A DNA stretch of 64,000 bases from Cenarchaeum sp. (GTDB lineage Archaea; Thermoproteota; Nitrososphaeria; Nitrososphaerales; Nitrosopumilaceae). Below the pieces are notes generated by a model, which was given only the letters and a program-made list of their open reading frames with translations, was not told the DNA's origin and ran no database searches. Numbering within the stretch: the first letter of the stretch is position 1; each line of letters opens with the position of its first letter. The position numbers and the translations under genes are program-made. Shown here piece after piece: positions 1 through 64,000 of the stretch. The DNA is taken from NCBI GenBank assembly GCA_965206845.1, contig OZ242221.1, forward strand, positions 544,001 through 608,000, written 5' to 3'.

Positions 1-416
1 ATTGCATCTCTCAGGGTTGAAAGCAGAACCAAATCTATGCCGTGTTCTGTCAGGATTTCGACTATCTCGGTGTTAAGGCACAAAGGCGCAGCAGACTAAC
101 CGATGTGCGCCTTCTTGGATACCATGCCTGAATGTGAGCCATCTGTCATTTTGTCTTTCATGGAGTCTTCCATCATGGAGTCGCCTGCTATCGTCCTCCA
201 TCATGGAGTCAGAGGCCAGAAAGGCATCTCTGACGTACAGCGCTAGTGGATCGTTGCACTTGATTGCGCAGATAGAAACTCCGTCCCTCAGCTGCTACTG
301 TGGTGGACTGTACATTCCCGATTCGGCAGGCACCGGGCTGCCGGACTCGCCGCAAAAGACAGATCAGCACCAAATCCCATCAGGGCACCCACTGCGTGTA
401 CGGCAGAGTCGTCCAT
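1..416 (-). pseudogene. Degraded remnant of a thaumarchaeal exported protein
   Basis: Minus-strand translation gives YSPPQ*QLRDGVSICAIKCNDPLALYVRD...DSMMEDD/DSMMEDSMKDKM...KAHIG*SAAPLCLNTEIVEILTEHG. This resembles the 'SPLKQ..G.....C..L....' and Met/Asp-rich linker motifs of Nitrosopumilaceae secreted proteins, with in-frame stops and frameshifts. It runs off the window edge. Confidence 0.35.
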
Positions 417-512
417 AGGGTAGAGCAATTCCGTTTGCTGTGTGTACCGAGAAGATTATATATTGCTCATATTAGACATTTTATAATGGCAGCGAAACAG
501 AAAGTGGTACCC

Positions 513-599
513 ATGGAATGCGATGATAGCATTGATTGGAGTGAAGTGGCGGGACTCTCCTGGATCTTTGAGGAGGATCAGTATCACACATCAGACTGA
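513..599 (+). CDS. Putative 28-aa acidic peptide MECDDSIDWSEVAGLSWIFEEDQYHTSD
   Basis: ATG lies ~26-30 nt after a TATA-like TTTTATAA (~479-486). The repeat homology starts at this ATG, and the ORF is intact in both copies. Confidence 0.4.
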   Translation: MECDDSIDWSEVAGLSWIFEEDQYHTSD

Positions 600-865
600 T
601 GTGCCCCACATAGGCCCCCTGCCCACGAGTCATGCGCATCGCCACTTACACACCAAGTCAGGCGTGAAAACCTGTCCGCATGCACGAGCTCGCACCAAAT
701 AAGACAGAACTGACATGGTACACATACAGGTGCGGATTTTTTATTTAACACCGTCCAGACAGCTGGACGTGCAGGATGTAGAAGAGATCATAGACGCAGG
801 GCAGAGGTGCCTCAATCTGGGCAACCCAAAGGAGGCCCTGAAATACTTTGAGATGGCGCAGAAGA
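513..865 (+). repeat. ~353-bp imperfect direct repeat, copy A (of 1408-1760)
   Basis: Colinear with 1408-1760 at a constant 895-bp offset. About 30 mismatches counted by eye, mostly transitions. Confidence 0.95.
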
Positions 866-894
866 GATCCTGGTTGTCACCGCACCGATTGTGA
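769..894 (+). pseudogene. Truncated 5' duplicate of the TPR gene at 1664-2158
   Basis: The first ~32 codons match (VQDVEEIIDAGQRCLNLGNPKEALKYFEMAQK). Homology then ends at 865 and a stop follows at 892-894. Confidence 0.8.
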
Positions 895-1407
895 AATGGG
901 TTCTGATGCCAAGAAGGCCCCGGTACAAGATTCCGCCGAACTAGGCCGCCCTCCCCTTGTGAGAGACGGCCGGTTTTCCTTGGTTCTCATGAAGGCATGA
1001 CAGCACCCCTCCATACGGCATGCCGGTTCCCAACTATACGTGATCCAAAGGAGGCCGCCCTTATGAGCGGGATGTAGATCACCGGCATGTGGCTCCGGCT
1101 TCCGGTTTGCCACCAATGGAAAAGAAGGCGAGAAGCGCAGGAATTGGCATCGGAGCAAGAAGATGCTCACCGGGGTGCCGCGATCTGCCGATCGGCAAGC
1201 TTTTCGGTTTTAGAGTGACGAACGATTGCAGTCCCACCACTCCTCCTGCCGGACAATGCTTGGCACGCCCGGGTCAAGATCTTTTACCGGAGTCTGGCAT
1301 CACTAACTAAACACCACTAGCGGATTCTTGGGGAATTTTTGGACAAGGCCACAGCATAAGAATAAATTATTCATGAAGATTATAAGTAAAAATCAGCACA
1401 ATAACAC

Positions 1408-1494
1408 ATGGCATGCGACGATGGCATTGATTGGAGTGAAGTGATGGGACTCTCCTGGATCTTTGAGGAAGATCAGTATCACGCATCAGACTGA
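1408..1494 (+). CDS. Putative 28-aa acidic peptide MACDDGIDWSEVMGLSWIFEEDQYHASD
   Basis: ATG lies ~25 nt after TTATAA (~1380-1385). Paralog of 513-599. Confidence 0.4.
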   Translation: MACDDGIDWSEVMGLSWIFEEDQYHASD

Positions 1495-1760
1495 CGTGCT
1501 CCGTGTAGGCCTCCCGCCCACGAGTCATGCGCATCGCCACTTACACACCAAGTCAGGCGTGAAAACCTGTCCGCATGCACGAGCCCGCACCAAATGAGAC
1601 GGAGCTTGCACAACACGCATGCAGGTGCGAATTTTTTATTTAACACCGTCCAGACAGCTGGACGTGCAGGATGTAGAAGAGATCATAGACGCAGGGCAGA
1701 AGTGCCTCAATCTGGGCAACCCAAAGGAGGCCCTGGAGTACTTTGAGATGGCGCAGAAGA
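1408..1760 (+). repeat. ~353-bp imperfect direct repeat, copy B
   Basis: See copy A. This copy contains the small ORF, the spacer, the promoter and the 5' end of the intact TPR gene. Confidence 0.95.
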
Positions 1761-2158
1761 TGGATCCCGAGAACGTCGAGATGCAGGTAAGGAAGGGCAA
1801 TGTGCTTGGCAGGCTGGGAAGGTACGAGCAAGCCGTCTCGTGCTATGACCGTGCCCTGGAGCGCAGTCCGGACAACATTCTGGCATCGGTCAACAGAGGA
1901 CTGGCGCTGCACTTTTTGAAGAGATACGACGAGGCGGTATCACAGTATCAGGAGGCACTCGCCATAAAGCCGGACAGCGCCCTCATACTTTACAGCATGG
2001 CGTCAAGCTTGGTCATGCAGGGCAAAGCGGATCGCGGGCTGGAGATCCTGCAGAGGGCGGTCAGGCTCGACTACACATACGGCATCAAGGCAAAACACGA
2101 CATGGACTTTGAGAAGATGTGGCAGAAGCGCAGGTTTCAGAAGATCGTCCGCAGGTAG
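1664..2158 (+). CDS. Tetratricopeptide repeat protein
   Basis: About 4 TPR motifs (KGNVLGRLGRYEQAVSCYDRALERSP). GTG at 1664 lies ~25 nt after TTTATTTA. The ORF track starts at 1619. Confidence 0.9.
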   Translation: MQDVEEIIDAGQKCLNLGNPKEALEYFEMAQKMDPENVEMQVRKGNVLGRLGRYEQAVSCYDRALERSPDNILASVNRGLALHFLKRYDEAVSQYQEALAIKPDSALILYSMASSLVMQGKADRGLEILQRAVRLDYTYGIKAKHDMDFEKMWQKRRFQKIVRR

Positions 2159-2255
2159 AGCGCAAAAAAACTAAATCCCATCATGCCCTACGGGTGGCAT
2201 CGCCGCAAAGAATCCCCGGCAGGAATCGACAAGCGTCCTTCCGTGTGTACTGATA

Positions 2256-3008
2256 GTGAGCGCAGCACTGTTCAGCGTGGCGTACAGCTCGCAATTCATC
2301 AGGTTCGGCTCGATAGTCACAGTTGCAATAGCCGGCAGCATGCTGATACTTGCCGTAAGGGGCCGCAGCGCCATGGGCGCCACGATAACTGCCATCGGCG
2401 TTGCAACCATACTGATGAGCTCCATAATACAGGGCGATCTGGATCTGAAGACGGAGAACATCAAGGCGCACCTGTTCTGGTGGGATCAGCAGCCGCAGAA
2501 GATGCAGGCGCTGGAGGGATTTCCCACATGGGGCAAGATCTGGAGCCTCTCCACCGGAACCGTCTGCATCCTACTGGGCATGATATCTGCATACAGGCAC
2601 GGCATGATATCTGTAAGAAACAGGCTGCCCTTTGACTATCCGTATCCCGTATGGAAGAGCAGCCAGCAGGAGATCACGCAACATAGCGCAAGCTTGGTTC
2701 CACTGAAGAGTTTGCTGTCCCAGAGAGAGCGCCTCATGCTGGCCAGGTACAGAGATGTGATTCGTAATTAGCACGCAGGCACATTAGAGCACGATCTTTG
2801 GCATAATCATACGAAAGTTGCATGCTTTGGAGCGCACATCTGTAAGATTATGGGCATCGAAGACCCGATTCTTAATTGCGGATCATGTCTCAGGCTGATT
2901 CTGGTGATGATCGAGAACAGAAGATACCTGGTCAAAAAGGACGAGATGGTGCCAGAGGAATGCACCGTGATCAGAACCGCAGACGGCAAGTCGATCTGCG
3001 GCCTGTAG
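2256..3008 (+). pseudogene. Membrane protein gene interrupted by MITE copy 1
   Basis: Hydrophobic helices. Removing 2753-2893 restores ...LMLARY-RLILVMIENRRYLVKKDEMVPEECTVIRTADGKSICGL* (stop at 3006-3008). The frame is open upstream to 2175, so the true start is uncertain. Confidence 0.8.
2753..2890 (+). mobile_element. 138-bp MITE, copy 1
   Basis: 18-bp imperfect TIRs AGATGTGATTCGTAATTA / TAATTGCGGATCATGTCT. CAG duplicated at 2750-2752 and 2891-2893. Three substitutions relative to copies 2/4/5. Confidence 0.95.
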
Positions 3009-3108
3009 GCACCAAGGGCCGCATGGCAAGGAAAGACATATGTTCTGAGAGGGCAGGATCGGCGGCACGGACAGTCTATTTATTGGGTTTGGTGTTACCA
3101 TATCTGCG

Positions 3109-4122
3109 TTGAGGATTGCGGTAATGGGAATGGGAGTAGCAGGCTCGTACCTGATGGCCCGGCTGGCAGACTCGGAACACGAGGCCGTAGGGTATGAGAG
3201 AAGCACGGAGCAGAACCACGACTCGATATGCGCCTGGGGCACTATCAGGCCAGAGCTTGAAGGCTTTTGTAAAAAGGTCGGAAGGAACTTTGGCGACTTT
3301 ATGATCCATGATGGCAAGACCATGCATGTCAGGATGAACAGTAGTGTCAAGTTCGACATCGGCCTGCACGGCCTCTGCACTTACAACAAGCTGGGTCTGA
3401 TCAAGGACCTGATCAAGGACAGCGATGTAAGGTACGGCAAGGCGCCCAAGCTGGCGGAGCTGGAGGCAGAGTATGACATGATAGTTGACTGCACGGGATT
3501 TCATCGGAGCTATCTGCCAAAGCTTGAGAAGGACTTTTTCCTACCTACATATGAATACAAGGTAGAGTACGAGAACGGTGTGCCCTACGACGACTTTTAC
3601 ATCGAGCCGTTCCCCGGAATGTCGGGATATTTTTGGTACTTTCCGCTGGGGGAGCGGTGGGCCCACATCGGGGCAGGCGACTACTACAAGAACCACGTCA
3701 AGGCAACAAACGACTTTTTGAAGAAGCACGGCGGAAAGATACACAAGACAAAGGGCCGCCCCATAAGGCTGGCCACGCCGGGCCTGTGCAAGCCGTTCTA
3801 CAACGGAAAGGTGGTAGGAGTCGGCGAGTCCATCGGGACGGTGTACGCGCTTCTGGGCGAGGGAATAATTCCCAGCATGCAGTGCGTCGACATATTCCTA
3901 GACAACATGCACGATTTTGAGGCGTATGAGATGGCAGTTGACGAGCACTACAACGTATACAACAAGGTGTTCCGGTTTGTGCACGCCAAGATACACAAGG
4001 ACTTTAACATCATAAGATCCCTGCCGGACTTTATATCCATATTCAGGTACATGAAGAAGAACGAGGGCAGGTTTGGAATGGATATCAAGATAGGTGACCT
4101 CATCAAGGTGGCCAGGGCATAG
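3109..4122 (+). CDS. NAD(P)/FAD-dependent oxidoreductase, geranylgeranyl reductase-like family
   Basis: Motifs: N-terminal GMGVAG Rossmann, VDCTG, GYFWYFP and VGESIG...GEGI. Confidence 0.85.
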   Translation: MRIAVMGMGVAGSYLMARLADSEHEAVGYERSTEQNHDSICAWGTIRPELEGFCKKVGRNFGDFMIHDGKTMHVRMNSSVKFDIGLHGLCTYNKLGLIKDLIKDSDVRYGKAPKLAELEAEYDMIVDCTGFHRSYLPKLEKDFFLPTYEYKVEYENGVPYDDFYIEPFPGMSGYFWYFPLGERWAHIGAGDYYKNHVKATNDFLKKHGGKIHKTKGRPIRLATPGLCKPFYNGKVVGVGESIGTVYALLGEGIIPSMQCVDIFLDNMHDFEAYEMAVDEHYNVYNKVFRFVHAKIHKDFNIIRSLPDFISIFRYMKKNEGRFGMDIKIGDLIKVARA

Positions 4123-4229
4123 CAGAGATCAGCTGTTCGTCAGGATATGACTGAGCGCGGGCCAGGCGCCCACACCGTCATCGTTTACGCCCAAACCCGC
4201 ACGGAGCGGACAGAAGCATCCAAGCAGGC

Positions 4230-4850
4230 CTAGCTCCTCAGCTCGCCGGGGTTGTAGCTGTACGAGGCGCTCGAGTACGCCCTGCCGCCGTAGTACACGT
4301 GAATGTCATACTCACCAAGCTCCCGGAATACGGGATCCGATGCCAGAAAGCCGTACGAGCCGTCAGAGTTTGGCGGGATCTTTGCAATTGCCAGAACCCT
4401 GCCTGCCGAGTTGGAGATCACGATTCCCACCTCGTGGTCTTCCACCAGGTTGCTTACAAGGCCAAATATCATGATGTTGTCGCCACGACCGTACTGCTCC
4501 TTGTTGGTGTGCACCGATATGGTCAGGGCATCAGTTGCGTTAGTCATGCTCTGAATTGTTGCCTCGTGCTCTGCGATCTGGTCTCTCAGGGCCTGGTTTT
4601 CTATCTCCAGCAGTGCTACCTGGGGAACCGTTATCATGTCAGTCTCGATCATGAACTGGATGTTTGCCACCAGTCTCTGGTCATCCGCATCCCCCTGCGC
4701 CCAGGACAGTATGTTCTGCCGGATATAGTCCGGAATGGAGCTCTGAATCTGGGCAGATGCGGCAACCGTAACTGCCAATGTGGCAAATATCAGCAGGCAT
4801 ATGAACAGCAGGCGCGTACCTCTCAAGTGCACATAGTGTCTCACCATCAT
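4230..4850 (-). CDS. Secreted thaumarchaeal protein (signal peptide, IPxWI-type domain, coiled coil, Ig-like domain)
   Basis: Hydrophobic N-terminus. IPDYIRQNILSWAQGDADDQRLVANIQFMIE resembles the common Nitrosopumilaceae 'IP.WIK..A.WW..G.I.D..F...IQ.LI' domain. The ISVHTNKEQYGRGDNIMIFG segment starts an Ig-like domain. Confidence 0.75.
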   Translation of the reverse strand: MMVRHYVHLRGTRLLFICLLIFATLAVTVAASAQIQSSIPDYIRQNILSWAQGDADDQRLVANIQFMIETDMITVPQVALLEIENQALRDQIAEHEATIQSMTNATDALTISVHTNKEQYGRGDNIMIFGLVSNLVEDHEVGIVISNSAGRVLAIAKIPPNSDGSYGFLASDPVFRELGEYDIHVYYGGRAYSSASYSYNPGELRS

Positions 4851-5095
4851 ATATGAAATACGTGGTTAAAAAAAGATAATATCTGTTTTGTATGTCTGAT
4901 AATTCTGTAGCAATGTAGCTGTCGGCCAGGCGGATCTGCCATCGATCTTGTGCATACTAACAGGGAATATCCAGACCACCCGTGACCCCCATCACGCATG
5001 CAGGGGCCATCCCTGCCGCGCGTGCGACGGGACTGCACAGCAAGTGGCGCGGCTGCACGATCGGCGCACGTAAGGCAGAAGGCTGTCGGATTGGC

Positions 5096-5797
5096 TCAAA
5101 GGCTGACAGCCCCAAAGCCCTCCCGCACGGTGCGCGCAGACTCGAGGTTGTACCGGTATATTATCCCCGAGTACTCCTGCAGAAGATCCATCATGCCGTC
5201 CACCGAATCCGCAAGGTAGAATCCCGGGCAGTCTCCGGTGAATTGAAATGTAGCGTGAACCCGGGCACGACCGCCCTCGCCTGCAAGCCACGTGGAGAAG
5301 GGATACAGATAACAGACGCCCGGTCGTCCGGGATGGATGCCGCACGCCCCGTCCCCGTCAAGAAACCTGCACGACACATGCGTGCCGTCGTCGGCCGCCG
5401 TCTCGCCCTCTTTTCTCTTCAGATTGATCATGGTCATCAACGTACTACGGCCGTCGGGTCCTGCTTCCTCCCAGGTAGCGGTCACAGTCTCCTCCCTGAC
5501 AAAGTCCGATGCCCGACGGTACTTTAGTCCAGTGCCTATGGTGATCAGATCATCGTATGTCAACGGCAGCCTTCCCTGCCTGTTGCAGCAGTTGTGGCAG
5601 TCTGGCCAATAGCACTTCCACAGCACATACTTTTTGTGATCCACAAGGTACGGGATGTGAAATGTCACGTCACCTGTTTGTACCACACGATCCGACACGT
5701 TTGATATCCTGCGCAGTACAAAGTCCTTGATAACGGGATCGATGTCCCAGTCACGCTCCAGCAGCATTAGGGACTCAGATATCTTGTCCTGAGACAA
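5096..5797 (-). CDS. YkgJ-family cysteine cluster (putative Fe-S) protein
   Basis: Motifs: CxxxxCxxCC (CYWPDCHNCC), CRFL...CGIH..RP..C.LYPF and CPG. Confidence 0.85.
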   Translation of the reverse strand: MSQDKISESLMLLERDWDIDPVIKDFVLRRISNVSDRVVQTGDVTFHIPYLVDHKKYVLWKCYWPDCHNCCNRQGRLPLTYDDLITIGTGLKYRRASDFVREETVTATWEEAGPDGRSTLMTMINLKRKEGETAADDGTHVSCRFLDGDGACGIHPGRPGVCYLYPFSTWLAGEGGRARVHATFQFTGDCPGFYLADSVDGMMDLLQEYSGIIYRYNLESARTVREGFGAVSL

Positions 5798-5829
5798 ATC
5801 AAGTTATAACCCGCACGGTATTGTTATTA

Positions 5830-6174
5830 ATGTTGGGCGTCAAAGGCAAATACGCGGCGGCAACAGAGAGCAGGCGGTTTGTCTGGAAGGAGATAGTCTG
5901 GCCGCTGATACTGGAGGTAAACGATGTAGCCTTTACCTTGGAGCAGTACCAGGTAAAGCGCGACTACGTCTCAAGAAGGGACGGCATCAGCATCTACAGG
6001 CTCTCCCGCGGACTGGCATCCCTGCTGCAAAAGGGCCTGCTGAACAAGGAGAACAAGCTGTACTCGATCCACTACCGCCTCATCCCATACATGAGGCTCA
6101 AGGCCGAATGCGATTATGCCACGGCGCTAAACGAGACAAAGATGTGGCCAGTGGTGAAGATCGCACAGGGGTAG
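5830..6174 (+). CDS. Hypothetical protein, winged-helix-like
   Basis: Clean ORF divergent from the YkgJ gene. The LSRGLASLLQKGLLNKENKLYSI segment has a helix-wing pattern. Confidence 0.65.
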   Translation: MLGVKGKYAAATESRRFVWKEIVWPLILEVNDVAFTLEQYQVKRDYVSRRDGISIYRLSRGLASLLQKGLLNKENKLYSIHYRLIPYMRLKAECDYATALNETKMWPVVKIAQG

Positions 6175-6395
6175 GACAGGTAGTCCGGACAGCCATTTGC
6201 GGCTGTGTCCTAGAGACATAACCCCACAATCATCCGCCGTCGTCGCGTCGGTACGGGTATTCTTCGAATTCTTGGGATTGCGGTATTTTTCCCACATCTC
6301 CGGCTTCAAACGCTGTCCGAAACTGTAAAATCCCATCCGATCCAAGGGATGGTGCGCAGGCTCCCCTACGGGCGGCGCGGGTGTCTCCGCGCCGG

Positions 6396-7499
6396 TTATG
6401 CAGCCATTGCAGTGAGCGACTCGTGCGTGAGCCTGCCGCTTTTTACGTGCGATCGCGCGACTACCCCTATGTTGTAACAAATGATCCGGATTGCAACCTC
6501 TCGGTTCTGCCGGACGAGCCTCCTGCCCCGGAGGTGGTTCCCGTACATCTTCTTGATTGCCCCAAAGACGGCTTCGATTATGCTGCGCTGGTGGTACTCT
6601 GCCATGAACCTGTCAAGGTCGTCCCTGTGGGTCCGGGTCATCTCGCCCCAGGCTTGGCTGCCGCCGTTCTTGCAGGTCGTGTTGGATTTGGGCAGGATGC
6701 GGGGCGTCATGCCCATGCCGGCTATCGCGTCGCATATCAGTCTGGCTAGGTAGGCCGAGTCCAGGCAAAAGTTGCCGTTCCCGTCCGCAAGCCGGTCCAA
6801 CATGGGCCACATGCCGGTGATGTCGGAGGTGTATCCGTCGGTGACGTGATAGTCCAGGATGGCTCTGGTCGCGATATCGATGATGCTGTGAAGCTTGATC
6901 CACCCGCGCTTGGTCTTGGCCTGGCTGTGGCGGATGCTGAACCAGCGGACGAACCGGTTGCCTGAGTAGCCGGTGCTGTCCCCGGCCAGCGAACCGGCCA
7001 CGATGTCGCCTGTGATCCTCAGGTGAACCTCGCGCAGGTACGACTCGGGGATCAGGCCGTAGGCGCGCCATATGGTGCTCTTGGAGGGTATCCCGGACAG
7101 TCCGATCCTGCTGACAAGATCCGGGTGCATTCTGAGGCAGCCCACCATCTTCCTGTAGGTCTTCATCTCTGCTTCCATCATGATGCAGACAACGGCCATG
7201 GCCTTTGGCGGATAGGCGGTCATGCCGCCCAGTCCAGAGACATGATCCGCAATTAAGAATCGGGCCTTCGATGCCCATAATCTTACAGATGTGTGCTCCA
7301 AAGCATGCAACTTTCGTATGATTATGCCAAAGATCGTGCTCTAATATGCCTGCGTGCTAATTACGAATCACATCTCAGGTCTGGCTTGGTAGGGGTCACC
7401 CATCTCCTTGATGGTGTTCAATATGGTGCTCAGTATCAGGCCCGGCAGGTACTGCTGGACAATATTGAATGGTCGCTGATCGCGTCTTCCATCTGTCAT
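6396..7499 (-). pseudogene. IS5-family DDE transposase interrupted by MITE copy 2
   Basis: DDE motifs AGDSTG, CLDSAY and YHQRSIIEAVFGAIK. Excising 7238-7378 restores a 320-aa ORF MTDGRRDQRPFNIVQQ...DPYQARP-GLGGMTAYPP from ATG 7499. Confidence 0.92.
7238..7375 (-). mobile_element. 138-bp MITE, copy 2 (nested in the IS)
   Basis: Reverse orientation. CAG at 7235-7237 and 7376-7378. Identical to copies 4 and 5 by eye. Confidence 0.95.
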
Positions 7500-7618
7500 T
7501 GGCGGGGCCGCGATCCGCCGATCAATATACCCTGCTATTTAGAGATGATCTATATCTGTAGGACACAGCCGCCATTTGCAGAATAATTATATGGCAACCG
7601 GATTGCAACAGACACTGT

Positions 7619-7713
7619 AGCCCGATAGTCTAGTTAGGTCAAGGATCTCGCGCTCTGGATCTTACCTGAGGGGATACGCGGGGACGGCAGTTCGAATCTG
7701 CCTCGGGCTACCA
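7619..7713 (+). tRNA. tRNA-Gln(CTG) with a 17-nt intron at the canonical 37/38 position (7659-7675), encoded CCA
   Basis: Acceptor stem AGCCCGA/TCGGGCT, T-arm GGCAG-TTCGAAT-CTGCC, anticodon CTG at 7655-7657, a BHB-like exon-intron junction and an upstream TTATAT box. Confidence 0.92.
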
Positions 7714-7715
7714 CC

Positions 7716-8315
7716 CTATCTTGAGGCCTGTGCTATTCTCTCCAGCTCGTTCTTCTTCTTTACCGATGGCGCGTCGGAATCGTTGTTCTGCGCCCGGATG
7801 AGGTGCTCGGCCAGGTGCTCCTCGATTGGCTTTGGGTTGGAGAAGGTCGCCTCCTTGACGCCGTCTGCGATAAACCTCAGGGCCAGGTCCACGCGTCTGA
7901 TGGGTGCCACATCCACCGACACGTGGTATACGGTGCCGCCGTAGACTATTCTCGTGGTGTCCTCGTTGGGCGCAGAGTTCTCCACTGCCCGCACCAGAAC
8001 CTCCACGGGGTTCATGCCGGTCTTGATGTGTATGATCTCAAAGGCTACCTTTACCGTGTTGAAGATGTTCATCTTCTTGCCGGTCATTCTGCCCGTATTC
8101 TTTGCGTACCTCTTGCCAAAATGCATCATCTTGTTTGCCAGCCTCTCCACTAGGTTTACGTCTGCCTTGTTGAAGCGCTTGAGTGCAGAGCGACCAAAGG
8201 TCATGGGCATGATCATCTTCTTCATGGATATAGCGGTCTTGAGGCCAGGATCCCTGACCTCGATCTTTGACATGTCCCACTTTCTGAACAGAAGCAGATT
8301 CTTTGTCTGGGCCAT
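7716..8315 (-). CDS. rps7: 30S ribosomal protein uS7
   Basis: Motifs: NPVEVLVRAVENSAPNE...SVDVAPIRRVDLALR...KKKNELERIAQASR. Confidence 0.97.
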   Translation of the reverse strand: MAQTKNLLLFRKWDMSKIEVRDPGLKTAISMKKMIMPMTFGRSALKRFNKADVNLVERLANKMMHFGKRYAKNTGRMTGKKMNIFNTVKVAFEIIHIKTGMNPVEVLVRAVENSAPNEDTTRIVYGGTVYHVSVDVAPIRRVDLALRFIADGVKEATFSNPKPIEEHLAEHLIRAQNNDSDAPSVKKKNELERIAQASR

Positions 8316-8319
8316 TGCA

Positions 8320-8757
8320 CTACCGCCTGGGTTTCTCCTTTTTTCCGATTACCAGCTCGTGCAGCGACGTGCCGTTTACCTTGAATACCTTGTACCGCAC
8401 GCCCGGAATGTCCCCCATGGCGCCGCCCTGCGTAGCCCCCATGCCTTCAATGTGCACCTCGTCGTGCTCGTCGATAAAGTTCATGGCGCCGTCGCGGGGC
8501 AGAAACGCCGTGACGGATCTGCCGTTTTTGATCAGCTGTACACGGACGCACTTTCTTACCGCAGAGTTGGGCTGCTTGGCCTCCACGCCCACCTTCTCCA
8601 GCACTATGCCGCGTGCCTGCGGCGAGCCGCCCATCGGATTTGACTTCCTGTCCAAGCCAAGCTTTCTTCGTTTGTATGTGGAGATGGACCAGCGCTGTCT
8701 CTTCTTCTTGGCCTTGAGCACGCGTCCTGCAAATAGTCCCAGCGGTGATTTTGCCAC
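8320..8757 (-). CDS. rps12: 30S ribosomal protein uS12
   Basis: Motifs: [21 protein letters not shown] and [10 protein letters not shown]. Confidence 0.98.
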
Positions 8758-8761
8758 AGCA

Positions 8762-9226
8762 TTACAACTCCATCTTTGCAGCTTCGGGACTGTTGATTAG
8801 AACGTTGGCGATACCAAAGTATCTACGGGCAAGCAGTCTTGCCTTCTCGGCGTTGCGTCCGTCCCGGCCCACCACGAGACCCTTGTTGCGAGGATCTACT
8901 ACAACTATGGCCTGCTGTGCCCCATCGGGGCGCTTTGTTATCTTTGCCTCGGTGACCAGCTTGTTGTTTAGTAGGTTCTTCAGGAATGTTGCCGGATCCT
9001 CGTTGTACTCCACCAACTCGATGTTTCTCCCGACCATCTTCTGCAGTGTCTTGATGTGCGCCCCGTTTTTTCCTATCGCCAGGCCCATCTTGCCCGAATT
9101 TACTACAAATATGATGCGGTTCTGTTTTTCGTCCTCCACGCAGTCCCGGGGGTTTACATTGGCAACATTCTGAAACAACGACATCAGACGCATCTGATCG
9201 ATTGTCAGGTTTATTGATTGTGTCAA
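8762..9226 (-). CDS. nusA: Archaeal NusA (KH domains)
   Basis: Two KH GxxG motifs ([17 protein letters not shown]), in its conserved position next to rps12. Confidence 0.93.
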
Positions 9227-9291
9227 GATGCCTCCATTTTAGATCAGAATCAGCCTGACTCCATTTAAACCTTCAATAGTACTGTGCACTG

Positions 9292-9603
9292 TCACTCTTC
9301 TTCAGACTCGTTGATTATGGATGTTATGCTGTTTTCAGCTAGTGAGTTAAATGATACGGTAGATACACGAAACTGCCGTCCGCACAGCCGTCCCAATGCC
9401 ATCGAGGTGCCCGCAAACTTGAGTGTCCGCACCTCATGCGCCTTTGCTGCCTCCTCAAGCCGGATCATGGACGAGGTAGGCACCGATCTGGAGAGCACCA
9501 CCAGCTTCGAGTCGACCATGGTTCCCAGCACCTGCTTTGCGCCCAGAACGCACCGGTTCTCCTTGATCTCGTCACGAAGCGTCTTTTGTAGCAGTTTGTT
9601 CAT
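9292..9603 (-). CDS. rpl30e: 50S ribosomal protein eL30 (L7Ae/L30e family)
   Basis: Motif FAGTSMALGRLCGRQFRVS. Canonical position between rpoA and nusA. Confidence 0.9.
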   Translation of the reverse strand: MNKLLQKTLRDEIKENRCVLGAKQVLGTMVDSKLVVLSRSVPTSSMIRLEEAAKAHEVRTLKFAGTSMALGRLCGRQFRVSTVSFNSLAENSITSIINESEEE

Positions 9604-9765
9604 GTCTGTAGGCTTGATCTCACCGCAGGGGCTTTATAACATTATTGAAGACCAAAAGGATCCGGTCAAAGGCCACAACGGGTGCCATGTCCCACGAATT
9701 GCACAGGCATGATATGCTCAACGTTTTGGTTTGTGTTTACTAAATTAAACATGCGCAACTAAGAG

Positions 9766-10206
9766 ATGCACCATGGATCCGATCCCATGAGCCTGTCTGA
9801 GTTCATGAGCAGGATAGATGACAACCCCTACTACCCTGTGGATCTGGCAGACTATCCCGGCATGTTTGACTTTAGAATTACGCAAAACGGCATGGTTTAC
9901 CTTGAGCGACTCAGGGAGGAGCTGGAGTCGGGCTCAGAGTTTTCCGATGCAAAGTGTCTCTACATGGGCATCCTCTACCTTGGATGCGCGGTTGCCACGA
10001 GGAGCCCCAAGGAGTGCAAGGGGTGGCAGGTGTACATGTTTCTGGTGGGAAAGACAACAGACATGTACACGCCGGAGATCAAGGCTGATCTTATGCAGAT
10101 GGGCTGCATTGAAGACAACCCGGAGTACAACCCAAAGCTGTACAAGCGGCACCTTATCTGGAAGATGAAGGCGTTCACGTCCACCGGCTGCGGCGGGCCA
10201 TGGTAG
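9766..10206 (+). CDS. Hypothetical protein
   Basis: 146-aa ORF with gene-like codon usage and an AT-rich promoter upstream. Lies opposite to the flanking cluster. Confidence 0.7.
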   Translation: MHHGSDPMSLSEFMSRIDDNPYYPVDLADYPGMFDFRITQNGMVYLERLREELESGSEFSDAKCLYMGILYLGCAVATRSPKECKGWQVYMFLVGKTTDMYTPEIKADLMQMGCIEDNPEYNPKLYKRHLIWKMKAFTSTGCGGPW

Positions 10207-10289
10207 AAGAAGAGCCGTAGCTTGCGCAGAGAAGCCTTTTGCTGCAGTCGATATACCGAACTAACTCTTCTTGCAACAGATGTCTTGTG

Positions 10290-10430
10290 CTAGATTCCGC
10301 TCTCTTCGTCTGGAGCCTGGACGGAGTCCGTCTGGGTCTCTGCGGAATCTGTCTGGACTTCTGTGGAACCAGGCGCATCCGTGGAGTCGGCCTGGGCATC
10401 TGCGGAATCGTCTCGGGCTCCCGCGGACTC
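10290..10430 (-). repeat. Degenerate 21-bp (heptad) tandem repeat encoding the Rpo1 C-terminal tail
   Basis: Protein units ESAGARD/DSADAQA/DSTDAPG/-STEVQT/DSAETQT/DSVQAPD. Every unit has a TCC Ser codon, preceded by a GAN codon in five of six. Confidence 0.75.
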
Positions 10431-13400
10431 CATGTACAGATCCACGGTTCCGCTTCCGATGGGTATGTTGCTTCCCACTATGACGTTCTCCGTCACGCCC
10501 TTAAGCTGCTCCACCTCGCCGCCTAGCGCCGCGCGGGCTATGGTGGGAACTGTAATCTCAAAGGCTGCCCGGGCAAGCACACTGTCCTTGGTTCCTGCCA
10601 CACCGTGACGGCCTATCTGCTGCATCTTTCCTTGGGAGCACATCAAGTCTGCCACCAGCATGATGTACCGAACATCCACCTCCAGACCCTGATCCTCCAA
10701 GGTGGACTTGATCTCGTTTATCAGGGCGCTGCGGGCGGCCTCGATTCCCAGCGTGCCTGCAATCTCAAACACATTATTGGTTCTGACGTTCTTGACGTCT
10801 ATGCCCTTGACCCCCAGCACCTTGGCTAGGTTGGAGCCCGTGGTCTGGATCACCCACTCGTTGTTCTTCTGGATCAGGGTGACCCGCTCTATGTCGGGGA
10901 CGCCCTTGACAATGGCGTTGAGAACCTTGTTCCTGGTAGCTATTATGGTCGGCGCGTCAAGCTCATCTACCAGGTTCAGCACCAGCTGGTCCCGGTTCTT
11001 CTCTATCTTGAACTTTTTGTTGGACGACAGCGCATTCTTGACGTCATCTATGGTGCAGCCGCGATCCCTCATCTTTTTGTAGTCCAGGTTCAGCGCTATG
11101 TGCGAGGCGTAGTCAGTGGGGCTGTCTATAACCAGCTGGCCCACCTTTGTCTTGAGCACGTTCCTTGCTATGTCGATTGCCCTTTCGCGGGATCCTTTTG
11201 AGTCCTGGTCCAGATAGATGTCCATGGTGGGCGTAACGGGCTTTTTGCGCGCATCCACCAGTTCGATGAGCCTCGGAAGTCCCAGGGTGACGTTTCTCTC
11301 CCTGATTCCCGCAAAGTGAAATGTCCTCAGGGTCATCTGTGTTCCGGGCTCGCCTATGGACTGGGCGGTAACGATGCCCACGGCCTGTCCTGGCTCCACC
11401 TGTGCCTTGTTGTACAGGTCCAGCCCCTTCCTGCATACCTTCTCGGCACCCTCCACACTGAGAGACGACTCGTGCAGCCCGGCAGTCACCATCTGCCGTA
11501 GCCTTGGGTTGAACGTTCTCGTGTACTTTTGTGCCAGCGCCTCCATCTCTTCTGTGGTGGCCTCGTCGTCCGTATCCACTATGGTCTCAGAGTCTATGAG
11601 CCTGTGTATGTTGAATGCCTCGCCGTGATCGCTCTTTGCCACGTCTATGCCGTCTTCGCCGTACAAGAACTGTATGATGTGGCCGTGGGGATCCCGCACG
11701 GTGCCGTCGTACTCGAGCCGGATGTGTTCCAGAGCGTTGATAAGCCGGCGCTGCATGTATCCGCTCTGCTGCGTTCTCACCGCGGTGTCCACAAGGCCCT
11801 CCCGGCCTGCCATTGCGTGAAAGAAGAACTCAAGTGTGGAGAGGCCGTCGCGGTAGTTGGACTTGACGAATCCGTGGGCATCCGGGTTGCGGTCGTTCTC
11901 CTCAAAGTGCGGTAGGGCGCGGTTGTTGTACCCCTTGAGGAGACGCTGTCCACGGCGGGACTGCTGTCCCAGCGAGCCTGCCATCTGGCCGATGTTCAGT
12001 GCGGAGCCGCGGGCGCCGGTGGTCGCCATTATCTTGGCGGGGTTGTTGTCGTCAAAGGAGTGATCGGCGATCGAGCCTGCATTGTCTCTGGCCTTTGAGA
12101 GCTCGTTTACTATGTAGGCCTCCAGCGCCTCGTCCTTGGAGAGGCCACGGGTGAGCTTTAGCGTGCCGTCTTCTGCCTCTTGCGCATAGTCGGCCACCAC
12201 ATCGTAGGAGTGCTGTATGTTGTTGAATATCTCCTGGCGCGTTGGGTCGGAGAGCTCCAGATCGCCGTATCCGTAGCTGAACCCGTAGTGCGTGATGAAC
12301 TGCTTTGCGATTATAAGTACGGAGTTGAGGAATGTCTTTGCCTGCGCGTTGCCGTAGTCCTTTGCTATGCGGTGCAGGACGCTCTCAGGCTCCTCTGCGC
12401 CTATGGAGGACTTGTCTATTACACCTCTGAGGAGTTTGCCGTTTTTTATCACCACATCCTTGTCCTTGCCCTTTGTACCCTTTGACCACTTGGAGGTCAT
12501 GATGTAGTTAAAGTCCCCTGGAAGGAACAGCGAGAAGAGCTGCTTGCCCGTATACTCACCGCGGCTTGCGGGCTCCGGAAGCTTTCCATTGTATCCTCCA
12601 AGCATTGCAAGGTTTGCAAACTCCTGCGAGGTCAGCGTGGTTCCGTCACGGGTAAGAAGGTACGCCCCGGTCACAAAGTCCCGAAGTCCGCCGATTATCG
12701 GGCCGCCGTATCTGGGAGATATCAGCTGATCCTGCACCCTCATCAGGAGGATGGCCTCGGCCCTGGCCTCCTCGCTCTGGGGAACGTGGAGGTTCATCTC
12801 GTCGCCGTCAAAGTCTGCGTTGTATGGCGGGCAGACGGCCGGATGCAGCCGGAACGTCTTGCCCGGCAGCACCCTGACATAGTGCGCCATTATGGACATC
12901 TGGTGCAGTGATGGCTGCCTGTTGAACAATACGATATCTCCGTCCAAGAGGTGCCTCTCAACCAGGTAGCCGGTCTCCAAGGTCTCGGCTATGGCTGACC
13001 TGTCCTCAACAAAGTCCAGCCGGATCTTTACGCCGTCACGGCGCACGATATAGTTCACGCCGGGGTACATGCTGGGCCCGTTGAGCACCAAGTTCCGCAT
13101 CCGCTGTATGTTCCACTCGGTCACAACCTCGGGTATTGTAAGCTTCTTTGCCACGGGCACCGGAACGCCCACCTCGGAGAGATCCAGGTTCGGATCCGGC
13201 GAGATTACGGTTCTGCTGGAAAAGTCCACCCTCTTCCCTGAGAGCGAGCCGCGGAACCGCCCCTCCTTGCCCTTGAGCCTCTGCGTCAGTGTCTTCAGCG
13301 GCCTGCCCGAGCGGTGGTGCGCCTGCGGTATGCCAGACACCTCGTTGTCAAAGTATGTGGTAGTGTGGTACTGCAGAAGGTCCACCAGATCCTGAACTAT

Positions 13401-14189
13401 GAGCGGCGGGGTGCCGGACTCCTTACTCTCCTTGAGCCTCTGGTTTACCCGAATTATATCGACTATCTTGTGCGTCAGATCGTCCTCGGAGCGGATGCCC
13501 GTCTCCAGTATTATGGAGGGGCGCACGGTTACCGGGGGCACCGGCAGAACCTGCAGTATGAACCACTCTGGCCTGGCGGTGGCAGGATCGTACCCCAGCA
13601 GCACCAGGTCCTCGTTGATTATCTGCGCAAACCGCCCGCGGAGCGTAATTGGAAGCAGCCTGTGTTCGCCCAGCTCGGTCTTCTCGGAGAAGGACGTGGG
13701 CTTGGTAAATATGAGATCGTACTGGATCTTGCCGCAGTGCGGGCATTCCTTTGCCTTTCGTGCCTTGTCAATTATCGCGTCGGGTATCTTCTTCTGGGAG
13801 ATTACCGTGTACGCCGCCTTTTTGTTGCGGATAACGTCAAACTGCTCCAGGTCAGCCTGTGGCACCTTGAGGCGGGAGCACGATCTGCAGGTGGATATCA
13901 GCAGCTTGTAGATGTTGTCAATGAACGCAATGTGCAGCACGGGCTCTGCCAGCTCAATGTGCCCAAAGTGTCCCGGGCACCTAGCCGCCGTATTCCCGCA
14001 GGTCAGGCACTTCTGGCCCGGCTCCAGCGTGCCCAGCCTGCCGTCCATGAGACCGCCCTGCACGGGCATGCCGTCCTCGTCGTAGGTTTCCGGTGCGGTA
14101 ATCTCTGCCACGGAGTATTTTCGGATCTCGTTTGGGGACCAGACGGAGAACCGGATGGAGCTTATCGATTTTATTACCTGGTACGACAT
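10290..14189 (-). CDS. rpoA1: DNA-directed RNA polymerase largest subunit, unsplit A'+A'' (Rpo1)
   Basis: NADFDGD active site and Zn motifs. The A'' region (GEPGTQMTLRTFH...GVTENVIVG) is in the same ORF. The start MSYQVIK overlaps the rpoB stop. Confidence 0.98.
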   Translation of the reverse strand: MSYQVIKSISSIRFSVWSPNEIRKYSVAEITAPETYDEDGMPVQGGLMDGRLGTLEPGQKCLTCGNTAARCPGHFGHIELAEPVLHIAFIDNIYKLLISTCRSCSRLKVPQADLEQFDVIRNKKAAYTVISQKKIPDAIIDKARKAKECPHCGKIQYDLIFTKPTSFSEKTELGEHRLLPITLRGRFAQIINEDLVLLGYDPATARPEWFILQVLPVPPVTVRPSIILETGIRSEDDLTHKIVDIIRVNQRLKESKESGTPPLIVQDLVDLLQYHTTTYFDNEVSGIPQAHHRSGRPLKTLTQRLKGKEGRFRGSLSGKRVDFSSRTVISPDPNLDLSEVGVPVPVAKKLTIPEVVTEWNIQRMRNLVLNGPSMYPGVNYIVRRDGVKIRLDFVEDRSAIAETLETGYLVERHLLDGDIVLFNRQPSLHQMSIMAHYVRVLPGKTFRLHPAVCPPYNADFDGDEMNLHVPQSEEARAEAILLMRVQDQLISPRYGGPIIGGLRDFVTGAYLLTRDGTTLTSQEFANLAMLGGYNGKLPEPASRGEYTGKQLFSLFLPGDFNYIMTSKWSKGTKGKDKDVVIKNGKLLRGVIDKSSIGAEEPESVLHRIAKDYGNAQAKTFLNSVLIIAKQFITHYGFSYGYGDLELSDPTRQEIFNNIQHSYDVVADYAQEAEDGTLKLTRGLSKDEALEAYIVNELSKARDNAGSIADHSFDDNNPAKIMATTGARGSALNIGQMAGSLGQQSRRGQRLLKGYNNRALPHFEENDRNPDAHGFVKSNYRDGLSTLEFFFHAMAGREGLVDTAVRTQQSGYMQRRLINALEHIRLEYDGTVRDPHGHIIQFLYGEDGIDVAKSDHGEAFNIHRLIDSETIVDTDDEATTEEMEALAQKYTRTFNPRLRQMVTAGLHESSLSVEGAEKVCRKGLDLYNKAQVEPGQAVGIVTAQSIGEPGTQMTLRTFHFAGIRERNVTLGLPRLIELVDARKKPVTPTMDIYLDQDSKGSRERAIDIARNVLKTKVGQLVIDSPTDYASHIALNLDYKKMRDRGCTIDDVKNALSSNKKFKIEKNRDQLVLNLVDELDAPTIIATRNKVLNAIVKGVPDIERVTLIQKNNEWVIQTTGSNLAKVLGVKGIDVKNVRTNNVFEIAGTLGIEAARSALINEIKSTLEDQGLEVDVRYIMLVADLMCSQGKMQQIGRHGVAGTKDSVLARAAFEITVPTIARAALGGEVEQLKGVTENVIVGSNIPIGSGTVDLYMESAGARDDSADAQADSTDAPGSTEVQTDSAETQTDSVQAPDEESGI

Positions 14190-17100
14190 TATACCTTCTC
14201 CTTTATCAGCAGGCGCGGGGCCACGTTGAGGCTCTGCATCTCCTGTAGAAGCAGCTTGAACGCATAGGCCACAGATACAGATGACACCTTGGCCTTGTCT
14301 CCGCATATGCGGCACAGGTATCTCCGCTGCTTGATGTCGTGGTATGCCACTAGGCCGCAGCGTTCACACACAAATATCTCGGACCTGTCAGACTCGTCAA
14401 GCAGCCTGTCCTTGAGGATCATGGATGCGCCGTAAGCGATGAGGCAGTCACGCTCCATCTCGCCGAAGCGAAGGCCTCCGCCCCGGGCGCGGCCCTCCGT
14501 GGGCTGCTTGGTAAGCATCTGGACCTGGCCGCGGGCCCTTGCGTGAATCTTGTCAGCTACCATGTGGTGGAGCTTCTGGTAGTAGACCACGCCGATAAAG
14601 ATATCCACCGGGAATGGCAGGCCAGTACGGCCGTCGTACATGGTCTCCTTGCCGGAGTACTTGAATCCGTAGGTGCTCATGGCCTCCTTTACCTCGTCCA
14701 TCTTCTCGCCCACAAACGCAGAGCCGTCAAACTTTCTGCCCCGCAGGGCAGCTGCCTTGCCGGTAACAGACTCCATGAACATTCCCACCGTCATTCTGGA
14801 GGGAAACGCATGCGGGTTAATGAGCACGTCCGGCGAGACGCCCTCGGCCGTGTACGGCAGGTCCTCGCTGTCTGCCAGGATTCCCAGAACGCCCTTCTGG
14901 CCGTGCCGCGATGCGAACTTGTCGCCGATCTCCGGCACTCTCATGTCCCTTACTCTGATCTTGTACATCTTGCCTCCCTCGCTTGACTGTGTCATCACGA
15001 CCGTGTCCACCACGCCGGTCTCAGACGGCCTGACTCCGATGGATGTGTCGCGCCTTGAGGGCCCGCTGCCGGTCTCAAACTCACGGTACTCCTCTACGAA
15101 CCTCGGGGGGCTGGTCTTGCCGATCAGAATCTCGCCTCCTGTAACCTTGGCCTCGGCAGCAATCACGCCGTCGTCCTCCAGCTGGCCGTATGCCTTCTCT
15201 CCCTTGTAGCCGCGTATGTTGTCCTCTGCGTTTGGTATCTCAAACGAGTCCCGCATTCCGCCGGGGTACTGCTTTGCCTCCGCGTCATAAATCCGGTAGA
15301 AGAACGTCCTGGCCAGACCGCGCTCCACTGATGCCCTGCTGAGGACTATGGCGTCCTCGATGTTGTAACCGTCAAATGGGAGCACTGCCACCACACAGTT
15401 CTGGCCTGCGGGCCTGTCCTCCAGACCCAGCAGGTTCATTGCCTTTGTGGTCACGATGGGAGTCTGCGGGTACAGCATAAAGTGCTGGCGCACGTACGTG
15501 CTGGTGTTCATCGTGGGTGTGGAGAATCCCAGGCTCTGCTTTGCCATGGCAGACTCGTAGGTGTTTCTAGGCGACTGGTTGTGCTCCGGGTACGGGATGA
15601 TGGAGGCTCCGGCACCCAGGATTGCAGGCGTGAATATTTCAAGGTGTGTGTGGTTTTGGATATCAGAATCGTCTATGGCGATGTAACAGTTCTCCTCCTC
15701 GTTGGCATCGATGAGCTCGATCATTCCCATCTTCAGCAGGTCAAGCCACGAGAGAGTCCGGGCGCTGATCTTTTTTAGCGCCGTCGATGTGACCAGCGGC
15801 TTGCCGTCACGCACTATGATAAGGGGCCGCAGCACGCGTCCCGCGTTGCAGTTTACGTACATTCGCTTTGTAGCGCCGTCCACCTCGGGCTTCTGGAAGG
15901 CAACCCCCACATGCGCATGTATCTTGGAGTTTCTCCTCAGGTTCCGCAGCTCGTCGGCCAGACCCTCGCCGTCCTTGTAGTACCCGATGAGCCTTCCGTC
16001 CACGAACACCCGGGTTCCCTCCCGCTTGAGATCGTCGGTGGTCTCGGCAAACGTAGCGGTGCCCATGTCATAGAGCCTCTCGATGATCTCCTCGGACGGC
16101 ACGTTGACAGATATTATGGCAGACAGCGCCAAGTTCTTTACCAGACCGCAGTTGGAGCCCTCCGGTGTCTCGCTGGGGCAGATCCTTCCAAAATGCGTCG
16201 CGTGCAGGTCACGTGCCTCAAAGTTGGGCTGCGTTCTGCTCAGCAGCGACTGGATTCTTCTCAGGTGGCTTATGGTCGAGAGATAGTTGGTCCTGTCAAG
16301 CAGCTGCGTCACGCCGACCCGGCCGCGTCCCCAGTTTCCCGTGGCAATGGCATTGTTCAGCTTGTCAGTCACTATGCCCGGCCGGATGGCAGCGGCAACG
16401 GCGTTGATTCCCCGCTTCTGGCCGGATCTCTCCAGCTGGTACTTCATATCACGTATCAGGTTCTTGAACGCTCCGCGGAACAGCTCCTCCAGCATCTGTC
16501 CTGCAAACTTGATTATCTTGTTGCCGTAGTGATCCTTGTCGTCAGAGGATATCCAGCCAAGTTTCAGCTCCAGCAGCTTGCAGGCGGCCTCGCCCAGAAA
16601 CTGCGCCTTCTCCTTTCTGTTCTCCGGATGCTTGCCCAGGTGCGGCAGTAGGCTCCAGTCCATCACTATCTCGGCGCGCTTGATCTGAAACTCCTCCTGC
16701 ATTCCCGGTGCAAACCTCTTGCTGATGTAGACTATCGCATCCTTGGATGTCTGCACGTCCGCGGTCTTCTCAAAGGAGGGCTCCAGCTCGTTTTGTATCT
16801 CCTCCACCAGCGATACCGCCCCTGCAATGTCCAGATCCGACTCCAGCCCCAGTGCGCGCATCAGGGTGATTACGGGGATGTCAACCGGAGCGCTGGGAAT
16901 CTTTGCCACTATGAGACCGTCATTCTTCATAACCAGCTCCAGCTTGGCCCTGTAGCCCACCACCGAGGAGTATATCTTTGCCTTGAAGACCGGGTTGCCG
17001 CTGACCGTCTCCCGGTCCACCATGATCTTACTGTACGAGAGATCCTCCAGTCCGACTATGACGCGCTCAGAGCCGTTTATGATAAAGTAGCCGCCGGGGT

Positions 17101-17539
17101 CATTGGGATCCTCGCCGTGCTCGACCAGCTTCTTTCGTGGAAAGCTGCGCAGTACGCAGGCGTTGGACTTGATCATTACGGGGATGTCGCCTACATGGAT
17201 GTATCTGGACTCAAGAAACTTGCCGTCCTCCACCACGCTTGCCTCCATCATCACGGGAGCCACATACGATACATTCCGCAGGCGGCTCTCGGCAGGCGTG
17301 GTGTGCGTTATGGAACCGTCAAGCTCCATCATGCGGGGCTCCTGCAGTTTGACCTTTCCCAGCTGTATCTTGTAGGGGTACTCTGTGTTCTCGATCTCGA
17401 TCTGACCCACCTCGTTGGCAGCGTTCTGAAGCCCCTTTACCCGGAACTCGTCAAACGAATTGAGGTGCTGCTTGGCGATTCCGTTCATACGGAGTATATC
17501 CTGTATAATGGGCCAGCGACTGTTCTGTGACGATGACAT
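14189..17539 (-). CDS. rpoB: DNA-directed RNA polymerase subunit B, unsplit (Rpo2)
   Basis: Motifs: GDKFASRHGQKG, GGLRFGEMERD and ETPEG. Confidence 0.99.
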   Translation of the reverse strand: MSSSQNSRWPIIQDILRMNGIAKQHLNSFDEFRVKGLQNAANEVGQIEIENTEYPYKIQLGKVKLQEPRMMELDGSITHTTPAESRLRNVSYVAPVMMEASVVEDGKFLESRYIHVGDIPVMIKSNACVLRSFPRKKLVEHGEDPNDPGGYFIINGSERVIVGLEDLSYSKIMVDRETVSGNPVFKAKIYSSVVGYRAKLELVMKNDGLIVAKIPSAPVDIPVITLMRALGLESDLDIAGAVSLVEEIQNELEPSFEKTADVQTSKDAIVYISKRFAPGMQEEFQIKRAEIVMDWSLLPHLGKHPENRKEKAQFLGEAACKLLELKLGWISSDDKDHYGNKIIKFAGQMLEELFRGAFKNLIRDMKYQLERSGQKRGINAVAAAIRPGIVTDKLNNAIATGNWGRGRVGVTQLLDRTNYLSTISHLRRIQSLLSRTQPNFEARDLHATHFGRICPSETPEGSNCGLVKNLALSAIISVNVPSEEIIERLYDMGTATFAETTDDLKREGTRVFVDGRLIGYYKDGEGLADELRNLRRNSKIHAHVGVAFQKPEVDGATKRMYVNCNAGRVLRPLIIVRDGKPLVTSTALKKISARTLSWLDLLKMGMIELIDANEEENCYIAIDDSDIQNHTHLEIFTPAILGAGASIIPYPEHNQSPRNTYESAMAKQSLGFSTPTMNTSTYVRQHFMLYPQTPIVTTKAMNLLGLEDRPAGQNCVVAVLPFDGYNIEDAIVLSRASVERGLARTFFYRIYDAEAKQYPGGMRDSFEIPNAEDNIRGYKGEKAYGQLEDDGVIAAEAKVTGGEILIGKTSPPRFVEEYREFETGSGPSRRDTSIGVRPSETGVVDTVVMTQSSEGGKMYKIRVRDMRVPEIGDKFASRHGQKGVLGILADSEDLPYTAEGVSPDVLINPHAFPSRMTVGMFMESVTGKAAALRGRKFDGSAFVGEKMDEVKEAMSTYGFKYSGKETMYDGRTGLPFPVDIFIGVVYYQKLHHMVADKIHARARGQVQMLTKQPTEGRARGGGLRFGEMERDCLIAYGASMILKDRLLDESDRSEIFVCERCGLVAYHDIKQRRYLCRICGDKAKVSSVSVAYAFKLLLQEMQSLNVAPRLLIKEKV

Positions 17540-17545
17540 GTCTCC

Positions 17546-17797
17546 CTAATCCTCTACTACATATCGGTAGTAGATGCTGGTGCCAGCGGTGCTGCTCTTT
17601 CTTGTGATCTTTATCAGGTCTCCCGGCTTGACGTCCAAGCCGATAATTGCGGGATCGCTTACCAGTATCAGCGGAAGCTCCGTCGGCTGGCAGTTAAACT
17701 TTGCCAGAATCCCCTGTGTCTGATCCTTGGGCAGGATCTCGTGCTTTGGCACATAGATGTGATCCGGTACCAGGATGGGGTTCTTCTTAACTACCAT
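17546..17797 (-). CDS. rpoH: RNA polymerase subunit H (Rpo5)
   Basis: Motifs: HIYVPKHEIL...LPLILVSDP...GDLIKITRKS.TAG..IYYRYV. Start MVVKK at 17797. Confidence 0.95.
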   Translation of the reverse strand: MVVKKNPILVPDHIYVPKHEILPKDQTQGILAKFNCQPTELPLILVSDPAIIGLDVKPGDLIKITRKSSTAGTSIYYRYVVED

Positions 17798-17891
17798 GAG
17801 ATGGATCCTCGCGCACCATACTAACTGCAGATGAGAATAACATGAACAAACTAGAGTCAAGTCGCAGACGGGTTAATATATATTTAATCGG

Positions 17892-18001
17892 CGAGATTCA
17901 GTACACACTCAGGTCCCGCTCGAACCTAGGCACGGTTTTGCGAGACGCGACGCGGTTTTGTGCCTAGAAGGATCGCCGACCTGAGTACATACGAGATTCA
18001 G
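17892..18001. repeat. ~90-bp hairpin element bounded by a 10-bp direct repeat CGAGATTCAG (possible second MITE)
   Basis: CGAGATTCAG at 17892-17901 and 17992-18001. Inverted repeats ACTCAGGTC/GACCTGAGT and CTAGGCAC/GTGCCTAG lie between them. Confidence 0.7.
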
Positions 18002-18079
18002 CCTGGATCTCCGCACCCGGCCACGCCTGCGCCAAGGTTCCGTGTAGCGATTCGGGCCTGGCGCAGGAAACCGCCGGGA

Positions 18080-19348
18080 TCACGCTCTGCCCGGCTTGAA
18101 GATGCTGTCCAGTGCCAGGGAGCCGTCCGCGCCGGTGTACACTCCGATCTTCTCCCACTGGCCGTCGCGCACCCCCCACACCTCATAGTCCGCACTGGCC
18201 AGATCGCCTGCCTCGTTCAGGCGTATGTCACCTGTCGTACCACCATACCTGCTTACAACGTCTGCGATGACTGCCTTCATATCCGCGGCGTTCACACTCT
18301 GCGCCTCCTGCATGGTAAGGGCCATGACCCACACCGCATCGTATGCGACGGTCAGGAACGAGGTCGGCTCCCTTCCAAGCTGCTCTGCCGTAGCGGATAC
18401 GACGCGATCGCGTGCGGCGCTCTCGTGTACGAAAGGCACGGTCGATGTCAGCCCTACCGAGCTTGAGAACCGTCCCACGACGGGATCGTCGACTATGCCC
18501 TGATCTTGTGTGAGCGCGGCGGAGCCGAACCAGTTGACGTCATCCAGTATCTCGTACGAGGATGCAAGCCGCATAAGTCCCAAGCCCTCGCCGTAGCTGG
18601 AGAGCAGTACCGCAACCCTGTCACTGCCATGCTCCTCCACCATGCCGCGCACCATATCTGCCAAGATTGGCGCGGATGCGGCAAACTCCGGGGACTTGGG
18701 GTTGTACCGTATTCCCTCCTCCACCGTACCGCCAAGCTCCGAGAAGACGTCCCTCACTGTGCCCACTACGCCCTCGCCCCACGTGTCTCCGCGGTACACC
18801 GGAATCAGGACATCTATCCCGTGGCTCTTCACGAGTCTTGCCAATACTTCAGATTCGTAAAGTTCGCTTGGGACCATGCGGTAGACGCTGTCGCCGGGCA
18901 CTGCAAGTCCCGGAGACGACGAGCAGCATGACAGGATCAGCATGTCATTTGAGCCCGCGTACTCCTTGACGCTTTCGACGTTTGCGCTGGACGCGGGCCC
19001 GACTACCGCCCGCACCCCGCCTGCATGGAGCAGTGCCGCCTTTTCAAGCGCCACGGCCGGATCGGTTGCGGTGTCCTCCGGAACCAGCCTCATGGTCCAC
19101 GGCTCTCCCTGCTCCCGGAGGTAGTCGTTGACGTCTGCCTCTGCGAGTTTTGAGAACGTCAGTATCTCCTCCCCTAGGGGGGCCAGATCACCCGTAAGCG
19201 GAAGGAGTAGACCCACCGGCACCTCGCCTGAGAGTCTGAGGCTGCCTGGCGCATCATCGTCTCCCCACCCGGTAAGCGCAAAGTATGCAACGGCTATAAC
19301 AGCAAGGGCCACCCCCACCACGATCTGCTGCTCCTTGGGCTTCATCAC
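18080..19348 (-). CDS. ABC transporter substrate-binding protein, branched-chain amino acid (Leu/Ile/Val) type
   Basis: N-terminal TM anchor, VGLLLPLTGDLA, EDTATDP, VVGPASS and AYDAVW...GDI.LNEAGDL. Confidence 0.92.
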   Translation of the reverse strand: MMKPKEQQIVVGVALAVIAVAYFALTGWGDDDAPGSLRLSGEVPVGLLLPLTGDLAPLGEEILTFSKLAEADVNDYLREQGEPWTMRLVPEDTATDPAVALEKAALLHAGGVRAVVGPASSANVESVKEYAGSNDMLILSCCSSSPGLAVPGDSVYRMVPSELYESEVLARLVKSHGIDVLIPVYRGDTWGEGVVGTVRDVFSELGGTVEEGIRYNPKSPEFAASAPILADMVRGMVEEHGSDRVAVLLSSYGEGLGLMRLASSYEILDDVNWFGSAALTQDQGIVDDPVVGRFSSSVGLTSTVPFVHESAARDRVVSATAEQLGREPTSFLTVAYDAVWVMALTMQEAQSVNAADMKAVIADVVSRYGGTTGDIRLNEAGDLASADYEVWGVRDGQWEKIGVYTGADGSLALDSIFKPGRA

Positions 19349-19442
19349 ACATACCAGTAGGAGGCACGGATAAAGATTACCGCCCTCCTACAGGGGTGTG
19401 GATCGGGCCCCGTGCCTGCCAGAGATCAAAGAGTTAATATAT

Positions 19443-19466
19443 ATCACTAGTGATATCACTAGTGAT
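19443..19466. promoter_or_regulatory. Perfect 24-bp palindrome (ATCACTAGTGAT x2), probable PadR autoregulatory operator
   Basis: Lies between the TATA-like TTAATATA (19434-19441) and the PadR ATG (19465), and overlaps the ATG. Confidence 0.7.
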
Positions 19467-20052
19467 GAGCTCTGATAGATCTTCCAGGGGTAGAAGTGCC
19501 GTTCCAAGAGGCTTCTCCAGATACTACGTTCTGGAGCTTTTAAGGAAGGAACCTCACACCGGCAAGCAGATCATAGACTGCGCGTCCGAACAGAGCCAGG
19601 GAATCTGGAAGCCGTCACCGGGACTGGTCTACCCGTTGCTGGGCAGGCTGCTGGATGAGGGCCTGATCGAGGAGATCGAAGGCGGCAGATACCAGATGAC
19701 AGAGAAGGGCATATCCACCGCAGAGGACATAGACAAGATAAACGACACGATCAAAAAGCAGATTGATGTTCTGACCAGACTGGGCAGCGCAGGTCATTTT
19801 GTGGCAATGGATGTAATAGAGAGGATGATATCCATGGGAGTGGTTTTGAGCGCAAACGTGAAGAATATGAAACAGCGTGAGACCGCCCGGTACAAGAGTT
19901 TTCTCGAGTCGGAGCTGAAGGCCCTGAATGAGAAGAGTGCCGAGAATGGGGAGGATGCCCCGCCTGAGAAGGATAGTACCGTTGGGGATGGGGAGGATGC
20001 CCCGCCTGAGAAGGACAATACGGCCGGCGGACGGGAAGTCAGGGTGGAGTAA
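19465..20052 (+). CDS. PadR-family transcriptional regulator with a duplicated acidic tail
   Basis: Motif WKPSPGLVYPLLGRLLDEGLI...YQMTEKG. The C-terminus carries GEDAPPEKD twice (42-bp period). Confidence 0.92.
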   Translation: MSSDRSSRGRSAVPRGFSRYYVLELLRKEPHTGKQIIDCASEQSQGIWKPSPGLVYPLLGRLLDEGLIEEIEGGRYQMTEKGISTAEDIDKINDTIKKQIDVLTRLGSAGHFVAMDVIERMISMGVVLSANVKNMKQRETARYKSFLESELKALNEKSAENGEDAPPEKDSTVGDGEDAPPEKDNTAGGREVRVE

Positions 20053-20072
20053 CACCATTTAGTGCTTGAGAC

Positions 20073-20333
20073 ATGATCGACCCCAAGGACGCGGCCCGGA
20101 TCATGGATACGCTGGCAAAGAACCTGGCCGGCGTGTCACGGGACGGCAAGAACTTTGAGAAGCTTCCGGATACTTTCTGGGGGTATTTTGCCCGGGGCCA
20201 CGACTCCAAGGGAAAGTTCGGGGTGATTGTGACCTACTCTGAGACCGGCTCTGACGTGGACGATCTCATCAGGATGTATGAAGAGTGGGTCTCAAAGAAC
20301 CTGCACGGGGAAGGGAGCCGTCCCGGCGCATGA
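20073..20333 (+). CDS. Hypothetical protein
   Basis: 86-aa ORF directly downstream of PadR with gene-like codon usage. Confidence 0.7.
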   Translation: MIDPKDAARIMDTLAKNLAGVSRDGKNFEKLPDTFWGYFARGHDSKGKFGVIVTYSETGSDVDDLIRMYEEWVSKNLHGEGSRPGA

Positions 20334-20474
20334 CATCGACATGCCGCATCCTAGGCAGCCGGTGCCCGTGCCTGCCGTGAGCGCCTCTTACTGAACCGGC
20401 AGCCGAACCGGGCTGTTGCGGAACCGGCGGGCCTTAATCCATAACTTTTTATGGTTTTTTAGTTATGTGACCTC

Positions 20475-20645
20475 ATGAGCAACAAACCCGGAACGGTCTA
20501 TGACCGCATAGCGGAGCTTGAGCAGGATGTGGCCACCCTCAAAAAGGAGATGAAGATAATCAAGTCCGTGTTCCGTGCCAAGATAGCTAGGTATGAAGTC
20601 AGCGCTATCAGGGAAGGCAAAGAGATCTCATCTATTATCGACTAG
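20475..20645 (+). CDS. Small 56-aa coiled-coil hypothetical protein (below the ORF-track cutoff)
   Basis: Sequence MSNKPGTVYDRIAELEQDVATLKKEMKIIKSVFRAKIARYEVSAIREGKEISSIID. TTTTTAT lies ~25-30 nt upstream. Confidence 0.75.
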   Translation: MSNKPGTVYDRIAELEQDVATLKKEMKIIKSVFRAKIARYEVSAIREGKEISSIID

Positions 20646-21437
20646 ACCCCTTTGGTCATGTATCATCTTCAGAACATAGTCTGCGTCCGGGGCGCTCGGG
20701 CTCATCTCAAGGTATTCCGTGAGGCGCTCTAGCGCCGTGTCGTGCCTGCCCAGGTGTGCCTCCAGAATCCCCATGTCTCGGACATCCTCTGCCGAGTCTG
20801 GCTCCAGCGCCAGAACCAGGCTGGAGCACACCATTGCCTTGTCGTATGCAAAGGACTGCAGGTACGCGTTCTTCAGGTTTCTTGCCATTCTGGCCAGAAC
20901 CTGCCCGTGGCTGATCTCGTTGAGAAATTCAGGTACTAGTGTGAGCTGGTCGCCAAAGCTTGCATCAAGCAGATCCTGGAGGTCGTCTGCGTCCATAATT
21001 GAACCGCGATTGTAAGGGTCAATGACGTACTCGGTGCCGTGCCTCGCCAGCACATGACCCGGAAATCCCACAATCGCCAAGTCAAGGCCGATGTACCTGG
21101 CCAGATCCGCATATATGACTGACAGAGAGATGGGGATTCCCCTCTTTGTGTCAATCACCTGATCCAGCAGGCTGTTGGCCGGCGCGTGGTAGTCGATCTC
21201 GTTGCCGCCAAACCCCAGAACATCGAACATGTACTCGCCAAGCGCAGATATCAGGTATGCGTCTGACTTGTCCTTGGATACCCTATCTGACAGGGATCTG
21301 CCCATCTGATCCAGCGTCGCAAGGTACGGGCCCGCGTCTAGGTTTGTCTGTCCCACAAGTCTTGAGAGGGCAAGGCACTTTCCGGCAAGGGTCTGCCCCT
21401 CGTCTCTGACAAGTGACATCCATTCTGCGTATTCCAA
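20628..21437 (-). CDS. SirB1/YchA-like protein (transglutaminase-like core plus TPR)
   Basis: Motifs: GFGGN..DY..PANSLLDQVIDTKRGIPISLS, GFPGH and IDPY. C-terminal TPR. Confidence 0.9.
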   Translation of the reverse strand: MEYAEWMSLVRDEGQTLAGKCLALSRLVGQTNLDAGPYLATLDQMGRSLSDRVSKDKSDAYLISALGEYMFDVLGFGGNEIDYHAPANSLLDQVIDTKRGIPISLSVIYADLARYIGLDLAIVGFPGHVLARHGTEYVIDPYNRGSIMDADDLQDLLDASFGDQLTLVPEFLNEISHGQVLARMARNLKNAYLQSFAYDKAMVCSSLVLALEPDSAEDVRDMGILEAHLGRHDTALERLTEYLEMSPSAPDADYVLKMIHDQRGLVDNR

Positions 21438-21439
21438 GA

Positions 21440-22627
21440 CTATGCCAGAACCCTCTTGGTGTACGCCTCGGGATCCCTGAGCTCCCTGGTGGTGGGCGGC
21501 TGCGCGTCCAGGGTCTCAAAGGGCACGCTGTCTGATACTGCCGCCGTAAAGTCCCGCCCGATGTTCTTTCTGACGCGGTAGGACGATGGGTCGGTGCCCA
21601 TGAATGTGGACAGGTAGTTCTCAAAGTCAGCATCACCGTCCAGTATGCTCTGGACCGCAAACTCTGCCATTCCCTCCATTACTGTAAAGGCCGCGTGGTG
21701 CGCCTGCATGGGTCCCAGCCATCTCTGGTACACATCCAGGAGGTGCGGAGCCATGAGCGATATCTTTGGGTCGATTCTGACGCCGGTGTAGGTCATGATG
21801 TCAGGGCCCAGCTGCTGCGCCAGAAAAAAGTTTGGATCCAGAAAGAAGAACAGATTTGCCTTCTTTGCCAACGGAAAGTCATCGGGCACGGTCTGAAGCT
21901 GCATGTACTCGTACAGATCTGATGCAGATCCCGCTTCCAGATCCAGGATCATCCTGGCACAGTCCTCGTTTATCGAGTTGACATCCATGACCGCACGCAT
22001 GTTTGTAGCCTGCAGGTTCCTCTGGACGCTGTGGACGATCTCCTCCAGTATGGTCATTTTGAGCGCCCCCCTGTACCCGGATCTCACCGACTCTGCTCTC
22101 GCCTGGAAGGGCTGCCCGTGCCTGTAGAGTATGATCTTGGGATAGCTGTCAAGGACAAACCTGTTGAGGTGGATGACGTCGTCCAGTATGTCCCCATATG
22201 TGGTGGAGATCTGTGAGAGGTAGTTCTTGGCGTATGTGGAGTATACCAGGTACCTCGCCGTGTCTGCGGTAACGAGGCCTGCAATTTTGTCCTTATCCTG
22301 CATGGCCACTGCCAAGAACAGGTCGTCCACGTATCCCCTTGCCGCGTCGTCGGCGAAGACCTTACGGCCCTTGAGCCTCTTAAAGTCCAGAAGGTTGGTA
22401 AAATCCAGCCTCAGCGAGTCTGGCACCGGCATGCCAGTGAACTCCTCGACCAGTCCCCGGTACTCGGTGAACACCTTGTCCGCCATATCCTCCAGAGATT
22501 CAAACTCCACCGCAAAGGATCCGTCCTCGTTGATCCTTGAGACGAGTTCCGCAATCTCCTTCTCCTCGTTGATCTCCACAGATATCTGATCCAACAGGGC
22601 CTCGGCGAACTCGTCAGATTCTGGCAA
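21440..22627 (-). CDS. Conserved hypothetical protein, zincin (DUF2342-like) with an EExxH motif
   Basis: ILEEIVHSVQ plus a downstream TVMEGMAEF third-ligand-like helix. Confidence 0.65.
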   Translation of the reverse strand: MPESDEFAEALLDQISVEINEEKEIAELVSRINEDGSFAVEFESLEDMADKVFTEYRGLVEEFTGMPVPDSLRLDFTNLLDFKRLKGRKVFADDAARGYVDDLFLAVAMQDKDKIAGLVTADTARYLVYSTYAKNYLSQISTTYGDILDDVIHLNRFVLDSYPKIILYRHGQPFQARAESVRSGYRGALKMTILEEIVHSVQRNLQATNMRAVMDVNSINEDCARMILDLEAGSASDLYEYMQLQTVPDDFPLAKKANLFFFLDPNFFLAQQLGPDIMTYTGVRIDPKISLMAPHLLDVYQRWLGPMQAHHAAFTVMEGMAEFAVQSILDGDADFENYLSTFMGTDPSSYRVRKNIGRDFTAAVSDSVPFETLDAQPPTTRELRDPEAYTKRVLA

Positions 22628-22705
22628 TATGGTAGGACTGTGCCGGGACTAAATTTATGGCTATCTAGAAACTGGTATTAGGCGGGCAGGCGTAGGCGGT
22701 GTATC

Positions 22706-23581
22706 TTGCACGAGTTTTGTGTAGAGTACCTAAGGTGCGTCCGGTGCCGTGGTAGGCTGGAGCTGGAGGCACTGGTCGAGGGCCCCGACATCACGGAGGG
22801 GTTCTTGCACTGTTACCGGTGCCACCTTGACTTTCCCGTAGTGGACGGGATTCCGATCCTGTGGGACGACTTTGCCGGGTACGTCCGGTGCCGCGCGTCC
22901 CTTGGGGGCCAGATGTATCTGAAGTGCGGTCACCGCAGGGTGTGGGAGTACGTCAGGAGCTGCCTGTCGGTTGCAGAGCCCACAGCAGAGGACATATCAA
23001 GGCAGGAGTTGAGGTGGGCCCGCATATACCAGAACAGCTCCCGATCCAGATTCTACACCGAGATAAGGAGAAGGCTGGACATGCTTGAGTACGACACCTT
23101 TCTGGAGCATGGCTGCTCCATAGGTCTGGTCTCAGGGCATGCCGCTGAGCGTGCCATCACGGGCTTTGGCATCGACCGGTCGTTTCACGCGGTGCGGCAT
23201 GCCAGAAGGTCGTCTGGACATGGACATGACTACCTTATCGCCGACTCACTGGAGCACCCCTTCGGGGAGCAGAGGTTTGACCTGGTGATGGCGCTGAACC
23301 TGCTGGAGATTGTGGATCCTGCGGAACTGCTGCGGGTGATGACTCCACAGACGGGGCGCCTGATGATGGTATCTGACCCATACGACTACGAGAGGGCCGA
23401 CAGGAGCGTAAAGGGGGCGGTAAACGGGGCGCAGTTCCGGGACATGATACGCAGATCCGGATTCTCGCCGGTGTCCGGAACGTCACAGGCAGGATACATC
23501 CCTTGGAGTCTTGCCATAAACGACCGCGCCCGGCTGAACTACAGGGTAGACCTAGTAATAGCGGAGAGGCGGCACGGATGA
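22706..23581 (+). CDS. Trm112-like domain fused to a class I SAM methyltransferase
   Basis: N-terminal LRCVRC...EGFLHCYRC...FPVVDGIPIL. MTase motifs EHGCSIG, GIDRS and FDLVMALNLLE. Confidence 0.85.
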   Translation: MHEFCVEYLRCVRCRGRLELEALVEGPDITEGFLHCYRCHLDFPVVDGIPILWDDFAGYVRCRASLGGQMYLKCGHRRVWEYVRSCLSVAEPTAEDISRQELRWARIYQNSSRSRFYTEIRRRLDMLEYDTFLEHGCSIGLVSGHAAERAITGFGIDRSFHAVRHARRSSGHGHDYLIADSLEHPFGEQRFDLVMALNLLEIVDPAELLRVMTPQTGRLMMVSDPYDYERADRSVKGAVNGAQFRDMIRRSGFSPVSGTSQAGYIPWSLAINDRARLNYRVDLVIAERRHG

Positions 23582-23623
23582 GATTGGAACCGCCACGATC
23601 CATTCACATATGTTAGGATATGA

Positions 23624-23720
23624 TGCCGGAGGTGGGTTTCGAACCCACGACCTCCAGATTATGAGTGTTGCCTGTTTTTTGGAGAAGCTGGCACTCTAGG
23701 CCAGGCTGAGCTACTCCGGC
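23624..23720 (-). tRNA. Elongator tRNA-Met(CAT) with a 21-nt intron at non-canonical position 30/31 (23667-23687)
   Basis: Acceptor GCCGGAG/CTCCGGC. The anticodon arm CCAGA-CTCATAA-TCTGG forms only after removing CTTCTCCAAAAAACAGGCAAC. A BHB-like motif has a TGCC/GGCA central helix. Confidence 0.88.
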
Positions 23721-23778
23721 ACTGTATCACATCCGGAATATCTCAAATTAAATGATTCTAAAGGCTTCACAGCATTTG

Positions 23779-25497
23779 CTAGTACTTTCTTGAGATGCTC
23801 TCCCAGCTGCCCCTCTCGTCGTTCACCCACAGGAACTTTTTTTGCAGCGCCGCCGTGTACGTCTTCTCCCGCAGGGACTTTTTCCGCAACGGCGTGCCAG
23901 TCTCCTCCCGCGGGGCATCCACCTTGTCGGCCCAGAACTTGAGTATTCTGGGATCGATGTAGTTTCGCAGGGATGTCCCCAGGTTGTAGTCCCTAGTCTC
24001 CTTGGCAAGTTCTATCTGAAGCTCGGCTTTCTTGATCTTTTCCTGTTGCGCCTCCTTCTTCCTTTGCACCGTTGCACGGAGTCTTTTGATGCGCTTGCGC
24101 CTTGCGGCTTTTTGCTTGTCCGTCTTGGGCTCAGATGCCTTAACATCCCTTAGGGTCTTCTGGTCCTTGGTCCAAGGCCTCTTACCCTTTAGTTCGGCCA
24201 GTTTGTAGCGCTTCTTCTGCAGTGACTGATCAAAGTTCTTTGGGATGGTTCTCTTGTGGTTGCACTTTTTTGCGGCCTCGAGGTTTGCCATCTTTACGTG
24301 ATGGAGTTTTTCATAGTCCGGGCTTGATCTTGCCTTGGTGTGCTTCTTGAGGTACTCGTTGACCACGGTGGATGCCAGGTATGTCCTGAACACCTTGGCA
24401 GTGAGGCCCTTGACGATGCCTGAAAAGTACTTGTTCACATGCCTTGAGGTGATGTCGTGGAAGATCTCATCCTTGGGCTTCTTGTCTGCCACCAGCAGTG
24501 CCAGGTTGTCCCGGAACTGCACGTCGTGGTCCACGGCAGGCACGGTCTTCTGCCACCGGACGCTGTCCTTCCCAAGAAAGTCAAACTTGATCGCATTCTG
24601 GGATATCCGGATGTGCTCCTTTCTCAGCGTGGTGGCGCCAACGGTGTCCGCCTCGTCAGATTCCTTCTCGTCACCCACCCTCATGGCGGTCCGGTATATC
24701 AGGTAGCATGCAGTCGCAATCCGGGCCTTCTTCTCATCGCCTCCCTTCATGTCGTGCACCATGCGCTCCTTGATCCTGTCTATCTCCTTTGAGAGATCGA
24801 TTGCCTTGTCGTACTTGCCCTTGTCCCTGTCCTGCTTGACCTTTGCGGTGTCTGCCAGCCAGACGTACTTTGCCTTCTTCGTCAGATCGTCCATCCAGCT
24901 GGCAAGCCATGTCGCGTCGCGGCGGTGGACTATCTCCTTCCAGTCCCCGGCGGGAACCGGAGCCTTTCTTCCCAGGTTAAGCGTCACGTCTGCTGGCGTC
25001 ACCCTGCGCTTCCATCTGCCCCTCAGCGGGTGCGCGCCGCGGCCGATGAATATTCCCGGGGGCTCTGCCATGTAGTTTCCCACCTCGACTGCCTGGCCGT
25101 CCATTACGGCCGTGCCGTACTCTGCCTTCATCCCCTCCCGGATCTCCTTTCTCTGCGCCGCCTGCTCCTTTCTCTTCTCCTTGGTCATCATGTCCCTTTT
25201 GTCCTTCTCCTGGTCCACCAGCCTGTAGGCGTCGGTAAAGTCGATCTCATCGTACCTGACGCCGTCAAGCTTTGGGTTCAGCGTCCGTGCAAAGTCTGCG
25301 GTAAAGTTGCTCTGAAACGTGAGATCCCGGGCATACGGCGTGTCCTTCTTCTTTGCCCACTGGTAGACCATCTCCTCCTGCAGTATGTCCAGATCAACCG
25401 GTTTGCCCCTTATCGCTATCTTTATCCCCTTTGACTCATAGGGCGGCGAGAAGAGTATCCCGTTGTGCTCAAGTGTCTTCCATTTCGTGCCCGGCAT
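23779..25497 (-). CDS. top1: Eukaryote-like DNA topoisomerase IB
   Basis: KWKTLEHNG, EPPGIFIGRG.HP.RG, and the catalytic residues in MRVG, FLGKDSV, KVFRTY, CNHKR and SLRNYIDPR. Confidence 0.97.
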   Translation of the reverse strand: MPGTKWKTLEHNGILFSPPYESKGIKIAIRGKPVDLDILQEEMVYQWAKKKDTPYARDLTFQSNFTADFARTLNPKLDGVRYDEIDFTDAYRLVDQEKDKRDMMTKEKRKEQAAQRKEIREGMKAEYGTAVMDGQAVEVGNYMAEPPGIFIGRGAHPLRGRWKRRVTPADVTLNLGRKAPVPAGDWKEIVHRRDATWLASWMDDLTKKAKYVWLADTAKVKQDRDKGKYDKAIDLSKEIDRIKERMVHDMKGGDEKKARIATACYLIYRTAMRVGDEKESDEADTVGATTLRKEHIRISQNAIKFDFLGKDSVRWQKTVPAVDHDVQFRDNLALLVADKKPKDEIFHDITSRHVNKYFSGIVKGLTAKVFRTYLASTVVNEYLKKHTKARSSPDYEKLHHVKMANLEAAKKCNHKRTIPKNFDQSLQKKRYKLAELKGKRPWTKDQKTLRDVKASEPKTDKQKAARRKRIKRLRATVQRKKEAQQEKIKKAELQIELAKETRDYNLGTSLRNYIDPRILKFWADKVDAPREETGTPLRKKSLREKTYTAALQKKFLWVNDERGSWESISRKY

Positions 25498-25583
25498 CGA
25501 ACTCTTCAGCTGTGCCCTGAACACGATATATCAATATTTAACGGACACTCTTACGGATTCGGGCGGCCGTGCTGTGTGAGTGC

Positions 25584-26414
25584 CTACGAAGGGTTGAGCT
25601 CCTTCTTCAGGTAGTTCTCAAACTCCACGTCCGTCTTTGCCCTCCTGGCCTCCAGAAACATGGCCGCGTCGTTTCCCACCGTGTACCTCGGGGGCGGATT
25701 CTTGTCCCTGATGGCCCGCACGATGGTGCCTGCCACATCAGACGGCGGCGTTCCCAGCTCCGACATCATCTTTATGCCCGAGATCACGTTCTCGGTGATG
25801 CCCCTGTACGGCGAGTCTGGCCCGGGAGTTGCCACCCTCATGGCGTTAAAGAAGTTGGTCTTGATCACCCCGGGCTCGATTATTATCACCTTTATGCCAA
25901 AGCTGTCCAGCTCGTACCGCAGGCTCTCGCTGAGCCCCTCCAGAGCGAACTTTGAGCTGATATACGCAGGAGTGCCTGGAAAGCCTATGCGGCCGGCAAC
26001 TGAGCTCACGTTCACTATGTGGCCACCGCCGTTTCTCCTCATTACGGGAGCCGCCTTCTGGATCATCCTGATGACGCCAAAGAAGTTGGTCTCAAACTGC
26101 TCCCTGAACTCCTTCACGGTGAGATCCTCCACGGTGCCGAAGATCACGTAGCCTGCATTGTTTACCAGCACGTCCACCCTGTCCTTCTCCGAGACGATCC
26201 TGTCCATGGCAGAGTCAATGGAGCTTGCGCTGTCCACATCCAGCTCCACTACCGATATGTTCAGGTTCTCCTCCTTGGCCGCATCAAGTATCTTGTCACC
26301 CCGGGATGCGTTCCTCATGGTGGCGTAGGTAAAGTACCCCTCCCTTGCCAGCGCCAGTGCCGTCTCGTAACCGATGCCGCTAGAGCAGCCTGTGACCACT
26401 GCCACCTTGTCCAT
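25584..26414 (-). CDS. SDR-family oxidoreductase
   Basis: Motifs: TGCSSGIG, NNAG and YxxxK (YISSK). Confidence 0.95.
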   Translation of the reverse strand: MDKVAVVTGCSSGIGYETALALAREGYFTYATMRNASRGDKILDAAKEENLNISVVELDVDSASSIDSAMDRIVSEKDRVDVLVNNAGYVIFGTVEDLTVKEFREQFETNFFGVIRMIQKAAPVMRRNGGGHIVNVSSVAGRIGFPGTPAYISSKFALEGLSESLRYELDSFGIKVIIIEPGVIKTNFFNAMRVATPGPDSPYRGITENVISGIKMMSELGTPPSDVAGTIVRAIRDKNPPPRYTVGNDAAMFLEARRAKTDVEFENYLKKELNPS

Positions 26415-26579
26415 GATCTACGGCACCCCCAGCGCTATTTATGTTGGTGGCAGTGGACCCGAGAAACTGTCAGAAGTGTTCTGGGCGACCCAACCTTGTA
26501 CTGGACCCGCCCGGCCGGCACCCGCGCAGCAGATGTCCGGATGCCTGATGTCTTGAACTTCTGGCATCAGCAACCGGGG

Positions 26580-29087
26580 CTAGACCAGCGCCCGGTCATC
26601 TTGCGCGGGGGCCGTGAGCTTGGTCGGTTCGCCTGCGTTTATGCGCCGCAGTATCTCCAGCGCAGAGCACCTATGGAGAAAGTCGTTGTTGTTTCCGCAC
26701 CGGTATGAGAAGGTGCACCTGGGACAGCCCTTGCGGTGGCTGCAGGAGCAGTCTGCCGCTATGCGCATGCTTCGGGCCAGCGCCTCCTCCAGCCTGTCGT
26801 ATAGCGCCCAGCTGGCCCCGTTTCCGCCCACCGCCCCGTCGTACACGAATATGAGTCCCGAGGTGCCCAGGGAGATGCCGCCCAGATCCCTCGAGGCGCC
26901 GCCGGTGATCATGTTGCTCCCCTCTATTATGATGTGCTCGGCGGCATGGTATCCGCCGGCCTCCACGTACCCGGCATCCTCGGACTCTGCGATCGAGTCC
27001 AGCGGCCTTGGCGCGTGAAAGACGATCCCCTTTGTCACCAGATCGTACTCGAGGGGCTCATCCAGTGAGACCGCCTCTCCCTGATCCGCGTCCTGTCCCA
27101 GAGCGATCTTCAGGTACCCGCCAACGGTCTTTCTTATGCGCAGTCCGCAGAATGCAACCTCCATGCCAAAGACGCTTCGCGTCTCGTAGATGTCATCGAT
27201 CGTGGGCCTCTCCGAGGTCAGCGCCTTGGTGTAGTATGAATGGTCCTCTGGGATCCTCTGCAGGCGGGCGCTCATCCCGTCGGGATAGTCAAGTCCTGCG
27301 ACAAGGTATCTCCTTCCGGCAAGAAAGTAGATGGCTCCACTGTGTAGCTCCTCAAGCGCGGTGGGAAGGGCCCTGTGCCCCAGTCTTTTGCCGTCAAGCG
27401 TGATGTAGACCGAGCTGCCTATTCCGCGTATGTTGTACTCCCCCAGCAGTTTTTGCGCCTTGCGGCTCGGCACGTACAGGCTGCCTGCTCTCCGCAAGTT
27501 TCCCGCCCGTACCTGTTCTTGCAGCGTCGCATCGTGTCCCGGCATCTCACCTGCGCGGATGGGCCTGTCGCAGGCCATGGCCAGTATCTGAAGCCGTTCC
27601 ACGAAGGGGTTCTTGGGATCTATGTAGGCCTTCTCCACATCGGTAAAATAGTCTCCCGGGTGGTTGCCATAGTACTGCGAGATGGGGTCGTCCCCCAGTG
27701 CCAGGAACGCGTATCCCCGCTGGCCCTTCCGGGCTGCCCTGCCCATCCTCTGCATCAGCCGGTTGATTGGAACCGGGGAGGATATCACGCCGTCCACGCT
27801 GCCTATGTCGATTCCCAGCTCCAGTGTGGATGTAGAGGAGATGGCCTGCAGTCTCCCGCTGCGAAACTCGCTCTCCACCAGGTTTCTGTACCCGGGGTTC
27901 AATCCGGCCCTGTGCACCATGATGTTTATGCCGGCATTCTTTGCCTGCATGGCAAACAGCTCCACGCTCCGGTGCGTGTTGTTGAAGATTATGGTTCTGT
28001 GCCTGCCTTGTGTAAGCCTTTTTGCCACATCCACCATCAGGCTGCTCCGCTTTCGCAGGGTTGGAAGTATCATCGCAAACTCGATGCTGCCCCTCCTCCC
28101 GGAGCCGCAGACATGCCTCATCTCCGTGCCGAAGAGCCGCCGGCAGAACTCTGCCGCGTTGTCCAGCGTGGCCGACGCGGCGACAAACTGCATTCCTGCG
28201 GCGATTCTGCCCAGCCGCTTTATCACATAGTGCACGTTTGAGCCAAAGATTCCCGAGTATGTGTGCACCTCGTCTGCAACCAGAAACCTGGCCGTTCCCA
28301 GAAGCGACGCAAGTCCTGTTCGGTGGCACATATGGTAGTGGAGGACATCAAAGTTTGTGATCAGCATCTGTGGAGGGCGGTTCATGATCTTCCGCCGCTC
28401 GGCATCAGGCGTATCCCCGTCAAACACCTCTGCCCTGATCCCCAGCCTCTCTGCATACCTCCTGATCTTTGGAAGCTGGTCCCTGGCAAGGGCCTTTGTG
28501 GGGTACACCAGCAGCGCCAGAATCCCCTCCTGCAGGCCGCGTCCGGCGATACTCTGCAGGATTGGCACCACAAAGGCCTCGGTCTTGCCGGATGCCGTGG
28601 GCGACTCGATTACCACGTTGTCGCCGGCAATTATGCCGCGCACCGCCTCCTCCTGAAACCGGTAGAGGCGCTCTATTCCCGAGTCGGCCAGGCCCTGCAC
28701 TATGCCCGGGTTCAGTCCTAGGTCGTCCACGCGGGAGCCCATCTCCGGCGGGGGGCTGTCCATCCTGCGGTAGTCGGAGATGTAGTCCTTTTGGGACTGC
28801 AACACGGCCAGCGTGAGCTTGTCAGGCTTCAGGCTGCCGATCATCTCCCTTATCTCGGCCTCTGACCTGACCTTCCCTGCAGATACAGGGTCGGGATCAC
28901 CGGCATCCCTCTCTCCGATCTCCCCGCGATCAAACCTGTACAGAAAGTCTAGGTACACCTCGTCGTGGTTCCTGTTGTATTCCAGCACGGCCCCAAGGCC
29001 GCAGCCCGGGCACGACACCGTTGCCTTCCCGTCGGCCGGCCCGATATCCAACCTGGCTCTGCAGTCAGGACACAGAAATCTCTGCAA
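26580..29087 (-). CDS. DEAD/DEAH-box helicase with DUF1998 (Hrq1/SftH-like)
   Basis: Motifs: PTASGKT, DEVH, SAT, LELGIDIG and QRMGRAAR. N-terminal Zn finger and C-terminal CxC..GCPRC. Confidence 0.93.
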   Translation of the reverse strand: MQRFLCPDCRARLDIGPADGKATVSCPGCGLGAVLEYNRNHDEVYLDFLYRFDRGEIGERDAGDPDPVSAGKVRSEAEIREMIGSLKPDKLTLAVLQSQKDYISDYRRMDSPPPEMGSRVDDLGLNPGIVQGLADSGIERLYRFQEEAVRGIIAGDNVVIESPTASGKTEAFVVPILQSIAGRGLQEGILALLVYPTKALARDQLPKIRRYAERLGIRAEVFDGDTPDAERRKIMNRPPQMLITNFDVLHYHMCHRTGLASLLGTARFLVADEVHTYSGIFGSNVHYVIKRLGRIAAGMQFVAASATLDNAAEFCRRLFGTEMRHVCGSGRRGSIEFAMILPTLRKRSSLMVDVAKRLTQGRHRTIIFNNTHRSVELFAMQAKNAGINIMVHRAGLNPGYRNLVESEFRSGRLQAISSTSTLELGIDIGSVDGVISSPVPINRLMQRMGRAARKGQRGYAFLALGDDPISQYYGNHPGDYFTDVEKAYIDPKNPFVERLQILAMACDRPIRAGEMPGHDATLQEQVRAGNLRRAGSLYVPSRKAQKLLGEYNIRGIGSSVYITLDGKRLGHRALPTALEELHSGAIYFLAGRRYLVAGLDYPDGMSARLQRIPEDHSYYTKALTSERPTIDDIYETRSVFGMEVAFCGLRIRKTVGGYLKIALGQDADQGEAVSLDEPLEYDLVTKGIVFHAPRPLDSIAESEDAGYVEAGGYHAAEHIIIEGSNMITGGASRDLGGISLGTSGLIFVYDGAVGGNGASWALYDRLEEALARSMRIAADCSCSHRKGCPRCTFSYRCGNNNDFLHRCSALEILRRINAGEPTKLTAPAQDDRALV

Positions 29088-29328
29088 TGCATGGCATGCA
29101 TCATGCTCTGAATTTATTGTTTGGAGCCACGGTACGGAAAGGGAGGATCATATGCCTGACCCTGCAGGGAACAGGCCTTGTTCTGGCGACCCCGCCCACC
29201 CTGATCCTTGCGCGATGCAGCCATGTCCGCGCCAGCCGACGCGGCCGGTGTGCATGGCAGCGCCGCGATCGGCTGCCACCGTAGTCACGCATGCCTCTTT
29301 AATACCACACCGACAAAGGAGGATTGGA

Positions 29329-31476
29329 ATGCACGGCGCGCGGGATATTGTCGACAACGGGCTGCTGTTGGCAGATGAGGGGAAGCCGGAGGCACTGGAT
29401 CTCTACAACAGGGCAATCCAGCTGGATCCCGGCTTCTTCCCCGCTTATTTTCACAAGGGGGAGCTGCTGCATGATCTTGAAATGTATGGCAAGGCGGTAG
29501 AGTGCTTTGACAAAGCAATAGAGTTGAAGCCCAGCAATGTCACGGCGCATTTCAGAAAAGGACTGGCGCTGCATGAGATGGGGGACTATCCTGCGGCAGT
29601 AGAGAGCTTTGACACGGCAATAGAGCAGCATCCAAACAGCGCCATCATGCATGTCCAAAAGGGGCTATCCCTCTATGAGAATGAGGATTACCGTGCTGCC
29701 GTAAAGTGCTTTGACAGGTCGATATCCTTGGATCCAAACGACCCGTTTGCGTACGACATCAAGGGAAGGTCGCTGTATGAGCTGGAGGATCACAGGGGGG
29801 CAGTGGAGTGCTTTGACAGGTCACTCCATCTGGAACCGGACGACTCCCTCACGCACATAGATAGGGGAATGGCGCTGTGCGAGCTGGAAGACTACAGGTC
29901 CGCAATAGGAAGTTTTGACAGGGCAATATCCCTTGATCCAGATGATGCGAGCGCATACACCCACAAGGGAGAGGCGCTACTCGAGCTTGGGGAGTATGCG
30001 GCCGCTGTGAAGTGCTTTGACAGGTCGATATCTCTTGATCCAGGTGACGCAGGCGCATACATACACAAGGGAGAGGCGCTACACGAGCTTGGGGAGTATG
30101 CGGCCGCTGTGAAGTGCTTTGACAGGTCGATATCTCTTGATCCAGGTGACGCAGGCGCATACATCCACAAGGGGAGTTCCCTGCAAGAGCTGGAAAGCCA
30201 TGATGCCGCATTGAAGTGCTTTGAGAGAGCAATAGGACTGGAACCGGACAACAAGTATGCCCACCTAGAGAAGGGCATGTCCCTGAGCGATCAGGAAGAT
30301 TACCGCGCCGCCTTGGAGAGCATCGATGTGGCAATCGGCCTTGATCCAAGTGACTCGCTGGCGCACGGCTTCAAGGGAACGATCCTCCATGAGATGGAGG
30401 ACTACAAGGGTGCGGTGGAGAGCTTTGATGCGGCAATCAGGATTGAGGCAAATAATTCCTCCCATCACATGAACAGGGGAGCATCACTGCACGAGATGAG
30501 AGATTACAGTGGGGCGGTGGAGAGCTTTGATGCGGCAATCAGGCTGGATCCAAATGACGCCCACCTGCACTACAAAAAGGGGGAATCCCTGTACGGCTTT
30601 GGGGAATACGGCGCCGCCGTGAAGTGTTTTGATGCGGCAATCAGGATTGATCCAACAAATGCCCATGTGCACTGGATCAGGGGGGCTTCCCTGTATAAGA
30701 TGGAAGACCGCCCGGAGGCAATCAAGTGCTATGACGAGGCGCTCAGGATTGATCCAAAATACAGTCTTGCGCGCATCCTCAAGTCGGTCTGTCTTTTGGA
30801 TGTCGGCAGTCCGGAGGAGGCCCTGGAAGCACTGGAGGGCGTGGAGAACAAGGTGGGGGATCCCAGCATGTCGTGGGCCATACTCCACAAGGCAAAAGTC
30901 CTTTACGCCTTGGGCAGGCCGGACGGCGCCATTGCCAACCTGGGCATGATTGAGGATGGAGATCCGCTCTATGCCGACGCTCTACTTGAAAAGGGCATAA
31001 TCAATGACGAGTACTACGAGGTCAGCAGGGAGCAGGCCAAGCTTGATGAGGCCACACGCTGCTACAGTGCAGCCATGGCAGCAAGACCGGGCTTTGACGA
31101 ACTGCTGTACAAGAACGGACTGCTGTTCTACAAGTATGGCAGGACTGAGGATGCAGTGGAGAGCTTTAATGGCGCAATCAAGCTGAGGCCGATCTTTCCA
31201 GATGCCATAAATGCCATGGGAAGGGCGCTCAACGATCTGGGACGGCATGAGGACGCCATACAGTATCTCGAGGCGGCAATCAGGCTAAAGCCCGGCTTTG
31301 CAGAGGCCGTCTACAACAAGGCAGACATCATGCGCAGCATTGGCATGGTTGAAGAGTCCGCGGGGTTTCTTGACGAGGCGGTTCGGTTGGATCCCAGCCT
31401 TCGGAACCACGAGGGCATAAGGCGCATGTTGGACGAGAGGCCGGGGTTTAAGCGTAGAACTCGCGGCAAGAAATAG
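29329..31476 (+). CDS. Large TPR-repeat protein (~18 TPRs)
   Basis: Regular 34-aa repeats (HKGEALHELGEYAAAVKCFDRSISLDPGDAGAY). ATG 29329 follows TTTAATA and a GGAGG element. The ORF-track extension to 28813 overlaps the helicase. Confidence 0.93.
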   Translation: MHGARDIVDNGLLLADEGKPEALDLYNRAIQLDPGFFPAYFHKGELLHDLEMYGKAVECFDKAIELKPSNVTAHFRKGLALHEMGDYPAAVESFDTAIEQHPNSAIMHVQKGLSLYENEDYRAAVKCFDRSISLDPNDPFAYDIKGRSLYELEDHRGAVECFDRSLHLEPDDSLTHIDRGMALCELEDYRSAIGSFDRAISLDPDDASAYTHKGEALLELGEYAAAVKCFDRSISLDPGDAGAYIHKGEALHELGEYAAAVKCFDRSISLDPGDAGAYIHKGSSLQELESHDAALKCFERAIGLEPDNKYAHLEKGMSLSDQEDYRAALESIDVAIGLDPSDSLAHGFKGTILHEMEDYKGAVESFDAAIRIEANNSSHHMNRGASLHEMRDYSGAVESFDAAIRLDPNDAHLHYKKGESLYGFGEYGAAVKCFDAAIRIDPTNAHVHWIRGASLYKMEDRPEAIKCYDEALRIDPKYSLARILKSVCLLDVGSPEEALEALEGVENKVGDPSMSWAILHKAKVLYALGRPDGAIANLGMIEDGDPLYADALLEKGIINDEYYEVSREQAKLDEATRCYSAAMAARPGFDELLYKNGLLFYKYGRTEDAVESFNGAIKLRPIFPDAINAMGRALNDLGRHEDAIQYLEAAIRLKPGFAEAVYNKADIMRSIGMVEESAGFLDEAVRLDPSLRNHEGIRRMLDERPGFKRRTRGKK
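29951..30173 (+). repeat. Near-identical 102-bp tandem duplication (one TPR unit)
   Basis: 29962-30063 and 30064-30165 differ at only a couple of positions. Confidence 0.9.
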
Positions 31477-31556
31477 ACGGCCGCCGGCTCCCTGCGTGTA
31501 GGCATCTGGGGGAACTCTCGTGCCATGTCTTACGACTTTTTTAGGGGGGCCTACCA

Positions 31557-32321
31557 GTGTCCAGCATGGAAGTGGATTGCATATACCACGAAGACTGCAT
31601 AGAAGGCATGCAAAAGATTCCCCCGGGGTCGGCGGATCTGGTGATCACAGATCCGCCATTTGCGATAGGGTTTGGGGCCGCCAAGGCCAACTACAACCGC
31701 ACCGCGTCACGCGTTATGCAGGGGTACAATGAGATTGGAGCCCCAGAATACTACGACTTCACCATGGACTGGATGCGCCAGGCATACAGGATCCTAAAGG
31801 ACTCGGGCAGCATGTACGTCTTCTCTGGCTGGAACAACCTCAAAGACGTGCTGCGGGCGCTTGACGACGTGGGGTTCGTAACCGTAAACCACATCATCTG
31901 GAAGTACCAGTTTGGGGTCGTCACAAAAAGGAAGTTTGTGACATCGCACTATCACTGCCTTTACGTCTGCAAAAACGAGAAGATGAGGTGCTTTTACCCG
32001 TTCAGCCGGTTTGCAAAGGACGCAAAGACCGATGCCGGCAGGAGCCTGCACTACCGGGACAAGGAGGATGTCTGGGATATAAAGAGGGAGTACTGGACGG
32101 GCAGTACCAAGACGCCCACAAAGCTTCCGCGCAGCCTCATAGAGAAGATCCTGCAGCACTCCAGCGTGGAGGGGGACGTGGTGCTTGATCCGTTTCTGGG
32201 CTCCGGCCAGGTGGCCGTGGTGGGCAAGCTCATGGGGCGCAGGTATCTGGGGTTTGAGATCGTAAGGGAGTACTACGAGTTTGCAAAGGAGAGGCTGGAT
32301 GCCGGCTCGTACAGGATCTGA
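31557..32321 (+). CDS. Orphan amino-DNA methyltransferase (N4/N6, beta class)
   Basis: Motif IV DPPF is N-terminal and motif I VLDPFLGSG is C-terminal. No adjacent restriction enzyme. Confidence 0.92.
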   Translation: MSSMEVDCIYHEDCIEGMQKIPPGSADLVITDPPFAIGFGAAKANYNRTASRVMQGYNEIGAPEYYDFTMDWMRQAYRILKDSGSMYVFSGWNNLKDVLRALDDVGFVTVNHIIWKYQFGVVTKRKFVTSHYHCLYVCKNEKMRCFYPFSRFAKDAKTDAGRSLHYRDKEDVWDIKREYWTGSTKTPTKLPRSLIEKILQHSSVEGDVVLDPFLGSGQVAVVGKLMGRRYLGFEIVREYYEFAKERLDAGSYRI

Positions 32322-32353
32322 CCCGGCTGTAGTCCCACGGGATCTGCGCCTGG

Positions 32354-32686
32354 CTATCCGTCGGCGGGATCCTTGTATCCCACCTTTTCTGTGATCGTCT
32401 TTTGCAGCTCGGCAGTGGGCATCCCGTCTGGGTTTATGCCCAGCGACCTTGCAATCGCCTCAAACTTCTGCCTCTCGTTCTCCACGGGGCCGCTTACCTT
32501 TACGGTACCGCCGGTCATCTCGTTTACCTGGCTCTCGATACCCTTCCTTGCCTTGTTGAACTCGTTGGTTGCCTGGCCCAGCTTCTTTGCCGCATCTGGA
32601 AGCTTGCTGGTTCCAAAGATCAGAACCAGCGCTACAAAGACTATGACGATCCACTCGCTTCCACCGATGTTTAGCGGATCCAACAT
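32354..32686 (-). CDS. tatA: Twin-arginine translocase TatA
   Basis: Motif IGGSEWIVIVFVALVLIFGTSKLPDAAKKLG. Confidence 0.92.
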   Translation of the reverse strand: MLDPLNIGGSEWIVIVFVALVLIFGTSKLPDAAKKLGQATNEFNKARKGIESQVNEMTGGTVKVSGPVENERQKFEAIARSLGINPDGMPTAELQKTITEKVGYKDPADG

Positions 32687-32820
32687 TGTACAGATCACGT
32701 CATCTTAAATTAAAGATTTGTATGCATGCGGTTTTTGGGATCGGCCGCGACGCCGGTGAGAGTTGCCGGGTTGTGTGGACGCCGACGCGCCAACCCACCT
32801 GCGAGACTGCTGGCACGGCC

Positions 32821-33510
32821 TCATTTGTACGCGCCGACTATAATCGCCCCGCCCATGAGATCCTTCTCAAAATCCACTCGGGAGAACTTCTCCAGCAGCA
32901 TGGCCTCCAGATCCCTGTTCTTTGGCCACCGTCGGTACGTGCCGTACAGTGTCGCAAACTTGAGTCCGAGTCTCCCGCCGGCGGCAAGGGCAATCACAGG
33001 AAGTATCGCCCTGAGATAAAACGAGACGCCGGCGCGCACCACGGCATTGTCTGGCTTGCCCAAGTCGACTAGGACAAAGACCCCTCCCTCCTTGAGCACC
33101 CGGCATATCTCGGATATGGCCACGCGGAGGCTTATGGCGTCCCTGAGCGAGTATCCGCACATCACTGCGTCAAACTGCCCGTCCCTGAACGGGATGTGCT
33201 CAAAGACGCCGCAGGACAAGTCTGGTGCATCTGCAAAGAGCCTGCCCGTGTTCTTGAGCATCGGCACAAGCGGATCGTACAGGGTAATGCGGATGTTGCA
33301 CATCTCTGATGCGGTCTTTGACATGTTCCCAAAACCGGATCCCGCGTCAAGCACCCTGCTGCCGGGGGCGATACGGCCATGGATGGCCCGGCGCCTGTGG
33401 GACGCGTCCTTTCCAAGGGATATGCACGAGTTTACCCTGTCGTACACGGGAATTATGTCCTTGAGAACCTCAAGAACCTCTCCCCAGTAGTTACTCCCAA
33501 GCCCCAACAC
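32821..33510 (-). CDS. UbiE/MenG-family SAM methyltransferase
   Basis: Motifs: YDRVNSCISLG, VLDAGSGFG and EICRVLKEGG. Confidence 0.85.
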   Translation of the reverse strand: MLGLGSNYWGEVLEVLKDIIPVYDRVNSCISLGKDASHRRRAIHGRIAPGSRVLDAGSGFGNMSKTASEMCNIRITLYDPLVPMLKNTGRLFADAPDLSCGVFEHIPFRDGQFDAVMCGYSLRDAISLRVAISEICRVLKEGGVFVLVDLGKPDNAVVRAGVSFYLRAILPVIALAAGGRLGLKFATLYGTYRRWPKNRDLEAMLLEKFSRVDFEKDLMGGAIIVGAYK

Positions 33511-33541
33511 GCGTCACCTGCCACCGGGAACGGATGGCCCG

Positions 33542-34273
33542 TTATGCATTGTTCTTGAACTTTTCGAGCGCCAGTTTCGAGTACTTTTGCAGGTCCTCGT
33601 CTGAGACTTTTTCAAGTGACTTGGTGTCAGATGAGATGAACGCCATCTTGATGTGCTTGACGCCGTCTTCGTTGTGTGACTTGAGGTTTACAGCTGCAAT
33701 TGCCAGTGCCGCACCCTCCTCCAGCGTGATGTTGTCGGCGTATGCCTTCTCCAGAAAATCGTTCACCTCTTCGGCCCCCGCGCCTATCGCCACTGCCGCA
33801 AAGGAGACATACGTCCCGCTGGGATCCGTGACATAGACTGACTCGCCCTTCTGGTCGACTCCTGCAATTATCAGGGATACGCCGTAAGGCCGAACGCCCG
33901 AGTACTGGGTAAACTGGTGACACTGATCTGCCAGATGCTTTGAGACCGTCTCGACCTCCACTGACTCGTCGTACGCTATCTTGTTGCTCTGGGCAAAGAG
34001 CCGGGCCCGATCCACCTGTATTCTGGCATCCGGAATGTATCCTGCCGCCGCCACGCCTATGTGCCGATCCACCTGAAAGATCTTCTGCGTTATGTTCGAT
34101 GTCTGCAGAGCCCTGGCCTTCTCTTCTACTGCCACTAGAACCCCGTTCTGGGTTTTGATTCCTATCGCCAGAGTTCCGCGCTTTACCGTCTCGATGGCGT
34201 ACTCGACTTGGTATATTCTTCCATCAGGCGAGTACATTGTAGGGGTCATATCGTACCCCCTGGAAGGCATCAT
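33542..34273 (-). CDS. psmA: Proteasome alpha subunit
   Basis: Motifs: YDMTPTMYSPDGRIYQVEYA and GVRPYGVSLI. Confidence 0.97.
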   Translation of the reverse strand: MMPSRGYDMTPTMYSPDGRIYQVEYAIETVKRGTLAIGIKTQNGVLVAVEEKARALQTSNITQKIFQVDRHIGVAAAGYIPDARIQVDRARLFAQSNKIAYDESVEVETVSKHLADQCHQFTQYSGVRPYGVSLIIAGVDQKGESVYVTDPSGTYVSFAAVAIGAGAEEVNDFLEKAYADNITLEEGAALAIAAVNLKSHNEDGVKHIKMAFISSDTKSLEKVSDEDLQKYSKLALEKFKNNA

Positions 34274-34348
34274 ACCTGGTGTCTGGCACCAGTCAATTTA
34301 AGGGTAATTGTTATGCCACCTGCCTGGATTCGGCTGCAGGATCGCCCG

Positions 34349-35284
34349 CTATACAGAGTCGGGGCGACTGTCCTGATCATGCATCAGTGAGAAGACCTGA
34401 TCCAGTCCCTCCCTGTATGACGGGTATCGCATCTTCACGATGCCGGATATCTTTTTGTTGGATGTCCTCACATTCGTGGTCAGTAGCGTTGTCGCGTCGT
34501 GTCCAAGTATGGTTCTGGCAAGAAACACGGGAACGCTGCCCGGGTGTTTTTTGCCCAGCTTGTCTGCACAGTAGTTCACCATATCCCGAAAGGCGCAGGG
34601 TTCAGAGTCGGATATGATGTATGGCCCATCGGCTCCGCCCTTCTCCAGCACCGCAACCAGCGCAGATACCGCATCATCCACGTGGACAAGGCTCTTGACG
34701 TACTTGCCGCCTCCGGGGCTCTTGAATCGCCCATGCCTTATTCTGTCAAGTATGAATTTGGTAAACCATCCGCCGTTGCCGTACACGTCTCCCAGGTATG
34801 CTGTGCAGAATCCGACGGAGCTCTCGCGGCATCTCCTCTGCAGCTCCTCCTGCGCCTCCACCCGGATCTTTGCAAAATTTGTGTTCGGGTTTATCGGCGT
34901 GGACTCGGTGATCGTGCACCTGCAGTCCCCAAAGACCCCCAGGCCAGACACGTACACGAACAGTTTTGTCCTGTCCCGTATGCTCTCAAAGAGGTTCAGC
35001 GCGCCGTCGTAGTTTACACGCCTGAGCATCTTCTGGTTCTTCGTCAGCGGGGTGAGCGACGCCAGGTGGACTACCGCGTCCCAGTCTTCCCCGGGCAGCT
35101 CGGGCTTTGGGCCTGCTAGGTCCAGACGCACCTGCCGGATGCCGGCGTGCGGCACCGTCCCGGTGTGCGATGTGCCGGTTACGTCGTGATTGCTCTCAGC
35201 AAGCCGCCGCACCAGGTTGCCGCCGATAAACCCCGATGCGCCGGTCACCAGAACCCTCATGTCACGCATGGCGCGGCTCCGCAT
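34349..35284 (-). CDS. NAD-dependent epimerase/dehydratase family protein
   Basis: VLVTGASGFIG (start may be 35260) and VHVDD. Confidence 0.88.
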   Translation of the reverse strand: MRSRAMRDMRVLVTGASGFIGGNLVRRLAESNHDVTGTSHTGTVPHAGIRQVRLDLAGPKPELPGEDWDAVVHLASLTPLTKNQKMLRRVNYDGALNLFESIRDRTKLFVYVSGLGVFGDCRCTITESTPINPNTNFAKIRVEAQEELQRRCRESSVGFCTAYLGDVYGNGGWFTKFILDRIRHGRFKSPGGGKYVKSLVHVDDAVSALVAVLEKGGADGPYIISDSEPCAFRDMVNYCADKLGKKHPGSVPVFLARTILGHDATTLLTTNVRTSNKKISGIVKMRYPSYREGLDQVFSLMHDQDSRPDSV

Positions 35285-35421
35285 TTATTGTTTGGCTGCC
35301 CGGATGCGCCACATCCCGGAGCTGCCAGTCTGCAGCTGCATGCGCAGGGGAGAAGGGCGCCATAGGCTACGCCCCGTATCAGGGCTGTCTCAAAGATGAC
35401 AAAATGATCCCGTGAATCGGC

Positions 35422-35610
35422 CTAGCGTCTTCTGCGCCTCTGGCCGGGTTTGTTCTGTCCGGGGAATCTCGGGTGAATGGGATCAAACCTCTTCTTGTAG
35501 TTGCTCTTGTTCCTCAGGCTCGAGTTTGTTCCGATTCTCTTTCTTCCCTCAACCTTTGGAGTCTGACTTCTGACCTTTCCCGCCTTGGTAAGCGATCCGT
35601 GTGTTGCCAT
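35422..35610 (-). CDS. rps30e: 30S ribosomal protein eS30
   Basis: Motif HGSLTKAGKVRSQTPKV. Confidence 0.96.
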   Translation of the reverse strand: MATHGSLTKAGKVRSQTPKVEGRKRIGTNSSLRNKSNYKKRFDPIHPRFPGQNKPGQRRRRR

Positions 35611-35882
35611 AGTATACCGCTTGTGGATTTTAATTTATGTATTGTGTTCTGGCGCACGCCGTCTGCCGTACAGGGCCGGATGCGAGGGCTTGTCCAGACG
35701 CGCAAGTCCGTGCCTGAACAAAGTCTGGAGCCCTTGTTGTACCGCAGCACCGGGCTGCACGGGAGCCAGACACGCACCTGCCAGCCCCGGGACACCCTGC
35801 AGGTACGATTTGGCGGCGAACGGGACACTGTATCTTTAGGGATGCATGATCGCGGCACTTGGCACCATGGCCGGACGTAACT

Positions 35883-37610
35883 CTACCAGTACTTTACCTT
35901 GATCTTCTCAATGACCCGTTCGTGTTCTTGGCCGTGGCGGCGCGCGTACCTTTCCATGGCACCCAACGGGACACCTCCCAGGGATCTGGCAAGGAAGTTG
36001 AAGAAGACCTTTTGGGGCGAGCCGTGGCCGCCGGTCTTGGTCATGAACTTTTGAATCCCGTACTTGAAGTTGTGCTGCCATGTCTTGTACATGACACCCA
36101 GCTGTGCGGGGCTCATCTCGTTTCCAATGTTGAAGAACTGGGACTTTTCCAGCAGTCCGATGGGAACAAACGTGAGTGGGGTCGTGGTAAACATAGAGTC
36201 GGGCTGCTCCCTCTCAAGCTCGCTGATTATCCGCACCGTATCCCACGAGTCCTCCGGGGTCTCGTCATTGTCAAGGCCCATAATCAGCGTAAATGCCGGA
36301 ATCCAGTGGTACTCGTTGAGTGACTTTACGCCCTCCTTTACCACCCAGTGCCACTCCTCTGGAGCGTACGGCGCCAGCTTTCTGTCGGCATATTTCTCGA
36401 TCAGCCTGAGGCTTCCTGTTTCAAACCCGCACTGAATCCCGGTCATGTTTCCCGGGCCGGACCTTATGATCTTGGACAGTTTTGGTATGAGCTTCTCGTC
36501 GGCAATGGCTCCTGCCAAGGTACCGTGGGTCGGGTTTGTGTGTGGAACCCCGGTGGACATTATGGTCGTGAAGAGATCCACCAGCGCCTCCCGGTTGGGC
36601 TCCATTCCCTTGCTGGTGCGGGGATCCAGACCATAGACAAAGATATCGTCGCTGTGCACCCAGGCAGACTTTGCACCGCCCTTTTTGAGGTTGACCTCGA
36701 TCTCCCTTTTGACCTTCTCTGGCGGGTAGTACCGCAGGGCGCGCAGGGTCACGTCACAGAACTTGCAGCCACGGCCGCAGCCACGCATGACTTCTATCAT
36801 GCCGTGCATGCTAGGCTCCACGATATCTGGAATCTCTTCTATGTCCGGCTTGTCCCAAAAGTTTACAAATCGTCCGTGCAGTTTTTCGCCGTCACGCTCA
36901 AACTCCTTTATGTTTACCTTAAAGTTGCTCCTCTTTCTGAACGGATCCATGTTATCAAAGTCACCGTTTATCAGATAGCGGAAGAACCGCCCCGCGTGGC
37001 CGTCGATCTCTGGCGCAATGCCGCCCAGCTCGCCCTCCAGTATGGCATAAATCCCGTATTCTTGAATCTTTGCGGGATCATAGTTGTACTGCCAGGTGCC
37101 TGACGCACCGGCGATCACCTTGGCATGGCTGCCGGACTTTTCCTTTGCCGCGTTAATTCTCATGTGGAGCTCGCGGTTGTAAAACTCGTCGTAGGAGATC
37201 TGCTTGCGCCCGTACGTAAATGTCATGGTAACCGGCCCCATTCCCAAGGGATCCATCTCGTATGTTCCCACCACCTCGGTCTCCGGGCCGATGAACTGCT
37301 CGATGTGATCCGGATGCGCCACTACGACGTCCTCACGCCTAAAGCCGTCACGCAGCAGTCCTGCCTCCACCTTTCGCAGGCCGTACGGGGCATAGTTTGC
37401 AACCCCGTTGGTGTGGGGGATATAGTTACAGATAAAGTCAAACAGCACTTTGGGGGTCACCTGGTTCTTGAGCACCTTGTACCAGAAGCTTCGCTTGTCC
37501 CTGTGGGGGTCAAGTGCTGGTGCACACCCAAAGAATGTGGCAAGGGAGATGTTCCTGTACGGGGACATGAGGGTTCGATCTGCTGTGAGTACTATTTTTG
37601 GGTGTCCCAT
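35883..37610 (-). CDS. Radical SAM protein (archaeal B12-binding-like/radical SAM family)
   Basis: CGRGCKFC motif. N-terminal IVLTADRTLMS and APYGLRKVEA. Confidence 0.9.
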   Translation of the reverse strand: MGHPKIVLTADRTLMSPYRNISLATFFGCAPALDPHRDKRSFWYKVLKNQVTPKVLFDFICNYIPHTNGVANYAPYGLRKVEAGLLRDGFRREDVVVAHPDHIEQFIGPETEVVGTYEMDPLGMGPVTMTFTYGRKQISYDEFYNRELHMRINAAKEKSGSHAKVIAGASGTWQYNYDPAKIQEYGIYAILEGELGGIAPEIDGHAGRFFRYLINGDFDNMDPFRKRSNFKVNIKEFERDGEKLHGRFVNFWDKPDIEEIPDIVEPSMHGMIEVMRGCGRGCKFCDVTLRALRYYPPEKVKREIEVNLKKGGAKSAWVHSDDIFVYGLDPRTSKGMEPNREALVDLFTTIMSTGVPHTNPTHGTLAGAIADEKLIPKLSKIIRSGPGNMTGIQCGFETGSLRLIEKYADRKLAPYAPEEWHWVVKEGVKSLNEYHWIPAFTLIMGLDNDETPEDSWDTVRIISELEREQPDSMFTTTPLTFVPIGLLEKSQFFNIGNEMSPAQLGVMYKTWQHNFKYGIQKFMTKTGGHGSPQKVFFNFLARSLGGVPLGAMERYARRHGQEHERVIEKIKVKYW

Positions 37611-37984
37611 GTTTGTTATCGCTTTGATCTCTTAATTATTTATTTTAAACCTTCTGTATTGGGCCCGCTTGCATGGCCTGCCATCGCACAACTGGAGGCT
37701 GAAGATGCGTCTCTTTGACCGCCTTATGCAGCCACGGCCCCGATCTGCTGCCTGGATCCCGCCAAACCGTACAGGGTCGTCCCCGAGAACCTGTTCCGGG
37801 CCACATTTCACATACTTTTGGCCGCCTGTGGGCGTACCCATGTGGTGCCATGAGCCACACCGGAAGATCGCAAGCCGTTCTTGGGTGGACGGTATGCCTG
37901 CCTCGACGCGGCCCGGGGACAGATGTGTACAGCCAAATGGGCAAACATAACAGTTAACTAACCAGCACCACGCTGGTGTGCCAT

Positions 37985-38086
37985 ATGCCTGCAAGAAAGA
38001 ATGGAAAACACCAGCGACGGGCAGATCAAAAGGCCAAGCGGAGGACGGATAAGAAATCGAAGGGGCATCAGACCCGGGCGCGTTAA
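37985..38086 (+). CDS. Small highly basic 33-aa protein MPARKNGKHQRRADQKAKRRTDKKSKGHQTRAR
   Basis: 14/33 residues are K or R. TATA-like TTAACTAA at 37954-37961, about -30 to -24 from the ATG. Not in the ORF track. Confidence 0.65.
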   Translation: MPARKNGKHQRRADQKAKRRTDKKSKGHQTRAR

Positions 38087-38124
38087 ATTAACACTTTTAC
38101 ATCAACAATACATGGAGAATTCTA

Positions 38125-38832
38125 ATGAATCCGCTGGTTAGGATCGAGCAGGCGCGTCAGGACGGCCGCATACCGCCGGATGCCTACAAGCTGATAGTAG
38201 ACAGGGCCCACATCATGTACAGCGGAATAGATCGCATAGAGAGGGCATCCGGGATCAGCTTTCCTGTGTCGTATGTGGAGCCGTCCATTCTGGTAACGCC
38301 CCCCGATGCAGGATCCTTCCAGTTTGGCGTGCTGTACGCCAGAACCATCCCCCTGATACTGGATGAAAAGCTCCAGGTGGTAATCCAGGTGTGTGCTCCA
38401 TTGGTTTCATACGGGCTCAGGGGCACGATACACGCGGTTCTGGCACACGAGTTCCTGCATTATCTGGAGCTGCTCAGCAGGATATCAAAGATGAGGTTGC
38501 TCTCAGACGAGATCACCGGGAATGTGTTTGAGAGTGTGTACGCCGACGAGACGCGGCTCTTTGAGCCTGGAGCGGTCTTTACGGACAGGACGCTTCTCCG
38601 CCACATCACCAAAAAATTTCCATCTGGCTTTCGGGACTACAGGCTAGAGGACAAGGTGATGGAGCACTGGATCGAGCGCGGGCTTCCGCAGTCAGGCATT
38701 GCACTGGACAGAAATTTTGCCCGGATCTCTGTCAAAACGCTGTCGGCGGTCAGCCTTGATCCCAAATTTCTGGCGCGCCTAAACGAGATAGAACGCAAAA
38801 GCGAGGCCGTCAGAAAGCGGATGCGCTACTAA
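38125..38832 (+). CDS. Hypothetical protein with an HExxH zincin motif
   Basis: Motif AVLAHEFLHY. Confidence 0.75.
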   Translation: MNPLVRIEQARQDGRIPPDAYKLIVDRAHIMYSGIDRIERASGISFPVSYVEPSILVTPPDAGSFQFGVLYARTIPLILDEKLQVVIQVCAPLVSYGLRGTIHAVLAHEFLHYLELLSRISKMRLLSDEITGNVFESVYADETRLFEPGAVFTDRTLLRHITKKFPSGFRDYRLEDKVMEHWIERGLPQSGIALDRNFARISVKTLSAVSLDPKFLARLNEIERKSEAVRKRMRY

Positions 38833-38999
38833 ATAAACTCGGTCAGGTTGCACTTGCCACAGTGGTGCCTGTCCTTGTGGTTTGACATGAATGTGCCATG
38901 GCCGCACCGTGAGCAGATCTTTCTCACCCTGGAGGCCTTGTTGCCGTCTATGCTGTAGTATGTCTGGATCTTGGGACTGGAGCCCTTTCTTCCTGCCAT
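38829..38999 (-). CDS. rps27ae: 30S ribosomal protein eS31 (S27ae)
   Basis: Sequence MAGRKGSSPKIQTYYSIDGNKASRVRKICSRCGHGTFMSNHKDRHHCGKCNLTEFI. Coupled to rps24e. Confidence 0.95.
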   Translation of the reverse strand: MAGRKGSSPKIQTYYSIDGNKASRVRKICSRCGHGTFMSNHKDRHHCGKCNLTEFI

Positions 39000-39307
39000 T
39001 ACTCCGATGCCCCCTCCGCCGCTTTTCTTGCCTTGTCAAACCGTGTCATGATGCTGGGATTGATGTGCTTCCTTGCCAGATCCTCGTCGTCATACACGTA
39101 GAATGTGCCCTTTACGTCGGTTCTTCCAACCTGGTTCTTCAGCAGAATGGGAATGACCAGCTTGCCACCAAGGCCAAGCTCCTCTGTTACCATCTCTGTC
39201 GCCTTCATCTTGCCCAGCCTTCCGCTCATATTGGCAAAGCTGCACACGATCTCCCTCCTGGAGAGAAAAGGGTTGCTCACGTCGCTCTCGGCTCTTACCA
39301 CAGACAT
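38999..39307 (-). CDS. rps24e: 30S ribosomal protein eS24
   Basis: Motif NPFLSRREI...YVYDDE. Upstream of rps27ae. Confidence 0.9.
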   Translation of the reverse strand: MSVVRAESDVSNPFLSRREIVCSFANMSGRLGKMKATEMVTEELGLGGKLVIPILLKNQVGRTDVKGTFYVYDDEDLARKHINPSIMTRFDKARKAAEGASE

Positions 39308-39444
39308 TTATCCGAATCAACTGCCAAGTTCTTATAAATCTTGATTGAAAGGTCCGGTGGCAGGACAGGGAGAAGACACCCATCACATGGAAGAACCTTG
39401 GCGCGTTTGGCAAGAAATTTATGAAATCAAGTCCAGCGAGTGCT

Positions 39445-40005
39445 GTGGATCGGTTTATGCTGCACTTGGAGAACCAGGGCTTTGAGCCGCAGGACGCGCA
39501 GCATCTGCTTCGGCGGGCCAGGGATCTCTGCTCCGACATGGATGCAACGCTACGGGATGTCCGGGTCTCCAGCAGATATCTCGAGTACGATGTCTCGATA
39601 GCAAAGGAACGGATGGATGAGCTGGTGGCCAGGCTAGGACCCGTGGGGCCGATCAGCCGCTCCAAGCACCTGGTGGAGGAGGAGATAGAGAAGGAGCAGG
39701 CAGTCAGGGACGGCATATCGTGCTTTAACGACGAACGGTTCTGGGAGGCCCACGAGATGCTGGAGGGCGTATGGAAGCGATCCCTTGAGGGCGAGCGGGA
39801 TCTGGTGCAGGGGATAATTCTTGTGGCTGCCGCCTTTGTGCACTACCAGAAGAACGAGAACCGCATCTGCATGTCGATTATGGGCAGGGCGCTGGCAAAG
39901 CTGTCAAGCTCCAGCGGCACTTATCGAGGAATTGACGTGGACAGGCTGAGAAGCAGGGTTGCAGCAATCAGGAACTCGGGAGCAATCTCTACGTTTGCGA
40001 TCTGA
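39445..40005 (+). CDS. DUF309 domain protein
   Basis: Motif FNDERFWEAHEMLEGVWK...QGIILVAAAFVH. Confidence 0.9.
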   Translation: MDRFMLHLENQGFEPQDAQHLLRRARDLCSDMDATLRDVRVSSRYLEYDVSIAKERMDELVARLGPVGPISRSKHLVEEEIEKEQAVRDGISCFNDERFWEAHEMLEGVWKRSLEGERDLVQGIILVAAAFVHYQKNENRICMSIMGRALAKLSSSSGTYRGIDVDRLRSRVAAIRNSGAISTFAI

Positions 40006-41248
40006 TGAGGTTCAGGGCTGTCTTTACCACCTCTGCGCCCATGATTAGGCCTATGCCCCCTGTTGCCGCGTCCTTCTCCGTAACGCGCTCTGTTGCGTCG
40101 CTTTTTATCGAGTCTCCAGACACCAGCACCGGCACGGGATCGTCGCTATGGCCCTTCATGATGCAGGGCGTGCTGTGATCCGCAGATATCACCACCGTAA
40201 CCCTGGCCGGATCTATGTTCTTCAGCAGGGTGCCAAAGAACCGCCCGTCTATCTCCTCGATGTTTCTTGTCTTGCCGGTGGCGTCGCCGTCGTGTCCGAA
40301 CTCGTCGGGGCCCTTCAGGTGTACGTATATTGCGTTCTGCTCGTCCATTGACTTGGCTGCGACCAGAGCCTTCTCCTCATAGTCAGTTAGGCCTCCGGCC
40401 TCAAAGGACTTCATCTTCAGGACTCTGGATATTCCCTGCTCCACCGGCATATCCACTATACACGAGAACTTCATCGAGTACTTTTCGTTGATGGGCTCCA
40501 CCACGGGATACGCGCTACCGGCATCGCGAAGCAGTATGCTACTCAATGGCTTTTTGTCCTGCTGGGATCTCCGACGGTTCACCCCACTCCCTGCCATAAT
40601 CCTCATAGACTGCTCGGTGAACTCGTTTACCAGATCTGATGCCAGCACCGCTCCGGGATCGTCTCCCAGAGGCAGGCACCTGTCTATTCTCAAAAAGTCA
40701 CCTACCGCCTTTGCAATTCCCATCCCCTCCAGCCTGGCGTACGCAGGATCAGTGTTGGTAATGTCAGACGAGAGCCTTCTGTCTGCCCTTATCCTTACGG
40801 TGAGCCTGTGGCCTATGGTGGGCGCAACCACCACCGAGGTATCGGGGTGCGAGAACCTTACACCGCGCTCGATCTCCGCCGCTATCTCTGCTGCGTCTCT
40901 TCGCTCGATGTGCCTCCCTGCGCGCCGGTCTGTGATCACCCCGTTGCTCATTGTTGCAAAGTTCCCCCTGAGCGCCAGATCGCCGTCCCTGAAATCGATG
41001 CCGATTCCCACCGCCTCGATCACTCCGCGGCCAGCATAGTCTACATGCTGAAACCTGTATCCAAGCATGTTGAATACGGCAATGTCGGATTCGGGGGCTA
41101 TTCCCTTCCCGACAGATATCACCTGGCCCATGGCACCGTTTCTTGCAAGCCGATCCATGTTGGGCGTCTTGGCAGCCTCCAGTGGTGTCATGCCCTGCAG
41201 GTCAGGGTGCGGCAGATCCCCCACGCCGTCAAGTAGAACGTATACCAT
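39989..41248 (-). CDS. apgM: Cofactor-independent phosphoglycerate mutase (archaeal)
   Basis: Motifs: LDGVGD, TPLEAA.TPNMD, APESD, HLKGPDEFGHDG and ADHSTP. Confidence 0.93.
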   Translation of the reverse strand: MVYVLLDGVGDLPHPDLQGMTPLEAAKTPNMDRLARNGAMGQVISVGKGIAPESDIAVFNMLGYRFQHVDYAGRGVIEAVGIGIDFRDGDLALRGNFATMSNGVITDRRAGRHIERRDAAEIAAEIERGVRFSHPDTSVVVAPTIGHRLTVRIRADRRLSSDITNTDPAYARLEGMGIAKAVGDFLRIDRCLPLGDDPGAVLASDLVNEFTEQSMRIMAGSGVNRRRSQQDKKPLSSILLRDAGSAYPVVEPINEKYSMKFSCIVDMPVEQGISRVLKMKSFEAGGLTDYEEKALVAAKSMDEQNAIYVHLKGPDEFGHDGDATGKTRNIEEIDGRFFGTLLKNIDPARVTVVISADHSTPCIMKGHSDDPVPVLVSGDSIKSDATERVTEKDAATGGIGLIMGAEVVKTALNLIRSQT

Positions 41249-41532
41249 ATGGACATCTGGCTCTGTAATGACGATCTCCCCTCATGCTCGCGACCCGTCA
41301 CAGACGTTTTAAAGGTATCATTATTTGCAGGGCGCGGAGCTGCACCACTCGTCTGGGCACGGACATAATTCCCGGTGTCCGGCCAGATGCGGCATGAGGC
41401 CAGATCCATCCGTGCCTAGGTACGAGCACACGCACCCTGAAGGATGCCTACGCCTGGCTCGATGCGACAGGCGACCCTCCGTACCCGGCACACCATGAAA
41501 AGATTTTATCGTGTAAGGTGTGTTGGTGTACA

Positions 41533-42546
41533 ATGGGAGATATGCGAAAGGACTACCTTGATGAGCGCTTTACGATCGTCTCAAAAAAGGACGTAACCGC
41601 CAGCGGAAAAAGGAACCCGTACAGGCCGGGCAACGAGAAGATGACCAAACCTTCCGTGCTCTCGCTGGTAGCCCAGAACGGAATCCTGCAGAGACTCCAG
41701 GATACTGACGAGGAGTCGGTCAAGGGGTGGGCAATTCGCGTATTTGAGGAGGATGACCCCGTGGTATCCACCAGCACGGAGGACACGTACAGTGAGAGGC
41801 CACACTACAGCGAGCCCGCTTATGGCTACCACTATATCGTGGTGGCATCACCAGAGCAAGACGAGAGCCTTGCGTTCATGGACTCGGATCAGTGGTCAAA
41901 CATACTCATGGTGGTTCAGGACAGGCTACGGTGGCTCTACACCCAGAAGCGCGTCACATACGTGGCAGTACATGCAAGCTATGGCGACACTGCGGGAAGC
42001 AGCAACAGGATTCCCCACATGCACCTGATCACGCTGCCCACAATTCCGCCGGTAATCGCAGCGGAGGCAAAGATGACATCCAAGATATTAAACGAGAAGG
42101 GGGCGTGCCCGATCTGCCAGATTATAGATATCGAGAGGAACGGACCACGGATGATCCTCAAGACAGGAGGGTTTGTTGCGTTCTGTCCGTGGTCGCCAAG
42201 ATACCCCTACGAGTTCTGGATTGTGCCGGAGAAGCACACCACCAGCTTTGCAAAGATCACGCAGAAGGACCTGAACGGCCTGGCAACCATCCTCAGGGCA
42301 ACGCTGGGCGGACTGTCCAGATCAATTGATAACGTCGCGTACAGCATGGCGTTTCACCTCTCGCCGGAGACCAAAAATACCAAGCAGATACACTGGCATG
42401 TGGAGGTCTACCCGCTCACCGAGGCGTGGTCCGGACTTGAGCGCGGCTACGGCATATTTGTAAACAGCAAGTCTCCAGAGGATGCTGCCAGGGAGCTGGG
42501 AATCTCGTGCAGAAAGGAGCTTGCCGGCATGATGGGCGTCACATAG
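41533..42546 (+). CDS. galT: Galactose-1-phosphate uridylyltransferase (GalT/HIT-like)
   Basis: Motifs: MRKDYL, AYGYHYIVV, CPICQII and PYEFWIVP...HWHVEVYP. The catalytic HxHxQ motif is divergent (IPHMH). Confidence 0.8.
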   Translation: MGDMRKDYLDERFTIVSKKDVTASGKRNPYRPGNEKMTKPSVLSLVAQNGILQRLQDTDEESVKGWAIRVFEEDDPVVSTSTEDTYSERPHYSEPAYGYHYIVVASPEQDESLAFMDSDQWSNILMVVQDRLRWLYTQKRVTYVAVHASYGDTAGSSNRIPHMHLITLPTIPPVIAAEAKMTSKILNEKGACPICQIIDIERNGPRMILKTGGFVAFCPWSPRYPYEFWIVPEKHTTSFAKITQKDLNGLATILRATLGGLSRSIDNVAYSMAFHLSPETKNTKQIHWHVEVYPLTEAWSGLERGYGIFVNSKSPEDAARELGISCRKELAGMMGVT

Positions 42547-42796
42547 GTGTGTGCCGGGTCGGGCGTGCGTGAAGGCTCCAGGCTTGGATGGCGCTCGGAG
42601 TCACATCTAGGCGCCGTCCTGCGGTGGCTCCCCGTGAGGCCTGTAGGACCGCGCAGAGTCTGGCCTCCGGGCCGGATCCGAATGTCGGCACGGCGTTCCG
42701 GTTAGGGGCAGGACGGCTGTGGAGGAGCCCTGTGGCCATGGCAGACAGAACCCCGATGTGCATGATTTATTTATCAATGCGGGTAGATCGAACTGT

Positions 42797-43219
42797 ATGG
42801 CTGTGGAGAAGTACATTGCCGCGGCGGGTCTGGGTCTGTTTGCAATGTTTGTAGGGGAGATCACGACCCTGTACAGCTTTTTAATCGACTCCGTACGGGA
42901 GGTGGAGCCGGCCCCCAAGATACTTCAGTTCATCTCCATCGGGGTTGCGCCTGCGGTCATAATGACCGGTGTCTCGTTTATAATGTCCAGAAGGTACGGC
43001 TCAAGGCCCATAGCATACATGATCATCGCCGGGGGCGCAATCCTGCTTGTGGGCATGGCATACGCATACACCCTACTTGACAGAATTGATCCCCAGTACA
43101 TGGACGAGACGGTGGCCCTGGTTCCGCCGCTTTTCATGGCAGTGTCGATTCCCGTCATTGCCGTCGGGACGATGCTGTTGCGGTTCAGGGAGCGGCGGCC
43201 AAAAAAAGAGTACGTTTAG
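42797..43219 (+). CDS. Four-TM hypothetical membrane protein
   Basis: Four hydrophobic segments. ATG 42797 follows TTTATTTA. Confidence 0.8.
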   Translation: MAVEKYIAAAGLGLFAMFVGEITTLYSFLIDSVREVEPAPKILQFISIGVAPAVIMTGVSFIMSRRYGSRPIAYMIIAGGAILLVGMAYAYTLLDRIDPQYMDETVALVPPLFMAVSIPVIAVGTMLLRFRERRPKKEYV

Positions 43220-43659
43220 TGGTCGAATCTCATGCCACTGTCGTGGTGCCGAAATCCCAAATTCTGGTAGAATTCCTTTACCGCATCGGTGCACTGCAGG
43301 ACGGTCTTGTAGCACCCGGCCCGGACTGCGTGGTCCAGGCATACGCGAATGAGGCTCGCACCGATGCCTGAACCCCGCATATCATCCAACACGGCCACAT
43401 CCTCTATGTGGCCCGCCCGTCCGCCATTGTGTATGAACTTCTGTTCTATGAGTAGGGTGGCAGCCCCGACCACCTTGCCGTCAAGCTCTGCCACCAGCAC
43501 CACGTGATCTGGGTTTGAGCATATCCGGTGAAACACGTCCCGGGCCTCTGACTCGGCCATGCTGCTGGCTTCCCTCAGCGAGTCCAACGACAGCAGAAAG
43601 CCGTTGAAGATGTCTTCTTCCTGCAGCCTTCTGATCCTGAGCCCGGGAACGCCGCCCAT
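43216..43659 (-). CDS. GNAT acetyltransferase, glucosamine-6-phosphate N-acetyltransferase (GNA1)-like
   Basis: Motif LLIEQKFIHNGGRAGHIEDVAV...GCYKTVLQC. Confidence 0.9.
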   Translation of the reverse strand: MGGVPGLRIRRLQEEDIFNGFLLSLDSLREASSMAESEARDVFHRICSNPDHVVLVAELDGKVVGAATLLIEQKFIHNGGRAGHIEDVAVLDDMRGSGIGASLIRVCLDHAVRAGCYKTVLQCTDAVKEFYQNLGFRHHDSGMRFDH

Positions 43660-44372
43660 CAGATCTTTCCCAGCCTGTCAAGAAACTTCTGGTTTGCTTT
43701 CTGGTACGACGTCTTGTCGCCTATGTCAATAAAGCCATCCTTGATGAGAAAACTGCCGACTGGTTTGCCGTCGGATATGGCATTCTTTACAACGCTGTCC
43801 ATTCCGTATGGCACGTTCTCCGGGATGTACCGGAACACCTCTGGTTCCATGACGTAGCAGCCCATGTTGATGTCTGCGCTGATCTCCGGCTTTTCGTTCC
43901 AGCTGGTAACCCTTCCCCCATCTGCCGTATCTATGACCCCGTAGCGTATCCGGGATTTGTACAGGTACGTGCCGATGGTAATCAGCGACCGGCTCTTCTC
44001 GTGGAGCCCGATCATGTCCCGCAGGCCAAAGTCAAAGATCGAGTCGCCATACATGCAGACAAAGGTGCCATCGATGAGATCCTGGGCCGTCTTGAGCTGG
44101 CCAGCCGTGGCCAGCGGGCGGTTGGCTGTAGCATACTGCACCCGGACACCAAAGCGGCTCCCGTCCTCAAAGTAGTCCTCGATGGTCCTTTTGAGGTAGC
44201 TTACGCAGAGGACTATGTCGCTGATGCCGTTGCTGCTGACCCACTCGATCAGGTGTTCCAGCAGCGGCTTCTCCCCCAGCGGAAGCATGGGCTTTGGCAG
44301 GAACGTCGTGTACGGCTGGAGCCGCGTCCCAAGCCCACCGGCCAGAATTACCGCCTTCATAAGCCCTGTCAC
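43659..44372 (-). CDS. Sugar-phosphate nucleotidyltransferase
   Basis: Motif AVILAGGLGTRLQPYT..LPKPMLP. Confidence 0.93.
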   Translation of the reverse strand: MTGLMKAVILAGGLGTRLQPYTTFLPKPMLPLGEKPLLEHLIEWVSSNGISDIVLCVSYLKRTIEDYFEDGSRFGVRVQYATANRPLATAGQLKTAQDLIDGTFVCMYGDSIFDFGLRDMIGLHEKSRSLITIGTYLYKSRIRYGVIDTADGGRVTSWNEKPEISADINMGCYVMEPEVFRYIPENVPYGMDSVVKNAISDGKPVGSFLIKDGFIDIGDKTSYQKANQKFLDRLGKI

Positions 44373-44687
44373 GTTTTAGTCAGTATTTAATATTCAGGCG
44401 CAGGGCCGCATCGAGAACAGGACAGGTAGCTGAAGGGCATTCTGGCGCCATGCCGCCCGCGGCTCACGTCGCTACCACCTGGCGCGTACGGCGATACCCC
44501 GCATGCGGGCATAGGGATCCTGGAAGATCTTCCCTGCATGCACGGTTCACTCTGTCCCAGTACCGCCAGGCGTGTTTGTCCAAAGGTGAAGGGGTGGCAG
44601 GAAAGGAATGGGAATCATGCAGTGAACGGTGCCAAAAACGGCAAACTGGGTTGTCTGCTGCATATCACGATAGCTTGCACAGGCCGG

Positions 44688-45980
44688 TTATAGAAGAAGC
44701 CCCACCTTCCGGACTATGTCGCCGGGTCCTTCCCCAAATACCATGATCATGGGCTCCTTTCCAGGGCCGCCCTCGTGGAATATGGCGTCGGGAGCCGACG
44801 CGGCACCGTCAAGGGCAGTCCGGATCCCCCAGGATACCGAGCCGCCTTCCTTGCGCCTGACATCGTCCGGCTCCCCCCGCCTGTCGTATGACAGCACGGT
44901 CATGCCGTTCTCCTGCATCCTTTTTAGCACGTCCTGCCCGAGCCGGATGTTGAGGGCCGAGCGCACATGGGGAAACTTTTTGTTCATCTGCAGTATGGCA
45001 GACGCCACATGTCTCGAGCCGCCAAAGACGAGCGGACCCGCGACTATCGCGCCCCTGCCGGATCTCACAATGCGTCCCTGCACCGCAAGCACGTCCTGCC
45101 TGGATCTCGGCCGGGTTCGGGAGTAGCCAAAGTTCATCTGCACCTCCGGAATCAGTCTGTGGATGTTTTCCATCCCGACCAAGCGCCGCACCGCGTCTTG
45201 CATCTCTGACTCCATTCCGGACGTGGACGCCCCTGCAACGGCAATGCCGCCTCCGATTCTACGGGACTGCCTTATCGAGTCTGCAGCGTACCGCTTTGCA
45301 AGCCTTGCCGCCTCGTCGATCCCCAAGCCTGTTGATATGGATGCGGCCAGGGCGGCCGAGTAGACGCACCCGCTCCCGTGCACTTGCCTGCCTATCCGCC
45401 TTGCGGATATGGAGTAGACCCCCGACTCGGTGCAGACGCAGTCACTGACGCTGCCTCCCGACTCCAGCCCGGTAATGATCACGTTTCTTGCACCCATGTC
45501 ACGCAGCCTTTGTGCAGCCTTCGGCGCGTCGCCTGCGGCTCTGACGCGCACGCCTGTCAGCGCCTCGGCCTCTGCCGCATTTGGCGTTACCGCAAACGCC
45601 AGGGGGAGCAGGCTCAGGTAGTCCGGCACCGCCTCCTTCTGCAGCAGGGTGCCGCCGGTGGTGGACTCGATCACGGGATCCAGAACCATGGGCGCCGTGA
45701 CGCCTGCCAGTCCCGAGCGCACGGCCCCGATGACTTTGGAGCTGTATACCATGCCGATCTTTATCGCGTCGACTCTGAAATCCCCCAGCACGGAGTCCAT
45801 CTGGCTCCTGACGAGCCCCGGCGAGACCGGCTCTGCGCCTGCAAACCCCGAAGAGTTCTGGCTGGTAACCGCCGTAACCACAGAGAACCCGTTGTGCCCC
45901 AGCGCCGCAAACGTGCGCAGGTCTCCCTGAATGCCTGCGCCAGACGAGGGATCGGAGCCCGCTATGCTCAACACATTCAT
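44688..45980 (-). CDS. thiD: Bifunctional HMP/HMP-P kinase - thiamine phosphate synthase (ThiD-ThiN fusion)
   Basis: MNVLSIAGSDPSSGAGIQGD and HGSGC, followed by a ThiN domain (LIPEVQMN...FGGSRHVA...GKEPMI). Confidence 0.93.
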   Translation of the reverse strand: MNVLSIAGSDPSSGAGIQGDLRTFAALGHNGFSVVTAVTSQNSSGFAGAEPVSPGLVRSQMDSVLGDFRVDAIKIGMVYSSKVIGAVRSGLAGVTAPMVLDPVIESTTGGTLLQKEAVPDYLSLLPLAFAVTPNAAEAEALTGVRVRAAGDAPKAAQRLRDMGARNVIITGLESGGSVSDCVCTESGVYSISARRIGRQVHGSGCVYSAALAASISTGLGIDEAARLAKRYAADSIRQSRRIGGGIAVAGASTSGMESEMQDAVRRLVGMENIHRLIPEVQMNFGYSRTRPRSRQDVLAVQGRIVRSGRGAIVAGPLVFGGSRHVASAILQMNKKFPHVRSALNIRLGQDVLKRMQENGMTVLSYDRRGEPDDVRRKEGGSVSWGIRTALDGAASAPDAIFHEGGPGKEPMIMVFGEGPGDIVRKVGLLL

Positions 45981-46118
45981 GCCATACACCAGGACCCTGA
46001 CACTCTTGAATCTTGTGCAGTGCATGCTGCACCTGCCTGCGGCTCTCAAAAAGTCAGGAGTACGCGCTGCAGAAGGGAGCTCACTGTTTAAATCATCGGG
46101 AGTCGTAAACACATCATA

Positions 46119-47444
46119 ATGGGTACCCAGATGAGCTCTGCTCGGCGCGGCGTCGCCACCGATGAGATGAAACAGGTGGCCCGTGACGAGGATGTCACGA
46201 TGGAGTGGCTCCTGCAGAAGATCGCCAGCGGCTCGATCATAATTCCCAGCAACAACGTCCGGAAGCAGAAGATCCACAACGTGGGCATAGGCCGCGGACT
46301 CAAGACCAAGGTCAACGTAAACATCGGCACGTCCACGCTCAACGTAGATCCGGAGGCAGAGGTAAAAAAGGCCAGAACCGCCGTCAAGTACCACGCCGAC
46401 ACCATAATGGATCTCAGCGACGGCGGGGATGTAGGAGCCATCAGGAGAACCTTGCTGGAGGCTGCCCCCATCACGTTTGGCACTGTCCCCATCTACGAGG
46501 CGTACAACTATGGCGTCTCAGTCCACAAGAACCCCATGAACCTCACCGAGGACGACTTCCTGAAGGCCTTTGAGAACAACGCAAAGGACGGCGTTGACTA
46601 TACCACGATTCACGCCGGGATCACAAAAGAGATCGCAAAGAGGATTCTCCAGGTGCAGCGGCACGGCGGCATCGTGAGCAAGGGCGGAACCATCACTGCC
46701 GCCTGGATGCTCAAGTACGACAAGGAGAACCCGTACTTTGAGCACTATGACTACTTGATCGAGCTTGCCAGAAGGTATGACGTGACGTTCAGCCTGGGGG
46801 ACGCCCTCAGGCCCGGCTCCATTCTGGACTCTCACGACGAGCTGCAGGTGCAGGAGATGATCAATGTGGCCAGGCTGACCCGGCGCGCCCACCAGCAGGA
46901 TGTGCAGGTGATGGTGGAGGGCCCGGGGCATGTCCCGCTAAACGAGGTGGCCGCCAACGTGCGGCTGGCCAAGTCCCTCATCGGGGACGTGCCGTATTAC
47001 GTCTTGGGCCCGCTGGTCACAGATGTCGCCTCGGGCCACGACCACATTGCCAGCGCCATCGGAGCGGCGGTGTCTGCCAGCGAGGGTGTTGACCTGCTCT
47101 GCTATCTTACCCCCTCAGAACACTTGGCGCTGCCCGATGCCGACGAGGTCAAGGCAGGCCTCATAGCCTACAGGATCGCGGCCCATGCGGCGGACCTGGT
47201 CAAGATCAGGGACAAGGCGATAAAGTGGGACATGGCGATGACAGAGGCCCGGCGCACCCTGGACTGGGAGAGGCAGATCGCCCTGTCCATTGACCCCGAG
47301 GAGGCTGCCAGAATTCACAGCAGGACGGGCCAGCATCCGGGAAACAATGTTCCCTGTACAATGTGCGGGGGAGCCTGCGTCTACATCATGCTGCCCCAGC
47401 AGAGAAGATACGAGAAGGACAAGGAGCTACAGCAGGCAGGATAG
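46119..47444 (+). CDS. thiC: Phosphomethylpyrimidine synthase
   Basis: Motifs: TKVNVNIGTS, SLGDALRPG, MVEGPGH and CTMCGGAC. Confidence 0.97.
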   Translation: MGTQMSSARRGVATDEMKQVARDEDVTMEWLLQKIASGSIIIPSNNVRKQKIHNVGIGRGLKTKVNVNIGTSTLNVDPEAEVKKARTAVKYHADTIMDLSDGGDVGAIRRTLLEAAPITFGTVPIYEAYNYGVSVHKNPMNLTEDDFLKAFENNAKDGVDYTTIHAGITKEIAKRILQVQRHGGIVSKGGTITAAWMLKYDKENPYFEHYDYLIELARRYDVTFSLGDALRPGSILDSHDELQVQEMINVARLTRRAHQQDVQVMVEGPGHVPLNEVAANVRLAKSLIGDVPYYVLGPLVTDVASGHDHIASAIGAAVSASEGVDLLCYLTPSEHLALPDADEVKAGLIAYRIAAHAADLVKIRDKAIKWDMAMTEARRTLDWERQIALSIDPEEAARIHSRTGQHPGNNVPCTMCGGACVYIMLPQQRRYEKDKELQQAG

Positions 47445-47816
47445 AACGGCCTCAAGGCCCGGCACGGTGTCGTATCCGGATACGTCCTCCCTGCGCACCC
47501 ACCGAAACTCCGAGTTTTCGCGGTTCAGTATCACACGGGAGCTGTGCGCCTCAAACAGAAACGGGTACACCATCCACCGGAGCCCCTGCGACGCTACCGT
47601 AACCGGCGGGCCTGCCCTTATCAGGGTGACCCCGTCTGACAGGACTTCCAGCTCCTCAGATATCTCGGTGACGGCTCGCGCCAGTGGCTGCTCGTCGCCC
47701 TCGATGCTCCCGCTGACGCCGGCCCACAGGCCGGGCATGCTCCTCACGGCATCGCTGCGCCTTAGAAGCAGGATCTTCCTGTTGCGTACAAGGATGGCCG
47801 TTACCACGTCTGGCAT
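47427..47816 (-). CDS. NUDIX hydrolase
   Basis: Nudix box GSIEGDEQPLARAVTEISEEL. Confidence 0.88.
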   Translation of the reverse strand: MPDVVTAILVRNRKILLLRRSDAVRSMPGLWAGVSGSIEGDEQPLARAVTEISEELEVLSDGVTLIRAGPPVTVASQGLRWMVYPFLFEAHSSRVILNRENSEFRWVRREDVSGYDTVPGLEAVLSCLL

Positions 47817-47819
47817 GCG

Positions 47820-48671
47820 CTACTCTATCGAGGATATCATCTTTATGTGCTTCTTGTACGAATCGTCTATGTCTGCGCTGACAGCCAGCCTCTCCTGGCA
47901 CGCCACGATATACTTTGAGATCTCCTCGGTCTTGTTCTCCTGCACCGCCGTCAGTAGCCTGCCCACGTCCTTCCAGAGCTCGTCGGCAAACCTGCGTATC
48001 TCCGGATTTGACACTATGGTCTCGATGAGATCCGGCGACTGCGTCATAATACTCTCTGCCAGGATCTTCTGGGCCCGGAACGTGCCCCCGGACATCTTCT
48101 CTGTCAGTGTTGTCTTGTCGTCCTTTGACACTATGCTGCAGAAGATCACGTTCACAAGATGTGTCAGACCCAGCACCATTGCCATCTTTTTGTCGTGCTC
48201 GTTGGCGTTGATGGTTACAAAGCTGGCCCCTGCAAAGAGCATCTTTGCTACCTCCAGCTCCTTCTTTCCGTCCTTGACTGGAATCGATATTATATTCTGG
48301 TTCTTGATGGATCTGATGCCGGGGCCAAACATGGGATGAATACAGATGGGGCTGATCTTGGCAGGAATCTTGGAGAGCGCAGATATTGTCTTTGATTTTT
48401 GGGAGGATATCTCGATAAGGTATGCCCCCCGCTTCATCTCCTTTGCTATCAGCCGTATGATCTCAGGAGTCCTCCGCGTGGGAGTGCACAACAGCACATA
48501 GTCTGCCTTGAGGATGGCACCCACTAAGGACTGGGCTTGGGTTACCGCTTTTTCGGGAATGTCGCTCTCCGAGTCGTACCCGATCACCTCAAACTTTCGT
48601 CCCAGAAAGTACTTTGCGAACCACCGTCCCATCCGCCCCCCGGCGCCTATAATTGCAATCTTCTCAGCCAT
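47820..48671 (-). CDS. tyrA: Prephenate/arogenate dehydrogenase
   Basis: Motifs: IIGAGGRMG, HPMFGP and EHDKKMA...LTH. Confidence 0.93.
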   Translation of the reverse strand: MAEKIAIIGAGGRMGRWFAKYFLGRKFEVIGYDSESDIPEKAVTQAQSLVGAILKADYVLLCTPTRRTPEIIRLIAKEMKRGAYLIEISSQKSKTISALSKIPAKISPICIHPMFGPGIRSIKNQNIISIPVKDGKKELEVAKMLFAGASFVTINANEHDKKMAMVLGLTHLVNVIFCSIVSKDDKTTLTEKMSGGTFRAQKILAESIMTQSPDLIETIVSNPEIRRFADELWKDVGRLLTAVQENKTEEISKYIVACQERLAVSADIDDSYKKHIKMISSIE

Positions 48672-50025
48672 GTCTATTTCCCAAGTTACCGTATATGATA
48701 TTCATGCCTTTAATTAGTGTCTCTTCGTTCTGGCATGCGGATATCCGGATGTAGTCCCTGTAGTCCCCAAAGGCCTCGCCGGGCGCCACCGCAACTCCGC
48801 GCTCGAGCAGATCCCGGGCCAGCCGGGTACCGTCGCGCCCGATCCTGACAAACAGGTACATTGCGCCGTCGGGCCTGACAAACTCAAGGCCCATCTTCTT
48901 GGCCATGTCTGATATGACATCCAGACGGGACATGATCGTCTGGGATCTTGCATCCGTGTCGGCTCCCAGCGCCTGCATCGCTGCATACTGCACAGGCTCG
49001 GCCACGCAGGCCATGAGCATCGCCTGCCGGGCCACCATCGAGCCTATGACATCTGGACGTGCCATCGCATAGCCCACCCGGAAGCCCGTCATGGCGTGAG
49101 ACTTGGAGAACGACTGCACCACTATGCTCTTGTCATAGCCGCTTCCCAGAACACTCTTCCAGCCAGGTTTGGCATACTGCCAATAGATCTCATCGCTGAG
49201 TATGTAGAGTCCTCGGTCGCTGGCCGCACCCACTATCTCGTCCTGCGCATGCGCGGACAGAACCTTTCCCGTGGGGTTGTTGGGATAGTTGAGAACCAGC
49301 ATCCGGGTGCCGGGGCCTGCTGCCTCCTTGACCTGCTCCGCCGAGGGTTCCCAGCCGCCTGCCATATCGGTGTGTATAGTCGTCACCTTCACGCCCGAGC
49401 TCTGCGCGCACTGGGCGTATGCAGGCCAGGCCGGATCGATCACTATGATCTCATCCCCGGGATCCAGCAGCGATATCGCAAGGTACACCGCAAACCTTCC
49501 CCCCGGGGTCACCATGACACCGCTTGGTGATACGTCTGCGCCAAAGTTTTTTGATGCGTACCGCGCCAGCGCGTCCCGGAACTGTGGCATCCCGCCAGCC
49601 GGCCCGTATCTCGTAAACCCGCGATCAAAGGCGTCGGTCATGGATCCCCTCACCACATCCGGGGGAGCAAAGTCCGGTTCGCCCACCTCCATGTGGACGA
49701 TATGCCTTCCCTGCGCCTCCAGTGACTTTGCCCTCATGAATATGTCCATGTGTGTAGATATCCCAGTTGACTGCACGCTTACGGACTCGTTGAGCAGAAA
49801 GTTGAGAAACCTTGCGCCCAGAGACTCGCTCATTCCCAGCTCGCGGCACAGGGACCGGACATCTTCTCGCAGCTCGTCCTCCCGCCGCCTGTCTGTAACG
49901 CCCTTGCCCATGTCCTGCTTGAGCCGGCCTATCTGCAGGGCAAGATCGGTTCTGGACTTGAGGAGCCTGATCATCTCCAGCGTGATCTCGTCCACCCTGC
50001 CCCGCAGCTGATCTATCTCCGACAT
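48664..50025 (-). CDS. Chorismate mutase (AroQ) - class I/II aminotransferase fusion
   Basis: N-terminal IDQLRGRVDEI...TDRRRE. PLP motifs NYPNNPTG, SDEIY and SFSKSHAMTGFRVG. Confidence 0.92.
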   Translation of the reverse strand: MSEIDQLRGRVDEITLEMIRLLKSRTDLALQIGRLKQDMGKGVTDRRREDELREDVRSLCRELGMSESLGARFLNFLLNESVSVQSTGISTHMDIFMRAKSLEAQGRHIVHMEVGEPDFAPPDVVRGSMTDAFDRGFTRYGPAGGMPQFRDALARYASKNFGADVSPSGVMVTPGGRFAVYLAISLLDPGDEIIVIDPAWPAYAQCAQSSGVKVTTIHTDMAGGWEPSAEQVKEAAGPGTRMLVLNYPNNPTGKVLSAHAQDEIVGAASDRGLYILSDEIYWQYAKPGWKSVLGSGYDKSIVVQSFSKSHAMTGFRVGYAMARPDVIGSMVARQAMLMACVAEPVQYAAMQALGADTDARSQTIMSRLDVISDMAKKMGLEFVRPDGAMYLFVRIGRDGTRLARDLLERGVAVAPGEAFGDYRDYIRISACQNEETLIKGMNIIYGNLGNRHG

Positions 50026-50026
50026 G

Positions 50027-51130
50027 CTACAAAACCGGTCCGATGAATCCCCCGAGAAGGGCGTGGTCTGCCAGAACCAGCGCGACTACCGAGTCCACAA
50101 CGGGCGGGGCCCGCGGAACCACGCACGGGTCGTGCCGTCCCTTGACGCTGAGCACCGCATCCTTGCCTGACTTGATGTCCACGGTGGGCTGCTCCCTGGG
50201 AATGGAGGAGGCCGGCTTGAAGGCTACCCTCAGGGTCAGCGGCATCCCTATGGAGATGCCGCCCAAGATGCCCCCGGCGTTGTTGGTTCTGGTCTGCACG
50301 GCGCCGTCCCTTAAGACAAAGGTGTCGTTATTCTGGGAACCCGTGGACTCGGATCCCGCAAAGCCGGATCCAAACTCAACGCCCTTGACTGACGGGATGG
50401 AGAAGACTCCGCTGCTGATGTCTGACTCCAGTGAGCCAAAGACCGGCTCTCCCAGGCCCACGGGCAGTCCGGTGGTGACCGACTCGATCATTCCCCCCAG
50501 CGAGTCCATGTCTCTTCTGGCACCAAGTATTGCTGCGCGCATGAGCGCTGCGGCCTCGGGGTCAGGGCACCGGACATCGTTTCCGTATATGTCCGGTATC
50601 ATCTTCTCTGTGAACCGCTTGCCCATTGCCACCTTGCCTATCTGGGACACGTACGAGTGCGTCTGCACATCTAGCGCCGCGCCCAGAAGCTTCCTTGCGA
50701 TGGCGCCTCCCATGACAAGCGTGGCAGTAAGCCTGCCTGAGAATCTCCCGCCGCCGCGGTAGTCGTTGTGCCCTTTGTACTTGATCATGGCAGGATAGTC
50801 CGAGTGGCCCGGACGCAGCTTTGTCTTCAGCTCCTCGTAGTCGGTAGATCTCTGATCCCGGTTCCAGATTATCATGGCGATGGGTGCGCCAGTGGTGCTT
50901 CCGCGAAACACTCCTGAGAGGATCTCCACCTTGTCACCCTCGGCCCTCTGGGTGCTGATGGCAGACTGTCCTGGCCTCCGCTGGTCGAGCATGCCCTGTA
51001 TGTCCCCTTCCTCCAGCTCCAACCCGGCTGGGCACCCGTCCAGCACGGCGCCCACACACTTGCCGTGGCTCTCGCCAAAGGTTGTAAGAACCAGCCGTCT
51101 TCCCATCGAGCTACCGGGCACAGATCTCAT
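50027..51130 (-). CDS. aroC: Chorismate synthase
   Basis: Motifs: TFGESHG, RPGHSD, GGGRFSGR and GRHDPC. Confidence 0.97.
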   Translation of the reverse strand: MRSVPGSSMGRRLVLTTFGESHGKCVGAVLDGCPAGLELEEGDIQGMLDQRRPGQSAISTQRAEGDKVEILSGVFRGSTTGAPIAMIIWNRDQRSTDYEELKTKLRPGHSDYPAMIKYKGHNDYRGGGRFSGRLTATLVMGGAIARKLLGAALDVQTHSYVSQIGKVAMGKRFTEKMIPDIYGNDVRCPDPEAAALMRAAILGARRDMDSLGGMIESVTTGLPVGLGEPVFGSLESDISSGVFSIPSVKGVEFGSGFAGSESTGSQNNDTFVLRDGAVQTRTNNAGGILGGISIGMPLTLRVAFKPASSIPREQPTVDIKSGKDAVLSVKGRHDPCVVPRAPPVVDSVVALVLADHALLGGFIGPVL

Positions 51131-51153
51131 ATGGTTGGCTGATAAATATAACC

Positions 51154-52410
51154 TTACGTAAGGCTGAGCTTGGCGCCCAGCCCCCTCATATCCTCGATAA
51201 AGCTAGGATAGGATATCCTGACGGATTCCGGATCCTCCACGGTGCAGTCGTCGATGGCCATGGCCAGAATGCAGAACGCCATGAAGAGGCGGTGGTCGCT
51301 GTGCGGATCCAGGTGCGCGCCGCCAAGAGCGCCCGGCGTCAGGGTCAGGCTGTCTTGCCCTTGGACAGCTCCGATCCCCGCCTTTGCCAGCTGGGATGCC
51401 AAGACCGCGATCCTGTCGGTCTCCTTGAACCTGGCGTGGCCCACGTTGACGATCTCCAGGGGAGCAGAGCACCTTGCCGAGAGAATTGCCAGCGGCGGCA
51501 GGAGATCCGGCGTGTTTCCCAGATCAAACCGCCCGCCTGCAAGCACACCGGGTGCATCAACCGATATGACATCTTCTCCCACGTCGACTCGGACGCCCAG
51601 AACCTCCAGTATGTCTATGAACGACTCGTCTCCCTGTGGCAGATCGCCAAATGCGACGCGGATCTTCATCTTCTCTCCTGCCAGCACTGCGGCCGCCAGC
51701 AGCAGAGCCAAGCTGGAGGAGTCAGAGGGAACCGTAAAGGATGCTGGCCTGTAGGCCTGGGGCGCCACTGCATACCTGCGAAAGGGGATCACCGTGTGCA
51801 CCACGACCCCGAACCTCCTCATGGCAGATATGGTGGCCTCCAGATACGGCTTTGAGACCAGATCTCCCTGTATGCTTATCGTGACCCCGCTTCGCGTCAT
51901 GGGGGCAGATATCATCAGCGCCGAGATGAACTGGCTGGAGATGTTGCCCGGTATGTCTATGTGGCCGCCGGCGATCCTGCCGGTAACCGTGACAGGGGGT
52001 CGGCCTTCCCGGGAGCTGCACCGGGCGCCCATGGTGCCCAGCGCGTCTAGGAGTGGCTGCATGGGCCTCCGCCGGAGACTCTCATCGCCGGTAAGGGTGG
52101 ACGTGCCTTCCGCAAGCGCCGACACCGCAGACGCAATCCTGATGGTGGTGCCGGAGTTTGCCGCATCTATGTCGGCCGGCCGCAGCCCCCGTGGCGTGAC
52201 CCGTAGCACGTCCCCGTCCTGCTCGATCTCTGCGCCAAGGCTCCGGCAGGCTGCCACCGTGGCATCGGTGTCTGCGGACGCAAGCACGTTTGCGATCGTG
52301 CTGGGCCCGTCTGCCAAGGACGCCAGAAATATGGCGCGATGCGTGTAGCTCTTGCTTGCAGGGCAGCAGATCTCCCCCGAGAGGCGGGATCTCTCAATCA
52401 CGCACTTCAT
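51154..52410 (-). CDS. aroA: EPSP synthase
   Basis: Motifs: SKSYTHR, NSGTT, SSQFIS, KETDRI and DHR. Confidence 0.96.
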   Translation of the reverse strand: MKCVIERSRLSGEICCPASKSYTHRAIFLASLADGPSTIANVLASADTDATVAACRSLGAEIEQDGDVLRVTPRGLRPADIDAANSGTTIRIASAVSALAEGTSTLTGDESLRRRPMQPLLDALGTMGARCSSREGRPPVTVTGRIAGGHIDIPGNISSQFISALMISAPMTRSGVTISIQGDLVSKPYLEATISAMRRFGVVVHTVIPFRRYAVAPQAYRPASFTVPSDSSSLALLLAAAVLAGEKMKIRVAFGDLPQGDESFIDILEVLGVRVDVGEDVISVDAPGVLAGGRFDLGNTPDLLPPLAILSARCSAPLEIVNVGHARFKETDRIAVLASQLAKAGIGAVQGQDSLTLTPGALGGAHLDPHSDHRLFMAFCILAMAIDDCTVEDPESVRISYPSFIEDMRGLGAKLSLT

Positions 52411-53254
52411 GGACCTCTGCCTTTTTGTTGTTTGCCGGCGATGTGATTATCCGCCCGTCCAGAGATGAGAAGACCTTCCTCACGCCGGAGACCGCATTTT
52501 GGCGCACTGCTGCGGCAACCGCCGTGCCGTTGCCAGAGACCGAGGCCCCCAGGGCTCCCGCCTCCAGCAGTCGTGGGATCAGCGCGGGATCCGAGTTGAG
52601 AAACGGCCCTGCCGTTATGCCGTTGAGCAGCATGGCCCCCCAATAGTTGGATCTTCTGGCCATCTGCCACGCAGCTTCAAAGGCGCTCTTCTGCTCCCTG
52701 AGCTTTCGGGGGTTGCGGCGCCTGGAAGAGGCCGGAATGAAGATCACCGCAGCTATGCCACTGGGAATCGCCTGGCGGCGCACCAGCCTTCTTTTGAGGT
52801 TGTCAGTTACGTTAAAGCCGCCGTAATAGCATGCGCAGGCATCGTCATAGGCACCGGTTATGCTGATTCCGGTCTCGATGGATGCATCAACGCCTGCCAG
52901 AAGCACCCGGGAGTCGTTCACCTCCGGCCCGAAGAGCTTGGCGCAGGCAAGCGCCACCGCAGAGGAGATGGAGCTGGAGCTCTTGAGGCCGTACCCGGCT
53001 GGAATCTCCGACTGGAGATTTACGTGAATGTGCGTCCTTGCCAGGTCCCTTGCGGGAACGATCTTCCGCACCGTGCTGGTGACCAGCCGCTGGCTGAGGC
53101 TCTTGCTACCGGCATCCAGTGTAATACCCTCCCCCGGGGTGGCCTCGATCCGGGCACGGACCTCCAGCGAGACCCCCATGGTGGCCCCCATGCCGGTGGC
53201 TATGGCGCTCACTATCGATATGGCTCCGCGGGCCTTGGCCTGTACGGCGCGCAA
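52394..53254 (-). CDS. aroK: Archaeal shikimate kinase (GHMP family)
   Basis: Motifs: IPAGYGLKSSS, SITGAYDDA and SVSGNG. Confidence 0.93.
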   Translation of the reverse strand: MRAVQAKARGAISIVSAIATGMGATMGVSLEVRARIEATPGEGITLDAGSKSLSQRLVTSTVRKIVPARDLARTHIHVNLQSEIPAGYGLKSSSSISSAVALACAKLFGPEVNDSRVLLAGVDASIETGISITGAYDDACACYYGGFNVTDNLKRRLVRRQAIPSGIAAVIFIPASSRRRNPRKLREQKSAFEAAWQMARRSNYWGAMLLNGITAGPFLNSDPALIPRLLEAGALGASVSGNGTAVAAAVRQNAVSGVRKVFSSLDGRIITSPANNKKAEVHEVRD

Positions 53255-54073
53255 TCAGACGCCCCCCAGCAGGGCGCGTTTCATGGCGCCGTATGGCGCC
53301 TCTGTGCCGTGCCATATCTCAAACGCCCGCGCCGCCTGGCCCAGCAGCATCTCGTACCCGTAGATTATCGTTGCTCCCATCTTCCCAGCCTTTGCTATCA
53401 GATCTGTCTTCATGGGCCTATAAACAATATCGTACACCACCGAGTCCGGGCCCAGCGTCCCAAGGTCCAGTGGGGAGAGCTCGCCCTTCAGCCCGACCGC
53501 CGTGGCGTTTACGACAAACTTGTACTCTGAGAGCGGGCCGATCCTGTCAGGCCCGACGTACCTGGCCTGCAGGCCTGCCGCCTCTGCAAACCCCGCAAGG
53601 GACGCCCCGCGGGCCAGGGTCCTGTTTGCCACGGTGATGGACTCGGCGCGCTCGCGGGCAAACCCGGCTGCGATGGCCCGAGCGGCCCCGCCTGCTCCCA
53701 GCAGCAGCACCCGTGAGCCCCTGATGGGAATCCCCCTCCTCCTGATGGGATCCAGGAATCCCTCCATGTCGGTGTTGTGCCCTTTCAGGGTACCGCCGGC
53801 ATTTGAGACCGTGTTGCACGCCCCGACGATGCTGCAGTTCTCATCCACCACGTCTAGGTGGTGCATGACGGCGATCTTGTGCGGGATTGTGATGTTGAAT
53901 CCGGCCACTCCGATACTCTTCAGTGCGGCAATGCCGCTCTCCAGCTCGTCTGCCAGAACCCTGTAGGCTATGTAGGCGCAGTCAAGGTTCAGGCTGCGAA
54001 ACGCGGCATTGTGGATGTTGGGCGACAGCGAGTGGTCGATGGGATCCCCGATCACGGCAAAGGTCTTTGTCAC
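53255..54073 (-). CDS. aroE: Shikimate dehydrogenase
   Basis: Motifs: HSLSPNIHN, NITIPHK, HNTD and GAGGAA. Confidence 0.96.
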   Translation of the reverse strand: MTKTFAVIGDPIDHSLSPNIHNAAFRSLNLDCAYIAYRVLADELESGIAALKSIGVAGFNITIPHKIAVMHHLDVVDENCSIVGACNTVSNAGGTLKGHNTDMEGFLDPIRRRGIPIRGSRVLLLGAGGAARAIAAGFARERAESITVANRTLARGASLAGFAEAAGLQARYVGPDRIGPLSEYKFVVNATAVGLKGELSPLDLGTLGPDSVVYDIVYRPMKTDLIAKAGKMGATIIYGYEMLLGQAARAFEIWHGTEAPYGAMKRALLGGV

Positions 54074-54205
54074 GATACAACCTGCATGGATGATGAATCA
54101 TTTAACTCTAAAGATCGCATGTAGCATGCAAGGTCACAGCCTTACCTCACCTAGGCACAAAGGTATGCACTCCGGGAGGGTCTGCGATTCAGCGCAGGGC
54201 ATATC

Positions 54206-54892
54206 TCATGTACGTACAGGCGCCGTCAGCCTCTTGATCTCTGCCAAGCTGTACTGTCCCGGGGCCACTGCCTTGCCTAGGGAGACATACGTGTAGGGGG
54301 CCCCCAGGTACAGACAGACCAGCCGCGATATCTTTCCCATGTCTCCCATGCAGAATGCAATCAGCTCCGTGTCTCCTGCGGCGCCGTACAGCGAGAGGAT
54401 CCTGGATGCGTCCATGGCGGTCCTGGCAGTGGCAACCATCTTCACATGTGCCGAGTATCCGGACATGCGCCTCATCTTTTGCAGCAGTGCGCCTGCATCG
54501 GGCGTCTTCTCAAAGTCGTGCCAAGAGACCAGGATGCCTGCCCCCAGATCTGCCGCAAGCTTGCCCCTTCTTATGGCGTCATACTCTACGTCCAGGCGGT
54601 ACGGTTCGTACCCCGAGGCCAGTCTGAGCAGATCCCTCCTGCTGGCCTCGGATTCTGCGAACATGCCGCCCTGTGACTCGGGCCTGATGGTGCAGACGCA
54701 CCTCTTCAGGTGTCTCCTGCACATCTTCAGGGCGTCTGGAACATGCTCTGGCTTTAGAAAGTCAAGGCGCAGTTCCGCATATCTTGAAACACCCAGTGCT
54801 CCCTGCAACGCAGTTAGCATGCCTTTAGGCGTTCTGCGGGCAATGGTTACGCATGTGGCGTACTCCGGGCTACTTTTCCAGGATGTACTCAT
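54206..54892 (-). CDS. aroD: Type I 3-dehydroquinate dehydratase
   Basis: Motifs: ELRLD, SWHDFEKTP, MGDMGKISR and APGQ. Confidence 0.93.
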   Translation of the reverse strand: MSTSWKSSPEYATCVTIARRTPKGMLTALQGALGVSRYAELRLDFLKPEHVPDALKMCRRHLKRCVCTIRPESQGGMFAESEASRRDLLRLASGYEPYRLDVEYDAIRRGKLAADLGAGILVSWHDFEKTPDAGALLQKMRRMSGYSAHVKMVATARTAMDASRILSLYGAAGDTELIAFCMGDMGKISRLVCLYLGAPYTYVSLGKAVAPGQYSLAEIKRLTAPVRT

Positions 54893-55916
54893 CGGCTACC
54901 TCCATCCCGAAGTGCCTTCCGGCAGCTGCCTTTGAGTGGACCAGCACGGTATCCCCCTTCTTCAAGTGGGTCACCGAGACCAGCTCCCCGTCGGGCCTGA
55001 CAAACCGGATGGTCTCCGCATCTTGGGATATTATCCCGCCGACCTCGCCATCCACTGTGGCCTTGATCATCAGCATCGGGCGCCTCTCGATCTTGGAGCG
55101 CCCCACGGCGGCCCTCCGGGCTCGCCCGCTGGAGTCAAGAACCAGAACCTCGGATCCCATCTCTATCTCCGAGAGGTAGCTGGTGGTTCCGTCCGGCGAC
55201 AGGGTATAACAGTGAACCGCTCCGGCGTTTACGCGAAACGGCCTGGGAGAGGTAAAGGATGAGCCCACAGACTCGTTGTGCACCAGAAAGAGAAAGTTGG
55301 AGCGGTTTCCCACCAGCATGCCCTCGCCCAGGCGCAGTATGGATACCGTGTCCACGCATACGCGCTCCCCGTCACCAACCTCCTGTATCTTGACTATCTT
55401 TGCCGGCCGGAGCTGGAAAGATCTGGCTCCGAGATCCACTTGGGCCTCCCTTACCTCGTTGATGGACGAGGTTATGAAGATCACGCCGTCCACGCCAACC
55501 TCGAGTATGGAGAACATCTTTCTTGCCTCCCGGGCGCTGTGGGCAAGGGCAAATATCCTGGTGTCGATCTTGTGAAGCTTGGCTATGATGTTCTCCAGTG
55601 GGATTATCTTCCAGTCCTTCACTGCCACTATGACAAAGTCCAGTCCCTTCTCTGCAGATACAAGTACGTCGTCTATGTCCTGGTTTGAGAGCACCTCGAA
55701 CATCATGCCGCGCTTCTTGTCCTCTGCCGCGTTCTCAGTGCCCACGGTATAGTCTGCGGCAGGAGACGGGTACACAGTCTCAAACTTCAGCCCCCCCAGC
55801 TTTGCCGGATCAAGGTACACGGTTCCTATTCCCTCTGCTGTCAGCTGCGCCAGAAACTCCGGCAGCCGATCGTCAGGTACGTCCGGCTCGATGATGAGCT
55901 CCTTTGGTTCAGTCAA
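54870..55916 (-). CDS. aroB': 3-dehydroquinate synthase II (AroB')
   Basis: Motifs: DWKIIPLEN, GERVCVDT, RPFRVNAGAVH and GRHFG. Confidence 0.95.
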   Translation of the reverse strand: MTEPKELIIEPDVPDDRLPEFLAQLTAEGIGTVYLDPAKLGGLKFETVYPSPAADYTVGTENAAEDKKRGMMFEVLSNQDIDDVLVSAEKGLDFVIVAVKDWKIIPLENIIAKLHKIDTRIFALAHSAREARKMFSILEVGVDGVIFITSSINEVREAQVDLGARSFQLRPAKIVKIQEVGDGERVCVDTVSILRLGEGMLVGNRSNFLFLVHNESVGSSFTSPRPFRVNAGAVHCYTLSPDGTTSYLSEIEMGSEVLVLDSSGRARRAAVGRSKIERRPMLMIKATVDGEVGGIISQDAETIRFVRPDGELVSVTHLKKGDTVLVHSKAAAGRHFGMEVADEYILEK

Positions 55917-56691
55917 CTCTCTTTGCAGCTTCCCTTGCAGACTCGTTTCCATATATGATGGCCGCCAGCGCCTCTACCATTCCAGGCGGATTCTTGTGGG
56001 CGAAGATGTTTCTGCCGTAGGTGACCCCCTTTGCCCCCGCACTCATGGCATCCTCTGTCATCTGTAGTATCTCCATGTCGGTCTCGGCCGTCGGCCCTCC
56101 GGCAATCACCACCGGAACCGGTGTGCTCTTTACTATTTTAGAGAACGAGTCCACATCCCCGGTGTACACCGTCTTTACAATGTCTGCGCCGCACTCGGCG
56201 CCAATCCTTGCCGCATGCGCCACGATCTCTGGATCGTGGGGATCCTTTACGTTCTCGCCTCTGGGATACATCATTGCCAGAAGTGGCATGTTCCACAGGT
56301 GGCACTGACCTGCCGTACGGCCCAGCTGCTCTAGCATCTCAGGCTCCTCCTTTCCGCCTATGTTGATGTGCAGTGACACCCCATCTGCCCCCAGTCTCAG
56401 CGCCTCCTCCACGGTGCCTGTGAGCATCTTCCTGTTGGGCGATGTGGATAGGGATGTGCTGCTGGAAAAATGCACCAGGACTCCGATCCTGGCAGGCTCG
56501 GGCATGGTTCTGATGATTCCCTTGTTGACTATAACGCTGGAGAGGCCGTGATCCTGGCACCGGTAGATTATCGAGTGCGGATCCTCCAGTCCCGGAATGG
56601 GCCCGTTTGAGATCCCATGGTCCATGGGGATGCAGAGCATCTTGCCGTCCTTCATAATGCGATCAAGTCTGATCTGGTGTCCGGTTACCAC
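55909..56691 (-). CDS. aroA': 2-amino-3,7-dideoxy-D-threo-hept-6-ulosonate synthase (AroA')
   Basis: Motifs: PMDHG, AMMYPRG, GADIVKT and IAGG. Heads the aro cluster. Confidence 0.92.
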
Positions 56692-57004
56692 AAGGAAGTG
56701 TTTTTTTTGCGCCCTATTAAAAATAACTAGTAGATGCCGTATGGTCCAGACACCGCCGCATAGCCCGTCCCCACATGTCCGGAGGTCAAAAAACGCCTCC
56801 GCATGCCATGGTCCCCGTCTGCCGCCCGGATCTCAGTGCAGGGTCGTTCTTGAAGGCCGGCGCTAGGATGCGCCTCGCGCACCTCGTTGCAGGCGCGTCC
56901 ATGCGAGCCGTAAGCTGGGTTTTTGGTCAAAATACCGCCCACCGCATGCCGGCAGATACGCTCAAAGATTAAATAATCTGCGGAGGTGGATCATAACCAG
57001 TCAG

Positions 57005-58126
57005 TTGAACCAAATTGCAAAGCAGATTCACTCCAGCGACATAAGGGACATACTTGAAAACTCCCTTGGCGGCAACAGGCCGGATCGGGCCGACTGCCTG
57101 CGCCTGCTGGAGTCCGACGATGTGCAGCTCATGGGGATGGCCTCAGGTCACATAACCAAGAAGAGGTTTGGCATAACAGCCTCCTTTGTGAATAACATAA
57201 TTCTCAACTATACCAACGTCTGCATCACCGACTGCAAGTTCTGCGCATTCTACAGGTCCCCCGGCGCCGATGGATCGTACACCCTGACGCTTGATGAGAT
57301 CGAGACGCGGGTAAAAACCGCCCGGGACATGTTTGGGATCCGGCAGGTGCTCATCCAAGGCGGGCATAATCCAAACCTGGGGATAGAGTACTACGAGAGC
57401 GCCTTTGGGATGATCAGGGCAAAGTTTCCCGAGGTAGGCGTTCACGGCCTGTCGCCGTCAGAGATCGACATGATAGCCAAGGTTGAAAAATGCTCGACCG
57501 CCGAGGTGATCTCGCGCCTGGCAGAGGCTGGGCTCCAGTCCGTTCCGGGAGCCGGGGCGGAGATCCTGGTCGACTCGGTAAAGGATGTGATCAGCCCCAA
57601 GAAGATAGACAGCGCCGCATGGTTAAGGATAATGGAGGAGGCCCACATGGCGGGCCTGCCCTCGTCTGCCACCATGATGTACGGACACGTAGAGTCAAAC
57701 CGGGACATTGCGGAGCACTTTGGCAGGATTGCAGAGCTGCAGGAGAAGACCCATGGGTTCATGGCATTTATCCCCTGGAGCTTTGAGCCAAACAACACAC
57801 TCATGCAGAAGGAGGATCCCACAACCCACGGCTCCGGCGGCACCAGGCTGCTCAGGATGATTGCGATATCACGGCTGGTCTTTGACGGCCTTATTGAGCA
57901 CCTGCAGTCTTCCTGGCTTACCAACGGAATCGGAATGGCCCAGCTGGCCCTGCAGTACGGCGCCGACGATTTTGGCGGCACGCTGATAGGCGAAGAGGTG
58001 GTGTCGTGCACCGGCGCCCGATCCACAGAGCTCACCGACGCAAAGATAGTCGAGGCCATCTCCCAGATAGGCTACAGGGCAGTGGAGCGAGACAACTTTT
58101 ACAATACCGTCTCTGTGCGCCAGTAA
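57005..58126 (+). CDS. mqnC: CofH/MqnC-family radical SAM, probable cyclic dehypoxanthine futalosine synthase
   Basis: Motifs: NYTNVCITDCKFCAF, PGAGAEIL and ATMMYGH. Neighbour of ubiD. Confidence 0.85.
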   Translation: MNQIAKQIHSSDIRDILENSLGGNRPDRADCLRLLESDDVQLMGMASGHITKKRFGITASFVNNIILNYTNVCITDCKFCAFYRSPGADGSYTLTLDEIETRVKTARDMFGIRQVLIQGGHNPNLGIEYYESAFGMIRAKFPEVGVHGLSPSEIDMIAKVEKCSTAEVISRLAEAGLQSVPGAGAEILVDSVKDVISPKKIDSAAWLRIMEEAHMAGLPSSATMMYGHVESNRDIAEHFGRIAELQEKTHGFMAFIPWSFEPNNTLMQKEDPTTHGSGGTRLLRMIAISRLVFDGLIEHLQSSWLTNGIGMAQLALQYGADDFGGTLIGEEVVSCTGARSTELTDAKIVEAISQIGYRAVERDNFYNTVSVRQ

Positions 58127-58158
58127 GCCGTTCGGGTTCGGCACGCAACTGTTACCAG

Positions 58159-58296
58159 AGATGTGATTCGTAATTAGCACGCAGGCACATTAGAGCACGA
58201 TCTTTGGCATAACCATACGAAAGTTGCATGCTTTGGAGCACACATCTGTAAGATTATGGGCATCGAAGGCCCGATTCTTAATTGCGGATCATGTCT
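58159..58296 (+). mobile_element. 138-bp MITE, copy 3
   Basis: CAG at 58156-58158 and 58297-58299. Two substitutions relative to copies 2/4/5. Confidence 0.95.
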
Positions 58297-58300
58297 CAGG

Positions 58301-59749
58301 TCAGAGCCCGTACGTGCTCCACCGCGAGTCCACCAAGCCCCTAGTTCGGTCATCCACTGTAACCTTCTCCTGCACCTCTCTTGTGAATCCCTCCTGTATC
58401 GTCTTCTGCGTTGCGTCTATTCCCAGCTTGGAGCCTAGGTTCACCAGCGGGGATGCAGGATCCAGCGTGTCGGTGGGGGTGTTGTTGATTATGGTTGTGT
58501 CCCTGGCGGGATCTGCCCTAGTGGTGATGGCCCAGATCACGTCGTTGATGTCCTGCACATCCACATCGTCGTCCACCACGATGAACATCTTTGTCAGCGC
58601 CAGCTGTCCCGTGCCCCACAGACCCATCATCACCTTCTTTGCCTGTCCGGGATAGCTCTTCTTGATGGAGATGATTGCCATTCCCTGAAACCATCCCGCC
58701 GCGGGCATTGCAAAGTCCACAACCTCCGGGTGGAACATTTGGATGAGGGGCAGGAACGAGCGCTCGATGACCTTGCCCACGTACGCATCCTCCAGTATCG
58801 GCTTGCCCACCACGGTGGTCAGGTACACCGGGTTCTCCCTGTGCATTGCCCCGGTGAGCGTAAAGGTCGGATACTGCTCCACCGGGGTGTAGTAACCCGT
58901 GTGATCGCCAAAGGGCCCCTCGTCGCGCAGGTCTGCGGGATCCACGTACCCCTCCAGCACGATCTCCGCGTTTGCCGGAACCTCCAGATCTATGGTTTTG
59001 CACCTCACAGTGCTGATTCCCTTCTTGCGCACTATTCCCGAGAAGAGGTACTTGTCAAGCCCCTCTGGAACCGGTGCAATCCCAGAGAATACGGTAGACG
59101 GCTCTCCTCCGATAATTATTGCCGCAGGGATTCTCTCCCCTTTTGCTTTTGATATCTCGCTGTGCTGCGCCCCGCGCTTGTGCTTCTGCCAGTGCATTAT
59201 GACGTGTTGGCCGTCCACTATCTGCATCCGGTACACGCCCAGGTTCCTCACGCCCGTCTCCGGATGCCTTGTTGCCACAAGGCCCAGCGTGATGAACCGT
59301 CCTGCGTCCCCGACCCATGTCTTTAGGATCGGCAGACCGTCAAAGGTCGGATTCTTCTGCACCACCTTGGTTACCGGACCGCTGCTCACCGGTTTGGGAA
59401 ATGACTCGCTCATCTTTGATAGCTGGGGGAGTTTTTTGAGCTTTCCCAAGAGTCCGGCCGGCATGTCCATCCGGGTCATCTCCACAATTCTGCTACCGAT
59501 CTCTGTAAAGTCCCGGGTCTCCAGCGCAATCTCAAGCCTCCTCATGGTGCCAAAGGTGTTTCCCAGCACCGGCATGTCATAGCCCTTCACATCCTCAAAG
59601 AGTACCGCCGGTCCCTGTGCGTACATGGTTCTCCGGAGAATCTCTGCAATCTCCAGGTCTGCGTCAACCTGCGTTTTGACACGCTTCAGCTCGCCCGCCT
59701 CCTCTAGTATTCCTACAAGCTCCTGCACATCCCCGATTGGCACAAACAC
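58301..59749 (-). CDS. ubiD: UbiD-family menaquinone biosynthesis decarboxylase (MqnL-like)
   Basis: Motifs: RNLGVYRMQ, EGPFGDHTGYY, KSYPGQAKKVMMGLWG and DTLD. Confidence 0.93.
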   Translation of the reverse strand: MFVPIGDVQELVGILEEAGELKRVKTQVDADLEIAEILRRTMYAQGPAVLFEDVKGYDMPVLGNTFGTMRRLEIALETRDFTEIGSRIVEMTRMDMPAGLLGKLKKLPQLSKMSESFPKPVSSGPVTKVVQKNPTFDGLPILKTWVGDAGRFITLGLVATRHPETGVRNLGVYRMQIVDGQHVIMHWQKHKRGAQHSEISKAKGERIPAAIIIGGEPSTVFSGIAPVPEGLDKYLFSGIVRKKGISTVRCKTIDLEVPANAEIVLEGYVDPADLRDEGPFGDHTGYYTPVEQYPTFTLTGAMHRENPVYLTTVVGKPILEDAYVGKVIERSFLPLIQMFHPEVVDFAMPAAGWFQGMAIISIKKSYPGQAKKVMMGLWGTGQLALTKMFIVVDDDVDVQDINDVIWAITTRADPARDTTIINNTPTDTLDPASPLVNLGSKLGIDATQKTIQEGFTREVQEKVTVDDRTRGLVDSRWSTYGL

Positions 59750-59791
59750 CGATCTGTTGCATTGCAGTATAAGCTTAACGTACAGGCCCAG

Positions 59792-59929
59792 AGATGTGAT
59801 TCGTAATTAGCACGCAGGCATATTAGAGCACGATCTTTGGCATAATCATACGAAAGTTGCATGCTTTGGAGCACACATCTGTAAGATTATGGGCATCGAA
59901 GGCCCGATTCTTAATTGCGGATCATGTCT
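59792..59929 (+). mobile_element. 138-bp MITE, copy 4
   Basis: CAG at 59789-59791 and 59930-59932. Confidence 0.95.
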
Positions 59930-60215
59930 CAGCAGAGGTCGTGGCTGCCCGCACGGCTCTGTGGCGTCATTGGGCCTGTCTGCATGATCCCCGTGCCGCG
60001 CCGACAGGGCATATGATCCTGCGGCGCAATGGGATTCCAGACATGCATCGACGGGGCAAAAGGTGCCATGGACGAGATCAATTGCCGCATCATGGCGGAC
60101 GTGAAGACTCACCAGGATGTGCAAGCCCGTGCCTGAATGGGAGGCAAGGCGGCATCACACAGGTTTCATTTACAAAACGTTTTACAGATCTGCTACGATA
60201 CGCAAGTAGATAATA

Positions 60216-60446
60216 TTGACTGGAAAAAAGTGCGCCGTGTGTAGCGGTATGGGCACGATTGAGCTTCTTGGCAGCGAGTGTCCCTTCTGCAACGGCACGG
60301 GCGAGCATTCGAAGATTGCCGAATCGTACTTCAAGTCACACATATGCCAGTGCGTCTTTCTGGACAGAAAGCGATGCCCGCTGTGCAAAAAGAAGTGCCA
60401 TCACGACACGCCCAACAAGCCAAAGATCCTCATAGAGCCGATGTAG
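60216..60446 (+). CDS. Small Cys/His-rich zinc-binding protein
   Basis: Two CxxCxGxG motifs (DnaJ-type) plus HICQC...CPLC...CHH. Confidence 0.8.
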   Translation: MTGKKCAVCSGMGTIELLGSECPFCNGTGEHSKIAESYFKSHICQCVFLDRKRCPLCKKKCHHDTPNKPKILIEPM

Positions 60447-60824
60447 CTACGACATGGGTGGCAGCTCGTTCTTCCTGTCATGGCCTCCGGAGCCAAACTT
60501 GCAGTAAAAGCACAGATCCGACTGCATGTGGTTCAGTATGTGCACCTTGATTGCTCCCAGCTTTAACGCGATTTTGGTAAGCATCTTGTACTTGAACGGC
60601 ATGGATGGGATCACCTCGTCCATGTAGACGCGGTAGTGATCCGGACAGAACCTGAGGGTAATCCTTGCCGGTTCCTTTCCCTTCTCGTTTACCTGCTTTG
60701 TAAACTTGATCTGCTCACGGATGTACTCGTGCTTGGGACAGGGGCAGTCCTTTCCATATGGATGCTTGTACGCAGGCGTGTTCTTCCAGTCAAAATCCGG
60801 GAACTCTTTTTCAAAATCGTCCAT
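60447..60824 (-). CDS. Hypothetical Cys/His-containing protein
   Basis: Motifs CPCPKH, FCPDH and CFYC. TTATAA box upstream. Confidence 0.8.
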   Translation of the reverse strand: MDDFEKEFPDFDWKNTPAYKHPYGKDCPCPKHEYIREQIKFTKQVNEKGKEPARITLRFCPDHYRVYMDEVIPSMPFKYKMLTKIALKLGAIKVHILNHMQSDLCFYCKFGSGGHDRKNELPPMS

Positions 60825-61464
60825 TATTACTTAAGCGTACTTGATGTTTATAAGATTTGGTTGTTTGGCGATCCGCCTGCCACTTGGTAGCGCCACTCTG
60901 TGCCCGTGTGACAAGTCGACCACCCAAACTTGGGATCCAAAGCAAGTCCCCGCGCTGAGACGGGCGTGAGGACCACAGCCGTACACGCACGTGTCCTAAT
61001 GTGGAGATGGTGTGAAGCCACGCGCGGCACCACATAAAATCCCTGCAGCCCATCCCCCGTCCGGCACCGCCCCGTCTGCCTCCCGATAGTGACTTCCCTT
61101 CTTGCAGGGTGTCCCGTAGGTATCTGCGTCCCCATGCCCGATCCGCGATCCCTCAGCGCGTGGAGGCACTTGCATGGCTAGTGGCGGCCCCCACTCCCTC
61201 TCATCCACAGAATATGACGCATGCTGGGTGGCCGGGTTTTTCACTGACGGGTTTCTTTCCTGCGTCGCCTGTATTTTTCGTGGCAGCCGTCCCGGCACTC
61301 CCACCCGTTCTTGCTCTTCCACCACATTCCAACAAAATTTTGCCTGTTCTCCTGTCAGATCGAGGCGGATGCAGTGATCTTGGACCCGATCGGGGCGGCA
61401 TTCTGGCGAATATGACACCACATAACAAAATGTAAATAAACTATACATTCAGAGTAGTTACCAT

Positions 61465-62508
61465 ATGGCAACAAAAAGCAAGTCAAGTTCCAGAGCAACA
61501 AAGTCCAGAGCAACCTCCAGAGCAACAAAGCCCAGAGCAACAAAGCCCAGAGCAACCTCCCGGACAGTAAAGCCCAGAGCTACCGCCAGAGCAACAAAGC
61601 CCAGAGCAGCCCCCAAAGTAACAAAGAGAGATCTAGAGGACAAGATTTCCCGGCTTGAGACGATACTAATGGAATTGTCTGCCAGCGTGAACGCAAAACA
61701 GGCAGCGGAGGCAAAACCGAAGCCAGCAGAGACAAAGCCGAAGCCAGCAGAAGTAAAGCCGAAGCCAGCAGAGGTGGCACCGAAGCCCAAGTCGCTTCCC
61801 AAGGTGTCCAAGCCGGCAGAGGTGGCACCGAAGCCCAAGTCGCTTCCCAAGGTGTCCAAGCCGGCAGAGGCAAAGCCGAAGCCAGCACCAAAGCCCGCAA
61901 CAAAGAAGGCAGATCTTCCAGCAACCATCAGCGACGCACTAGAGCATGCCTACTCGAACGCAGCAATGACCGATACGCACGCCTACAAGCAGAAGGTGCC
62001 AGGATACTCACCGTCAGGAAACAGGTACTATGTCAGACTGCACGCGCCGGAAGGCTCGGCCGCAATAGAAAGCTGGCATGCCCAAAAGGCAAAAGTGCCC
62101 GGCTACACGCAACCCTCAAACCAGTACTTTGCAACAAGACAGAGACTGGCATGGCACCAGCCGACAAAGAGGTTTACCGCATACGGCATGAAGATTCAGG
62201 GCGTATCCGAGACTGCAAAAGCACAGACACAGCAGGCTCCACCTCCACCGCCAGAAGCAAGCGCTCCACCACCACAGCCCACACAGAAGGGCTCCAAGCA
62301 GAGCGAACTGGAGGCATACGAAGCAGAATACCTGAAGAAACTCGAGCTAGCAAAGCAGCAACGGGCCAAGGCAAGACAGCAACAGGCAGAACCAAAGCCC
62401 GCAGCAAAGCCAAAGGCCGGAGCACTCCCCAAGAGAACCAAGCCCGCCGAACCGCCAAAACCTGCTGCACCAAAACAGTCTAGTGGCAAACTACCAAAGG
62501 GTTTCTAA
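61465..62508 (+). CDS. Low-complexity Lys/Pro/Ala-rich repeat protein with a histone-H1-like basic N-terminus
   Basis: About 7 RAT(K/S)(P/S) units, a short coiled coil, PKPAE repeats, a 48-bp perfect duplication, a twice-repeated 'QK...VPGY...N.Y' module and terminal LPK motifs. Confidence 0.8.
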   Translation: MATKSKSSSRATKSRATSRATKPRATKPRATSRTVKPRATARATKPRAAPKVTKRDLEDKISRLETILMELSASVNAKQAAEAKPKPAETKPKPAEVKPKPAEVAPKPKSLPKVSKPAEVAPKPKSLPKVSKPAEAKPKPAPKPATKKADLPATISDALEHAYSNAAMTDTHAYKQKVPGYSPSGNRYYVRLHAPEGSAAIESWHAQKAKVPGYTQPSNQYFATRQRLAWHQPTKRFTAYGMKIQGVSETAKAQTQQAPPPPPEASAPPPQPTQKGSKQSELEAYEAEYLKKLELAKQQRAKARQQQAEPKPAAKPKAGALPKRTKPAEPPKPAAPKQSSGKLPKGF

Positions 62509-62526
62509 CCCACCACAATTTTATTT

Positions 62527-62985
62527 TTAATTTGCGAACATTCCCAGCACCTGCTCTGAATGACCTGCAGGTTTTACCTTTGCAAATATCTTGAAGATTT
62601 TGCCGCTCTCGTCAACAAGAAACGTGCTGCGGACGACGCCCATGTACTCCCGGCCCATGAACTTCTTCTTCGCCCAGACCCCAAATTTTTGGGACACCTG
62701 CTTTTCCGTGTCCGACAGCAGCGGAAAGCGGATTCCCATCTTGTCGCAGAACTTTCTATGGGATCTGGTATCATCGGGGCTGATTCCGATTACCTCGATG
62801 CCGGCTTCTCTGAATCTTTCATAGTTTTTTGCAAACTCGTCTGCCTCCGTGGTGCACCCAGGCGTAAAGTCCCTTGGATAAAAGTAGATCACGTATTTTT
62901 GGCCTGCAAGATCAGATGAACTGACCAGCTTTCCGTCTGCATCCTGCAGTTCAAAAGATGGAACAGGCTCGCCCTCGCTTATCAT
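62527..62985 (-). CDS. bcp: Peroxiredoxin Bcp
   Basis: Motifs: YFYPRDFTPGCTTEA and RSTFLVD. Confidence 0.95.
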   Translation of the reverse strand: MISEGEPVPSFELQDADGKLVSSSDLAGQKYVIYFYPRDFTPGCTTEADEFAKNYERFREAGIEVIGISPDDTRSHRKFCDKMGIRFPLLSDTEKQVSQKFGVWAKKKFMGREYMGVVRSTFLVDESGKIFKIFAKVKPAGHSEQVLGMFAN

Positions 62986-63047
62986 GGATGCCGTGCACTA
63001 CAGCCCTCATAAATTATTTCGTACCGCGGTATCTGAAGGGTGCCGCG

Positions 63048-63383
63048 CTACCTTATCGGGCTTCCCGGAGGGGCGCTCTCGCCTGCCTCCAGCCAGAAGG
63101 GCACGCCATCCACATCCGCTGCAAGAAGCATGGCCTCTGACTCGATTCCGGCCACCTTCTTTGGCTCCAGATTTACAATCGCGATGACCCTCCTCCCCAT
63201 CATCTCTTCCGGGGTGCAGTGTTGGGCACCGCCGATGATCACGTTGCGCTCTTCGTTTCCTATGTCTACGGTGCCGCGCATGATACGGGTCTTGCCTGGG
63301 ATGGGCTCCGCTGCGATCACCCTTGCAACCCGGATATCCAGGCTGCCAAACGTGCTGTAGGGTACGCGCTCCACAGGTGCCAT
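63048..63383 (-). CDS. tRNA-binding OB-fold protein (Trbp111/CsaA/MetRS C-terminal)
   Basis: Motif LDIRVARV...VNLEPKKVAGIESEAMLLA. Start MAPV at 63383. Confidence 0.9.
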   Translation of the reverse strand: MAPVERVPYSTFGSLDIRVARVIAAEPIPGKTRIMRGTVDIGNEERNVIIGGAQHCTPEEMMGRRVIAIVNLEPKKVAGIESEAMLLAADVDGVPFWLEAGESAPPGSPIR

Positions 63384-63524
63384 ACCACGTCTGGATATAA
63401 AACTGATTTCAGGCTGGATCCATACCGGGTCGCCTGCTGCATCGAGTAATGAACAAGGATTATCTCGGATGCGCGTCTTTGTGCCTGAATGAGGAGGAAG
63501 CATGGCAGCATGCCGGAACTGCAG

Positions 63525-63662
63525 AGACATGATCCGCAATTAAGAATCGGGCCTTCGATGCCCATAATCTTACAGATGTGTGCTCCAAAGCATGCAACTT
63601 TCGTATGATTATGCCAAAGATCGTGCTCTAATATGCCTGCGTGCTAATTACGAATCACATCT
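63525..63662 (-). mobile_element. 138-bp MITE, copy 5
   Basis: Reverse orientation. CAG at 63522-63524 and 63663-63665. Confidence 0.95.
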
Positions 63663-63800
63663 CAGGTGGCCCATGCCCACATGTTCAGACACGCCTGTAG
63701 GCTGGACACGGATCATACAAAACATGGGGAGAGCTGGTCAGCCAGGATGGCAAAAAACAGACAACTAAATATAATTATACAGTTAGAGCGAAATCATAGC

Positions 63801-64000
63801 ATGGTGGTCATCAAGGCGTCAGTACAGATTGGTGCACCACAGGACAGGGTGTGGGATATCGTGTCAGATCTCGACCGCGAGCCGGAGTTCTGGAAGGGTA
63901 CAAAATCCGTCCGGAACATCTCAAGGAATGGCAACAGGGTTGTGCGGGAGGTTACAATTGCGTTCAAGGACAAAAAATGCATGCAGGAGATCACGCTCGA
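63801..64000 (+). CDS. SRPBCC/START-like family protein (5' part, truncated by the window)
   Basis: Sequence begins MVVIKASVQIGAPQDRVWDIVSDLDREPEFWKG. An AT-rich promoter lies upstream. Confidence 0.85.
   Translation, partial: MVVIKASVQIGAPQDRVWDIVSDLDREPEFWKGTKSVRNISRNGNRVVREVTIAFKDKKCMQEITL

Follow-up and report, generated by a model that had tools for sequence, protein, structure and literature searches.

The 138-bp gene-less element named here MITE-1 occurs in five full copies within the window, the 64-kb stretch of DNA that was analyzed, and in 32 full copies across the 1.65-Mb, insertion-sequence-rich genome of the sponge-associated, ammonia-oxidizing Nitrosopumilaceae archaeon to which the window belongs. 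It is a mobile non-autonomous element that is still polymorphic between near-identical strains. The reading favored here, with a probability of roughly 0.85, is that MITE-1 is a recently amplified MITE moved in trans by a DDE transposase of the IS5/PIF-Harbinger type, the insertion sequence IS_a being the likeliest resident source of the enzyme.

In the proposed mechanism, MITE-1 would be cut and inserted by a trans-acting DDE transposase, of the IS5 / PIF-Harbinger-ISL2EU ("PHIS") type, that recognizes terminal inverted repeats of about 18–20 bp (consensus AGAnnTGATyCGyAATTA). Staggered cuts of 3 bp at the weakly palindromic w-c-CWG-g-w would give rise to the 3-bp duplication. The element has been amplified to its 32 full copies as several very young sublineages. 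The transposase would come from IS_a or a close relative, and the movement would presumably be of the cut-and-paste kind.

Structure of MITE-1 and Its Copies in the Window

The five window copies are listed in Table 1 and are named by their first position. Copies 7238, 59792, and 63525 are mutually identical; relative to these, copy 2753 carries three differences and copy 58159 two. The terminal inverted repeats are 18 bp long and imperfect, matching at 14 of 18 positions, and these ends are retained in all 32 copies of the genome with at most two changes each. A 3-bp direct repeat, CAG or CTG, flanks every window copy, and at least one stop stands in each of the six frames, leaving no coding capacity. 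The sequence-only reading had described five copies of exactly 138 bp, three identical and two with 2–3 substitutions, with imperfect 18-bp ends, CAG flanks in either orientation, stops in all frames, and the reconstructed targets ACAGG, CCAGG, CCAGG, CCAGC, and GCAGG; the analysis agrees with it on each of these points.

Table 1. Positions of the MITE-1 copies and of the insertion sequences discussed with them (window coordinates unless marked).
Feature	Position	Strand	Remarks
MITE-1 copy	2753-2890	+	82G/111A sublineage; CAG duplication 2750-2752 and 2891-2893
Host insertion sequence, IS903-like	about 6201-7570	-	contains MITE-1 copy 7238; 1231 bp without MITE
MITE-1 copy	7238-7375	-	30T sublineage; CAG duplication on + strand
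MITE-1 copy	58159-58296	+	55C variant; CAG duplication
MITE-1 copy	59792-59929	+	30T sublineage; CAG duplication
MITE-1 copy	63525-63662	-	30T sublineage; CAG duplication on + strand
IS_a, candidate partner insertion sequence	genome 23265-24374, outside window		1110 bp; intact 320-aa ORF

Copy 2753 interrupts a conserved ORF about 40 codons ahead of its stop, at codon 165 of 203 in a crude longest-ORF gene model. Copy 7238 has landed within the transposase gene of the IS903-like insertion sequence of the window, which has the ends GGCTGTGTCC... and a 9-bp duplication (GCCATTTGC); its boundaries, drawn from four aligned paralogues, carry an uncertainty of 1–2 bp. The transposase of this host has a DDE_Tnp_1 domain and a DUF772 match slightly under the Pfam cut-off. 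This insertion sequence is unrelated to the candidate partner of MITE-1, and it had rightly been set apart for its different ends and 9-bp duplication. Copy 58159 occupies the spacer between two 3' gene ends, those of a radical-SAM CofH/MqnC-like gene and of a UbiD-family gene, copy 59792 lies 42 nt upstream of the start of the UbiD-family ORF (59749), and copy 63525 is found at the 5' edge of the gene that encodes a tRNA-binding-domain protein. Genome-wide, many copies stand at most about 100 nt upstream of predicted starts in the same crude gene model. Targeting of promoter edges was considered and rejected: in the cases readable by eye, the nearest downstream TATA-like box is from about 17 to about 70 nt away, with no fixed register.

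Copy Number, Target Preference, and Age

The genome-wide blastn search and target logo that the sequence-only reading had proposed gave 32 copies and a CWG-centered logo; blastn itself found 31, and the 32nd copy has a variant right end. The copies are 93–100% identical, with defined ends and unique flanks, and MITE-1 recurs in assemblies made independently and in contigs from several sequencing studies, which argues against an assembly or chance artefact so strongly that its probability is negligible.

A perfect 3-bp duplication is present at 29 of the 32 copies, the chance being 1 in 64 per copy. By type, 24 duplications are CWG, three CTT/AAG, and two CAT/ATG, and three copies have mismatched flanks; CWG makes up 4.5% of the trinucleotides of the genome (binomial p of about 4e-26). 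The duplication had been called strictly CWG, which holds for all five copies in the window. For the genome the word "strict" overstates the case, because only 24 of 32 are CWG and others are CTT or CAT, so that CWG is the preferred target only. The suggested cCWGg preference is real, and the pooled logo extends it to a weak palindrome, w-c-C-W-G-g-w.

The claim of a recent burst is borne out by the sets of identical copies: nine are mutually identical, eight more are mutually identical, and four equal the consensus. The copies carry a mean of 1.9 differences each, with 23 transitions vs. 2 transversions.

The rival readings were a structured RNA gene or regulatory element in dispersed copies and a hairpin repeat of the REP/REPIN kind that a RAYT-type HUH enzyme has spread. 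In their favor, the + strand RNA folds with its two ends paired, all four end mismatches being G-U compatible on that strand. Such one-strand compatibility would arise by chance in about 1 case in 8, however, and the fold z-scores are only -1.95 and -1.32, the energy coming mostly from the inverted ends. No Rfam family matched the element at the gathering threshold, the only match in the whole window being a tRNA at 23624-23720, and a structured RNA was rejected on these grounds. The copies moreover sit within genes and other insertion sequences, and the 3-bp duplication (29/32) together with exact pairs of filled and empty sites is a signature of DDE transposition, unlike REPIN spread. Explanations of this kind are considered very improbable.

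Filled and Empty Sites

The sequence-only reading had also proposed a search for empty sites and insertion polymorphism, and empty sites were found within the genome, in the same-genus relative G001, in the contig L029, and in contigs from three other studies. Within the genome, six of the 32 copies have paralogous empty sites with an undisturbed single target. The site of copy 7238, for example, is empty with a single CAG in three paralogues of its host insertion sequence (genome 302579, 487754, and 50659). For copy 2753, an exact orthologous empty site is present in G001 (G001:C10), where the ORF reads through. The orthologous spacers of G001 and G043 lack the element at the place of copy 58159. 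The copy at genome position 1140577 is missing from L029, which is about 99% identical and has a single ATG at the site, and L029 and L028 bear MITE-1 copies at sites that are unoccupied in this genome.

Contigs from the DNA sequencing runs X1, X5, and X12 of the three other studies skip exactly 141 bp at two window copies, joining 58155-58297 at copy 58159 and 63521-63663 at copy 63525 (sides 255 in both). These bridging contigs have the depth of the flanking contigs, and the 3-nt ambiguity of the joint equals the length of the duplication. Copy 59792 is filled in X5 and X12, whose contigs enter the element up to 59817; in X1 there is one weak joint, 59788-59930, with a side of 30. Altogether, a comparison with other strains or samples was feasible for four copies of this genome, and three of the four are missing from at least one.

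Two side observations concern the same material. In the RNA run X18, cover is zero on the bins of copies 59792 and 63525, and the sole contig at 58297 crosses the empty form. Contigs of the archaeon were found in MAGs labeled Dehalococcoidia, and probably also Poribacteria, which calls for caution in binning.

IS_a as the Candidate Resident Partner

An autonomous partner had been predicted to lie outside the window, and a candidate was found there in IS_a, which has related ends, a 3-bp CWG duplication, and a transposase of the IS5/PIF-Harbinger type. IS_a is present in three 1110-bp copies, one of them clearly intact; another has a premature stop, and the remaining one has a second, related MITE inserted at its ATG. 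The three copies differ by about 2% and so predate the youngest MITE sublineages. Apart from one decayed, distant copy, the genome has no other full DDE_Tnp_4 element. GC skew was too weak to be read for an inversion between two insertion-sequence copies.

The single 320-aa ORF of IS_a (other frames are unsupported) matches HTH_Tnp_4 (PF13613) with 40.8 bits against a cut-off of 27 and DDE_Tnp_4 (PF13359) with 98.5 bits against 24.8, and it also matches Pfam DDE_Tnp_1. The top NCBIfam match is "IS5 family transposase," and both NCBIfam equivalogs compared stay below threshold, NF033581 with 89.3 bits (cut-off 140) and NF033580 with 28.6 (cut-off 110). D140, D228, and E274 are unchanged in all 12 of the homologues aligned (48–100% identity), and from their motif context (DxSEQ, DrGY, E-x3-R-x2-K) we take them to be the DDE triad. 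Among the 67 transposase entries covered in three clusters, 0 bear a name, and the single member of a fourth cluster has a placeholder only.

The ends of IS_a, AGAACTGATTCGTAATTA / AGAAGTGATCCGTTATTA, are flanked by CTG or CAG, the same CWG duplication as in MITE-1. In the left end, positions 6–20 show no difference from MITE-1. Over 18 positions the left ends agree at 16 (differing at 4 and 5) and the right ends at 14 (differing at 4, 5, 13, and 14). A search for a transposase-bearing element with matching ends and a CWG duplication had been proposed; the duplication was found as expected, and the ends proved similar, not identical. Because of this, we infer from sequence likeness which transposase moves MITE-1, and IS_a is probably the resident source.

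Related Elements in Other Genomes

The insertion sequence IS41 of other sponge archaea, with the ends AGATGTGATTCACAATTA / AGACATGATCCGTAATTA, is closer to MITE-1 in its ends than IS_a is. Its asymmetric termini AGATG... / AGACA... are also those of MITE-1, the right ends of the two agree at 26 of 30 nt, and the transposases of IS41 and IS_a are 72% identical. IS41 lies alongside MITE-1 in G041 (4 full copies) and G043 (1 full copy), and was not found in this genome, nor in the contigs of G042 and G044. The burst could accordingly have been driven by an IS41-type element that is present in part of the population or was recently lost, in which case the copies seen here may be stranded. We consider this rather unlikely. 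Three copies of this genome are polymorphic, which points to very recent insertions in a lineage where only IS_a was seen. The mismatch of IS_a at end positions 4–5 may also be irrelevant to recognition, since these positions vary among all the related elements, namely IS_a, IS41, the insertion sequence of G014, MITE-1, and MITE-2.

The G014 insertion sequence has its first 21 nt in common with MITE-1 and makes 3-bp ATG or CTG duplications. About 90 internal bases of MITE-1 match none of IS_a, the G014 insertion sequence, and IS41, so a simple deletion derivative of these insertion sequences was rejected as its origin. An internal 25-mer of MITE-1 had no exact match in viral_contigs and none in metagenome_contigs, exact-match scans of this kind being weak evidence.

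MITE-1 copies in G043 and G041 contigs are 97–99% identical to those of this genome. The syntenic housekeeping genes of G043 have only 72–75% DNA identity to this genome, and in the G041 contigs many stretches are 50–94% protein-identical to it (tblastx). The marker genes scanned in G041 were PstA (a phosphate ABC-transporter permease) and a weak sub-cut-off PhoU-like match, neither of which decides an archaeal origin. The G+C content of MITE-1, 43% in a genome of 57%, fits an origin elsewhere. With IS_a kept as the likeliest source of transposase, it is conceivable, at somewhat worse than even odds, that MITE-1 moved horizontally between sponge-associated Nitrosopumilaceae genera or species and was then cross-mobilized here by a resident transposase 72% identical to that of its original partner. 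If true, this would be a natural case in which a MITE spread horizontally and was then taken over by a diverged transposase in an archaeal symbiont, and it could be followed from strain to strain across host sponges.

Significance

MITE-1 is an ordinary type of element, yet its movement is visible between near-identical strains. It is a case caught in the act: the 1.65-Mb genome has 32 copies, which interrupt one or more conserved genes as well as several insertion sequences and which differ between near-identical strains from several sequencing studies. Its insertions could be used as fine-scale strain markers in a widespread sponge symbiont, and the pair of MITE-1 and insertion sequence is small enough for a heterologous transposition assay. 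A survey of mobile elements in Thaumarchaeota reported 244 insertion sequences of 13 families (PMC6563490), and neither "MITE" nor "miniature" occurs in its main text. In the searchable literature, no description of MITEs in ammonia-oxidizing Thaumarchaeota was found, in line with the earlier impression that the family had not been described there.

Comparison With Known Systems

A close parallel is offered by the Tourist MITEs of the PIF-Harbinger superfamily, such as mPing with Ping/Pong in rice. Like MITE-1, they are small and gene-less, have terminal inverted repeats, and duplicate 3 bp at a palindromic N-W-N' target; they are mobilized in trans by transposases of the PIF/Harbinger-IS5 clan, as is proposed for MITE-1. 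In both systems the MITE may share its ends alone with the partner, and close lineages differ in their insertions. The Tourist target is given as TWA (PMC12595863), and 3-bp duplications are described for canonical Harbinger, which is grouped with the IS5 family (PMC12730594). MITE-1 differs in its CWG target and in its archaeal host, and the difference between CWG and TWA gives a way into the question of how transposases of this clan recognize their targets. Unlike PIF-Harbinger elements, IS_a is compact, with 1.1 kb and a single ORF, and lacks the second, Myb-like ORF.

Hairpins of the REP/REPIN type with RAYT lack a target duplication, unlike MITE-1 with its duplication at 29 of 32 copies and its weak fold. 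Sulfolobus SM1-SM4 are archaeal MITEs and resemble MITE-1 in being non-coding, 90–170 bp long, near-identical in many copies, and often near genes, with inverted ends and duplications; MITE-1 differs from them in its transposase group and in the length of its duplication, which is 3 bp. The IS5-family insertion sequences of bacteria and archaea (groups IS5, IS427, IS1031, IS903, and ISL2), from which MITEs have also been derived, resemble IS_a in their length (about 1.1 kb), in having short inverted ends and a duplication that is likewise short, and in a DDE transposase of some 320 aa that carries a helix-turn-helix at its N terminus. Within IS5, the groups with 3-bp duplications favor TNA-like targets. 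Unlike the named IS5 equivalog, IS_a stays under the cut-off of the NCBIfam model (89.3 vs. 140).

Distribution and Target Sites of MITE-1

The 138-bp gene-less element MITE-1 was recovered five times in the window by a repeat search and a five-way alignment (copies starting at 2753, 7238, 58159, 59792, and 63525), three copies lying one way and two the opposite way. Its edges are sharp, with similarity ending at AGATGTG... on one side and at ...CATGTCT on the other, and each copy is bordered on both sides by an identical triplet, CAG or CTG depending on orientation. Three copies are identical, the remaining two carry 3 and 2 differences from these, and stops are present in all six frames; on all these points the sequence-only reading was correct in every detail checked. 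The other insertion sequence of the window (approximately 6201-7570) has, as that reading stated, a 9-bp duplication and different ends (GGCTGTGTCC...); its transposase gene harbors the copy at 7238. At the MITE-1 tips (e.g., window 59792-59929), TAATTA or TTAATT is found at both ends, 14-21 nt from the tip, and could serve as outward-facing TATA-like boxes. The four mismatches between the ends are all G-U compatible, on one strand only.

The host genome is a single contig of 1,649,950 bp with 57.1% G+C, and the window corresponds to its bases 544001-608000. The genome was found by blastn to contain 31 full-length MITE-1 copies (identity 92.8-100%), and a 32nd copy (1009302-1009439) carries a right terminus with two changes. 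A perfect 3-bp duplication flanks 29 of the 32 copies (24 CAG/CTG, 3 CTT/AAG, and 2 CAT/ATG), while the flanks of the other three mismatch by one or two bases. CWG represents 4.5% of trinucleotides, giving p of about 4e-26 for the preference. The target had been described as strictly CWG, which holds for all five window copies but not for the genome, where CWG is a very strong preference (24/32) rather than a rule. The proposed cCWGg context is borne out by the logo pooled from both strands of the 32 sites, a weak palindrome w-c-C-W-G-g-w; a CCWG or CWGG half-site or more is present at 23 sites and the full CCWGG at 4. Several sublineages can be recognized, with nine identical copies (30T), eight identical copies (82G+111A), four equal to the consensus, and three with four common changes. 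Among the variants, 23 are transitions and 2 are transversions.

Two inverted MITE-1 pairs (G000:C1:1008275-1009439 and 1465077-1466287) each enclose about 0.9 kb, which in the second pair contains an insertion sequence. Matching duplications of their own are found at copies 1009302 (CTG), 1465077 (CTG), and 1466150 (CAG), and copy 1008275 has the unmatched flanks ATG/CTG. The pair at 1465077-1466287 looks like independent insertions rather than a composite moved as a unit, because each copy has its own matching duplication.

Empty Sites and Strain-Level Polymorphism

Empty sites, anticipated by the sequence-only reading, were found both within the genome and in relatives. The joined flanks of the 31 blastn copies were searched against the genome by script, and for six copies the surrounding DNA is repetitive, in most cases another insertion sequence, and its paralogues hold the uninterrupted site. 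Five of these sites show a single target triplet; at the sixth, the paralogues have AAA in place of the AAG of the filled copy. For copy 2753, the same-genus relative G001 has the exact orthologous empty site and reads through a conserved ORF, which in this genome the element cuts short about 40 codons from the stop (see table). This ORF has no Pfam match, and a conserved tail with Cys lies within its last ~40 codons. In G001 and in the Nitrosopumilus sp. MAG G043, the spacer that here contains copy 58159 measures 67-84 bp and is free of the element.

The 21-base left end of MITE-1 was also scanned against one genome per species, and full copies with 97-99% identity were found in five records: G043, two contigs of the 'Poribacteria' MAG G041, and one contig each in the 'Dehalococcoidia' MAGs G042 and G044. 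The latter two contigs (L028, G042:C2; L029, G044:C4) are about 99% identical to this genome over stretches of 2-6 kb and therefore belong to a close strain of this archaeon that was mis-binned. One of the two has an empty site, with a single ATG, in place of genome copy 1140577, and both carry MITE-1 at positions unoccupied in this genome. The G041 contigs C4 and C8 (L025, L026, and L043-L046) are probably mis-binned archaeal DNA as well, because they carry MITE-1, the related insertion sequence IS41, and genes 50-94% protein-identical to this genome.

The strongest evidence for strain-level polymorphism comes from public sequencing runs. Sponge metatranscriptome runs contain this genome's own sequence, and 15 runs from 6 studies include 90% or more of the words sampled from window 56500-64000. 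Contigs of three DNA runs from three studies, one of which may be the source of the assembly, were compared with the window and show 0-3 differences per 1.5 kb. In all three, 58155 is connected to 58297 and 63521 is connected to 63663; exactly 141 bp (138 + 3) are skipped each time, and the position of the join is ambiguous by 3 bases. As contigs drop rare variants, these joints establish the existence of empty alleles but not their frequency. At copy 59792, contigs of two runs enter the element by 25 bases and then stop, and the site is filled in those runs; the third run gives one weak joint across.

The Probable Partner Insertion Sequence and Mobilization

The autonomous partner had been placed outside the window, and a search of the genome for the MITE-1 end motif located there, at three sites, a candidate partner, an insertion sequence with related ends (AGAACTGATTCGTAATTA and AGAAGTGATCCGTTATTA), together with a 96-bp right-end remnant.

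Coordinates of the candidate partner insertion sequence, the nested second MITE, and the ORF split by copy 2753
Feature	Position	Detail
Partner insertion sequence copy	genome 23265-24374	1110 bp between end pair
Partner insertion sequence copy	genome 674977-676086	1110 bp between end pair
Partner insertion sequence copy	genome 1513832-1515081	end pair; 137-bp second MITE nested
Second MITE (137 bp) inside third partner copy	genome 1513923-1514059	locus L003 = G000:C1:1513332-1515581
Conserved ORF split by MITE-1 copy 2753	window 2256-2771 and 2891-3020	whole in G001

The single 320-aa ORF of the partner matches HTH_Tnp_4 and DDE_Tnp_4 over the cut-offs and an NCBIfam IS5-family model below the cut-off of that model, and D140, D228, and E274 are invariant across 12/12 homologues. 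The ORF is intact in one copy, has a stop at codon 23 in another, and in the third carries the second MITE exactly at its ATG. This insertion makes an ATG duplication, and the ORF retains its start and is separated from its upstream region; one MITE may in effect have silenced the family's own transposase source. Elsewhere in the genome, DDE_Tnp_4 exceeds the cut-off only in one decayed, distant copy; a fifth match (22432-22827) falls below it. DDE_Tnp_1 matches number 44 in the whole genome. Partner-family transposases, including distant relatives of 26-31% identity, occur in 22 of 151 Nitrosopumilaceae genomes and 9 of 27 genera (E <= 1e-20). The flanks of the three partner copies, in table order, are CTG/CTG, CTG/CAG, and CAG/CTG. 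The second and third copies are in inverted orientation and their flanks would match if exchanged, consistent with an inversion of ~838 kb through recombination of the two; the signal in GC skew is too faint for a test.

MITE-1 and the resident insertion sequence have the terminal AGA and left positions 6-20 in common and differ at positions 4-5, plus 13-14 on the right. The asymmetric termini of IS41, found in G041 and G043, equal those of MITE-1 (AGATG... / AGACA...), its right end matches at 26/30 bases, and the transposases of IS41 and the resident element share 72% identity; IS41 was not found in this genome. In G014, an insertion sequence begins with the same 21 bases as MITE-1 and produces duplications of ATG or CTG. 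Because positions 4-5 differ among all members of the element group, they are presumably tolerated, and we think that the resident transposase moves MITE-1. A less likely mobilizer is an IS41-type element, elsewhere in the population or recently lost.

Family History and Possible Horizontal Movement

The second MITE family (137 bp) shares about 73% identity with MITE-1 and is represented by three identical copies together with a diverged one and several fragments. MITE-1-type ends are also found on three elements of 89-91 bp; CTG duplications flank two of them, and the third has the unmatched flanks CGG/CAG. The family has therefore long been resident in this lineage. MITE-1 has 43% G+C against 57% for the genome, and its copy in G043 is 97-99% identical, while syntenic genes of G043 are 72-75% identical to the window; together these values point to horizontal movement among sponge-associated relatives. 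The 138-bp element turned up in none of the other 39 of 40 relatives searched, and the match in one further genome, G014, is limited to the first 21 nt.

Other Features of the Window

Short tandem repeats (families D4, D6, and D8) with a high content of Q, P, E, A, and K make up the ORF at 61465-62508, where contigs of other runs have a deletion of 15 bp and skip 69 bp. In the RNA run X18 this ORF reaches a higher summed contig depth (258-520) than any other part of the stretch, but such depth reflects expression poorly. A long ORF at 28813-31476 contains at least 14 units of a 102-nt (34-residue) repeat (families D1 and D5), whose period suggests TPR-like repeats. Furthermore, two direct repeats of 300 nt (509-808 and 1404-1703; D3) are 90% identical and 895 nt apart.

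Comparison With Known Systems

No description of MITEs in Thaumarchaeota was found in the searchable literature, and the main text of a survey of thaumarchaeal mobile elements does not contain 'MITE' or 'miniature' (PMC6563490). MITE-1 is a family unusually well documented as recently mobile; its novelty is judged from the literature, and an ISfinder entry is possible. By mechanism, it would be classed as a Tourist/PIF-Harbinger-like or IS5-like MITE system. Elements of the Tourist/PIF-Harbinger type duplicate 3 bp at palindromic N-W-N' sites, with mobilization in trans through short inverted ends (PMC12595863, PMC12730594). MITE-1 also duplicates 3 bp at such a site, but its target is CWG where theirs is TWA, and it differs further in its host and in a partner with one ORF.
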